64,000 nt of DNA. Origin: Scyliorhinus canicula. Its lineage: Eukaryota. Location: positions 4,700,135-4,764,134 of the forward strand of contig NW_024055500.1 in assembly GCF_902713615.1 (NCBI RefSeq). Reading direction: 5' to 3'. This document shows positions 1 through 64,000 of the stretch, in pieces (within the stretch, counting starts at the first letter, position 1; every line of letters starts with the position of its first letter). Below the pieces are notes generated by a model, which saw only the letters and a list, made by a program, of their open reading frames with translations, had not been told where the DNA came from and ran no database searches. Made by a program: the position numbers and the translations under genes.

Positions 1-159
1 CCATTCCGCGGGATGAATTTGCGATGTCAATAGTTCCCATTGAAGATTTGCCATGTCAACCGTCACATTACATTGCAGCTGCAGCCTCCGGCCACCGGAT
101 GGCGACATTCTCACTGCATTGGTGATGGAGAGAAATCATTGCCTTAAGAATTCTGGGCC

Positions 160-3100
160 AGTACTGACCCTTTATCAGTGCGGCACTCCGTCAGTACTGA
201 CCCTCTGACAGTGCAGCACTCCCTCAGTACTGACCCTCTGACAGTGCGGCACTCCCTCAGTACTGACCCTCTGACAGTGCGGCACTCCCTCAGTACTGAC
301 CCCCTCTGACAGTGCAGCACTCCCTCAGTACTGACCCTCTGACAGTGCGGCACTCCCTCAGTACTGACCCTCTGACAGTGCGGCAGTCCCTCAGTACTGA
401 CCCTCTGACAGTGCGGCCCTCCCTCAGTACTGACCCTCTGACAGTGCGGCTCTCCCTCAGTACTGACCCTCTGACAGTGATGCACTCCCTCAGTACTGAC
501 CCTCTGACAGTGCGGCACTCCCTCAGTACTGACCCTCTGACAGTGCGGCAGTCCCTCAGTACTGACCCTCTGACAGTGCGGCACTCTCTCAGTACTGACC
601 CTCTGACAGTGCGGCACTCCCTCAGTACTGACCCTCTGACAGTGCAGCGCTCCCTCAGTACTGACCCTCTGACAGTGCAGCGCTCCCTCAGTACTGACCC
701 TCTCACAGGGCAGCACTCCCTCAGTAGTGACCCTCTGACAGTGCGGCACTCCCTCAGTACTGACCCACTGAGAGTGCGGCACTCCCTCAGTAGTGATCCT
801 CTGACAGTGCGGCACTCCCTCAGTACTGACCCTCTGACAGTGCGGCACTCCCTCAGTACTGACCTTCTGACGGTGCAGCACTCCCTCAGTACTGACCCTC
901 TGACAGTGCAGCACTCCCTCAGTACTGACCCTCTGACAGTGCGGCACTCTCTCAATACTGACCCTCCCACAGTGCGGCACTCCCTCAGTACTGACCCTCT
1001 GACAGTGCAGCATTCATTCAGTACTGACCCTCCGACAGTGCAGCACTCCCTCAGTACTGACCCTCTGACAGTGCGGCACTCTCTCAATACTGACCCTCCC
1101 ACAGTGCGGCACTCCCTCAGTACTGACACTCTGACAGTGAGGCACTCCCTCAGTACTGACCCTCTGACAGTGCGGCACTCCCTCAGTACTGACCCTCTGA
1201 CAGTGCAGCACTCCCTCAGTACTGACCCACTGACAGTGCGGCGCTCCCTCAGTACTCACCCTCTGACAGTGCAGCACTCCCTCAGTACTGACCATCTGAC
1301 AGTGCGGCGCTCCCTCAGTACTGACCCTCTGACAGTGCAGCATTCACTCAGTACTGACCCTCCGACAGTGCAGCACTCCCTCAGTACTGACTCCCTGACA
1401 GTGCGGCACTCCCTCAGTACTGACCCTCTGACAGTGCAGCACTCCCTCAGTACTGACCCTCTGACAGTGCGGCGCTCCCTCAGTACTGACCCTCTGACAG
1501 TGCAGCACTCCCTCAGTACTGAACCTCTGACAGTGCGGCACTCCCTCAGTACTGACCCTCTGACAGTGCGGCACTCACTCAATACTGACCCTCTGACAGT
1601 GCGGTGCTCCTTCAGTACTGACCCTCTGACAGTGCGGCACTCACTCAATACTGACCCTCTGACAGTGCGGCACTCCCTCAGTACTGACCCTCTGACAGTG
1701 CAGCACTCCCTCAGTACTGACCCTCTGACAGTGCGGCACTCCCTCAGTACTGACCCTCTGACAGTGCGGCACTCCCTCAGTACTGACCCTCTGACAGTGC
1801 GGCACTCCCTCAGTACTGACCCTCTGACAGTGCGGCACTCCCTCAGTACTGACCCTCTGACAGTGCGGCACTCCCTCAGTACTGACCCTCTGACAGTGCG
1901 GCACTCCCTCAGTACAGACCCTCTGACAGTGCGGCACTCCCTCAGTACTGACCCTCTGACAGTGCAGCACTCCCTCAGTACTGACCCTCTGACAGTGCGG
2001 CGCTCCCTCAGTACTGACCCTCTGACAGTGCGGCACTCCCTCAGTACTGACCCTCTGACAGTGCAGCACTCCCTCAGTACTGACCCTCTGACAGTGCGGC
2101 ACTCCCTCAGTACTGACCCTCTGACAGTGCGGCACTCCCTCAGTACTGACCCTCTGACAGTGCAGCACTCCCTCAGTACTGACCCTCTGACAGTGCGGCA
2201 CTCCCTCAGTACTGACCCTCTGACAGTGCGGCACTCCCTCAGTACTGACCCTCTGACAGTGCGGCACTCCCTCAGTACTGACCCTCTGACAGTGCGGCAC
2301 TCCCTCAGTACTGACCCTCTGACAGTGCGGCACTCCCTCAGTACAGACCCTCTGACAGTGCGGCACTCCCTCAGTACTGACCCTCTGACAGTGCAGCACT
2401 CCCTCAGTACTGACCCTCTGACAGTGCGGCGCTCCCTCAGTACTGACCCTCTGACAGTGCGGCACTCCCTCAGTACTGACCCTCTGACAGTGCAGCACTC
2501 CCTCAGTACTGACCCTCTGACAGTGCGGCACTCACTCAATACTGACCCTCTGACAGTGCGGCACTCCCTCAGTACTGACCCTCTGACAGTGCAGCACTCC
2601 CTCAGTACTGACCCTCTGACAGTGCGGCACTCCCTCAGTACTGACCCTCTGACAGTGCGGCACTCCCTCAGTACTGACCCTCTGACAGTGCGGCACTCCC
2701 TCAGTACTGACCCTCTGACAGTGCGGCACTCCCTCAGTACAGACCCTCTGACAGTGCGGCACTCCCTCAGTACTGACCCTCTGACAGTGCAGCACTCCCT
2801 CAGTACTGACCCTCTGACAGTGCGGCGCTCCCTCAGTACTGACCCTCTGACAGTGCGGCACTCCCTCAGTACTGACCCTCTGACAGTGCAGCACTCCCTC
2901 AGTACTGACCCTCTGACAGTGCGGCACTCCCTCAGTACTGACCCTCTGACAGTGCGGCACTCCCTCAGTACTGACCCTCTGACAGTGCGGCACTCCCTCA
3001 GTACTGACCCTCTGACAGTGCGGCACTCCCTCAGTACAGACCCTCTGACAGTGCGGCACTCCCTCAGTACTGACCCTCTGACAGTGCAGCACTCCCTCAG

Positions 3101-3418
3101 TACTGACCCTCTGACAGTGCAGCACTCCCTCAGTACTGACCCTCTGACAGTGCGGCACTCTCTCAGTACTGACCCTCTGACAGTGCAGCACTCCCTCAGT
3201 ACTGACCCTCTGACAGTGCGGCGCTCCCTCAGTACTGACTCTCTGACAGTGCGGCACTCCCTCAGTACTGACCCTCTGACAGTGCAGCACTCCCTCAGTA
3301 CTGACCCTCTGACAGTGCGGCACTCCCTCAGTACTGACCCTCTGACAGTGCGGCACTCCCTCAGTACTGACCCTCTGACAATGCAGCGCTCCCTCAGTAC
3401 TGACCCTCTGAGTGTGCG
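160..3418 (+). repeat. Minisatellite A, 33-bp unit CAGTACTGACCCTCTGACAGTGCGGCACTCCCT, about 99 copies
   Basis: Direct reading; source of the 1107-aa HSLSTDPLTVR ORF and the antisense PHCQRVSTEGV ORFs. Confidence 0.98.
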
Positions 3419-3541
3419 GATCTCCCTTCAGACTCATCGTGGGGACTTTCTGATCCTTCCAGTTGATCTGATGTTTATATTTCTGTCCATCAACAGCTTG
3501 GTGACTTGCAGTAACTATAATATATTTTGCTCCTTTCACAG

Positions 3542-3588
3542 AACAACAAGTTCCGGGCCAAAGTTTACAACAATACAAAAAGCAGCAG
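3542..3588 (+). CDS. RBM39/RBM23: Candidate coding exon a (47 nt, NNKFRAKVYNNTKSS)
   Basis: Acceptor ttttgctcctttcacag|, donor ag|gtaaac, phase 0-2. Size and phase resemble the short second coding exon of RBM39 (DENKL...), but sequence similarity is weak. Confidence 0.6.
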
Positions 3589-6500
3589 GTAAACTCTCCC
3601 AGGACAGGTACAGCACGGGGTTAGATACAGAGTAAAGCTCCCTCTACACTGTCCCCATCAAACACTCCCAGGACAGGTACAGCACGGGGTTAGATACAGA
3701 GTAAAGCTCCCTCTACACTGTCCCCATCAAACACTCCCAGGACAGGTACAGCACGGGGTTAGATACAGAGTAAAGCTCCCTCTACACTGTCCCCATCAAA
3801 CACTCCCAGGACAGGTACAGCACGGGGTTAGATACAGAGTAAAGCTCCCTCTACACTGTCCCCATCAAACACTCCCAGGACAGGTACAGCACGGGGTTAG
3901 ATACAGAGTAAAGCTCCCTCTACACTGTCCCCATCAAACACTCCCAGGACAGGTACAGCACGGGGTTAGGTACAGAGTAAAGCTCCCTCTACACTGTCCC
4001 CATCAAACAGTCCCAGGACAGGTACAGCACGGGGTTAGATACAGAGTAAAGCTCCCTCTACACTGTCCCCATCAAACACTCCCAGGACAGGTACAGCACG
4101 GGGTTAGATACAGAGTAAAGCTCCCTCTACACTGTCCCCATCAAACACTCCCAGGACAGGTACAGCACAGGGTTAGATACAGAGTAAAGCTCCCTCTACA
4201 CTGTCCCCATCAAACAGGCCCAGGACAGGTACAGCACGGGGTTAGATACAGAGTAAAGCTCCCTCTACACTGTCCCCATCAAACCGTCCCAGGACAGGTA
4301 CAGCACGGGGTTAGATACAGAGTAAAGCTCCCTCTACACTGTCCCCATCAAACACTCCCAGGACAGGTACAGCACGGGGTTAGATACAGAGTAAAGCTCC
4401 CTCTACACTGTCCCCATCAAACACTCCCAGGACAGGTACAGCACGGGGTTAGATACAGAGTAAAGCTCCCTCTACACTGTCCCCATCAAACACTCCCAGG
4501 ACAGGTACAGCACAGGGTTAGATACAGAGTAAAGCTCCCTCTACACTGTCCCCATCAAACAGCTCCCAGGACAGGTACAGCACGGGGTTAGATACAGAGT
4601 AAAGCTCCCTCTACACTGTCCCCATCAAACACTCCCAGGACAGGTACAGCACGGGGTTAGATACAGAGTAAAGCTCCCTCTACACTGTCCCCATCAAACA
4701 CTCCCAGGACAGGTACAGCACGGGGTTAGATACAGAGTAAAGCTCCCTCTACACTGTCCCCATCAAACACTCCCAGGACAGGTACAGCACGGGGTTAGAT
4801 ACAGAGTAAAGCTCCCTCTACACTGTCCCCATCAAACACTCCCAGGACAGGTACAGCACGGGGTTAGATACAGACTAAAGCTCCCTCTATACTGTCCCCA
4901 TCAAACACTCCCAGGACAGGTACAGCACGGGGTTAGATACAGAGTAAAGCTCCCTCTACACTGTCTCCATCAAACAGTCCCAGGACAGGTACAGCACGGG
5001 GTTAGATACAGAGTAAAGCTCCCGTCTACACTGACCCCATCAAACACTCCCGGGACAGGTACAGCACGGGGTTAGATACAGAGTAAAGCTCCCTCTACAC
5101 TGTCCCCATCAAACACTCCCAGGACAGGTACAGCACGGGGTTAGATACAGAGTAAAGCTCCCTCTACACTGTCCCCATCCAACACTCCCAGGACAGGTAC
5201 AACACGGGGTTAGATACAGAGTAAAGCTCCCTCTACACTGTCCCCATCAAACACTCCCAGGACAGGTACAGCACGGGGTTAGATACAGAGTAAAGCTCCC
5301 TCTACACTGTCCCCATCAAACACTCCCAGGACAGGTACAGCACGGGGTTAGATACAGAGTAAAGCTCCCTCTACACTGTCCCCATCAAACACTCCCAGGA
5401 CAGGTGCAGCACGGGGTTAGATACAGAGTAAATGCTGCCTCTACACTGTCCCCATTAAACACTCCCAGGACAGGTACAGCACGGGGTTAGATACAGAGTA
5501 AAGCTCCCTCTACACTGTCCCCATCAAACACTCCCAGGACAGGTACAGCACGGGGTTCGATACAGAGTAAAGCTCCCTCTACACTGTCCCCATCAAAGAC
5601 TCCCAGGACAGGTACAGCACGGGGTTAGATACAGAGTAAAGCTCCCTCTACACTGTCCCCATCAAACACTCCCAGGACAGGTACAGCACGGGGTTAGATA
5701 CAGAGTAAAGCTCCCTCTACACTGTCCCCATCAAACACTCCCAGGACAGGTACAGCACGGGGTTAGATACAGAGTACAGCTCCCTCTACACTGTCCCCAT
5801 CAAACAGTCCCAGGACAGGTACAGCACGGCGTTAGATACAGAGTAAGCTCCCTCTACACTGTCCCCATCAAACACTCCCAGGACAGGTACAGCACGGGGT
5901 TAGATACAGAGTAAAGCTCCCTCTGCACTGTCCCCATTAAACACTCCCAGGACAGGTACAGCACGGGGTTAGATACAGAGTAAAGCTCCCTCAACACTGT
6001 CCCCATCAAACACTCCCAGGACAGGTACAGCACGGGGTTAGATACAGAGTAAATCTCCCACTACACTGTTCCCATCAAACACTCCCAGGACAGGTACAGC
6101 ACGGGGTTAGATACAGAGTAAAGCTCCCTCTACACTGTCCCCATCAAACACTCCCAGGACAGGTACAGCACGGGGTTAGATACAGAGTAAAGCTCCCTCT
6201 GCACTGTCCCCATCAAACACTCCCAGGACAGGTACAGCACGGTGTTAGATACAGAGTAAAGCTCCCTCTGCACTGTCCCCATTAAACACTCCCAGGACAG
6301 GTACAGCACGGGGTTAGATACAGATTAAAGCTTCCTCTACACTGTCCCCATCAAACACTCCCAGGACAGGTACAGCACGGGGTTAGATACAGAGTAAAGC
6401 TCCCTCTACACTGTCCCCATCAAACACTCCCAGGACAGGTACAGCACGGGGTTAGATACAGAGTAAAGCTCCCTCTACACTGTCCCCATCAAACACTCCC

Positions 6501-9500
6501 AGGACAGGTACAGCACGGGGTTAGATACAGAGTAAAGCTCCCTCTAGCACTGTCCCCATCAAACACTCCCAGGACAGGTACAGCACGGGGTTAGATACAG
6601 AGTAAAGCTCCCTCTACACTGTCCCCATCAAACACTCCCAGGACAGGTACAGCACGGGGTTAGATACAGAGTAAAGCTCCCTCTACACTGTCCCCATCAA
6701 ACACTCCCAGGACAGGTACAGCACGGGGTTAGATACAGAGTAAAGCTCCCTCTACACTGTCCCCATCAAACACTCCCAGGACAGGTACAGCACGGGGTTA
6801 GATACAGAGTAAAGCTCCCTCTACACTGTCCCCATCAAACACTCCCAGGACAGGTACAGCACGGGGTTAGATACAGAGTAAAGCTCCCTCTACACTGTCC
6901 CCATCAAACACTCCCAGGACAGGTACAGCACGGGGTTAGATACAGAGTAAAGCTCCCTCTACACTGTCCCCATCAAACACTCCCAGGACAGGTACAGCAC
7001 GGGGTTAGATACAGAGTAAAGCTCCCTCTACACTGTCCCCATCAAACACTCCCAGGACAGGTACAACACGGGGTTAGATACAGAGTAAAGCTCCCTCTAC
7101 ACTGTCCCCATCAAACACTCCCAGGGACAGGTACAGCACGGGGTTAGGATACAGAGTAAAGCTCCCTCTACACTATCCCCATCAAACACTCACAGGACGG
7201 TTACAGCAGAGGGTTAGATACAGAGTAAAGCTCCCTCTACACTGTCCCCATCAAACACTCCCAGGAAAGGTACAGCACGGGGTTAGATACAGAGTAAAGC
7301 TCCCTCTACACTGTCCCCATCAAACACTCCCAGGACAGGTACAGCACGGGGTTAGATACAGAGTAAAGCTCCCTCTACACTGTCCCCATCAAACACTCCC
7401 AGGACAGGTACAGCACGGGTTAGATACAGAGTAAAGCTCCCTCTACACTGTCCCCATCAAACACTCCCAGGACAGGTACAGCACGGGGTTAGATACAGAG
7501 TAAAGCTCCCTCTACACTGTCCCCATCAAACACTCCCAGGACAGGTACAGCACGGGGTTAGATACAGAGTAAAGCTCCCTCTACACTGTCCCCATCAAAC
7601 ACTCCCAGGACAGGTACAGCACGGGGTTAGATACAGAGTAAAGCTCCCTCTACACTGTCCCCATCAAACACTCCCAGGACAGGTACAGCACGGGGTTAGA
7701 TACAGAGTAAAGCTCCCTCTACACTGTCCCCATCAAACACTCCCAGGACAGGTACAGCACGGGGTTAGATACAGAGTAAAGCTCCCTCTACACTGTCCCC
7801 ATCAAACAGCACCAGGACAGGTACAGCACGGGGTTAGATACAGAGTAAAGCTCCCTCTACACTGTCCCCATCAAACAGTCCCAGGACAGGTACAGCACGG
7901 GGTTAGATACAGAGTAAAGCTCCCTCTACACTGTCCCCATCAAACACTCCCAGGACAGGTACAGTACGGGGTTCGATACAGAGTAAAGCTCCCTCTACAC
8001 TGTCCCCATCAAACACTCCCAGGACAGGTACAGCACGGGGTTAGATACAGAGTAAAGCTCCCTCTACACTGTCCCCATCAAACACTCCCAGGACAGGTAC
8101 AGCACGGGGTTAGATACAGACTAAAGCTCCCTCTATACTGTCCCCATCAAACACTCCCAGGACAGGTACAGCACGGGGTTAGATACAGAGTAAAGCTCCC
8201 TCTACACTGTCCCCATCAAACACTCCCAGGACAGGTACAGCACGGGGTTAGATACAGAGTAAAGCTCCCTCTACACTGTCCCCATCAAACACTCCCAGGG
8301 CAGGTACAGCACGGGGTAGGATACAGAGTAAAGCTCCCTCTACACTGTCCCCATCAAACACTCACAGGACAGGTACAGCACGGGGTTAGATACAGAGTAA
8401 AGCTCCCTCTACACTGTCCCCATCAAACACTCCCAGGGACAGGTACAGCACGGGGTTAGATACAGAGTAAAGCTCCCTCTACACTGTCCCCATCAAACAC
8501 TCCCAGGACAGGTACAGCACAGGGTTAGATACAGAGTAAAGCTCCCTCTACACTGTCCCCATCAAACAGGCCCAGGACAGGTACAGCACGGGGTTAGATA
8601 CAGAGTAAAGCTCCCTCTACACTGTCCCCATCAAACAGTCCCAGGACAGGTACAGCACGGGGTTAGATACAGAGTAAAGCTCCCTCTACACTGTCTCCAT
8701 CAAACACTCCCAGGGACAGGTACAGCACGGGGTTAGATACAGAGTAAAGCTCCCTCTACACTGTCCCCATCAAACACTCCCAGGACAGGTACAGCACGGG
8801 GTTAGATACAGAGTAAAGCTCCCTCTACACTGTCCCCATCAAACACTCCCAGGACAGGTACAGCACAGGGTTAGATACAGAGTAAAGCTCCCTCTACACT
8901 GTCCCCATCAAACACGCCCAGGACAGGTACAGCACGGGGTTAGATACAGAGTAAAGCTCCCTCTACACTGTCCCCATCAAACACTCCCAGGACAGGTACA
9001 GCACGGGGTTAGATACAGAGTAAAGCTCCCTCTACACTGTCCCCATCAAACACTCCCAGGACAGGTACAGCACGGGGTTAGATACAGAGTAAAGCTCCCT
9101 CTACACTGTCCCCATCAAACACTCCCAGGACAGGTACAGCACGGGGTTAGATACAGAGTAAAGCTCCCTCTACACTGTCCCCATCAAACACTCCCAGGAC
9201 AGGTACAGCACAGGGTTAGATACAGAGTAAAGCTCCCTCTACACTGTCCCCATCAAACACGCCCAGGACAGGTACAGCACGGGGTTAGATACAGAGTAAA
9301 GCTCCCTCTACACTGTCCCCATCAAACACTCCCAGGACAGGTACAGCACGGGGTTAGATACAGAGTAAAGCTCCCTCTACACTGTCCCCATCAAACACTC
9401 CCAGGACAGGTACAGCACGGGGTTAGATACAGAGTAAAGCTCCCTCTACACTGTCCCCATCAAACACTCCCAGGACAGGTACAGCACGGGGTTAGATACA

Positions 9501-12500
9501 GAGTAAAGCTCCCTCTACACTGTCCCCATCAAACACTCCCAGGACAGGTACAGCACGGGGTTAGATACAGAGTAAAGCTCCCTCTACACTGTCCCCATCA
9601 AACACTCCCAGGACAGGTACAGCACGGGGTTAGATACAGAGTAAAGCTCCCTCTACACTGTCCCCATCAAACACTCCCAGGACAGGTACAGCACGGGGTT
9701 AGATACAGAGTAAAGCTCCCTCTACACTGTCCCCATCAAACACTCCCAGGACAGGTACAGCACGGGGTTAGATACAGAGTAAAGCTCCCTCTACACTGTC
9801 CCCATCAAACACTCCCAGGACAGGTACAGCACGGGGTTAGATACAGAGTAAAGCTCCCTCTACACTGTCCCCATCAAACACTCCCAGGACAGGTACAGCA
9901 CGGGGTTAGATACAGAGTAAAGCTCCCTCTACACTGTCCCCATCAAACACTCCCAGGACAGGTACAGCACGGGTTAGATACAGAGTAAAGCTCCCTCTAC
10001 ACTGTCCCCATCAAACACTCCCAGGACAGGTACAGCACGGGGTTAGGTACAGAGTAAAGCCCCCTCTACACTGTCCCCATCAAACACTCCCAGGACAGGT
10101 ACAGCACGGGGTTAGATACAGAGTAAAGCTCCCTCTACACTGTCCCCATCAAACACTCCCAGGACAGGTACAGCACGGGGTTAGATACAGAGTAAAGCTC
10201 CCTCTACACTGTCCCCATCAAACACTCCCAGGACAGGTACAGCACGGGGTTAGATACAGAGTAAAGCTCCCTCTACACTGTCCCCATCAAACACTCCCAG
10301 GACAGGTACAGCACGGGGTTAGATACAGAGTAAAGCTCCCTCTACACTGTCCCCATCAAACACTCCCAGGACAGGTACAGCATGGGGTAGGATACAGAGA
10401 TAAGCTCCCTCTACACTGTCCCCATCAAACACTCCCAGGACAGGTACAGCACGGGGTTAGATACAGAGTAAAGCTCCCTCTACACTGTCCCCATCAAACA
10501 CTCCCAGGACAGGTACAGCACGGGGTTAGATACAGAGTAAAGCTCCCTCTACACTGTCCCCATCAAACACTCCCAGGACAGGTACAGCACGGGGTTAGAT
10601 ACAGAGTAAGCTCCCTCTACACTGTCCCCATCAAACACTCCCAGGGACAGGTACAGCACGGGGTTAGATACAGAGTAAAGCTCCCTCTACACTGTCCCCA
10701 TCAAACACTCCCAGGACAGGTACAGCACGGGGTTAGATACAGAGTAAAGCTCCCTCTACACTGTCCCCATCAAAGCACTCCCAGGACAGGTACAGCACGG
10801 GGTTAGATACAGAGTAAAGCTCCCTCTACACTGTCCCCATCAAACACTCCCAGGACAGGTACAGCACGGGGTTAGATACAGAGTAAAGCTCCCTCTACAC
10901 TGTCCCCATCAAACACTCCCAGGACAGGTACAGCACGGGGTTAGATACAGAGTAAAGCTCCCTCTACACTGTCCCCATCAAACACTCCCAGGACAGGTAC
11001 AGCACGGGGTTAGATACAGAGTAAAGCTCCCTCTACACTGTCCCCATCAAACACTCCCAGGACAGGTACAGCACGGGGTTAGATACAGAGTAAAGCTCCC
11101 TCTACACTGTCCCCATCAAACACTCCCAGGACAGGTACAGCACGGGGTTAGATACAGAGTAAAGCTCCCTCTACACTGTCCCCATCAAACACTCCCAGGA
11201 CAGGTACAGCACGGGGTTAGATACAGAGTAAAGCTCCCTCTACACTGTCCCCATCAAACACTCCCAGGACAGGTACAGCACGGGGTTAGATACAGAGTAA
11301 AGCTCCCTCTACACTGTCCCCATCAAACACTCCCAGGACAGGTACAGCACGGGGTTAGATACAGAGTAAAGCTCCCTCTACACTGTCCCCATCAAACACT
11401 CCCAGGACAGGTACAGCACGGCGTTAGATACAGCCTCTACACTGTCCCCATCAAACACTCCCAGGACAGGTACAGCACGGGGTTAGATACAGAGTAAAGC
11501 TCCTCTACACTGTCCCCATCAAACACTCCCAGGACAGGTACAGCACGGGGTTAGATACAGAGTAAAGCTCCCTCTACACTGTCCCCATCAAACACTCCCA
11601 GGACAGGTACAGCACGGGGTTAGATACAGAGTAAAGCTCCCTCTACACTGTCCCCATCAAACACTCCCAGGACAGGTACAGCACGGGGTTAGATACAGAG
11701 TAAAGCTCCCTCTACACTGTCCCCATCAAACACTCCCAGGACAGGTACAGCACGGGGTTAGATACAGAGTAAAGCTCCCTCTACACTGTCCCCATCAAAC
11801 ACTCCCAGGACAGGTACAGCACGGGGTTAGATACAGAGTAAAGCTCCCTCTACACTGTCCCCATCAAACACTCCCAGGACAGGTACAGCACGGGGTTAGA
11901 TACAGAGTAAAGCTCCCTCTACACTGTCCCCATCAAACACTCCCAGGACAGGTACAGCACGGGGTTAGATACAGAGTAAAGCTCCCTCTACACTGTCCCC
12001 ATCAAACACTCCCAGGACAGGTACAGCACGGGGTTAGATACAGAGTAAAGCTCCCTCTACACTGTCCCCATCAAACACTCCCAGGACAGGTACAGCACGG
12101 GGTTAGATACAGAGTAAAGCTCCCTCTACACTGTCCCCATCAAACACTCCCAGGACAGGTACAGCACGGGGTTAGATACAGAGTAAAGCTCCCTCTACAC
12201 TGTCCCCATCAAACACTCCCAGGACAGGTACAGCACGGGGTTAGATACAGAGTAAAGCTCCCTCTACACTGTCCCCATCAAACACTCCCAGGACAGGTAC
12301 AGCACGGGGTTAGATACAGAGTAAAGCTCCCTCTACACTGTCCCCATCAAACACTCCCAGGACAGGTACAGCACGGGGTTAGATACAGAGTAAAGCTCCC
12401 TCTACACTGTCCCCATCAAACACTCCCAGGACAGGTACAGCACGGGGTTAGATACAGAGTAAAGCTCCCTCTACACTGTCCCCATCAAACACTCCCAGGA

Positions 12501-15500
12501 CAGGTACAGCACGGGGTTAGATACAGAGTAAAGCTCCCTCTACACTGTCCCCATCAAACACTCCCAGGACAGGTACAGCACGGGGTTAGATACAGAGTAA
12601 AGCTCCCTCTACACTGTCCCCATCAAACACTCCCAGGACAGGTACAGCACGGGGTTAGATACAGAGTAAAGCTCCCTCTACACTGTCCCCATCAAACACT
12701 CCCAGGACAGGTACAGCACGGGGTTAGATACAGAGTAAAGCTCCCTCTACACTGTCCCCATCAAACACTCCCAGGACAGGTACAGCACGGGGTTAGATAC
12801 AGAGTAAAGCTCCCTCTACACTGTCCCCATCAAACACTCCCAGGACAGGTACAGCACGGGGTTAGATACAGAGTAAAGCTCCCTCTACACTGTCCCCATC
12901 AAACACTCCCAGGACAGGTACAGCACGGGGTTAGATACAGAGTAAAGCTCCCTCTACACTGTCCCCATCAAACACTCCCAGGACAGGTACAGCACGGGGT
13001 TAGATACAGAGTAAAGCTCCCTCTACACTGTCCCCATCAAACACTCCCAGGACAGGTACAGCACGGGGTTAGATACAGAGTAAAGCTCCCTCTACACTGT
13101 CCCCATCAAACACTCCCAGGACAGGTACAGCACGGGGTTAGATACAGAGTAAAGCTCCCTCTACACTGTCCCCATCAAACCCTCCCAGGGACAGGTACAG
13201 CACGGGGTTAGATACAGAGTAAAGCTCCCTCTACACTGTCCCCATCAAACACTCCCAGGACAGGTACAGCACGGGGTTAGATACAGAGTAAAGCTCCCTC
13301 TACACTGTCCCCATCAAACACTCCCAGGACAGGTACAGCACGGGGTTAGATACAGAGTAAAGCTCCCTCTACACTGTCCCCATCAAACACTCCCAGGACA
13401 GGTACAGCACGGGGTTAGATACAGAGTAAAGCTCCCTCTACACTGTCCCCATCAAACACTCCCAGGACAGGTACAGCACGGGGTTAGATACAGAGTAAAG
13501 CTCCCTCTACACTGTCCCCATCAAACACTCCCAGGACAGGTACAGCACGGGGTTAGATACAGAGTAAAGCTCCCTCTACACTGTCCCCATCAAACACTCC
13601 CAGGACAGGTACAGCACGGGGTTAGATACAGAGTAAAGCTCCCTCTACACTGTCCCCATCAAACACTCCCAGGACAGGTACAGCACGGGGTTAGATACAG
13701 AGTAAAGCTCCCTCTACACTGTCCCCATCAAACACTCCCAGGACAGGTACAGCACGGGGTTAGATACAGAGTAAAGCTCCCTCTACACTGTCCCCATCAA
13801 ACACTCCCAGGACAGGTACAGCACGGGGTTAGATACAGAGTAAAGCTCCCTCTACACTGTCCCCATCAAACACTCCCAGGACAGGTACAGCACGGGGTTA
13901 GATACAGAGTAAAGCTCCCTCTACACTGTCCCCATCAAACACTCCCAGGACAGGTACAGCACGGGGTTAGATACAGAGTAAAGCTCCCTCTACACTGTCC
14001 CCATCAAACACTCCCAGGACAGGTACAGCACGGGGTTAGATACAGAGTAAAGCTCCCTCTACACTGTCCCCATCAAACACTCCCAGGACAGGTACAGCAC
14101 GGGGTTAGATACAGAGTAAAGCTCCCTCTACACTGTCCCCATCAAACACTCCCAGGACAGGTACAGCACGGGGTTAGATACAGAGTAAAGCTCCCTCTAC
14201 ACTGTCCCCATCAAACACTCCCAGGACAGGTACAGCACGGGGTTAGATACAGAGTAAAGCTCCCTCTACACTGTCCCCATCAAACACTCCCAGGACAGGT
14301 ACAGCACGGGGTTAGATACAGAGTAAAGCTCCCTCTACACTGTCCCCATCAAACACTCCCAGGACAGGTACAGCACGGGGTTAGATACAGAGTAAAGCTC
14401 CCTCTACACTGTCCCCATCAAACACTCCCAGGACAGGTACAGCACGGGGTTAGATACAGAGTAAAGCTCCCTCTACACTGTCCCCATCAAACACTCCCAG
14501 GACAGGTACAGCACGGGGTTAGATACAGAGTAAAGCTCCCTCTACACTGTCCCCATCAAACACTCCCAGGACAGGTACAGCACGGGGTTAGATACAGAGT
14601 AAAGCTCCCTCTACACTGTCCCCATCAAACACTCCCAGGACAGGTACAGCACGGGGTTAGATACAGAGTAAAGCTCCCTCTACACTGTCCCCATCAAACA
14701 CTCCCAGGACAGGTACAGCACGGGGTTAGATACAGAGTAAAGCTCCCTCTACACTGTCCCCATCAAACACTCCCAGGACAGGTACAGCACGGGGTTAGAT
14801 ACAGAGTAAAGCTCCCTCTACACTGTCCCCATCAAACACTCCCAGGACAGGTACAGCACGGGGTTAGATACAGAGTAAAGCTCCCTCTACACTGTCCCCA
14901 TCAAACACTCCCAGGACAGGTACAGCACGGGGTTAGATACAGAGTAAAGCTCCCTCTACACTGTCCCCATCAAACACTCCCAGGACAGGTACAGCACGGG
15001 GTTAGATACAGAGTAAAGCTCCCTCTACACTGTCCCCATCAAACACTCCCAGGACAGGTACAGCACGGGGTTAGATACAGAGTAAAGCTCCCTCTACACT
15101 GTCCCCATCAAACACTCCCAGGACAGGTACAGCACGGGGTTAGATAGAGAGATGAGCTCTGTGTAGGCTGCGGGTTGTAGGGGCTGGAGGGGGTTACCGA
15201 GATAGGGAGGGGTGTAGGGACTGGAGGAGGTTACAGAATTAGGGAGGAGGTGTAGGGGCTGGAGGAGGTTACAGAGATAGGGAGGGGTATAGGGACTGGA
15301 GGAGGTTACAGAGATAGGGAGGGGTGTATGGGCTGGAGGAGGTTACAGAGATAGGGAGGGGTGTAGGGACTGGAGGAGGTTACAAGGACAGGGAGGGATG
15401 TGGGGGGCTGGAGGAGGTTAAAGAGATAGCGAGGGTTGGATGGGCTGGAGGAGGTTACAGAGATAGGGAGGGGAGTAGGTGCTGGAGGAGGTTACAGAGA

Positions 15501-18500
15501 TAGGGAGGGGTGTAGGGGCTGGAGGAGGTTACAGAGATAGGGAGGGGTGTAGGGGGCTGGAGGAGGTTACAGAGATAGCGAGGGTTGGATGGGCTGGAGG
15601 AGGTTACAGAGATAGGGAGGGTTGTGGAGCTGGAGGAGGTTATAGTAATATGAAGGCTTATAGGGGGCTGAAGTTGGTTCGAGAGATATGGAGGGTTGTC
15701 GGGGCTGGAGGATGTGACAGAGATAGGGAGGGTCGTAGAGAGCTGGTGGAGGTTACAGAGATAGGGAGGGGTGTAGGGGCTGGAGGAGGTTACAGAGATA
15801 GGGAGGGTTGTCGGGGCTGGAGTATGTGACAGAGATAGGGAGGGTCGTAGAGAGCTGGAGGAGGTTACAGAGATAGGGAGGGGTGTCGGGGCTGGAGGAG
15901 GTTACAGAGATAGGGAGGGTTGTCGGGTCTGGAGGAGGTTACAGAGATAGGGAGGCTTGTAGGGGCTGGAAGAGGTTACAGAGATAGGAAGGGGTGTAGT
16001 GGCTGGAGGAGGTTACAGGGAAAGGGAGGGTTGTAGCGGCTGAGGGAGGTTATAGAGATCGGGAGAATTGTAGATACTGGAGGAGGTTACACATTTAGGG
16101 AGGGCTGTAGATAGTGGAGGATGGTTACAGAGATAGGGAGTTTTGTAGGTACTGGAGGAGGTTACAGAGATAGGGAGGGGTGTAGGTACTGGAGGAGGTT
16201 ACAGAGATAGGGAGGGGTGTAGGTACTGGAGGAGGTTACAGAGATAGGGAGGGGTGTAGGGGGCTGGAAGAGGTTACAGAGATAGGGAGGGTTGTAGCGG
16301 CTGTAGGATGTTTCTGAGATAGTGAGGGTTGCAGTTACTGGAGGAGGTTACAGAGATAGGGAGGGGTGTAGGGGCTGGAGGAGGTTACAGAGATAGGGAG
16401 GGTGTAGGGGCTGGAGGAGGTTACAGAGATAGGGAGGGTTGTAGGGAGCTGGAGGAGGATACAGAGATAAGGAGGGTTGTAGGGAGCTGGAGGAGGTTAC
16501 AGAGATAGGGACGGGTGTAGGGGCTGGAGGAGGTTACAGAGAGAGGGAGGGGGGTATGGGCTAGAGGAGGTTACAGAGATAGGGAGGGGTGTAGGGGCTG
16601 GAGGAGGTTACAGAGATAGGGAGGGTGTAGGGGCTGGAGGAGGTTACAGAGATAGGGAGGGTTGTAGGGAGCTGGAGGAGGATACAGAGATAAGGAGGGT
16701 TGTAGGGAGCTGGAGGAGGTTACAGAGATAGGGACGGGTGTAGGGGCTGGAGGAGGTTACAGAGAGAGGGAGGGGGGTATGGGCTAGAGGAGGTTACAGA
16801 GGTAGGGAGGGTTGTAGGGGCTGGAGGAAATTACAGAGAGGGAGTAGGTTATGGGCTGGAGGAGGTTACAGAGATAGGGAGGGTTGTAGGGAGCTGGAGG
16901 AGGTTACAGAGATAGGGAGGGTTGCAGATACTGGAGGAGGTTACAGAGATAGGGTGGGTTGTAGGGAGCTGGAGGAGGTTACAGAGATAGGGAGGGTTGT
17001 AGGTACTGGAGGAGTTTACAGAGATAGGGAGGGTTGTCGGGGCTGGAGGAGGTTACAGAGAAAGGGAGGGGTGTAGGGGCTGGAGGAGGTTACAGAGATA
17101 GGGAGGAGGTGTAGGGGCTGGAGGAGGTTACAGAGATAGGGAGGGTTGTAGGGAGCTGGAGGCGGTTACAGAGATAGGGAGGGTTGTAGAGAGCTGGAGG
17201 TGGTTACAGAGATAGGGAGGCTTGTAGGTACTGGAGGAGGTTACAGAGATAGGGAGGGTTATAAGGAGCTGGAGGAGGTTACAGAGATAGGGAGGGTTGT
17301 AGGTACTGGAGGAGGTTACTGAGATAGGGAGGGCTGTAGATACTGGAGGAGGTTACTGAGATAGGGAGGGGTGTAGGGGCTGGAGGATGTCACAGTGATA
17401 GGGAGGGTTGTAGGTGCTGGAGGAGGGTACAGAGAGAGGGAGAGGTGTACGGGCTGGGGGAGGTTACAGAGATAGGGAGGGTTGTAGGGGCTGGAGGAGG
17501 TTACAGAGATAGGGAGGGTTGTAGATACTGGAGGAGGTTACAGAGATAGGGAGGGTTGCAGATACTTGAGGAGGTTACAGAGATAGGGAGGGTTGTTGGG
17601 GCTGGAGGAGGTTACAGAGATAGGGAGGGTTGTAGATACTGGAGGAGGTTACAGAGATAGGGAGGGTTGTATGGGACGAGATTACAGAGATAGAGATGGG
17701 TGTAGGGACTGGAGGAGGTTACAGAGATAGGGATGGTTGTAGGGGCAGGAGGATGTTACAGAGATAGGGAGGGGTGTAGGGGCTGGAGGAGGTTACAGAG
17801 ACAGGGAGGGTTGTATGGGAGGAGATTGCAGAGATAGGGAGGGTTGTAGGGGACTGGAGGAGGTTACAGGGATAGGGAGGGTTGTAGGGGACTGGAGGAG
17901 GTTACATAGATAGGGAGGGGTGTAGGGGCTGGTGGAGGTTATAGAGATAGTGAGGGGTGTAGGTGCTGGAGGTTACAGAGATAGGGAGGGTTGTATGGGA
18001 GGAGATTACAGAGATAGGGAGGGTGTAGGGGCTGGAGGAGGTTACTGAGGTAGTGAGGTTTATAGATACGAGGAGGTTACAGAGATAGGGAGAGTTGTAC
18101 GGGAGGAGGTTACAGAGATAGGGAGGGTGTAGGGGCTGGAGGAGGTTACAGAGATAGGGAGGGTGTAGGGGTTGGAGGAGGTTACAGAGACTGGGGTGGT
18201 TGTATGGGAGGAGATTACAGAGATAGGGAGGGTGTAGGGGCTGGAGGAGGTTACTGAGATAGTGAGGTTTATAGATACTGGAGGAGGTTGCAGAGATAGG
18301 GAGGGTTGTACGGGAGGAGGTTACTGAGATAGGGAGGGTTGTACGGGAGGAGGTTACAGAGATAGGGAGGGTTTTACAGGAGGAGGTTACAGAGATAGGG
18401 AGGGTTGTATGGGAGGGGATTACAGAGATAGGGAGGGTTGTTGGGGGCTGGAGGAGGTTACAGAGATAGGGAGGGTTTTAGGGGCTGGAGGAGGTTACAG

Positions 18501-21500
18501 AGATAGGGAGGGCTGTTGGTGGCTGGTGGAGGTTATAGAGATAGTGAGGGGTGTAGGTGCTGGAGGAGGTTACAGAGATAGGGAGGGTTGTATGGGAGGA
18601 GATTACAGAGATAGGGAGGGTGTAGGGGCTGGAGGAGGTTACTGAGATAGTGAGGTTTATAGATACGAGGAGGTTACAGAGATAGGGAGAGTTGTACGGG
18701 AGGAGGTTACAGAGATAGGGAGGGTGTAGGGGCTGGAGGAGGTTACAGAGATAGGGAGGGTGTAGGGGCTGGAGGAGGTTACAGAGACAGGGGTGGTTGT
18801 ATGGGAGGAGATTACAGAGATAGGGAGGGTGTAGGGGCTGGAGGAGGTTACTGAGATAGTGAGGTTTATAGATACTGGAGGAGGTTGCAGAGATAGGGAG
18901 GGTTGTACGGGAGGAGGTTACTGAGATAGGGAGGGTTGTACGGGAGGAGGTTACAGAGATAGGGATGGTTTTACAGGAGGAGGTTACAGAGATAGGGAGG
19001 GTTGTATGGGAGGGGATTACAGAGATAGGGAGGGTTGTTGGGGGCTGGAGGAGGTTACAGAGATAGGGAGGGTTGTAGGGGCTGGAGGAGGTTACAGAAT
19101 AGGGAGGGGTGTAGGGGCTGGTTGAGGTTACAGAGATAGGGAGGGGTGTAGGGGGACTGGAGGAGGTTACAGAAATAGGGAGGGTTGTAGAAAGCTGGAG
19201 GAGGTTACAGAGATAGAGAGGGTTGTACGGGAGGAGGTTACAGAGATAGGGAGGGTTGGTGGGTTGGAGGTGGGAGTCTACGTTGGCAATATGTACCTTT
19301 GAAATGTCGATGTGAGATTGACATTTGCACAATCTCTTTCCAGCAGCAGATGTGGTGGGGCAGAACTCCAAACCCTCTCTCATTTGAGTCTTCCGGCGCC
19401 TTCTAGCGAGAGTCGTGAAGCAACAGACAGTCGTAGCCAAAGTCACGAAGATAGCAGCAGGTACTCCATCCCTTCACTCAGTCCCCCCTCTCTCTCTCAG
19501 GGAGATATCTGTACACTGACTGGTGTCTCTCAGTCCCCCTCTCTCTCTCAGGGAGATATCTGTACACTGACTGGTGTCTCTCAGTCCCCCTCTCTCTCAG
19601 GGAGATATCTGTACACTGACTGGTGTCTCTCAGTCCCCCTCTCTCAGGGAGATATCTGTACACTGACTGGTGTCTCTCAGTTCCCCCTCTCTCTCAGGGA
19701 GATATCTGTTCACAGACTGGTGTCTCTCAGTCCCCTCTCTCTCTCAGGGAGATATCTGTACACTGACTGGTGTCTCTCAGTCCCCTCTCTCTCTCAGGGA
19801 GATATCTGTACACTGACTGGTGTCTCTCAGTTCCCCCTCTCTCAGGGAGCTATCTGTACACTGACTGGGGTCACTCAGTCCCCTCTCCCTCTCAGGGAGA
19901 TATCTGTACACTGACTGGTGTCTCTCAGTCCCCCTCTCTCTCAGGGAGATATCTGTACGCTGACTGGTGTCTCTCAGTCCCCTCTCTCTCTCTCAGGGAG
20001 ATATCTGTACACTGACCTGTCTCTCAGTCCCCTCTCTCTCAGGGAGATATATGTACACTGACTGGTGTCTCTCAGTCCCCTCTGTCTCAGGGAGATATCT
20101 GTACACTGACGTGTGTCTCTCAGTCCCCCCTCTCTCTCCCAGGGAGATATCTGTACACTGACTGGTGTCTCTCAGTCCCCTCTGGGAGATATCTGTACAC
20201 TGACTGGTGTCTCTCAGTCCTCGCTCTCTCAGGGAGATATCTGTACACTGACTGGCGTCTCTCAGTCCCCTCTCTCTCAGGGAGATATCTGTACACTGAC
20301 TTCTGTCTCTCAATCCCCTCTCTCTCAGGGAGATATATGTACACTAACTGGTGTCTCTCAGTCCCCTCTCTCTCTCAGGGAGATATCTGTACACTGACTG
20401 GTGTCTCTCAGTCCCCTCTCTCTCTCAGGGAGATATCTGTACACTGACTTGTGTCTCTCAGTCCTCTCTCAAGGAGATATCTGTACACTGACTGGTGTCT
20501 CTCAGTCCCCTCTCTCTCTCAGGGAGATATCTGTACACTGACTTGTGTCTCTCAGTCCTCTCTCAAGGAGATATCTGTACACTGACTGGTGTCTCTCAAT
20601 CCCCTCTCTCTCTCAGGGAGATATCTGTACACTGACTGGTGTCTCTCAGTCCCCTCTCTCTCTCTCAGGGAGATATCTGTACACTGACTGGTATCTCGCA
20701 GTCCCCTCTCTCTCAGGGAGCTATCTGTACAGTGACTGGTGTCTCTCTGTCCCCTCTCTCTCAGGGAGATATCTGTACACTGACTGGTGTCTCTCAGTCA
20801 CCTCTCTCTCCCTCAGGGAGATATCTGTACACTGACTGGTGTCTCTCAGTCCTCTCTCTCAGGGAGATATCTGTGCACTGACTGGTATCTCTCAGTCCCC
20901 TCTCTCTCAGGGAGATATCTGTACACTGACTGGTGTCTCTCAGTCCCCTCTCTCTCTCAGGGAGATATCTGTACACTGACTGGTGTCTCTCAGTCCCCTC
21001 TCTCTCTCTCAGGGAGATATCTGTACACTGACTGGTATCTCGCAGTCCCCTCTCTCTCAGGGAGCTATCTGTACAGTGACTGGTGTCTCTCTGTCCCCTC
21101 TCTCTCAGGGAGATATCTGTACACTGACTGGTGTCTCTCAGTCACCTCTCTCTCCCTCAGGGAGATATCTGTACACTGACTGGTGTCTCTCAGTCCCCTC
21201 TCTCTCAGGGAGATAGCTGTACACTGACTGGTATCTCTCAGTCCCTCCTCTCTCTCAGGGAGATATCTGTACACTGACTGGTATCTCTCAGTCCCCTCTC
21301 TCTCAGGGAGCTATCTGTACACTGACTGGTGTCTCTCAGTCCCTCTCTCTCTCAGGGAGATATCTGTACACTGACTGGTGTCTCTCAGTCCCCTCTCTCT
21401 CAGGGAGCTATCTGTACACTGACTGGTGTCTCTCAGTCCCCTCACTCAGGGAGATATCTGCACTGACTGGTGTCTCTCAGTCCCCTCTCTCTCTCAGGGA

Positions 21501-24500
21501 GATATCTGCACTGACTGGTGTCTCTCAGTCCCCCCTCTCTCTCAGGGAGATATCTGTACACTGACTGGTGTCTCTCAGTCCCTCTCTCTCTCAGGGAGAT
21601 ATCTGTACACTGACTGGTGTCTCTCAGTCCCCTCTCTCTCTCAGGGAAATATCTGTACACTGACTGGTGTCTCTCAGTCCCCCCTCTCTCTCAGGGAGCT
21701 ATCTGTACACTGACTGGTGTCTCTCAGTCCCCTCTCTCTCAGGGAGATATCTGTACACTGACTGGTGTCTCTCAGTCTCCTCTCTCTCTGGGAGATATCT
21801 GTACACTGACTGGTGTCTCTCAGTCCCCTCTCTCTCAGGGAGATATCTGTACACTGACTGGTATCTCTCAGTCCCCCCTCTCTCTCAGGGAGGTATCTGT
21901 ACACTGACTGGTGTCTCTCAGTCCCCCCTCTCTCTCTCAGGGAGCTATCTGTACAGTGACTGGTGTCTCTCAGTCCTCTCTGTCTACAGGCGTTACCTGG
22001 CCACGGACCGGTGTCTCGCAATACATATATGTCGCAAGTTCTGTACATTCACATCTTCCAACATTTCCTTAATGTTCTCTCTCTCCTACAGCACCAGTCA
22101 CGAGAGGAAGTACGCCAGAGCCCATCACCGACGCAGGAGAAGTCACGAGAGACGGAGACGGCACTCACACGGGAAATCCAGGCACAGCCGGAGAGGGCAC
22201 CACAGCCACAGCAGGGGGCATCGGTCCTCTCACCGTGGCAGCCAAAGGTGCGGGCCTGATCTCGCGCAGCGATTGAACTCCGACTGTCCTCAGCCTCTGC
22301 CACTCTCACAAGGGTCCGGCAGTGCCACCCTGACCTGGGGCGTTCCCTCACCCCTGCCACTGGACTGCCCTCTTCCCTCCGCTTTTGCCAGACCCGTTCA
22401 CCCAATCACCGATTCCCACCGCGGAACTTTGTTCAACAAGCAATTGCGCTCTGAGTGACCTAGCCCAGCAAAGCTCAATGTGCCTCGTACATCTATTGAG
22501 GTCCAATTGAGCAAGTGGTCCACTCGTTAACATTCTTTGTACAGCCCCCACACACAGATGATTAAGCCCGGACTGGCCACTGCTTGTGCAATTAAACTCC
22601 GACTGACCTTCACTCCCCACAGTTCCATTGTCAATCAGTCAATTAAACTCCGACTGACCTCTGCTTGTTCAGTTCACCAAAGCCAAACAAACCTCTGATT
22701 AACCTGTGTCAGCATTGTTCCCAAACGCAATTGCACTCTGAATGACCTCTAGGCATCAAGACAATTTAAATCCGACTGGCCTCCCTCTGCACAGCTCTCT
22801 CAGTCAAACAATTGATCTCTGACTGACCTCTACTCTGGGTTGGTGGGCTACGTTTCTTGGTCTAGTTCCATGGATGAGACAGATGAAAAACTCTGATGAG
22901 AATGGGTGGGATGGAAATGGAGGTCTAGAGAAGGAACTGCCACCACCTCAGGATCTCGAAAGGTAGCCTATTCATTTGTGGAGTGCAAGAAGTGAGGTCT
23001 GTCCTTTTAATGCAACCCCGATTGTGTTTCAGGTATCGGCGATCACCTAGTAGGAGCCGGAGTCCATTGTACAGGGACAGGAGCTTCAGCAGGTGAGGGC
23101 CCAAAGGCATCAGAAGACTCACTCTCTGCCCCCTCCTCGTTCTACCTTATTAAAGCTGTGAGTTAAATTATTAAAGCTGTGGTCACTTTAAGCGCAGCAA
23201 GCACAGTATAAGGCTCACCTCAACTTGCCACGCTTGAACTCTGACTGACCTCACTGTGCACGGTTCCTTCACGGAACAATTGAACTCTGACTGACCTCAC
23301 TGTGCACGGTTCCTTCACTGAACAATTGAACTCTGACTGACCTTCACTGAACAATTGAACTCTCACTGACCGCACTGTGCATGGTTCCTTCACTGAACAA
23401 CTGAACTCTGACTTATCTTCACTAAACAATTGAACTCTGACTGACCGCACTGTGCAGGTCTCCTTCACTGAACAATAGAATTCTGACAGACCTCACTGTG
23501 CATGTTCCTTCAGTGAACAATTGAACTCTGACTGACCTCACTGTGCACGGTTCCTTCACTGAACAATCGAACTCTGACTGACCTCACTGAACAATTAAAC
23601 TCTGACTGACCTCACTGTGCACAGTTCCTTCACTGAACAATTGAACTCTGACTGACCACACTGTGCACGGTTCTTTCACTGAACAATTGAACTCTAACTG
23701 ACCTCACTGTGCACAGTTCCTTCACTGAACAATTGAACTCTGACTGACCACACTGTGCACGGTTCTTTCACTGAACAATTGAACTCTAACTGACCTCACT
23801 GTGCACAGTTCCTTCACTGAACAATTGAACTCTGACTGTCCTCACTGTGCACGCTTCATTCACTGAACAATTAAACTCTGACTGACCGTCTTGGTGGGGA
23901 GGTTGTGGCGGGAGGGGTGTGGAGGGGGCGGGGTCACTCAAGACAACAGAGGCAAAGCTTATGTGGGAGTGGAGGGCGGGTAGGCTGGGAAATTGTAGTT
24001 GAGAGCACCACCGGATCTGATTGGATGGTGGAGTGGACTAGAAGGGCTGGAAGGGCCTGAATGGCCTCCATCTTCTCTGACAAACCGCACCCCAAAACTG
24101 ATTGGGTGGCAAGTGGACTCTGATTGGTAGAGGCGTCGCCACGGAGAATGCACCAGCTCGAATGGGAAATGGCAGTTAACTGCCAAGCGTTCATTGAGGT
24201 TTCCAACCAGGCAGCTTGACTCTGATGGGGCAAGGCTTTGCCCTGAGGAATGGACCAGAGAACGGCTGTCATTTATGTTGTCTGCAAAATTGTGATGGTC
24301 CTGATGAGTGCGCGGCGGGAAGTTTTGAGAAAACACTACTCGTTCCAGAGACGTTCGATTGATCTCTGCTTGACGGAGCGCTGTGCAACTTGCTTCTTCA
24401 AGCAATTGCACTCTCACTGTCCCCAAATCACAGTTCGTTCACTGAACAAAGTTTTGCATTGATACAGCAACATAGTGTTCAAAGATACATCACAGGAGAG

Positions 24501-27500
24501 ATTCAGGAATTGCAACACCAAGCGACATAAAGAAGTGTTTGGATCAAACATAGAACATAGAACAGTACAGCACAGAACAGGCCCTTCGGCCCTCGATGTT
24601 GTGCCGAGCAATGATCACCCTACTCAAACCCACATATCCACCCTATACCCGTAACCCAATAACCCCCCCCCCTTAACCTTACTTTTTAGGACACTATGGG
24701 CAATTTATCGCGGCCAATCTACCCAACCCGCACATCTTTGGACTGTGGGAGGAAACCGGAGCACCCGGAGGAAACCCACGCACACACGGGGAGGACGTGC
24801 AGACTCCGCACAGACAGTGACCCAAGCCGGGAATCGAACCTGGGACCCTGGAGCTGTGAAGCATTTATGCTAACCACCATGCTACCGTGCTGCCCCTTTA
24901 AAATAACAAATAACAAGCAAAACCATTTGTCAAAGCGGTTCATTGTCTCAAAGGAGCAGGGAGCAAAAATGGTGGATTGAGGGAGAGAGCACTGGAAAGG
25001 CGGAGCCAAAAGCATGGACAACCAATGGTGGAGCGATAGAAATTCGGCCATGAGGGGGCGCTCAAGGGTCCGGATTGGTAGGGAACTCAGAGCATTGGAG
25101 GGACTGCATGGGTTCAAACAGATATGGAGGGATGTATGGATTGGAGTGGGGTTGTAGAGGGCTGGAGTAGGTAGGAAGGTTGTGGGGCTGGAGGAGGTTA
25201 CAGAGATAGGGAGAGTTGTAGGGGCTGGAGGAGGTTCCAGAGATAGGGAGGGTTGCAGGGGCTGGAGGAAGTTCCAGAGATAGGGAGGGTTGCAGGGGAT
25301 GGAAGTTACAGAGATAGGGAGGGGTGTAGGGGCTGGAGGAGGTTACAGAGATAGGGAGTGTTGGAGGGACTGGAGGAGGTTACAAAGATAGGGAGGGTTG
25401 TGGGGGCTGGAGGAGGGTACAGAGATAGGGAGGGTTGTAGGGTCTGGAGGAGGTTCCAGAGATAGGGAGCATTGTAGGGGCTGGAAGTTCCCACGATAGG
25501 GAGGGTAGTAGGGACTGGATGAGGTTATAGAGACAGGAAGGATTGTCGGCAGCTGGAGGAGATTACAGAAATGGGGAGGGTTGTGGGGGCTGGAGGAGTT
25601 ACAGAGATAGGGAGGGTTGTAGGTGGCTGGAGGAGTTACAGAGAAAGGGAGGATTGTAGGGGGCTGGAGGAGGCTACAAAGATAGTGAGGGTTGTAGGGG
25701 GCTGGAGGGGGTTATAGAGATAGGGGGATGTAAGGGGCTGGAGGAGGTTAGAGACAGGGAGGGTTGTAGGGACTGGAGTAATTTACAGAGATAGAGGATT
25801 GTAGGGTTCTGGAGGAGGTTATAGAGGTGGGGGGGGTTGTAGAGGCTGGAGGAGGTGATACAGATAGGGACGGGTGTAGGGACTGGAAAATGTTACGGAG
25901 ATAGCGAGGGTTATAGGGGCTGGAGGAGGTTACAGAGATAGGGAGGATTGTAGGGGCTGGAGGAGGTTACAGAGATAGGGAGGGGTGTAGGGACTGGAAA
26001 ATGTTACGGAGATAGCGAGGGTTGTAGGGGCTGGAGGAGGTTACAGAGATAGGGAGGGTTGTAGAGGATGGAGGAGGTTACAGAGGCAGGGAAGAAGGTC
26101 GTAGTGGGTGGAGGAGGTTACAGAGATAGGAAGGGGTGTAGTGGGCTGGACGAGGTTACAGAGATAGGGAGGAATGTAGGGGATGGAGGAGGTTACAAAT
26201 ATAGGGTGGGTTGTAGGGGGCCGGAGGGGGTTACTGAGATAGGGAGGGTTGTAGGGGCTGGAGGAGGTTATAGAGATAGGGAGGGATGTAGGGGCTGGAG
26301 GAGGTTATAGAGATAGGGAGGGTTGTAGGGGCTGGAGGAGGTTACAGAGATAGGGAGGGTTGTAGGGGGCTGGAGGGGGTTTCAGAGATAGGGAGGGTTG
26401 TAGGGGCTGGAGGGGGTTACAGAGATAGGGAGGGTTGTAGGGGCTGGAGGAGGTTATAGAGATAGGGAGGGATGTTGGGGCTGGAGGAGGTTACAGAGAT
26501 AGGGAGAGTTGTAGGGGCTGGAGGAGGATACAGAGATAGGGAGGGTTGTAGTGGGCTGGAGGAGGTTACAGAGATAGGGAGGGTTGTAGGGGCTGGAGGG
26601 GGTTACAGAGATTGGGAGGGTTGTAGGGCTGGAGGAGGTTACAGAGATAGGGAGGGTTGGCGGGACTGGAGGAGGTTACAGAGATAGGGAGGGTTGTAGG
26701 GGCTGGAGGAGGTTACACAGATAGCGAGGGTTGTAGGGGGCTGGAGGAGGTTACAGTGATAGGTAAGGATGTAGGGGATGGAGGAGGTTACAGAGATAGG
26801 GTGGGTTGTAGGGGGCTGGAGGGGGTTACAGAGATAGGGAGGGTTGTCCGGGCTGGAGGAGGTTATAGAGATAGGGAGGGTTGTAGGGACTGGAGGTTAC
26901 AGAGATAGGAAGGGGTGTAGGGGGCTGGAGGAGGTTACAGAGATAGGGAGGGGTGTAGGGGCTGGAGGAGGTTACAGAGATAGGGAGGGTTGGCGGGACT
27001 GGAGGAGGTTACAGAGATAGGGAGGGTTGGCGGGACTGGAGGAGGTCACAGAGACAGGGTGTCTAACGATGACCATTAAACCGTTGTCGAACCACGTGAA
27101 ACCAATTTGATTCGCCAATGTTATTTCGGGGAGGATATCTGCCGCCCTGACCTGATCTGGCCACCTGGTGACTTAGAAAAACCCTCTGAAATCTCCTCTG
27201 AAGCCATGGGGAATAAAACCTGGCCCATGAGTAGACACGCACATCCTCTGACAGAATGGGAAGGATGTGCCAGTGTAGGTGGGTGGATTATGGTGTAAGA
27301 TAGTGCCTCATCAATCTCACTGCCATCTAATATCCCTGTCAAGAGATCAGACTTCGAAAAGGACCCCGGAGGAGAGAGATGCTTGCACAGTGTTATGTCT
27401 GCAATTTTCCGGACACATTCGACCCAGGGACCTTGCCGATTTCTTCAGACCAGCTGGGAAGGTATGGATAGTAACCATTGATCTGTATCTCACCCTGTGC

Positions 27501-30500
27501 TGTACCTGTCCTGCGAGTGTTTGATGGGGATAGTGTAGTGGGAGCTTTACTCTGTATCTAACCCCGTGCTGTACCTGTCCTGGGAGTGTTTGATGGGGAC
27601 AGTGTAGAGGGAGCTTTACTCTGTATCTAACCCGTGCTGTACCTTTCCTGGGAGTGTTTGATGGGGACAGTGTACAGGGAGCTTTACTCTGTATCTAACC
27701 CCGTGCTGTACCTGTCCTGGGAGTGTTTGATGGGGACAGTGTAGAGGGAGCTTTACTCTGTATCTAACCCCGTGCTGTACCTTTCCTGCGAGTGTTTGAT
27801 GGGGACAGTGCAGAGGGAGCTTTACTCTGTAACTAACCCCGTGCTGTACCTTTCCTGGGAGTGTTTGATGTGGACAGTGTCGAGGGAGCTTCACTCTGTA
27901 TCTCACCCCGTGCTGTACCTGTCCTGAGAGTGTTTGATGGGGACAGTGTAGAGGGAGCTTTACTCTGTATCTAACCCTGTGCTGTACCTGTCCTGGGAGT
28001 GTCAGTGTAGAGGGAGATTTACTCTGTATCTAACCCGTGCTGCATCAGGCCTGGGAGAGTTTGATGGGGACAGTGTGGAGGGAGCTTTACTCTGTATCTA
28101 ACCCCATGCTGTACCTGTCTTGGGAGAGTTTGATGGGGACATGCAGAGGGAGCTTTACTCTGTATCTAACCCTGTGTTGTACCTGTCCTGGGAGTGTTTG
28201 ATGGGGACAGTGTAGAGGGAGCTTTACTCTGTATCTAACCCCGTGCTGTAACTGTCCAGGGAGTGTTTGATGGGGACAGCGGAGAGGGAGCTTTACTCTG
28301 TATCGAACCCCGTGCTACACCTGTCCAGGGAGTGTTTGATGGGGACAGTGTAGAGGGAGCTTTACTCTGTATCTAACCCCGTGCTGTACCTTCCCTGGGA
28401 GTGTTTGATGGGGACAGTGTCGAGGGAGCTTTACTCTGTATCTAACCACGTGCTGTACCAGTCCTGGGAGTGTTTGATGGGGACAGTGTAGAGGGAGCTT
28501 TACTCTGTATCTAACCCCGTGCTGTACCTGTCCTGGGAGTGTTTCATGGGGACAGTGTGGAGGGAGCTTTACTCTGTATCTAACCCCGTGCTGTACCTGT
28601 CCTGGGAGTGTTTTATGGAGACAGTGTAGAGGGAGCTTTACTCTGTACCTAATGTCTCTTCTACCTTGATAGGTTCGAGATGTGAAGATCATATCAGACA
28701 GGAGCTCGCGCAGATCAAAAGGCATTGCTTACGTTGAGTTTTATGAGATGGATTCTGTCGCATTGGCCATCAATCTCTCAGGATCGAGACTGTTCGGAAT
28801 TCCTATCATTGTTCAAGCATCTCAGGTACATTAACATCAGGTATTTTGGAATCATCACCACCAACTGTCAGTACCTAGGGCGCGCTGCACTGTCAGAGGG
28901 TCAGTACTGAGGGAGCGCTTCACTGTCAGAGTGTCAGTACTGAGGGAGTGCTGCACTGTCAGAGGGTCAGTAATGAGGGAGTGCTTCACTGTCAGAGGGT
29001 CAGTACTGAGGGAGTGCCGCACTGTCAGAGGGTCAGTACTGAGCGAGTGCCGCACTGTCAGAGGGTCAGTACTGAGGGAGCGCTGCACTGTCAGAGGGTC
29101 AGTACTGAGGGAGTGCCGCACTGTCAGAGGGTCAGCATTGAGGGAGAGCCGCACTGTCAGGTGGTCAGTACTGATGGAGCGCCGCTCTGTCAGAGGGTCA
29201 GTACTGAGGGAGTGCCGCTCTGTCAGAGGGTCAGTACAGAGGGAGTGCCGCACTGTCAGAGGGTCAGTCCTGAGGGAGTGCCGCACTGTCAGATGGTCAG
29301 TACTGAGGGAGTGCTGCACTGTCAGAGAGTCAGTACTGAGGGAGTGCCGCACTGTCAGAGGGTCAGTACTGAGGGAGTGCCGCACTGTCAGAGGGTTAGT
29401 ACTGAGGGAGTGCCGCACTGTCAGAGGGTCAGTACTGAGGGAGTGCCGCACTGTCAGAGGGTCAGTACTGAGGGAGCGCCGCACTGTCAGAGGGTCAGTA
29501 CTGAGGGTGTGCCTCACTGTCAGAGGGTCAGTACCGAGGGAGTGCCGCACTGTCAGAGGGTCAGTACTGAGGGAGCACCGCACCATCAGAGGGTCAGTAC
29601 TGAGGGAGCGCCGCACTGTCAGAGGGTCAGTACTGAGGGAGTGCTGCACTGTCAGAGGGTCAGTACTGAGGGAGTGCTGCACTATCAGAGGGTCAGTACT
29701 GAGGGATCACTGCACTGAGGGTCAGTACTGAGGGAGCTCCGCACTGTCAGAGGGTCAGTATTGAGGGAGCGCCACACTGTCAGAGGGTCAGTACTGAGGG
29801 AGTGCTGCACTATCAGAGGGTCAGTACTGAGGGAGTGCCACACCATCAGAATGTCAGGACTGAGGGAGCACCGGACGGTCAGAGGGTCAGTAGTGAGGGA
29901 GTGCCGCACTGTCAGAGNNNNNNNNNNNNNNNNNNNNNNNNNNNNNNNNNNNNNNNNNNNNNNNNNNNNNNNNNNNNNNNNNNNNNNNNNNNNNNNNNNN
30001 NNNNNNNNNNNNNNNNNNNNNNNNNNNNNNNNNNNNNNNNNNNNNNNNNNNNNNNNNNNNNNNNNNNNNNNNNNNNNNNNNNNNNNNNNNNNNNNNNNNN
30101 NNNNNNNNNNNNNNNNNNNNNNNNNNNNNNNNNNNNNNNNNNNNNNNNNNNNNNNNNNNNNNNNNNNNNNNNNNNNNNNNNNNNNNNNNNNNNNNNNNNN
30201 NNNNNNNNNNNNNNNNNNNNNNNNNNNNNNNNNNNNNNNNNNNNNNNNNNNNNNNNNNNNNNNNNNNNNNNNNNNNNNNNNNNNNNNNNNNNNNNNNNNN
30301 NNNNNNNNNNNNNNNNNNNNNNNNNNNNNNNNNNNNNNNNNNNNNNNNNNNNNNNNNNNNNNNNNNNNNNNNNNNNNNNNNNNNNNNNNNNNNNNNNNNN
30401 NNNNNNNNNNNNNNNNNAAACCCAGCTCAACCCAACCCCACTCAACCCAACCCAACTCAACTCAACTGAACCCAACTCAACCCAACCCAACTCATACCAA

Positions 30501-33500
30501 CTCAACCCAACTGAAGTCAACACAACTCAACCCAACTCATCCCAACTCAACCCAACCCAACCCAACTCAACTCACCTCAACCCAACTCAGCTCACCGCAA
30601 CCCAACTCACATCAACCCAACTCAACTCATCCCAACTCAACCCAACCCAACCCAACTCAATACAACCCAACCCAAAACAACACAACTCAACTCCACTCAA
30701 CCCAACACAACTCAACACCACCCAACCCATCTCAACCGAGCCCAACCCAACACAACTCAACCCAACTCACAACCCAACTCAACAGAACCCAACTCAACAG
30801 AACCCAACTCAACAGAACCCAACTCAACTCAACCCAGGTCAACCCAACCCAACACAACTTAATCCAACCTAACTCAATTCAACTCAACCCAACCCAACCA
30901 CACCCAACTCAACCCAACCCAAGAACTCAACCTAACCAACTCAATTCCACTCAACCCAACTCAACTCAACCCAACCTAACCCAATCCAACACAACTCAAC
31001 TTAACTCAATCCAACTGAACCCAACTGAACCCAACTGAACTAAACACAACTCAACCCAACTCATCCCAACTCAACCCAACTCAACCCAACCCAACTCAAT
31101 TGAACCCAACTCAACCAACCTAACTGAACCCAACTGAAGTTAACACAACTCAACCCAACTCATTCCAACTCAACTCAACCCAACTCTACCCAACCCAACT
31201 CAACCTTACCCAACTCAACTCAACTGAACCCAACTCAACCCAACCCAACTCATACCAACTCAACCCAACTGAAGTCAACACAACTCAACCCAACTCAACC
31301 CAACTCATCCAAACTCAACTCAACCCAATCCAACTCAACCTAACCCAACCCAACTCAACCCAAATCAACCCAACCCAACTCAACCGAACTCAACTCAACA
31401 AAATGCAACCCAAGTCAACTTAACCCAATCCAACGCAACCAAACCCAACCCAACTCAACCCAACCCCACTGACCCAACTCAACTCAAAACAACTCAAACC
31501 AACTCATTCCAACTCAACCCAACCCAACTCAACTCAACTGAACCCAACTCAACTCAACCCAACTCAATTGAACCCAACTCAACCCAACCTAACTGAACCC
31601 AACTGAAGTTAACACAACTCAACCCAACTCATTCCAACTCAACCCAACCCAACTCTACCCAACCCAACTCAACCTTACCCAACTCAACTCAACTGAACCC
31701 AACTCAACCCAACCCAATTCATACCAACTCAACCCAACTGAAGTCAACACAACTCAACCCAACTCATCCAAACTCAACTCAACCCAATCCAACTCAACCT
31801 AACCCAACCCAACTCAACCCAAATCAACCCAACCCAACTCAACCGAACTCAACTCAACACAATTCAACCCAAGTCAACTTAACCCAATCCAACGCAACCA
31901 AACCCAACCCAACTCAACCCAACCCCACTGACCCAACTCAACTCAAAACAACTCAAACCAACTCATCCCAACTCAACCCAACCCAACTCAACTCAACTGA
32001 ACCCAACTCAACTCAACCCAACTCATACCAACTCAACCCAACTGAAGTCAACACAACTCAACCCAACTCATCCCAACTCACCTCAACCCAACCCAACCCA
32101 ACTAAACTCACCGCAACCCAACTCACATCAACCCAATTCAACTCATCCCAACTCAACCCAACCCAACCAAGCCCAACTCAACCCAACCCAACTCAATACA
32201 ATCCAACCCAAAACAACCCAACTCAACTCCACTCAACCCAACACAACTCAACCCAACCCAACCCATCTCAACCGAACCCAACTCAACTCAACCCAGCCCA
32301 ACCAAACACAACCCAACACAACCCAACACAACCCAACACAACCCAACCCAACACAACTCAACCTAACCCAAACCAACCCAACTCAACCCAAACCAACCCA
32401 ACTCAACTCCACTCAACCCAATACAACCCAACCAAACACAACTCAACTCAACCCAACACAACACAACTCAACCCAACCCAACCCAACTGAACCCAACCCA
32501 ACCCAATTCAACTTAACCGAACTCAACTCAACCAACCAATTTAACACAACACAAATCAAAATAACCCAACCCAACTCAACACAATGCAATCCAACTCAAC
32601 TCAACCCAACCCAACTCAACCCAACTCAACCCAACCGATCAACCCAACTCAACCCAACCCAATTCACCTCAACCCTACCCAACCCAACCCAACTCAAACC
32701 ACCCCAACTCAACCCAACTTAACTAATCTCAGCCCACCCAACACAACTCAACCCAACCCAATACAACCCAACACAACTCCGCTCAACCCAACTCACCTCA
32801 ACCCAGCCCAACTCAACTCAACCCAACTCAACCTCGCCCAATCTAACTCAACCCAACACAACTCAACTCAACGCAACACAACCCAAACAAACTCAATCCA
32901 ACCCAACCCAACCTAACCCATCTCGACCCATTTGAACCCAATGTGAACCAACTGAATCCAACTGAACTCAACACAACTCAACACAACTCATCATAACTCA
33001 ACCCAACCCAACCCATCTCAACCCAACTCAACACAACCAACTCAACTCAACCCAAGTCAACCCAACCCAACACAACGCAACGCAACCCAACTCAACTCAA
33101 CACAACTCAAATGAACACAACCAAACACAACCCAACACAACCCAACTCGACCCAACCCAACACAACTCAACCCAACCCAACCCAACTGAACCCAGCTCGA
33201 CCCAATTGAACCCAATGTAACCCAACTGAACCGAACTGAACTCAACACAACTCAACACAACTCAACCCAACTCAACCCAAACCAACACAACTCAACCCAA
33301 CACAACACAATTCAACTCAACTCAACTCAACTGAACCCAACTGAACCCAAGTGAACCCAGCTCAACTCAACCCAACTCAACCCAACCCAAACCAACCCAA
33401 CTCAACTCGACTCAACCCAACACAATTCAATACAACCCAACCCAACTCAACCCAACCCAACTCAACTTATCCCAACCCAACCAAATCCAACTCAACACAA

Positions 33501-36500
33501 CTCACCTCATCCCAACTCAACTCAACCCAGCCCAACCTAACTCAACCCAACCAAACCCAACTCAACCCAACCCAACTCAACTCAACACAACTCAACCCAA
33601 CTAAACACAACCCAACCCAACCCAACTCAACCCAACCCAACGCAACTCATCTCAACCCAACTCAAATCAACTCAACCCAACCCAACTCATCTCAACGCAA
33701 CCCAACCCAACTCACCCCAACCAACTCAACCCAACCCCAGTGATCCCAACCCAACTCAACCCAACTCAAATTAACTCATCTTAACCCAACTCAAATCAAC
33801 TCAACCCAACCCAACTCAAATCAACTCAACCCAACTGATCTCAACGCAACCCAACCCAACTCACCCCAACCAACTCAACCCAACCCCACTGATTCCAACC
33901 CAACTCAACCCAACCCAACTCAACCCAACCCAACTCAACCGAACCCAACTCAACCGAATGCAACTCAACCCAACCCAACCCAACTCAACCCAACCCAACC
34001 CAACTCAATCCAACCTAACTCAACTCAACCCAACGCAACTCAACCCAACCCAACTCAACCCGACTCAACTCAACCCAACCCAACTCATCTCAACTCAACT
34101 CAACCCAACCCAATTAATCTCAACCCAACTCAACTCAACCCAACTCACCTCAACCCAACCCTACTAATCTCAACCCAACTCAACCCAACCCAACTCAACT
34201 CAACCCAACTCAACCCAACCCAATCCAACTCAACCCAACCCAACTCAACCCAACCCAACCCAACTCAACCCAACCCAACCCAACTCAACCCAACAACCCA
34301 ACCCATCTCAACTCAACCCAACCCAATCCAACTCAACCCAACCCAACCAAATGCAGCCAATTGGAGTGATCTGATGTGACAATTCCCAACAGCATTTTTC
34401 CACCTTATCCCCATAACCCTCCATTCCCTCGCTGAATTAAAACATGTCTATCTTAGTCTTGCACATACTTAACAATCCGACCTCTACGCTGTCTATGGTA
34501 AAGAATTCCACTTCCCTCTGAGAGAAGAAATTCCTCCTCATCTCTGTGTGAAATGGGTGACTCCTTACTTTGGTCTAAGCTCTCCCACGCGGGGAAACAT
34601 CCTCTCAGTATCGACCCTGTCAAACGCCCTGAGAATCTGATATGTCTCAATCAGGTCCCCTTATCATGCTTCTAAACTCCAATGAGTAACAGACCCAACC
34701 TACTCAACCTCTCCTCAATAGAAAATCCCTCCCTACCCGGGATTAACATTGTGAACCTTCTCTAGACGACCTCCATCGCCGGTATATCTTTCCTTAGATA
34801 AGGGGACCAGAATTGTTCACGGTATTCCAGGTGTGGTCTAACTAGTGCCCTGTATAGTTTTAGCAAGACTTCCCTATTCTTATACTCCATTCCCTTAGGT
34901 AGAGTCCAAAATGTCCCATTCATTCTCCCTCCCTGTTTCCTGCCCTTTAACCAATCCTTGATCCACACTAATGTATCACTCCGATCCACCGTATCCCTCC
35001 TCCCCCCACAATGTGAACAGGCGGAGAAGAATCGGACAAGCGCTCTGGTCAGCGGGCAACAGAAAGGGCAGGCGGGCCCCACGAGGCTCTATGTGGGATC
35101 GCTCCATTCCAACATCACGGAGGAAATGCTGAGGGGGATCTTTCAACCATTTGGAAAGGTGGGTGTTACTCATTCCCGCTCCGTCTCCCACTCATCCTCC
35201 CTCTCACTCTGTCACTTCCTGTTTCTCTGCGCCTCTCTCTCTCTCTGTCTCTCTATATCTCTCCCTCGATTCGTCTCTCTGCCTCTCTCTCTGTCTATGT
35301 CTCTCTCTCTCTCTCTCCATCTCTGTCCCTCTCTCTNNNNNNNNNNNNNNNNNNNNNNNNNNNNNNNNNNNNNNNNNNNNNNNNNNNNNNNNNNNNNNNN
35401 NNNNNNNNNNNNNNNNNNNNNNNNNNNNNNNNNNNNNNNNNNNNNNNNNNNNNNNNNNNNNNNNNNNNNNNNNNNNNNNNNNNNNNNNNNNNNNNNNNNN
35501 NNNNNNNNNNNNNNNNNNNNNNNNNNNNNNNNNNNNNNNNNNNNNNNNNNNNNNNNNNNNNNNNNNNNNNNNNNNNNNNNNNNNNNNNNNNNNNNNNNNN
35601 NNNNNNNNNNNNNNNNNNNNNNNNNNNNNNNNNNNNNNNNNNNNNNNNNNNNNNNNNNNNNNNNNNNNNNNNNNNNNNNNNNNNNNNNNNNNNNNNNNNN
35701 NNNNNNNNNNNNNNNTCTCTTGGTCTCTCTTTGTCTCTCGGCCTCTATCTCTGTGTCTCTCACTGTCTGTCTCTCTCTCTCTTTCTGTATCTCTCTCTGT
35801 CGCTCTGTGTCTCTCTCTCTCTGTTTCTCAATCTCTCTGCCTCCCACTCATGTTCTCTCTGTGTCTCGTCTCAGTTCCTGTCTCTTTCTTTCTCTGCCCC
35901 CTCTCTCTCTCTCGATCCCTCTCTGCCTCTCTTCCCCTCTCGATCTCTCCATCTCTCTCACTCACTGTATATGTTTCTCTCCCCCCACCCACCTTACTCT
36001 CTCTTCTATATTTCTTTCTCCCTCAGTCTCACTCGCTCGATCCCACATTCTCTGTCTGTCTGCCTCTCTCTCCCTCCCCTTCTCTGTCTCTCTCTCCCTT
36101 TCTTTCCCTGTCTGTCTCGCTCTCCTTCTCCCATTCTCTCTGTCTTATTCTCTCCCTGATAGTCACTCTCTCTCCCCTGATAGTCTCTCCCTCTCTCTCT
36201 CTGTTTCTTCGCTGTTGCTCTCTCTGTCTCTCACCTTCAGCTCCATCAAATTAATTACTCTGAACTCTCTCTCTCCCAGATTGACAGTTTACATGTGATC
36301 AAGGATACAGAGAGCGGCATTTCGAGAGGTTACGCATTTGTGACGGTAAGTTACCCAGCCCCACGGTGACCCTCTCCCACCGGGAATACTGAATACGCTC
36401 CCAGGGATCGAATCCCACCATGAAAACATTAGGAATTGAAGTTCAGTTCATAAATCTGGAATTGAGGCCGGGATTCTCCTCCACCCAGCGATGCGGGGGG

Positions 36501-39500
36501 GACCTGGCGTACCGGAGTGGCGAGAACCACTCCGGAATTCTCCGCACCTTTAGGGGCTAGGCCCACGCCGGAGTGGCTCCCGCTCGGCGCCAACGGATTT
36601 GGTGGAGGGGGTGTCGTCCGCCTCCGCCATGGTGGAGGCCGTGGCGGCGGCGGAAGGAAAAGCGTGCCCCCACGGCACAGGCCCGCCCGCCGATCGGTGG
36701 GCCCCGATCGCGGGCTAGGCCACCGTGGGGGCACCCCCAAGGAGTCCCATCGCCTCCCTATCTCTGTAACCTCCTCCAGCCCCTACACCCCTCCCTATCT
36801 CTGTAACCTCCTCCAGCCCCTACACCCCTCCCTATCTCTGTAACCTCCTCCAGCCCCTACACCCCTCCCTATCTCTGTAACCTCCTCCAGTCCCTACAAC
36901 CCTCCCTATCTCTGTAACATCCTCCAACCCCCTACAACCCTCACTATATCTGTACCCTCCCCCAGCCCCCTACACCCCTCCCTATCTCTGTAACCTCCTC
37001 CAGTCCCTACAACCCTCTCTATCTCTGTAACCTCCTCCAGTCCCTACAACCCTCCCTATCTCTGTAACCTCCTCCAGCCCCTACAACCCTCCCTATCTCT
37101 GTAACCTCCTCCAGTCCCTACAACCCTCCCTATCTCTGTAAACTCCTCTAATCACTCCAGCCCTCTCTATCTCTGTAACCTCCTCCAGCCCCTACAACCC
37201 TCCCTATCTCCGTAACCTACTCCAGCCCCTACAAACCTCCCTATCTCTGTAACCTCCTCCAGCCCCTACACACCTCCCTATCTCTGTAACCTACTCCAGC
37301 CCCTACAACCCTCCCTATCTCTGTAAACTCCTCTAATCACTCCAGCCCTCTCTATCTCTGTAACCTCCTCCAGTCCCTACAACCCTCCCTATCTCTGTAA
37401 CCTCCTCCAGCCCCCTACAACCCTCCCTATCTCTGTAACCTCCTCCAGACCCAACACCCCTCCCTATCTCTGTAAACTCCTCCAGCCCCTACACCCCTCC
37501 CTATCTCTGTAACCTCCAGCCCCGCCAAACCTCCCTATCTCTGTAAACTCCTCTAATCACTCCAGCCTTCTCTATCTCTGTAACCTCCTCCAGCCCCTAC
37601 AACCCTCCCTATCTCTGTAACCTCCTCCAGCCCCTACAACCCTCCCTATCTCCGTAACCTACTCCAGCCCCTTCAACCCTCCCTATCTCTGTAACCTCCT
37701 CCAGCCCCTACACCCCTCCCTATCTCTGTAACCTCCTCCAGCCCCTACACCCCTCCCTATCTCTGTAACCTCCTCCAGTCCCTACAACCCTCCCTATCTC
37801 TGTAACATCCTCCAACCCCCTACAACCCTCACTATATCTGTACCCTCCCCCAGCCCCCTACACCCCTCCCTATCTCTGTAACCTCCTCCAGTCCCTACAA
37901 CCCTCTCTATCTCTGTAACCTCCTCCAGTCCCTACAACCCTCCCTATCTCTGTAACCTCCTCCAGCCCCTACAACCCTCCCTATCTCTGTAACCTCCTCC
38001 AGTCCCTACAACCCTCCCTATCTCTGTAAACTCCTCTAATCACTCCAGCCCTCTCTATCTCTGTAACCTCCTCCAGCCCCTACAACCCTCCCTATCTCCG
38101 TAACCTACTCCAGCCCCTACAAACCTCCCTATCTCTGTAACCTCCTCCAGCCCCTACACCCCTCCCTATCTCTGTAACCTACTCCAGCCCCTACAACCCT
38201 CCCTATCTCTGTAAACTCCTCTAATCACTCCAGCCCTCTCTATCTCTGTAACCTCCTCCAGTCCCTACAACCCTCCCTATCTCTGTAACCTCCTCCAGCC
38301 CCCTACAACCCTCCCTATCTCTGTAACCTCCTCCAGACCCAACACCCCTCCCTATCTCTGTAAACTCCTCCAGCCCCTACACCCCTCCCTATCTCTGTAA
38401 CCTCCAGCCCCGCCAAACCTCCCTATCTCTGTAAACTCCTCTAATCACTCCAGCCTTCTCTATCTCTGTAACCTCCTCCAGCCCCTTCACCCCTCCCTAT
38501 CTCTGTAACCTCCTCTAATCACTCCAGCCCTCTCTATCTCTGTAACCTCCTCCAGTCCCTACAACCCTCCCTATCTCTGTAACCTCCTCCAGCCCCTACA
38601 ACCCTCCCTATCTCCGTAACCTACTCCAGCCCCTTCAACCCTCCCTATCTCTGTAACCTCCTCCAGCCCCTACACCCCTCCCTATCTCTGTAACCTACTC
38701 CAGCCCCTTCAACCCTCCCTATCTCTGTAAAATCCTCTAATCACTCCAGCCCTCTCTGTCTCTGTAACCTCCTCCAGTCCCTACAACCCTCCCTATCTCT
38801 GTAACCTCCTCCAGCCCCTATACCCCTCCCTATCTCTGTAACCTCCTCCAGCCCCCTACACCCCTCCCTATCTCTGTAACCTCCTCCAGCCCCGCCAAAC
38901 CTCCCTATCTCTGTAACCTCCTCCAGCCCCTACAACCCTCCCTATCTCTGTAACATCCTCCAGCCCCTACAACCCTCCCTATCTCCGTAACCTACTCCAG
39001 CCCCTTCAACCCTCCCTATCTCTGTAAAATCCTCTAATCACTCCAGCCCTCTCTATCTCTGTAACCTCCTCCAGTCCCTATAACCCTCCCTATCTCTGTA
39101 ACCTCCTCCAGCCCCTACAACCCTCCCTATCTCTGTAACCTCCTCCAGCCCCTACAACCCTCCCTATCTCCGTAACCTACTCCAGCCCCTTCAACCCTCC
39201 CTATCTCTGTAACCTCCTCCAGCCCCTACACCCCTCCCTATCTCTGTAACCTACTCCAGCCCCTTCAACCCTCCCTATCTCTGTAAAATCCTCTAATCAC
39301 TCCAGCCCTCTCTGTCTCTGTAACCTCCTCCAGTCCCTACAACCCTCCCTATCTCTGTAACCTCCTCCAGCCCCTATACCCCTCCCTATCTCTGTAACCT
39401 CCTCCAGCCCCCTACACCCCTCCCTATCTCTGTAACCTCCTCCAGCCCCGCCAAACCTCCCTATCTCTGTAACCTCCTCCAGCCCCTACAACCCTCCCTA

Positions 39501-42500
39501 TCTCTGTAACCTCCTCCAGCCCCTACAACCCTCCCTATCTCCGTAACCTACTCCAGCCCCTTCAACCCTCCCTATCTCTGTAAAATCCTCTAATCACTCC
39601 AGCCCTCTCTATCTCTGTAACCTCCTCCAGTCCCTATAACCCTCCCTATCTCTGTAACCTCCTCCAGCCCCTACAACCCTCCCTATCTCCGTAACCCACT
39701 CCAGCCCCTTCAACCCTCCCTATCTCTGTAACCTCCTCCAGCCCCTACACCCCTCCCTATCTCTGTAACCTCCTCCAGCCCCCTACACCCCTCCCTATCT
39801 CTGTAACCTCCTCCAGCCCCTACACCCCTCCCTATCTCTGTAACCTTCTCCAGCCCCCTACACCCCTCCCTATCTGTAACCTCCTCCAGCCCCTAAAACC
39901 CTCCCTATCTCCGTAACCTACTCCAGCCCCTTCAACCCTCCCTATCTCTGTAACCTCCCCCAGCCGCAACAACCCTCCCTATCTGTAACCTCCAGCCCCC
40001 TACACCCCTCCCTATCTCTGTAACCTCCTCCAGCCCCGACAACCCTCCCTATCTCTGTAACCTCCTCCAGCCCCTACACCCCTCCCTATCTCTGTAACCT
40101 CCTCCAGCCCCTACACCTTTCCCTATCTCTGTAACCTCCTCCAGCCCCTACAATCCTCCCTATCTCTGTAACCTCCTCCAGCCCCTACAACCCTCCTTAT
40201 CTCTGTAACCTCCTCCAGCCCCTTCACCCCTCCCTATCTCTGTAACCTCCTCTAATCACTCCAGCCCTCTCTATCTCTGTAACATCCTCCAGTCCCTACA
40301 ACCCTCCCTATCTCTGTAACCTCCTCCAGTCCCTACAACCCTCCCTATCTCTGTAACTTCCTCCAGCCCGTACAATCCTCCCTATCTCTGAAACCTCCTC
40401 CAGCTCCTACAATCCTCTCAATCTCTGTAACCTCCTAAAGCCCCCTACAACCCTCCCTATCTCTGAAACCTCCTCCAGCCGCTATTACCCTCCCTATCTG
40501 CAACCTCCTCCTGCTCCTACAATCCTCCATCTCTGTAACCTCCTCCAGTCCCTATAACCCTCCCTATCTCTGTAACCTCCTCCAGCCCCTACAACCCTCC
40601 CTATCTCCGTAACCCACTCCAGCCCCTTCAACCCTCCCTATCTCTGTAACCTCCTCCAGCCCCTACACCCCTCCCTATCTCTGTAACCTCCTCCAGCCCC
40701 CTACACCCCTCCCTATCTCTGTAACCTCCTCCAGCCCCTACACCCCTCCCTATCTCTGTAACCTCCTCCAGCCCCCTACACCCCTCCCTATCTGTAACCT
40801 CCTCCAGCCCCTTCAACCCTCCCTATCTCTGTAAAATCCTCTAATCACTCCAGCCCTCTCTATCTCTGTAACCTCCTCCAGTCCCTATAACCCTCCCTAT
40901 CTCTGTAACCTCCTCCAGCCCCTACAACCCTCCCTATCTCTGTAACCTCCTCCAGCCCCTACAACCCTCCCTATCTCCGTAACCTACTCCAGCCCCTTCA
41001 ACCCTCCCTATCTCTGTAACCTCCTCCAGCCCCTACACCCCTCCCTATCTCTGTAACCTACTCCAGCCCCTTCAACCCTCCCTATCTCTGTAAAATCCTC
41101 TAATCACTCCAGCCCTCTCTGTCTCTGTAACCTCCTCCAGTCCCTACAACCCTCCCTATCTCTGTAACCTCCTCCAGCCCCTATACCCCTCCCTATCTCT
41201 GTAACCTCCTCCAGCCCCCTACACCCCTCCCTATCTCTGTAACCTCCTCCAGCCCCGCCAAACCTCCCTATCTCTGTAACCTCCTTCAGCCCCTACAACC
41301 CTCCCTATCTCTGTAACCTCCTCCAGCCCCTACAACCCTCCCTATCTCCGTAACCTACTCCAGCCCCTTCAACCCTCCCTATCTCTGTAAAATCCTCTAA
41401 TCACTCCAGCCCTCTCTATCTCTGTAACCTCCTCCAGTCCCTATAACCCTCCCTATCTCTGTAACCTCCTCCAGCCCCTACAACCCTCCCTATCTCCGTA
41501 ACCCACTCCAGCCCCTTCAACCCTCCCTATCTCTGTAACCTCCTCCAGCCCCTACACCCCTCCCTATCTCTGTAACCTCCTCCAGCCCCCTACACCCCTC
41601 CCTATCTCTGTAACCTCCTCCAGCCCCTACACCCCTCCCTATCTCTGTAACCTTCTCCAGCCCCCTACACCCCTCCCTATCTGTAACCTCCTCCAGCCCC
41701 TAAAACCCTCCCTATCTCCGTAACCTACTCCAGCCCCTTCAACCCTCCCTATCTCTGTAACCTCCCCCAGCCGCAACAACCCTCCCTATCTGTAACCTCC
41801 AGCCCCCTACACCCCTCCCTATCTCTGTAACCTCCTCCAGCCCCTACAACCCTCCCTATCTCTGTAACCTCCTCCAGCCCCTACACCCCTCCCTATCTCT
41901 GTAACCTCCTCCAGCCCCTACACCTTTCCCTATCTCTGTAACCTCCTCCAGCCCCTACAATCCTCCCTATCTCTGTAACCTCCTCCAGCCCCTACAACCC
42001 TCCTTATCTCTGTAACCTCCTCCAGCCCCTTCACCCCTCCCTATCTCTGTAACCTCCTCTAATCACTCCAGCCCTCTCTATCTCTGTAACATCCTCCAGT
42101 CCCTACAACCCTCCCTATCTCTGTAACCTCCTCCAGTCCCTACAACCCTCCCTATCTCTGTAACTTCCTCCAGCCCGTACAATCCTCCCTATCTCTGAAA
42201 CCTCCTCCAGCTCCTACAATCCTCTCAATCTCTGTAACCTCCTAAAGCCCCCTACAACCCTCCCTATCTCTGAAACCTCCTCCAGCCGCTATTACCCTCC
42301 CTATCTGCAACCTCCTCCTGCTCCTACAATCCTCCATCTCTATAACCTCCTCCAGCCCCACAACCCTCCCTATCTCTGTAACCTCAAGCCCTAGACAACC
42401 CTCCATAGCTCTGTAGTCTCCTCCAGTCCCCTACAACTCTCCCTACCTCTGTAACCTCCTCCAGCCCCTACTACCCTCCGTCTCTGTAATCTCATCCAGC

Positions 42501-44493
42501 TCCATACAACCCTCCCTATCTCTGTAACCTCTTCCAGCCCCTACAGCCCTCCCTATCTCTGTAATCTCATCCAGCCCCATACAATCCTCCCTATCTCTGT
42601 AACCTCCTCCAGCCCCCTACAACTCTCCCTATCTCTGCAACTCCTCCAGCCCCCACATCCCTCATTATCTCTGTAACCTCCTCCACCCCCTACAATCCTG
42701 CCCATCTCGAAACTCCTTCAGTCCCCCCAACCCTCCCTACCTCTGTAACCTGCTCCAGCTCCTAGAAACCTCACTATCTCTGTCACGTCCCCCAGCCCTT
42801 AAAACCGTCCCTATCACCATCCCAACTGGGGAATATATCGGCCATTCCTTGACAATGGCCGGGTCAAAATCCTGGAACTCTCTAGCAGCACGGTGGGTGC
42901 ACCTACACCACACGGGGCCGTAGCGGGGTCAAGATGGCGGCTCACCCACCACCTTCTCGAGGGGTAATTAGGAATGGGGAACGTCCACCTCCTGCAAATT
43001 ATTTTTTTAAAAACTCCTGTCGTTGTCAAGGAGAGAGTAGGCCCAAACACAGCCTGTGATTTCGCTCCTGGCTTGCTGTGAGAGACTCGGCCTTGGGAAG
43101 CAGGTTGGACGATCGTTCTATGTGCCTGGGAGTGGCTAAGCTTGAATAGTTGTGTGTCTTCTCATTCCTGCTCCGATAGGTGAGACTAGGAACAGGCTGG
43201 AGGCTGAGCCATTGTTCCGAGGCCTCTGGGAGGTGGTAGGCCCGAAACGGAGCCTGCGCAATCTGCAGCTGAGTTTCTGCAGCGACTAGGCTGCAACTGA
43301 GGCCTGCACTGGGCCTTCTAGTCCTCAGGAACTTCCTGCCTCTCTCCCTGAGCTTGAATTTCAGTGAATTAATGTATTCCATGTCCTCATCCACCACCCC
43401 CCCCCCCCTCCCCCCCATCCATTTGCTCGCGGGCAGTTCTCGGAATCGGAGAGCGCCCAGAGGGCGTTGGAACAGCTCCACGGTTTCGAGCTGGCAGGAC
43501 GACCGCTGAAAGTTGGCTTGGCATCGGATCGATCGGAAATGGAGGGACCGATATCCTTCATGGACAATGACGAGGCTGACAGGGCTGGGATAAGCCTGGG
43601 GCCCACTGGGCGTCTACATCTTATGGCACGGCTGGCAAAAGGTAAGATACTGGCTGGGGTGGGTTATATATATATATATATAGAATAACAGATACCCGGG
43701 AGTGAGTTACAGACTGGAATCTAATCGAGGTGTTCGGGGTGGTTTATATATAGAATAACAGATACCCGGGAGTGAGTTACAGACTGGAATCTAATCGAGG
43801 GGTTCAGGGTGGTTTATATATAGAATAACAGATCCCCGGGAGTGAGTTACAGACTGGAATCTAATCGAGGGGTTCAGGGTGGTTATATATAGAATAACAG
43901 ATACCTGGGAGTGAGTTACAGACTGGAATCTAATCGAGGGGTTTGGGGTGGTTTATATATAGAATAACAGGTGCCCGGGAGTGAGTTACACACTGGAATC
44001 TAATCGAGGGGTTCGGGATGGTTTATATATAGAATAACAGATACCCGGCAGTGAGTTACAGACTGGAATCTAATCGAGGGGTTCGGGGTGGTTTATATAT
44101 AGAATAACAGATACCCGGGAGTGAGTTACAGACTGGAATCTAATCGAGGGGTTCAGGGTGGTTTATATATAGAATAACAGATACCCGGGAGTGAGTTACA
44201 GACTGGAATCTAATCGAGGGGTTCAGGGTGGTTTATATATAGAATTACAGATGCCTGGGAGTGAGATACAGACTGGAATCTAATCGAGGGGTTCGGGGTG
44301 GTTTATATATAGAATTACAGATGCCTGGGAGTGAGTTACAGACGGGAATCTAATCGAGGGTTTCGGTGATGTTTATTTGATCGGCTCCATTTTGTTCCTG
44401 CAGGCTCTGGGATTGAAATTCCTTTTGCAACTCAGGCGGCTCTGCAGTTGACCTCCTCATTCGCGTTTGGAGGTCCCCGTGCTACGATCACAG
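3542..44493 (+). CDS. RBM39/RBM23: Multi-exon RBM39/RBM23 (CAPER) family splicing factor, 5'-partial (join of 10 exons, 1150 nt); divergent paralog, RRM residues closer to RBM23
   Basis: Exons splice with consistent phases (0-2,2-2,2-2,2-2,2-0,0-0,0-0,0-0,0-1,1-1) and no stops. Peptides such as TPEERDA..IRPRDL, SKGIAYVEF, PIIVQASQAEKNR, RLYVGSLH.NITE.MLRGIF.PFG, ALEQL.GFELAGRP and GRL.LMARLA match human RBM39/RBM23 as I recall them. Paralog assignment needs a tree. Confidence 0.93.
3590..15147 (+). repeat. Satellite B, 69-bp unit GGACAGGTACAGCACGGGGTTAGATACAGAGTAAAGCTCCCTCTACACTGTCCCCATCAAACACTCCCA, about 167 copies
   Basis: Period 69 (3601 to 3670); near-invariant from about 11500 onward. 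Confidence 0.98.
15160..19272 (+). repeat. Minisatellite C, about 37-bp purine-rich unit GGGGCTGGAGGAGGTTACAGAGATAGGGAGGGTTGTA
   Basis: Direct reading; divergent copies, with internal block duplications at offsets of about 240 and 597 bp. Confidence 0.97.
19344..19460 (+). CDS. RBM39/RBM23: Coding exon b (117 nt, Ser-rich low complexity: SRCGGAELQTLSHLSLPAPSSESREATDSRSQSHEDSS)
   Basis: Unique island between two arrays. Acceptor tctctttccag| (tandem CAGCAGCAG), donor ag|gtactc, phase 2-2, open and in frame with exon c. Confidence 0.7.
19477..21985 (+). repeat. Minisatellite D, 44-50-bp unit CAGGGAGATATCTGTACACTGACTGGTGTCTCTCAGTCCCCTCTCTCT, about 50 copies
   Basis: Direct reading; length varies in the (CT)n part; a block is duplicated at offset 344 (20639 vs 20983). 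Confidence 0.97.
22092..22247 (+). CDS. RBM39/RBM23: Coding exon c (156 nt, Arg/Ser/His-rich domain)
   Basis: Acceptor ttctctctctcctacag|, donor ag|gtgcgg, phase 2-2; TSHERKYARAHHRRRRSHERRRRHSHGKSRHSRRGHHSHSRGHRSSHRGSQ. Confidence 0.85.
23033..23092 (+). CDS. RBM39/RBM23: Coding exon d (60 nt, YRRSPSRSRSPLYRDRSFS)
   Basis: Acceptor attgtgtttcag|, donor ag|gtgagg, phase 2-2; corresponds to the RSRSKSPFRKDKSPVR exon preceding RRM1. Confidence 0.87.
23235..23885 (+). repeat. Minisatellite E, about 47-bp unit CTCACTGTGCACGGTTCCTTCACTGAACAATTGAACTCTGACTGAC
   Basis: About 14 copies, some shortened. Confidence 0.93.
24547..24896 (-). mobile_element. tRNA-derived SINE, V-SINE/HE1-like, full length
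   Basis: Reverse complement has a tRNA-like head (TGGTTAGCA, GGTTCGATTCC), the V-domain core GGTCACTGTCTGT...GGGTTTCCTCCGGGTGCTCCGGTTTCCTCCCACAGTCC and a (TTCTATG)n tail. Confidence 0.9.
25120..27060 (+). repeat. Minisatellite C, second array
   Basis: Same 37-bp unit and orientation as 15160-19272. Confidence 0.96.
27344..27461 (+). CDS. RBM39/RBM23: Coding exon e (118 nt, start of RRM1)
   Basis: DQTSKRTPEERDACTVLCLQFSGHIRPRDLADFFRPAGK; acceptor ccctgtcaag|, donor aag|gtatgg, phase 2-0. Confidence 0.93.
27482..28648 (-). repeat. Satellite B, inverted array, about 17 copies
   Basis: Reverse complement of the 69-bp unit; fills nearly the whole intron e-f. Confidence 0.97.
28673..28825 (+). 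CDS. RBM39/RBM23: Coding exon f (153 nt, RRM1 with RNP1)
   Basis: VRDVKIISDRSSRRSKGIAYVEFYEMDSVALAINLSGSRLFGIPIIVQASQ; acceptor tcttctaccttgatag|, donor cag|gtacat. Missed by the ORF track. Confidence 0.96.
28865..29917 (-). repeat. Minisatellite A, inverted array running into a gap
   Basis: Reverse complement of the 33-bp unit. Confidence 0.97.
29918..30418. other. Assembly gap (about 500 N)
   Basis: N run. Confidence 1.
30419..34352 (+). repeat. Degenerate pentanucleotide satellite (AACCC/AACTC)n
   Basis: Direct reading; source of the PTQLN/NSTQP ORFs. Confidence 0.97.
34385..34896 (-). mobile_element. CR1-clade LINE 3' fragment, decayed
   Basis: MEYKNREVLLKLYRALVRPHLEY..QFWSPYLRKD motif typical of the CR1 ORF2 C-terminal region. 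Confidence 0.87.
35021..35158 (+). CDS. RBM39/RBM23: Coding exon g (138 nt, linker and start of RRM2)
   Basis: AEKNRTSALVSGQQKGQAGPTRLYVGSLHSNITEEMLRGIFQPFGK; acceptor tgaacag|, donor aag|gtgggt. Confidence 0.96.
35180..36279 (+). repeat. (CT)n-rich low-complexity tract interrupted by a gap
   Basis: Direct reading; ends as the polypyrimidine tract of exon h. Confidence 0.93.
35337..35715. other. Assembly gap (379 N)
   Basis: N run. Confidence 1.
36280..36345 (+). CDS. RBM39/RBM23: Coding exon h (66 nt, RRM2 RNP1)
   Basis: IDSLHVIKDTESGISRGYAFVT; acceptor ctctctctctcccag|, donor acg|gtaagt. Confidence 0.94.
36466..36745 (+). mobile_element. GC/CpG-rich interspersed element fragment, probably a non-autonomous DNA transposon (MITE-like), left part
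   Basis: Starts gccgggattctcc; shares CGCCGATCGGTGG..CCC..GATCGCGGGC with 52505-52783, whose end ggagaatcgcgtcc is roughly the reverse complement of this start. Confidence 0.55.
36753..42815 (-). repeat. Minisatellite C, inverted array (about 6 kb)
   Basis: C-rich on + strand; block duplications at offsets of about 888 and 1807 bp. Confidence 0.97.
42815..42985 (+). mobile_element. Probable LINE 3'-end fragment
   Basis: gtcaaaatcctggaactc...caagatggcggctcacccaccaccttctcgagggg resembles a common shark LINE 3' end as I recall it; not verified. Confidence 0.45.
43437..43641 (+). CDS. RBM39/RBM23: Coding exon i (205 nt, end of RRM2 and linker)
   Basis: FSESESAQRALEQLHGFELAGRPLKVGLASDRSEMEGPISFMDNDEADRAGISLGPTGRLHLMARLAK; acceptor gggcag|, donor g|gtaaga, phase 0-1. 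Confidence 0.96.
43675..44375 (+). repeat. Minisatellite F, 70-bp unit TATATAGAATAACAGATACCCGGGAGTGAGTTACAGACTGGAATCTAATCGAGGGGTTCGGGGTGGTTTA, 10 copies
   Basis: Period 70 (43681, 43751, 43821...); occupies over 90% of the 762-nt intron i-j. Confidence 0.97.
44404..44493 (+). CDS. RBM39/RBM23: Coding exon j (90 nt, linker)
   Basis: (G)SGIEIPFATQAALQLTSSFAFGGPRATIT resembles RBM39 GTGLQIPPAAQQALQMSGSLAFG; acceptor ttttgttcctgcag|, donor g|gtgaac, phase 1-1. Confidence 0.9.
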
Positions 44494-44837
44494 GTGAACC
44501 CCCCCCCCCCCCCCCCCTCCCACCCACCCACCCGACGGGAGTGACTGCGGCGAGTGTTGTGGGGAATGTGCGTCGGATCTTAAACCGTGCCCTCGCGTTG
44601 CCCTTCCCGATCGAAACGACGGGTTGGGGGGAGTTGGGGTGGTGGTTGGGGGGGGGGGGGGGGGGGGCATGGTCCGTGTGGACTGGGTTTGTGAGGGGAT
44701 GGGGGGAGGTGTGGTGGTGAGGAAGGGTAGGGGATGTCGCAAGGTTGTGGGAGGGGCTTCATTGGCCTGGGGTGAACATTTGGCAGGTTGGGGAGCGGAG
44801 TTGGAAGTTCAGGGTCGCTCTTCTTTGATGCTGGTTT

Positions 44838-45164
44838 AGAACATAGACCATTACAGCGCAGTACGGGCCCTTCGGCCCTCGATGTTGCGCCGACCTGTGA
44901 AACCATCTGAAGCCTATCTGACCTACACTATTCCGTTTTCATCCATATGTCTATCCAGTGACCACTTAAATGCCCTTAAAGTTGGCGAGTCTACTACTGT
45001 TGCAGGCAGGGCGTTCCACACCCCTACTACTCTCTGAGTATAGAAACTGCCTCTGACATCTGTCCTATATCTATCACCCCTCAATTTAAAGCTATGTCCC
45101 CTCGTGTTGGTCATCACCATCCGAGGAAAAAGACTCTCACTGTCCACCCTATCTAACCCTCTGA
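44838..45164 (-). mobile_element. CR1-clade LINE 3' end
   Basis: LFP..TRGHSFKL..R..FYTQRVV..WNALP motif followed by a short-repeat tail. Confidence 0.87.
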
Positions 45165-45189
45165 AGAGTGGACATCGAGTTCGTAGTGT

Positions 45190-47065
45190 TGGGGAGGGTT
45201 AATCTTTTGGGGGGGGGGGGCGAGGTGGGGGGGTTGTTGGATTTCATAGGTGCCTGCGGGATTTGAAGGGGGGGGGCGTGTCTGAATGGTGGGGAGGGTG
45301 TTTCAGGCATCTGGCGAGGGCGTTTGAAGGGCAGAGGGATGGGGATGGAGGAGTGGGGAGGGGGTGCGTTTTCTGGGGGAGGTGCCGAAAGGGCGGGGGA
45401 GGTGGGATAATGGGTGAGGGAGGGGCTTTAGTGTCCGGGGGAATGTGTTAGATGGGTGGGAGAGGGGCTTTGAATGGGTAAGGGGGGGGGGTGAGGTCTG
45501 GGGGAGGGGTTTGTTGTCTGGGTGAAGGACCTGAGGTCGGGGGGGGAGGGGTGTGAGGTCTGGGGGAGGGTTTTGATGTCTGAGGGAGGGGTGTGAGGTC
45601 ATGGGGAGGGGATTGAGGCCTTGGGGAGGGATGGGAGGCCTGGCAGAGGGATCTAACGTGTAGGGAAGTGGTCTGATGTTGGGGGTGTGGTCTAATGTGG
45701 GGGGGGAGGGGTATGAGGTGTGGGGGAGTGGTCTGATGTTAGGGGTGCGGTCTAATGTGACGGGGAGGGGTCTGAGGTCAGGGGTGGGGTCTGAGGTCAG
45801 GGGTGGGGTCGGAGGTGTGGGGGAGGGGTCTGATGTGTGGGGGAAGGGTCTTAGGTATGGGGGAGGGGTCTAAGGTGTGAGGGAGGGGTCTGTGGTGTGG
45901 GGGAGGGGTCTGATGTGTGGTGAAGTGGTCTGGGGTGTGAGGTGTTCGAGTTCTGGGGAGGGGTTTGAGATCTGATGGAGGGGGCTGAAGTCTGGGGGAG
46001 AGGTTCGAAGGCTGGCGGAGGGAGGTCTTATGCCTGGGGGAGGGGCTTGGATGACGGGTAGGTTGTCGGTGGGCGTTTGAAGTGTGACGGAGTGTTTCTC
46101 TGGGTGGGGCAGAAGTTTGAGGTCTGGTGAGAGGGTTTTGTCCGGGGGAGGGAGGGATTTGAGGTCAGAGTGGGTTTCAAGGCCTTGGGGAGGGGCTTGA
46201 GGTCTGGGAGAGTGGTGTGAGGCCTGGGGGAGGGGTTTAACGTCTGGGGGAGGGGTTTGAAATGGAATGAATAAAATGGAAATGGCTTATTGTCACGAGT
46301 AGGCTTCAAATGAAGTGACTGTGAAAAGCCCCTAGTCGCCACATTCCGGTGCCTGTTCGGGGAGGCCGGTACGGGAATTGAACCGTGCTGCTGGCCTGCC
46401 TTGGTCTGCTTTCAAAGCCAGCTATTTAGCCCAGTGTGCTGAACCAGCCCCTGGCTGGGGCCAGTTTGAGGTCTGGGGAGTTGTTTGAGGTCTGGGAGAG
46501 GGGTGTGAGGTCTGGAGGAGGGGTTTGAGGTCTGGAGGAGGGGTTTGAGGTCTGGGGGAGGGGTGTGAGGTCTGGGGGAGGGGTTTGAGGTCTGGGGGAG
46601 GGGCCTGAGGTCGAGGGGAGGGTTTGAGATCTGAGGGAGGGGTTTGAGGTCTGGGGGAGGGGTTTGAGGTCTGGGGGAGGGGCCTGAGGCCTAGGGGAGG
46701 GTTTGAGATCTGAGGGAGGGGTTTGAGGTCTGGGGGAGGGGTTTGAGGTCTGGGAGAAGGGTTTGAAGTCTGGGGGGAGCAGTTTGAGGTCTGGGAGAAG
46801 GTTGGGGTTTGGGGGAGGGGTTTTAGGTCTGGGGCAGGTTTGTGATGGGGGGAGGGATTTGGAGGTTGCGGAGGGTCTTTGGAAAGGCGGGGGTGTGGGT
46901 TTGAAGGGTTGGGACGTGCATTTTGATGAGTGGGGACAGCACTTCGATGGGCCGAGAAGGGGCTTGAAGAATGGGAGTGGGGGGAGGGGGGGGGGGTGCG
47001 GTGTTTGGAATGATGTGGAGTCTGAAGTGTCGGGGAATGTTTGGAAGGATAGTGGAAGGTATGAA
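45190..47065 (+). repeat. G-rich low-complexity tract with a 20-bp unit GAGGTCTGGGGGAGGGGTTT (most regular 46470-46830)
   Basis: Direct reading; interrupted by a SINE. Confidence 0.9.
46262..46452 (-). mobile_element. Short tRNA-derived SINE (about 180 bp)
   Basis: Reverse complement starts GGGGCTGGTTCAGCAC, has the B-box GGTTCAATTCC and an (ATTTT/C)n-like tail; three copies in the window. Confidence 0.83.
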
Positions 47066-47143
47066 AGATGGAGGGTGGGAGGAAATTTAATAGGATCCTG
47101 ATTCTAATTGTCCATCTTTCTCTCACTGTGAACCCTCCCAAAG

Positions 47144-47188
47144 GCTCAGATCCTCCCCCAGACCCCACTCCATTGCTCCAGGTCCCAA
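47144..47188 (+). CDS. Possible small exon k (45 nt, GSDPPPDPTPLLQVP)
   Basis: ctaat branch-like motif, pyrimidine tract and aag| acceptor; donor caa|gtaggc; phase 1-1 fits exon j. No homology seen, and the donor overlaps a SINE-tail remnant. Confidence 0.3.
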
Positions 47189-47254
47189 GTAGGCTTCAAA
47201 GAAGTTCCTGTGAAAAGCCTCCCAGAGGCCAATATCAAATTGGAAAAACATTGG

Positions 47255-47600
47255 GTCATAAGAACATAATTGTGGATAGCACAATTGCTTCACAGCTCCA
47301 GGGTCCCAGGTTCGATTCCGACTTGGGCCACTGTCTGTGTGGAGTCTGCACATCCTCCCCGTGTGTGCGTGGGTTTCCTCCGGGTGCTCCGGGTTCCTCC
47401 CACAGTCCAAAGATGCACAGGTTAGGTGGATTGGCCGTGCTAAATTGCCCTTAGTGTCCAAAATTGCCCTCAGTGTTGGGTGGGGTTACTGGGTTATGGG
47501 GATAAGGTGGAGGTGTTGACCTTGGGTAGGGTGCTCTTTCCAAGAGCCGGTGCAGACTCGATGGGCCGAATGGCCTCCTTCTGCACTGCAAATTCTATGA
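47255..47600 (+). mobile_element. V-SINE/HE1-like SINE
   Basis: B-box GGTTCGATTCC and V-domain core. Confidence 0.87.
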
Positions 47601-47609
47601 TATCTCCAT

Positions 47610-48387
47610 GATAAGAACTAGGAGCAGGAGTCGGCCATCTGGCCCCTCGAGCCTGCTCCACCATTCAATGAGATCATGGCTGATCTTTTGTGGACTCAGC
47701 TCCACTTTCCGGCCCGAACACCATAACCCTTTATTCTTCAAAAAACTATCTATCTTTACCTTAAAAACATTTACTGAAGGAGCCTCAACTGCTTCACTGG
47801 GCAAGGAATTCCATAGATTCACAACCCTTTGGGTGAAGAAATTCCTCCTAAACTCAGTCCTAAATCTACTTCCCCTTATTTTGAGACTATGCCCCCTAGT
47901 TCTGCTTTCACCCGTCAGTGGAAACAAGCTGCCCGCATCTATCCTTTCTATTCCCTTCATGTGTTTCTATAAGATCCCCCTCATCCTTCTAAATTCCAAC
48001 GAGTCCCAGTCTACTCAACCTCTCCTCGTAATCCAACCCCTTCAGCTCTGGGATTAACCTAGTGAATCTCCTCTGCACACCATCCAGCGCCAGTACGCCC
48101 TTTCTCAAGTATGGAGACCAAAACTGAACACAATACTCCAGGTGTGGCCTCACTAACACCTTATACAGTTGTAGCATAACCTCCCTAGTCCTAAACTCCA
48201 TCCCTCTAGCAATGAAGGACAAAATTCCATTCGCCTTATTAATCACCTGCTACACCTGTAAACCAACTTTTTGCGACTCATGCACTAGCACACTCAGGTC
48301 TCTCTGCACAGCAGCATGCTTTAATATTTCATCATTTAAATAATAATGCCGTTTGCTGTTATTCCTACCAAATGGATAACCTCACTT
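47610..48387 (-). mobile_element. CR1-clade LINE 3' fragment
   Basis: KANGILSFIARGMEFRTREVMLQLYKVLVRPHLEYCVQFWSPYLRK and TRGHSLKI..RNFFTQRVVNLWNSLP. Confidence 0.92.
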
Positions 48388-48409
48388 GGAGACTAATAAA
48401 AAATTGGCG

Positions 48410-48592
48410 AAAATGAAAATGAAAATGAAAATCGCTTATTGTCACGAGTAGGCTTCAATGAAGTTACTGTGAAAAGCCCCTAGTCGCCACATTCCGACAC
48501 CTGTTCGGGGAGGCTGGTACGGGAATCGAACCGTGCTGCTGGCCTGCTTGGTCTGCTTTAAAAGCCAGCGATTTAGCCTTGTGAGCTAAACC
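48410..48592 (-). mobile_element. Short tRNA-derived SINE
   Basis: Same family as 46262-46452; (GAAAAT)n tail on the + strand. Confidence 0.83.
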
Positions 48593-49050
48593 AAATCGGG
48601 GTGGGGGAGGGTGGAGCTGAGTCCACAAAAGTGGGGGGGGGGGGGGGTTCATTTAGAGATCGATTGCAAACTGCGAAGTCTGACAATCACTTCAAGACCA
48701 ATTGAAAATTGCGGGTCACTGAGAGTTCAATTGTAATTTGGGAAACTCAGGGGTTACTTCAAGAGCAAATACAGAGAGGCTAAAATTGGGATCACTTGGG
48801 AGCACATCATAAACAGATTCCTTGGAGTCACGTGGAGACCAAGAGGCTAAAATTCGGATTAATTATGAACCCATTGTAAATAGCGAAGTCTCAGGGTCAC
48901 CAATTGTAAGGGGATTAACATTGAAGGTCACTGAGAGATCAATTGTAAATAATGAAACCCCAGGTTCCTAATATCAACAAGGTGGAGGTGGATTAGGCTT
49001 CTTCTGCTCTGTGTAATCGAACTGAAATTAATTTTGTTTGCCTCCTTCAG

Positions 49051-49073
49051 AAGACACATCAACCTCGGAATGA
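49051..49073 (+). CDS. Possible terminal coding exon ((E/K)DTSTSE*)
   Basis: Strong acceptor attttgtttgcctccttcag| in unique sequence; in phase 1 it reaches TGA after 7 residues. No homology support and no nearby AATAAA. Confidence 0.35.
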
Positions 49074-49284
49074 ATCTATCCAATGGTGAATCTACGGAGA
49101 AATCCTAGCCGAACGGGGCGAATGACTCATTTGAGGATTTCACCAGAGATGCAAATACCTCCCACTTCATAGAAATATGATGTGTACATAACAAGCTTGG
49201 TTACCTGGCCAAACTATTTAGAAAGTTGGATTAGGACAGGAATTAATTCAGGACCGTCTGAAGTCAAACCCTCCCTGATCTCCT

Positions 49285-51196
49285 CTCTATTTAACCCCGT
49301 GCTGTACCTGTCCCGGGAGTGTTTGATGGGGGTGTAGAGGGAGCTTTACTCTGTATCTAACCCCGTGCTGTACCTGTCCTGGGAGTGTTTGATGGGGACA
49401 GTGTAGAGGGAGCTTTACTCTGTATCTAACCCCGTGCTGTACCTGTCCTGGGAGTGTTTGATGGGGACAGTGTAGAGGGAGCTTTACTCTGTATCTAACC
49501 CCGTGCTGTACCTGTCCTGGGAGTGTTTGATGGGGACAGTGTAGAGGGAGCTTTACTCTGTATCAAACCCCGTGCTGTCCCTGTCCTGGGAGTGTTTGAT
49601 GGGGACAGTGTAGAGGAAGCTTTACTCTGTATCTAACCCCGTGCTGTACCTGTCCTGGGAGTGTTTGATGGGGACAGTGTAGAGGGAGCTTTACTCTGTA
49701 TCTAACCCCGTGCTGTACCTGTCCTGGGAGTGTTTGATGGGGACAGTGTAGAGGGAGCTTTACTCTGTATCTAACCCCGTGCTGTACCTGTCCTGGGAGT
49801 GTTTGATGGGGACAGTGTTGAGGGAGCTTTACTCTGTATCTAACCCCGTGCTGTACCTGTCCTGGGAGTGTTTGATGGGGACAGTGTAGAGGGAGCTTTA
49901 CTCTGTATCTAACCCCGTGCTGTACCTATCCTGGGAGTGTTTGATGGGGACAGTGTAGAGGGAGCTTTACTCTGTATCTAACCCCGTGCTGTACCTGTCC
50001 TGGGAGTGTTTGATGGGGACAGTGTAGGGGGAGCTTTACTCTGTATCTAACCCCGTGCTGTATCTGTCCTGGGAGTGTTTGATGGGGATAGTGTAGAGGG
50101 AGCTTTACTCTGTATCAAACCCCGTACTGTACCTGTCCTGGGAGTGTTTGATGGGGACAGTTTAGAGGCAGCTTTACCCTGTATCTAACCCCGTGCTGTA
50201 CCTGTCCCTGGGAGTGTTTGATGGGGACAGTGTAGAGGGAGCTTTACTCTGTATCTAACCCCGTGCTGTACCTGTCCTGGGAGTGTTTGATGGGGACAGT
50301 GTAGAGGGAGCTTTACTCTGTATCTAACCCCGTGCTGTACCTGTCCTGGGAGTGTTTGATGGGGACAGTGTAGAGGGAGCTTTACTCTGTATCTAACCCC
50401 GTGCTGTACCTGTCCTGGGAGTGTTTGATGGGGACAGTGTAGAGGCAGCTTTACTCTGTATCTAACCCCGTGCTGTACCTGTCCTGGGAGTGTTTGATGG
50501 GGACAGTGTAGAGGGAGCTTTACTCTGTATCTAACCCCGTGCTGTACCTGTCCTGGGAGTGTTTGATGGGGACAGTGTAGAGGGAGCTTTACTCTGTATC
50601 TAACCCTGTGCTGTACCTGTCCTGGGAGTGTTTGATGGGGACAGTGTAGAGGGAGCTTTACTCTGTATCTAACCCCGTGCTGTACCTGTCCTGGGAATGT
50701 TTGATGGGGACAGTGTAGAGGAAGCGTTACTCTGTATCTAACCCCGTGCTGTACCTGTCCTGGGAGTGTTTGATGGGGACAGTGTAGAGGGAGCTTTACT
50801 CTGTATCTAACCCCGTGCTGTACCTGTCCTGGGAGTGTTTGATGGGGACAGTGTAGAGGGAGCTTTACTCTGTATCTAACCCCATGCTGTACCTGTCCTG
50901 GGAGTGTTTGATGGGGACAGTGTAGAGGGAGCATTACTCTGTATCTAACCCCGTGCTGTACCTGTCCTGGGAGTGTTTGATGGGGACAGTGTAGAGGGAG
51001 CTTTACTCTGTATCTAACCCCGTGCTGTACCTGTTCTGGGAGTGTTTGATGGGGTCAGTGTAGAGGGAGCTTTACTCTGTATCTAACCCCGTGCTGTCCC
51101 TGTCCTGGGAGTGTTTGATGGGGTCAGTGTAGAGGGAGCTTTACTCTGTATCTAACCCCGTGCTGTCCCTGTCCTGGGAGTGTTTGCTGGGGACAG
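49285..51196 (-). repeat. Satellite B, second inverted array, about 27 copies
   Basis: Reverse complement of the 69-bp unit; source of the VRYRVKLPLHCPHQTLPGQVQHG ORF. Confidence 0.98.
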
Positions 51197-51755
51197 CACC
51201 TGGGTGTGATTTTACAGAGTTGGAGCTGTCTGCTGTGGGTTGATGTCTGTCCGTGTCCAATCTCTGTGGGTGTCCGGAATTGAATTTTGGGTTCCCGATT
51301 TCGATCTGTTCTCCTTGCTCCCAATTTGAATTGCCTCAAAACGACCATCCCCCTCTGACCCTCCTGTCCCACCGCATTTCCTGAGCAGAGTATGTTAACC
51401 CTTCAGGATTGGAGAGAGTTTTCAACGGGGCATTGACTGAACGATTTTCTCGATGGTGTAGGGGAGGACTTATTGCCCACTGGAACCGCATTCTAGTTTA
51501 TTAAACTGTGGAAAAAGTTGAATGCTTTGCGTCTGATTATTGTGCGTGTCCGAGAGAAGGAAAACTGCAGCGTTTCTCCATCAGCCGCTGGGTGGGAAGT
51601 CCCGAGGATTTCCCGCGTACAAAGTTTCGCAGTGGGGCTGCTCAAGTTCTAATGTTTGGACTCCGTAGCGGATAGACTAGGCGGTCCCACAGCGGTCATC
51701 TGTCTGGCTCTACCCCCTGTCTGCCGCATCGTCGAGCTCAGTGGCCCCTTTCCCG

Positions 51756-51941
51756 TCACGCCCGAGCTGTCCCCATCGCTTTTTCCAACACTCTGGTGGA
51801 TTGAGCCAGGAGTTTCCTTTGGATGTGAAGTTTATCGATCCCGCAGACCAGCCGCTCCCGCACCGTGTCATCATTCGAGGTCCCGAAATCGCAGTGCTCA
51901 GTGAACTACCCATGCCTGGCGACGAAGGCTGAGAGGGTCCC
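51756..51941 (-). mobile_element. Decayed Ty3/Gypsy LTR-retrotransposon gag fragment
   Basis: My translation GTLSAFVARHG*FTEHCDFGTSNDDTVRERLVCGIDKLHIQRKLLAQSTRVLEKAMGTARA* follows the FVARLR.LAEHC.FG...D...RDRLVCGI....IQR.LL.E..L.L.KA pattern of Gypsy gag; one internal stop; not in the ORF track. Confidence 0.75.
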
Positions 51942-52090
51942 TCACTGTGGAGCGACCTGGCCAAACTATTTTGATGGTTTCCGCCTCTTGTTAGTCCTCC
52001 TTTCATGTTCCATTTACCCCTTCCTTCCCAGCTGTGATCGAACCGTTCACCTCGTCGCGAATGTGGTCGCTCAAGAAAACACTTCCAATA

Positions 52091-52426
52091 GGGCCTCACG
52101 GTAGCATGGTGGTTAGCATCAATGCTTCACAGCTCCAGGGTCCCAGGTTCAATTCCCGGCTGGGTCACTGTCTGTGTGGAGTCTGCACGTCCTCCCCCTG
52201 TGTGTGTGGGTTTCCTCCGGGTGCTGCGGTTTCCTCCCACAGTCCAAAGATGTGCGGGTTAGGTGGATTGGCCATGCTAAATTGCCCGTAGTGTAAGGTT
52301 AATGGGGGGATTGTTGGGTTATGGGTATACGGGTTACGTGGGTTTAAGTAGGGTGATCATTGCTCGGCACAACATCGAGGGCCGAAGGGCCTGTTCTGTG
52401 CTGTACTGTTCTATGTTCTATGTTCT
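52091..52426 (+). mobile_element. V-SINE/HE1-like SINE, full length
   Basis: Same subfamily as 24547-24896, including the (TTCTATG)n tail. Confidence 0.9.
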
Positions 52427-52504
52427 AATAGAGGCAAAGGAGTTTTATTAATAACCCTATTCCCCACAGCCTGATCCCCAAATATAACAACCAGTTAAAC
52501 AATC

Positions 52505-52783
52505 GTGCGCGCGCCGATCGGTGGCCCCTGATCGCGGGCCTGGGCATCGTGGAGGGCCCCCCCACCACTGGAGATTGATCCCCCCCCCCCACCAGGATGG
52601 CAACCGCAGCGCCGAGCTCCCACCGAGCGGAACCATGCGTGAACCACGCCGGCGGGAGCTCAATGGCGGAGAATCACCGGGGGTCGTCTTTCAACGGCTC
52701 CCAACCAGCGCCACGTCGACCACGCTCGCACGACTGGATCCAATTCTCCGGTCGCCGGAGAATCGCGTCCCAGGGTCGGGCCC
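52505..52783 (+). mobile_element. GC/CpG-rich MITE-like element fragment, right part
   Basis: Shared core with 36466-36745; ends ccggagaatcgcgtccc. Confidence 0.55.
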
Positions 52784-53279
52784 AATCGCGGGTCTGAGGC
52801 CCCATTTTCGGCGTGGGGGCTCGGCGAATCCCGGCCTTTAACTCCTCATTGATGCACCCTTTATCTCCAATCAAGCAGAACCCATTACAGGTCAAAAACC
52901 ACCTTTAAATAAAGTTAGAAAACAGGGTTGCTCGCAAGCTTCTGGGTAAAGAGTTCTTTTGAAAGACTTCTTGAAGAGTGAAGGAGATCCTTTCAGTGAA
53001 CAACCCACCGATCCCTGTCCGTCAGATCAATGCGGAAACTGACCGCCTTCTGAAAAAGCTGTACCAAAAACTAAACTACATTGCTGCTCGCTACAGACCT
53101 GGCTCCTCCCATTGCTCATATCATCTTTATCCCACTCAAAACACATGACCCAGTCACTTAAGTTTAAACATTATGGGGGCGATTCAACATCAAAATTTCA
53201 AAGTGTCGTTTTGGGCGCGTTTGACGGGGTGATTTCTGGTGTCTTTTTTGGTACGATCCGCACGGGTACTCAACCACAC

Positions 53280-53878
53280 TGGGTCTGTACTGGTTGGGAG
53301 TTTAGAAAGATGAGGGGGGGGGGTCTTATTGAAACTTACAGGATACTGCGTGGCCTGGATAGAGTGGACGTGGATGTGTCCACTTGTAGGGAAAACTAGA
53401 AGCAGAGGACACCATCTCAGACTGAAGGGACGATCCTTTAAAACAGAGATGAGGAGGAATTTCTTCAGCCAGAGGGTGGGTGAATCTGTGGAACTCTTTG
53501 CCGCAGAAGGCTGTGGAGGCCAAATCTCTGAGATAATAAGAATAATCGCTTATTGTCACAAGTAGGCTTCAAATGAAGTTACTGTGAATAGCCCCTAGTC
53601 GCCACATTCAGGCGCCTGTTCGGGGAGGCCGGTACGGGAATTGAACCCGCGCTGCTGGCCTTGTTCTGCATTACAAGCCAGCCGTTTAGCCCACCCTGCT
53701 AAACCAGCCCAGAGTGTCTCTAATACAGAGATAGATAGGCTTTTGATCAATAAGGGGATCAGGGGGTTATGGGGAGAAGGCAGGAGAATGGGGATGAGAG
53801 AAATATCAGCCATGATTGAATGGTGGAGCAGACTCGATGGGCCGAGTGGCCTATTTCTGCTCCTATGTCTTATGGTCT
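53280..53878 (+). mobile_element. CR1-clade LINE 3' end, split by a SINE insertion
   Basis: LIETYRILRGLDRVD..TRSRGHHLRLKGRSFKTEMRRNFFSQRV; closely similar to 55148-55473. Confidence 0.88.
53535..53710 (-). mobile_element. Short tRNA-derived SINE nested in the LINE
   Basis: Same family as 46262-46452; the LINE sequence resumes after it (agagtgtctctaatacagag). Confidence 0.83.
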
Positions 53879-54399
53879 TCGATATGCACACCTAATCCAT
53901 TATTATAGCAGGTAGATACAATCCAATATATATACCAATGTCTTACATTGATTACAATGGAGACTGCAAATTAACCGGATCGGCAGATGAGGCGAACAGT
54001 CTGGGTTAGTCTGTGTGCAACCACTGTAGTCATGTTTGCGAAGAGTCCTGTCTTGAAATGTGGGGAGCCAAGGGTGTCATTGAACCATTGTAAAATGCTT
54101 GGGCTGATGGAGTTGAGTTTGGATTGAGGGGGATTCCCTGTGGAGTTAATTAGGTTCCAGATGATGTCGTCACTGGGTGGAGCTGAGGAGTCAGTGAGTT
54201 AGGAAAACGCAGTTGAGCCCTAAGCTAAATGAAGCTGTGACTAGAGGTCGAGCAGATTGCTGTCACCAGAGTTCAGTTGAAAGAGATTGACGGTATTTAA
54301 GGCGGTTCAGACTTGTCTGAGTACAAGGTGGAGAGCTGAAACAAAAGGAGAAACAGCTTTCTGAAAACAGTTTCTGCGTTTCTCTGAAGCATGGACCTT

Positions 54400-55473
54400 T
54401 GCCAAAGTGCCCACCAGGAGATGGTTAAATAAGTTAAGAGCCCATGGTGTTCAGGGTAAGATCCTGGCATGGATAGAGGATTGGCTGACTGGCAGAAGGC
54501 AGAGAGTGGGGATAAAGGGGTCTTTTTCAGGATGGCAGCCGGTGACTAGTGGTGTGCCTCAGGGGTCTGTGCTGGGACCACAACTTTTCACAATATACAT
54601 TAATGATCTGGAGGGAGGAACTGAAGGAACTGTTGCTCAGTTTGCAGATGATACAAAGATCTGCAGAGGGACGGGTAGTATTGAGGAAGCAAAGGGGCTG
54701 CAGAAGGATTTGGACAAGCTAGGAGAGCGGGCAATGAAGTGGCAAATGGAATACAATGTGGAAAAGTGTGAGGTTATGCACTTTGGAAGGAGGAATAGAG
54801 GCACAGACTATTTTCTAAATGGGGAAATGCTTCGGAAAGCAGAAGCACAAAGGGACTTGGGAGTCCTTGTTCACGATTCTCTTAAGGTTAACGTGCAGGT
54901 TCAGTCGGCAGTTAGGAAGGCAAATGCAATGTTAGCATTCATGTCGAGAGGGCTAGAGTACAAGACCAGGGATGCACTTCTGAGGCTGTATAAGGCTCTG
55001 GTCAGACCCCATTTGGAGTATTGTGAGCAGTTTTGGGCCCCGTATCTAAGGAAGGACGTGCTGGGGCCTTGGAAAGGGTCCAGAGGGAGGTTCACAAGAA
55101 CGATCCCTGGAATGAAGAGCTTGTCGTATGAGGAACGGTTGAGGACTCTGGGTCTGTACTCGTTGGTGTTAAGAAGGATGAGGGGGGGATCTTATTGAAA
55201 CTTACAGGATACTGCGAGGCCTGGATAGAGAGGACGTGGAGAGGATGTTTCCACTTGTAAGAAAAACTAGAAGCAGAGGATTCACCATCTCAGACTGAAG
55301 GGACGATCCTTTAAAACAGAGATGAGGAGGAATTTCTTCAGCCAGAGGGTGGGTGAATCTGTGGAACTCTTTGCCGCAGGAAGGCTGTGGAGGCCAAATC
55401 ACTGAGTGTCTTTAAGACAGAGATCGATATGTTCTTGATCAATAAGGGGATCAGGGGTTATGGGGAGAAGGCA
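54400..55473 (+). mobile_element. 5'-truncated CR1-clade LINE with the C-terminal half of the reverse transcriptase
   Basis: VTSGVPQGSVLGP.LF.IYINDL, FADDTK and RPHLEYC..FW.PYLRKD motifs; frameshifted downstream. Confidence 0.95.
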
Positions 55474-55589
55474 GTTTGGGAGATGACGCATCCTATCCTG
55501 ATCTGCACCTGTGGGATTAGCAGCCTAACCCTCGGTTATTAAACCCCTTTGTTGGGACAGAAATCCTCCAGGGCATTTCTTGAGCAAAT

Positions 55590-56060
55590 ACACTCTCTCT
55601 CTCTCCCTCTGTTTGCCCATCTCTATCTCCCTGTCTCGCTCGCTCGCTCTCTCCATCACTCCCGCTCAGCCTCTCTCTCTCTGTTTGCCTACCGCTGTCT
55701 TCTTCGCTCTCTGCCTCTCCCTTACTGCTTTTCTCTGCTTATCTCTCTCGGTGTCTCACTCTCTCTCTGTCTGTCTCTGTCTCTTTTTTTCTTGCTCTCT
55801 CCGCTTTCCCCTCTCTCTCTCTCTTTGTCTCACACCCTCTCTCTAGGTCTCCATCTCTATTTCACTCTCTCCGTCCTTTCTCTCTCGTCTCCCAATCACT
55901 GTCTTTCTCTCTGTTTCCCTCCCTTGCTCTCCATCTCACTCTCTCTGCCTGTCTCTCAGTCTTTCCCTCTCTCTGTCCATTTCGCTCTCTGTCTCTTTCT
56001 CTGTCTCTATCGTACACTCTCTCTATCTGTCTCTTTACCTCTTGTTTTGCCTCTTTCTCA
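55590..56060 (+). repeat. (CT)n-rich low-complexity tract
   Basis: Direct reading. Confidence 0.9.
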
Positions 56061-56632
56061 AAGAACATAGAACAAAGAAAAGTACAGCACAGGAACAGGC
56101 CCTTCGGCCCTCCAAACCCGTGCTGACCATGCTGCCCGTCTAAACTAAAATCTTCTCCACTTCCTGGGTCCGTATCCCTCTATTCCCATCCTATTCATGT
56201 ATTTGTCAAGATGCCCCTTAAACGTCACTATCGTCCCGGCTTCCATCACCTCCTCCGGCAGCGAGTTCCAGGCACCCACTACCCTCTGTGTAAAAAACTT
56301 GCCTCATACATCTCCTCTAAACCTTGCCCCTCGCACCTTAAACCTATGCCCCCTAGTAATTGACCCCTCTACCCTGGGGAAAAGTCTCTGACTATCCACT
56401 CTGTCTATGCCCCTCATAATTTTGTAGATCTCTATCAGGTCGCCCCTCAACCTCCGTCGTTCCAGTGAGAACAAGCCGAGTTTATTCAACCACACCTCAT
56501 AGCTAATGCCCTCCATACCAGGCAACATCCTGGTAAATCTCTTCTGCACCCTCTCTAAAGCCTCCACATCCTTCTGGTAGTGTGGCGACCAGAATTGAAC
56601 ACTATACTCCAAGTGTGGCCTAACTAAGGTTC
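56061..56632 (-). mobile_element. CR1-clade LINE 3' end
   Basis: EYSVQFWSPHYQKDVEALERVQKRFTRMLPG...TRGHRFKVRG plus tail. Confidence 0.92.
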
Positions 56633-56834
56633 ACACCAACTCCCTTGACTGCCCCCTTGCTGTATCTGAGTCTCCCTCTCTCTCTCTGCATCTCTTTGTC
56701 GATTCCAAAATCTCTTTGTCGATCTCTCATTTTCTGCTCCTGTTTTCTTTCCATCTCTGTCTCACTCTGCCCCGTTTTGAGGCCTCCTCTCGTCTCTCGA
56801 GCCTGCTATCTGGATTCGTCCCTCTATCCATATA

Positions 56835-57126
56835 ATAATTTTGATTATTGTCACAAGTCGGCTTACATTAACACTGCAATGAAGTAACTGTGAAAAGCCC
56901 CTAGTCGCCACACTCCGGCGCCTGTTCGGGTACACAGAGGGAGAATTCCGAATGTAGAAATCACCTAACAGCACGTCTTTTGGGGCTTGTGGGAGGAAAC
57001 CGGAGCACCCGGATGAAACCCACGCAGACACAGGGAGAACATGCAGCCCCGCACAGACAGTGACCCAAGCTGGGAATCGAAACCGGTTCCCTGGCGCTGT
57101 GAAGCAACAGTGCTAACATGCCACCC
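56835..57126 (-). mobile_element. V-SINE-type SINE with a tail shared with the short SINE family
   Basis: tRNA-like head and V core, then GTGGCGACTAGGGGCTTTTCACAGT..GACTTGTGACAATAA. Confidence 0.82.
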
Positions 57127-57431
57127 ATCTCTCTGCCTATCCGCATCGGTCTATCTCTCTCTCCTGCACTCTCTTGCTCGCTCTCTCTCTCTATCTCTCT
57201 CTCACGAACTGCGGAACAAAAGCAGCTTCCGTTATCATGGAAACATGAAGTTGTGCAGAACACTGCGTCGGACAAGGAGGATGTTACTGCCGGAACGGTA
57301 AATTACTAAACAATCATCAGAAATTCAAAGCAGCACAGACCAATGACTCAGACAGGCTTAGAAAGATGATTCATACCGTACACAATATACAGCACAATAG
57401 TGAGGAACGCTATATATATAAATAATAAATA

Positions 57432-60400
57432 CAGTGTTAAACCCAGTGACACACGGTGTGATATTATATAATATACACAGCGTTATACCCAGTGACACAC
57501 GGTGTGATATTATATAATATATACAGCGTTAAACCCAGTGACACACGGTGTGTATTATATAATATACACAGCGTTATACCCAGTGACACACGGTGTGATA
57601 TATAATATATACAGCGTTATACCCAGTGACACACGGTGTGTATATATAATATATACAGCGTTATACCCAGTGACACACGGTGTGTATATATAATATATAC
57701 AGCGTTATACCCAGTGACACACGGTGTGTTATTATATAATATACACAGCGTTATACCCAGTGACACACGGTGTGATATATAATATACACAGCGTTATACC
57801 CAGTGACACACGGTGTGATATATAATATACACAGCGTTATACCCAGTGACACACGGTGTGATATATAATATACACAGCGTTATACCCAGTGACACACGGT
57901 GTGATATATAATATACACAGCGTTATACCCAGTGACACACGGTGTGTTATTATATAATATACACAGCGTTATACCCAGTGACACACGGTGTGATATATAA
58001 TATATACAGCGTTATACCCAGTGACACACGGTGTGATATATAATATACACAGCGTTATACCCAGTGACACACGGTGTGATATATAATATACACAGCGTTA
58101 TACCCAGTGACACACGGTGTGATATATAATATACACAGTGTTATACCCAGTGACACACGGTGTGATATATAATATATACAGCGTTATACCCAGTGACACA
58201 CGGTGTGATATATAATATACACAGCGTTATACCCAGTGACACACGGTGTGATATATAATATACACAGCGTTATACCCAGTAACACACGGTGTGATATATA
58301 ATATACACAGCGTTATACCCAGTGACACACGGTGTGTTATTATATAATATACACAGCGTTATACCCAGTGACACACGGTGTGTTATATAATATATACAGC
58401 GTTATACCCAGTGACACACGGTGTGATATATAATATATACAGCGTTATACCCAGTGACACACGGTGTGATATATAATATACACAGCGTTATACCCAGTGA
58501 CACACGGTGTGATATATAATATACACAGCGTTATACCCAGTGACACACGGTGTGATATATAATATACACAGCGTTATACCCAGTGACACACGGTGTGATA
58601 TATAATATACACAGCGTTATACCCAGTGACACACGGTGTGATATATAATATACACAGCGTTATACCCAGTGACACACGGTGTGATATATAATATACACAG
58701 CGTTATACCCAGTGACACACGGTGTGATATATAATATACACAGCGTTATACCCAGTGACACACGGTGTGATATATAATATATACAGCGTTATACCCAGTG
58801 ACACACGGTGTGATATATAATATACACAGCGTTATACCCAGTGACACACGGTGTGATATATAATATATACAGCGTTATACCCAGTGACACACGGTGTGAT
58901 ATATAATATACACAGCGTTATACCCAGTGACACACGGTGTGATATATAATATACACAGCGTTATACCCAGTGACACACGGTGTGATATATAATATACACA
59001 GCGTTATACCCAGTGACACACGGTGTGCTATATAATATACACAGCGTTATACCCAGTGACACACGGTGTGATATATAATATACACAGCGTTATACCCAGT
59101 GACACACGGTGTGATATATAATATACACAGCGTTATACCCAGTGACACACGGTGTGATATATAATATACACAGCGTTATACCCAGTGACACACGGTGTGA
59201 TATATAATATATACAGCGTTATACCCAGTGACACACGGTGTGATATATAATATACACAGCGTTATACCCAGTGACACACGGTGTGATATATAATATACAC
59301 AGCGTTATACCCAGTGACACACGGTGTGATATATAATATACACAGCGTTATACCCAGTGACACACGGTGTGCTATATAATATACACAGCGTTATACCCAG
59401 TGACACACGGTGTGATATATAATATACACAGCGTTATACCCAGTGACACACGGTGTGTTATTATATAATATACACAGCGTTATACCCAGTGACACACGGT
59501 GTGTTATTATATAATATACACAGCGTTATACCCAGTGACACACGGTGTGTTATTATATAATATACACAGCGTTATACCCAGTGACACACGGTGTGTTATT
59601 ATATAATATATACAGCGTTATACCCAGTGACACACGGTGCGTTATTATATAATATACACAGCGTTATACCCAGTGACACACGGTGTGATATATAATATAC
59701 ACAGCGTTATACCCAGTGACACACGGTGTGATATATAATATACACAGCGTTATACCCAGTGACACACGGTGTGATATATAATATATACAGCGTTATACCC
59801 AGTGACACACGGTGTGTTATTATATAATATATACAGTGTTATACCCAGTGACGCACTGTGCGTTATTATATAATATATACAGCGTTATACCCAGTGACAC
59901 ACGGTGTGATATATAATATACACAGCGTTATACCCAGTGACACACGGTGTGTTATTATATAATATACACAGCGTTATACCCAGTGACACACGGTGTGATA
60001 TATAATATACACAGCGTTATACCCAGTGACACACGGTGTGATATATAATATACACAGCGTTATACCCAGTGACACACGGTGTGATATATAATATACACAG
60101 CGTTATACCCAGTGACACACGGTGTGTATATATAATATATACAGCGTTATACCCAGTGACACACGGTGTGATATATAATATACACAGCGTTATACCCAGT
60201 GACACACGGTGTGATATATAATATATACAGCGTTATACCCAGTGACACACGGTGTGATATATAATATATACAGCGTTATACCCAGTGACACACGGTGTGA
60301 TATATAATATACACAGCGTTATACCCAGTGACACACGGTGTGATATATAATATACACAGCGTTATACCCAGTGACACACGGTGTGATATATAATATACAG

Positions 60401-63400
60401 CGTTATACCCAGTGACACACGGTGTGATATATAATATATACAGCGTTATACCCAGTGACACACGGTGTGATATATAATATATACAGCGTTATACCCAGTG
60501 ACACACGGTGTGATATATAATATACACAGCGTTATACCCAGTGACACACGGTGTGATATATAATATATACAGCGTTATACCCAGTGACACACGGTGTGTT
60601 ATTATATAATATATACAGCGTTATACCCAGTGACACACGGTGTGTATATATAATATATACAGCGTTATACCCAGTGACACACGGTGTGATATATAATATA
60701 CACAGCGTTATACCCAGTGACACACGGTGTGATATATAATATACACAGCGTTATACCCAGTGACACACGGTGTGATATATAATATACACAGCGTTATACC
60801 CAGTGACACACGGTGTGATATATAATATACACAGCGTTATACCCAGTGACACACGGTGTGCTATATAATATATACAGCGTTATACCCAGTGACACACGGT
60901 GTGATATATAATATACACAGCGTTATACCCAGTGACACACGGTGTGTTATTATATAATATACACAGCGTTATACCCAGTGACACACGGTGTGATATATAA
61001 TATACACAGCGTTATACCCAGTGACACACGGTGTGATATATAATATATACAGCGTTATACCCAGTGACACACGGTGTGATATATAATATACACAGCGTTA
61101 TACCCAGTGACACACGGTGTGATATATAATATACACAGCGTTATACCCAGTGACACACGGTGTGTATATATAATATACACAGCGTTATACCCAGTGACAC
61201 ACGGTGTGATATATAATATACACAGCGTTATACCCAGTGACACACGGTGTGTTATTATATAATATACACAGCGTTATACCCAGTGACACACGGTGTGTTA
61301 TTATATAATATACACAGCGTTATACCCAGTGACACACGGTGTGATATATAATATACACAGCGTTATACCCAGTGACACACGGTGTGATATATAATATACA
61401 CAGCGTTATACCCAGTGACACACGGTGTGTATATATAATATACACAGCGTTATACCCAGTGACACACGGTGTGTTATTATATAATATACACAGCGTTATA
61501 CCCAGTGACACACGGTGTGTTATTATATAATATATACAGCGTTATACCCAGTGACACACGGTGTGTATATATAATATATACAGCGTTATACCCAGTGACA
61601 CACGGTGTGATATATAATATATACAGCGTTATACCCAGTGACACACGGTGTGATATATAATATATACAGCGTTATACCCAGTGACACACGGTGTGTATTA
61701 TATAATATACACAGCGTTATACCCAGTGACACACGGTGTGTTATATATAATATACACAGCGTTATACCCAGTGACACACGGTGTGTTATTATATAATATA
61801 CACAGCGTTATACCCAGTGACACACGGTGTGATATATAATATATACAGCGTTATACCCAGTGACACACGGTGTGATATATAATATACACAGCGTTATACC
61901 CAGTGACACACGGTGTATATATAATATATACAGCGATATACCCAGTGACACACGGTGTGCTATATAATATATACAGCGTTATACCCAGTGACACACGGTG
62001 TGTTATTATATATATACACAGCGTTATACCCAGTGACACACGGTGTGATATATAATATATACAGCGTTATACCCAGTGACACACGGTGTGTTATATAATA
62101 TATACAGCGTTATACCCAGTAACACACGGTGTGATATATAATATACACAGTGTTATACCCAGTGACACAGGGTGTGATATATAATATATACAGCGTTATA
62201 CCCAGTGACACACGGTGTGTTATTATATAATATACACAGCGTTATACCCAGTGACACACGGTGTGTTATTATATAATATACACAGCGCTATACCCAGTGA
62301 CACACGGTGTGTTATTATATAATATATACAGCGTTATACCCAGTGACACACGGTGTGTTATTATATAATATATACAGCATTATACCCAGTGACACACGGT
62401 GTGATATTATATAATATACACCGCGTTATACCCAGTGACACACGGTGTGATATATAATATATACAGCGTTATACCCAGCGACACACGGTGTGATATATAA
62501 TATACACAGCGTTATACCCAGTGACACACGGTGTGTTATTATATAATATACACAGCGTTATACCCAGTGACACACGGTGTGCTATATAATATATACAGCG
62601 TTATACCCAGTGACACACGGTGTGATATATAATATATACAGTGTTATACCCAGTGACACACGGTGTGTTATTATATAATATATACAGCGTTATACCCAGT
62701 GACACACGGTGTGTTATTATATAATATACACAGCGTTATACCCAGTGACACACGGTGTGATATATAATATATACAGCGTTATAACCAGTGACACACGGTG
62801 TGATATATAATATATACAGCATTATACCCAGTGACACACGGTGTGTTATTATATAATATATACAGCGTTATACCCAGTGACACACGGTGTGATATATAAT
62901 ATACACAGCGTTATACCCAGTGACACACGGTGTGATATATAATATACACAGCGTTATACCCAGTGACACACGGTGTGATATATAATATACACAGCGTTAT
63001 ACCCAGTGACACACGGTGTGATATATAATATATACAGCGTTATACCCAGTGACACACGGTGTGTTATTATATAATATACACAGCGTTATACCCAGTGACA
63101 CACGGTGTGATATATAATATATACAGCGTTATACCCAGTGACACACGGTGTGATATATAATTTATACAGCGTTATACCCAGTGACACACGGTGTGATATA
63201 TAATATACACAGCGTTATACCCAGTGACACACGGTGTGTTATATAATATACACAGCGTTATACCCAGTGACACACGGTGTGATATATAATATACACAGCG
63301 TTATACCCAGTGACACACGGTGTGATATATAATATACACAGCGTTATACCCAGTGACACACGGTGTGATATATAATATACACAGCGTTATACCCAGTGAC

Positions 63401-64000
63401 ACACGGTGTGTTATTATATAATATATACAGCGTTATACCCAGTGACACACGGTGTGATATATAATATATACAGCGTTATACCCAGTGACACACGGTGTGT
63501 TATTATATAATATATACAGCGTTATACCCAGTGACACACGGTGTGATATATAATATATACAGCGTTATACCCAGTGACACACGGTGTGTTATTATATAAT
63601 ATATACAGCGTTATACCCAGTGACATACGGTGTGATATATAATATACACAGCGTTATACCCAGTGACACACGGTGTGATATATAATATATACAGCGTTAT
63701 ACCCAGTGACACACGGTGTGTTATTATATAATATACACAGCGTTATACCCAGTGACACACGGTGTGATATATAATATATACAGCGTTATACCCAGTGACA
63801 CACGGTGTGTTATTATATAATATATACAGTGTTATACCCAGTGACACACGGTGTGATATATAATATATACAGCGTTATACCCAGTGACACACGGTGTGTT
63901 ATTATATAATATACACAGCGTTATACCCAGTGACACACGGTGTGATATATAATATATACAGCGTTATACCCAGTGACACACGGTGTGATATATAATATAC
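57432..64000 (+). repeat. Minisatellite G, 43-bp unit ACAGCGTTATACCCAGTGACACACGGTGTGATATATAATATAC (46-bp variant with GTGTGTTATTATAT), about 150 copies, runs off the window
   Basis: Period 43 by direct reading. Confidence 0.98.

What the first reader, a model, noticed from the sequence alone, without database searches (positions are those of the whole stretch)
160..29917. Mirror-image satellite arrangement: A(+) [exon a] B(+) ... B(-) [exon f] A(-)
Seen: two unrelated families lie in nested inverted order, each pair separated only by a 170-220 bp unique island that holds a coding exon. Inference: if array A(+) is intronic (start exon upstream), the pre-mRNA can fold into a nested stem of about 1 kb A/A plus about 1.2 kb B/B duplex. 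Exons a and f would sit opposite each other in an internal loop and exons b-e (451 nt) in the terminal loop. Established: intronic inverted repeats drive back-splicing, exon skipping and ADAR editing (known for Alu pairs). Satellites acting this way in a splicing-factor gene would be new to me. The order could also be chance, given how common these families are.
Basis: partly seen in the sequence, partly recalled or inferred. Interest (0 to 1): 0.7.

Follow-up and report, generated by a model that had tools for sequence, protein, structure and literature searches.

The report
Inverted satellite arrays in shark RBM39-like introns
A catshark splicing-factor gene has introns made almost wholly of common tandem repeats, and two repeat families do lie in mirror-image order around six exons, but this fits chance and nothing yet shows that it changes splicing.

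Summary
A 33-bp array (A, 159-3427) and a 69-bp array (B, 3591-15151) lie on one strand. Their reverse complements lie at 27482-28652 (B) and 28867-29917 (A). Islands of 163 and 214 bp between them each hold a true coding exon of the small-spotted catshark RBM39-like gene.

The inverted arrays are 93-95% complementary over 1.05 and 1.17 kb and co-fold into full duplexes.

The neat nested stem is only one of several equally strong pairings. A third B array and a 6-kb inverted C array would cross it, and the two C arrays inside the mirror are direct, not inverted. Arrays make up 77% of the gene span, and both families are very abundant and shared with other species.

Shuffling the gene's arrays gives the two-family pattern in 5-8% of trials. 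The only informative RNA evidence is a spliced contig showing ordinary linear splicing of exon e to f. This scan already noted inverted 69-bp blocks around exons of another catshark gene (unchecked).

Verdict: most likely an incidental layout. Whether it forms double-stranded RNA, circular RNA or edited sites is untested.

The parts
159..3427 (+). Array A1: 33-bp unit, 99 copies, in the intron upstream of exon a
   Evidence: 94% matches; 92% of the intron part inside the window
3542..3588 (+). Exon a (47 nt; NNKFRAKVYNNTKSS), coding
   Evidence: AG/GT borders, identical to P0001 residues 22-36; homologous segment in the white shark protein P0003
3591..15151 (+). Array B1: 69-bp unit, 167.6 copies, starts 3 nt after exon a ends
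   Evidence: 98% matches; (165 CAGGTA motifs)
15172..19258 (+). Array C1: 37-bp G-rich unit, same intron as B1
19344..19460 (+). Exon b (117 nt) with tandem CAG|CAG acceptor
19486..21976 (+). Array D: 48-bp unit filling intron b-c
22092..22247 (+). Exon c (156 nt), Arg/His/Ser-rich region
23033..23092 (+). Exon d (60 nt)
25174..27059 (+). Array C2: 37-bp unit, same orientation as C1 (direct, not inverted)
27344..27461 (+). Exon e (118 nt), start of RRM1
   Evidence: RNA contig
27482..28652 (-). Array B2: 69-bp unit inverted, fills 97% of intron e-f
   Evidence: (94.8% complementary to B1)
28673..28825 (+). Exon f (153 nt), RRM1 core with the RNP1 motif
   Evidence: spliced to exon e
28867..29917 (-). 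Array A2: 33-bp unit inverted, ends at an assembly gap
   Evidence: (93.0% complementary to A1)
29918..30417 (.). Assembly gap (500 N) directly behind A2; not examined
35021..35158 (+). Exon g (138 nt)
36280..36345 (+). Exon h
36753..42815 (-). Array C3: 37-bp unit inverted, in intron h-i; competing partner for C1 and C2
43437..43642 (+). Exon i
44403..44493 (+). Exon j
49052..49075 (+). Last coding exon (…EDTSTSE, stop)
49283..51196 (-). Array B3: 69-bp unit inverted, about 210 nt behind the stop codon; best partner of B1 by identity
   Evidence: (98.3% over 1914 nt)

Best explanation
This is the small-spotted catshark RBM39-like gene, a paralogue with an Arg/His/Ser-rich region, RRM1, RRM2 and a linker, but no C-terminal UHM domain. 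Its introns have been filled by independent local expansions of a few very abundant minisatellite families.

A and B each landed twice in opposite orientation, so the order A+ [exon a] B+ ... B- [exon f] A- arose. I read that order as incidental rather than a selected device. The gene is spliced linearly. The arrays could pair in the pre-mRNA, but as one of several competing duplexes, and any circular RNA, exon skipping or editing would be a by-product.

Shown: the arrays, their orientation and complementarity, the exon model, linear e-to-f splicing, and the abundance of the families. Inferred: neutral origin and lack of selected function.
For: Gene model: all exons are identical to P0001, named 'RNA-binding protein 39-like isoform X2 [Scyliorhinus canicula]'. 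Pfam finds RRM_1 twice and RBM39linker. Solved RBM39 and RBM23 RRM1 and RRM2 structures are among the closest matches, E 1e-32 to 1e-38.

Array load: arrays occupy 77% of window 1-49075. Six of 11 introns are at least 86% array.

Abundance: array depth in RNA runs is hundreds to thousands against 0 on the exons. In run X11 the summed word depth reaches about 4x10^5 on arrays against 10.6 on the exons. Three other organism labels hold 70-76% of the sampled exact 31-mers of an A/B stretch.

Orientation looks random: A +,-; B +,-,-; C +,+,-, which is 5 of 7 same-family pairs inverted.

Shuffles give the two-family mirror pattern in 5-8% of trials.

The islands between the arrays are unrelated to each other, so this is not an inverted duplication.

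An RNA contig shows GT..AG removal of the 1211-nt e-f intron and a record length that fits exons b to g in linear order.

Notes of this scan describe many other array-filled catshark introns, including the 69-bp family and one other inverted pair (unchecked leads).
Against: The order is in fact palindromic for three families (A B C ... C B A). Shuffling gives that in only 0.6-0.9% of trials.

A1 ends 114 nt before exon a, and A2 starts 41 nt after exon f. B2 starts 20 nt after exon e. Such closeness favours back-splicing in Alu systems.

Duplex formation is strongly favourable, with a gain of -346 to -364 kcal/mol per roughly 280-nt segment.

No library suited to circular RNA was examined, so absence of an effect is not shown.
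Confidence: 0.72

Rival explanations
1. By-product activity. The layout arose by chance, but the inverted arrays do pair in the pre-mRNA. They then give measurable circular RNA (exons b-e, 451 nt; or a-f, 651 nt), loop-out skipping or ADAR hyper-editing, as inverted Alu pairs do.
For: Complementarity is 93-95% over more than 1 kb and co-folding gives a full duplex. Both arrays of each pair are intronic in one transcription unit. B2 emerges only 8.1 kb after the exon b acceptor, so intron a-b may still be present (inference). Inverted Alu pairs within 0.5-5 kb of exons are enriched around skippable exons (PMC13019027), and their roles are reviewed in PMC11263572.
Against: No back-splice or skipping read was seen; the only transcript evidence is linear. 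For A1:A2 to pair, the first intron must survive 25 kb of further transcription (inference). Rival duplexes B1:B3 and C1/C2:C3 are as strong or stronger and cross the nest. About 10 kb of B1 would be left unpaired.
Confidence: 0.18
2. Selected regulatory device. The nested inverted arrays are kept by selection to tune output of this splicing-factor gene, for example by non-productive circularisation or by frame-shifting loss of exons b-e.
For: The three-family palindromic order is rare under shuffling. Exons b-e total 451 nt, which is not a multiple of 3, so skipping them would shift the frame.
Against: The C pair inside the mirror is direct. The arrays differ in age: 98% internal identity for B1 against 90% for B2. 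The orthologues' gene spans differ widely, 36 kb and 92 kb, which suggests fluid introns. The families are everywhere in this genome. No RNA evidence supports it.
Confidence: 0.05
3. Assembly artefact. The inverted arrays result from a mis-joined or inverted contig.
For: A2 ends in an assembly gap. Long, 98%-identical arrays are hard to assemble.
Against: Exons a-k are collinear on one strand and match the predicted protein. B2 is anchored to unique sequence and true splice sites at both ends, and the e-f intron length of 1211 nt matches the RNA contig's skip. A1 is anchored at both ends and A2 at its left end. The whole mirror lies within one gap-free stretch, 1-29917.
Confidence: 0.03
4. Remnant of an inverted segmental duplication of an A-B block.
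For: Mirror order of A and B, and by order also of C.
Against: The islands between the arrays share no similarity (best E 0.13-0.76) and hold different exons of a collinear gene. C2 is not inverted. B2 is no closer to B1 (94.8%) than expected for family members, since B3 matches B1 at 98.3%.
Confidence: 0.02

Closest known systems
Inverted Alu pairs in flanking introns (circular RNA formation, loop-out exon skipping, ADAR editing); PMC11263572, PMC13019027
   Same: Reverse-complementary copies of an abundant repeat family lie in different introns of one gene, close to exon borders, and can form an RNA stem that encloses exons.
   Different: Here each arm is a 1-11 kb tandem array of 33- or 69-nt units, not a 300-nt SINE monomer. 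Two families are nested, and pairing can occur in many registers. No circular RNA, skipping or editing has been observed.
Mouse Sry circular transcript flanked by very long inverted repeats (from my own knowledge, not checked here)
   Same: Kilobase-scale inverted repeats flank the circularised exon.
   Different: The Sry arms are a unique palindromic duplication, not members of genome-wide satellite families. Circularisation is shown there and not here.
Satellite-filled gigantic introns of Drosophila Y-linked genes kl-3 and kl-5 (PMC6508621, also 10.1101/493254)
   Same: Introns of a protein-coding gene consist mostly of satellite arrays that must be transcribed through.
   Different: Those introns are megabase-sized, made of simple satellites, in testis-specific genes. 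Inverted pairing is not the issue there. Here the introns are 1-16 kb and hold minisatellites.
Other array-filled catshark introns noted in this scan (s1-258577, s1-336038, s1-243457, s1-286356, s1-240314)
   Same: Same genome and same habit: single minisatellite families fill whole introns. The 69-bp family is seen in other genes, once as an inverted pair around exons.
   Different: Those are AI notes, mostly unchecked, on other DNA. None describes a two-family nest.
Vertebrate RBM39 (CAPER-alpha) and RBM23
   Same: Arg-rich N-terminal region, RRM1, RRM2 and RBM39 linker.
   Different: The protein ends after the linker, without the UHM (third RRM). Its N-terminal region is Arg/His/Ser-rich. 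Similar truncated proteins are predicted in three other sharks.

Membership tests
Intronic inverted-repeat pair that drives back-splicing or exon skipping (inverted-Alu type) | Two copies of one repeat family in opposite orientation | tested here: met
   A 93.0% over 1051 nt, B 94.8% over 1171 nt, as reverse complements
Intronic inverted-repeat pair that drives back-splicing or exon skipping (inverted-Alu type) | Both copies lie in introns of one transcription unit and flank exons | tested here: met
   the start exon is not in the window, exon a is residues 22-36, and all arrays lie between mapped exons
Intronic inverted-repeat pair that drives back-splicing or exon skipping (inverted-Alu type) | Cross-intron pairing out-competes other pairings | tested here: inconclusive
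   the duplexes are strongly favoured over self-folds, but B1:B3 and C1:C3 are equally or more favoured and cross the nest
Intronic inverted-repeat pair that drives back-splicing or exon skipping (inverted-Alu type) | Back-splice junctions or skipped isoforms are observed | tested here: inconclusive
   only the linear e-f junction was seen. The three raw-read runs are oligo-dT libraries with no reads on the exons. Junction partners b and a lie outside the 6-kb limit of the tool.
Intronic inverted-repeat pair that drives back-splicing or exon skipping (inverted-Alu type) | Clustered A-to-G changes in the repeat arms | tested here: inconclusive
   listed differences sit where the local copy departs from the family consensus, and the contigs show a similar A>G excess. 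Reads come from arrays all over the genome.
RBM39/RBM23 splicing-factor family | Two canonical RRMs plus the RBM39 linker | tested here: met
   RRM_1 twice, E 8e-33; RBM39linker E 5e-10; RBM39 and RBM23 RRM1 and RRM2 structures
RBM39/RBM23 splicing-factor family | C-terminal UHM (third RRM) | tested here: not met
   the protein ends 'ITEDTSTSE' right after the linker. Only the first 46 of 81 linker profile positions are matched.
Array-filled introns of genome-wide minisatellite families | Introns dominated by tandem arrays | tested here: met
   77% of the gene span; six introns at least 86% array
Array-filled introns of genome-wide minisatellite families | Units belong to families abundant elsewhere in the genome and in relatives | tested here: met
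   depth and loose ends from other loci; three other organism labels hold 70-76% of the words
Inverted segmental duplication (palindrome) | Unique sequence between and beside the arms is also mirrored | tested here: not met
   no significant similarity among the islands; C1 and C2 are direct

The most novel reading that the evidence does not exclude
Kilobase-scale inverted minisatellite arrays act in catshark pre-mRNAs as Alu pairs do in primates. In this RBM39-like gene, B+:B- and A+:A- pairing would loop out exons b-e or a-f and yield circular RNAs or frame-shifted transcripts. That would lower output of a splicing factor and create long dsRNA for ADAR. With a second inverted 69-bp pair noted around exons of another catshark gene, it could be a general, satellite-based route to circular RNA in sharks.
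Probability: 0.1. Interest if true: 0.65.

Novelty: new member of a known kind. Interest (0 to 1): 0.3.

Why it matters
If the arrays paired and changed splicing, tandem satellites would join SINEs as drivers of circular RNA and exon skipping, in a lineage without Alu and in a splicing-factor gene. As it stands, the locus is mainly a clear example of how far catshark introns can be taken over by minisatellites: 77% of the gene span, with arrays starting within 3-40 nt of real splice sites, while an ordinary linearly spliced transcript (exon e joined to f) is still made. It is a convenient natural test case, because the predicted junctions are exact and few.

Tried and rejected
1. Orthologue comparison. 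Look-ups of the S. torazame and white shark proteins returned only gene ranges (92 kb, 36 kb) and no DNA. P0001 itself is not on record. Conservation of the layout could therefore not be tested.

2. Editing test. Reads on the arrays come from all genomic copies, and the listed differences sit where the local copy departs from the family consensus. The test is unusable.

3. Expression in X14-X16. Depth on exons e and f is zero, but these are oligo-dT single-end libraries, possibly 3'-tag libraries (my inference). This says little about expression.

4. Back-splice search. The partners (19344, 3542) lie beyond the 6-kb limit of the single read-laying run, so it was not possible.

5. Similarity between families A, B, C, D, E, G, I, and dispersed copies of A or B outside the arrays in the window: none found.

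6. Inverted duplication: rejected.

7. Rfam: no family at gathering score. One tRNA-like hit outside the finding.

8. Literature. No paper holds stretches of the A or B unit. No paper was found on satellites driving back-splicing, and none on catshark satellites of this kind.

9. The 'SGPKF' match of exon a to RBM39 in another frame was dropped. The annotated frame reads NNKFRAKVYNNTKSS.
Full report
**What is there.** Tandem Repeats Finder shows that 73% of the window is tandem array.
- The finding covers A1 (33-mer, 159-3427), B1 (69-mer, 3591-15151), C1 (37-mer, 15172-19258), D (48-mer, 19486-21976), E (46-mer, 23234-23887), C2 (25174-27059), B2 (27482-28652) and A2 (28867-29917).
- The consensus units of B2 and A2 are exact reverse complements of those of B1 and A1.
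- BLASTN of the oriented arrays gives 93.0% complementarity for A2 against A1 over all 1051 nt, and 94.8% for B2 against B1 over all 1171 nt, in many registers.
- Units of the different families share no detectable similarity.

**The gene.** The exon-like stretches match one protein.
- A search seeded on exon g found 'RNA-binding protein 39-like isoform X2 [Scyliorhinus canicula]' (P0001, 410 aa).
- TBLASTN maps it to the + strand with identical residues within each exon. The exons are a 3542-3588, b 19344-19460, c 22092-22247, d 23033-23092, e 27344-27461, f 28673-28825, g 35021-35158, h 36280-36345, i 43437-43642, j 44403-44493 and a last coding exon at 49052-49075.
- Residues 1-21 of P0001 are not encoded anywhere in the window.
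- Exon a is a real coding exon. It is in the predicted protein, and the white shark protein P0003 has a homologous segment.
- Pfam finds two RRM_1 domains and the RBM39 linker. Solved RBM39 and RBM23 RRM1 and RRM2 structures are among the closest matches.
- The protein stops after the linker, so it lacks the UHM domain. Similar short proteins are predicted in S. torazame, white shark and a sawshark.

**Can the stem form?** Co-folding 280-300-nt samples gives complete intermolecular duplexes.
- The gains over self-folding are -364 kcal/mol for A1:A2 and -346 for B1:B2.
- The controls gain far less: -30 for A1 with B2, and -7 for two direct A1 segments.
- So the nested stem is physically possible.

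**Why I do not read it as a device.**
- It is not the only possible duplex. A third B array (B3, 49283-51196) lies about 210 nt behind the stop codon with no AATAAA in between. It is 98.3% complementary to B1 over 1.9 kb.
- A 6-kb inverted C array (C3, 36753-42815, intron h-i) is about 85% complementary to C1 and C2. It gains -486 kcal/mol per 296 nt, because the C strands barely self-fold. The C pairings cross the A/B nest.
- The order of families is actually A B C ... C B A, but C1 and C2 are direct repeats. Both a mirror-duplication origin and a three-layer stem therefore fail.
- Orientations overall (A +,-; B +,-,-; C +,+,-) look random.
- Shuffling the order and orientation of the gene's 12 arrays gives an adjacent XY...YX pattern with both pairs inverted in 5.2% of trials, and 7.9% with all window arrays.
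- The three-family palindromic order alone occurs in 0.6-0.9% of trials. That is notable, but not compelling for a pattern picked out after reading more than a thousand windows of this genome.
- The islands share no similarity.

**How common the families are.**
- In three oligo-dT RNA runs, depth on B2 and A2 reaches hundreds to thousands while the exons have none.
- In run X11, summed word depth on the arrays reaches about 4x10^5 against 10.6 on the exons.
- Loose ends show a single A unit embedded in a different, abundant context. Some reads join an A unit directly to a B unit (29475>27703), which means other loci.
- Three other organism labels hold 70-76% of the sampled exact 31-mers of window 2900-4300, against 80% in the source species. 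Both families are therefore widespread across species.
- Notes of this scan describe many catshark introns filled by one minisatellite. They include the 69-bp family in a SLAM-family gene, and an unchecked note of inverted 69-bp blocks in the two introns around exons of another gene. The scan has thus seen the same kind of thing before on other DNA.
- In this gene, arrays make up 77% of the span, and six of 11 introns are at least 86% array.

**RNA evidence.**
- One 659-nt contig of run X11 covers exon e and exon f joined by a GT..AG skip of 1211 nt.
- The 336 nt of the contig upstream of exon e fit exons d, c and b (333 nt) plus 3 nt. The 49 nt downstream of exon f would fit the start of exon g. 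These outer parts were not aligned to the window; the assignment rests on length.
- The contig's upstream end falls at the CAG|CAG tandem acceptor of exon b. This is where two acceptor isoforms would diverge. P0001 (isoform X2) has one Ser fewer than the proximal-acceptor reading.
- This is ordinary linear splicing. No back-splice, skipping or usable editing signal was obtained, and the libraries at hand were not suited to circular RNA. The functional claim is therefore untested rather than refuted.

**Kinetics (inference from general knowledge).** A1 could pair with A2 only if the first intron stays unspliced while 25 kb more is transcribed. B1:B2 is more plausible, because intron a-b cannot be removed before position 19344 and B2 appears 8 kb later.

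**Assembly.**
- The whole mirror lies in one gap-free stretch (1-29917).
- The exons are collinear on one strand.
- B2 and A1 are anchored to unique sequence at both ends, and the e-f intron length agrees with the RNA contig.
- An inversion artefact is therefore unlikely.
- A2 ends in a gap, so its length is a minimum, and the length of the 98%-identical B1 array may be imprecise.

**Verdict.** The most likely reading is an incidental arrangement of abundant intron-filling minisatellites (0.72). Next comes by-product pairing with measurable circular RNA or editing (0.18). A selected device (0.05), mis-assembly (0.03) and inverted duplication (0.02) are unlikely.

Noticed in passing
window 159-29917: The order of families is palindromic for three families, not two: A B C ... 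C B A. This occurs in 0.6-0.9% of shuffles. However, the two C arrays (15172-19258, 25174-27059) are in the same orientation.
   Followed up: yes
window 3588-15151: The B array starts 3 nt after the end of exon a. In this orientation each 69-nt unit carries CAG|GTACAG, giving 165 donor-like CAGGTA motifs right behind the real donor CAG|GTAAAC.
   Followed up: partly
window 19341-19349: Tandem CAG|CAG acceptor at exon b. The predicted isoform X2 has one Ser fewer than the proximal-acceptor reading, and the RNA contig of run X11 ends within 3 nt of this site.
   Followed up: partly
window 3542-49075 (protein P0001): This RBM39-like paralogue ends after the RRM2-RRM3 linker and lacks the UHM domain. 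Its N-terminal region is Arg/His/Ser-rich. Similar short proteins are predicted in S. torazame, white shark and a sawshark, so it may be a shark-wide truncated RBM39 paralogue.
   Followed up: partly
window 27482-28652: Reads of three oligo-dT RNA runs on the 69-bp family are about 10:1 strand-biased, so this satellite is present in polyadenylated RNA mainly in one orientation. The 33-bp family shows no consistent bias.
   Followed up: no
window 29067-29098 and 29463-29494: Hundreds of reads carry one 33-bp unit flanked by unrelated sequence. The same two flanks recur at both places and in all three runs, so the A unit is also part of an abundant dispersed, transcribed element.
   Followed up: no
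window 29475 joined to 27703: A few reads in each of three runs join an A unit directly to a B unit. A and B therefore abut without an exon at some other locus.
   Followed up: no
window 35337-35715: A run of 379 N lies just behind exon g, inside CT-rich low-complexity sequence.
   Followed up: no
window 19486-21976: The 48-bp array D fills 95% of intron b-c and carries 44 pyrimidine-tract-plus-AG motifs in the sense strand. This agrees with the separate first-reader note on acceptor look-alikes.
   Followed up: partly
window 53623-53710 and 54365-55195: A tRNA-Ile-like element on the minus strand is probably a SINE head. Similar translated motifs recur at about 46314, 48462 and 53592. A LINE reverse-transcriptase fragment lies downstream of the gene.
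   Followed up: no
window 57418-64000 and 30419-34348: Two further large arrays: an AT-rich 43-mer (150 copies, 95% matches) that runs off the window end, and a 10/15-mer AACCC-rich array of 3.9 kb directly behind the assembly gap.
   Followed up: no
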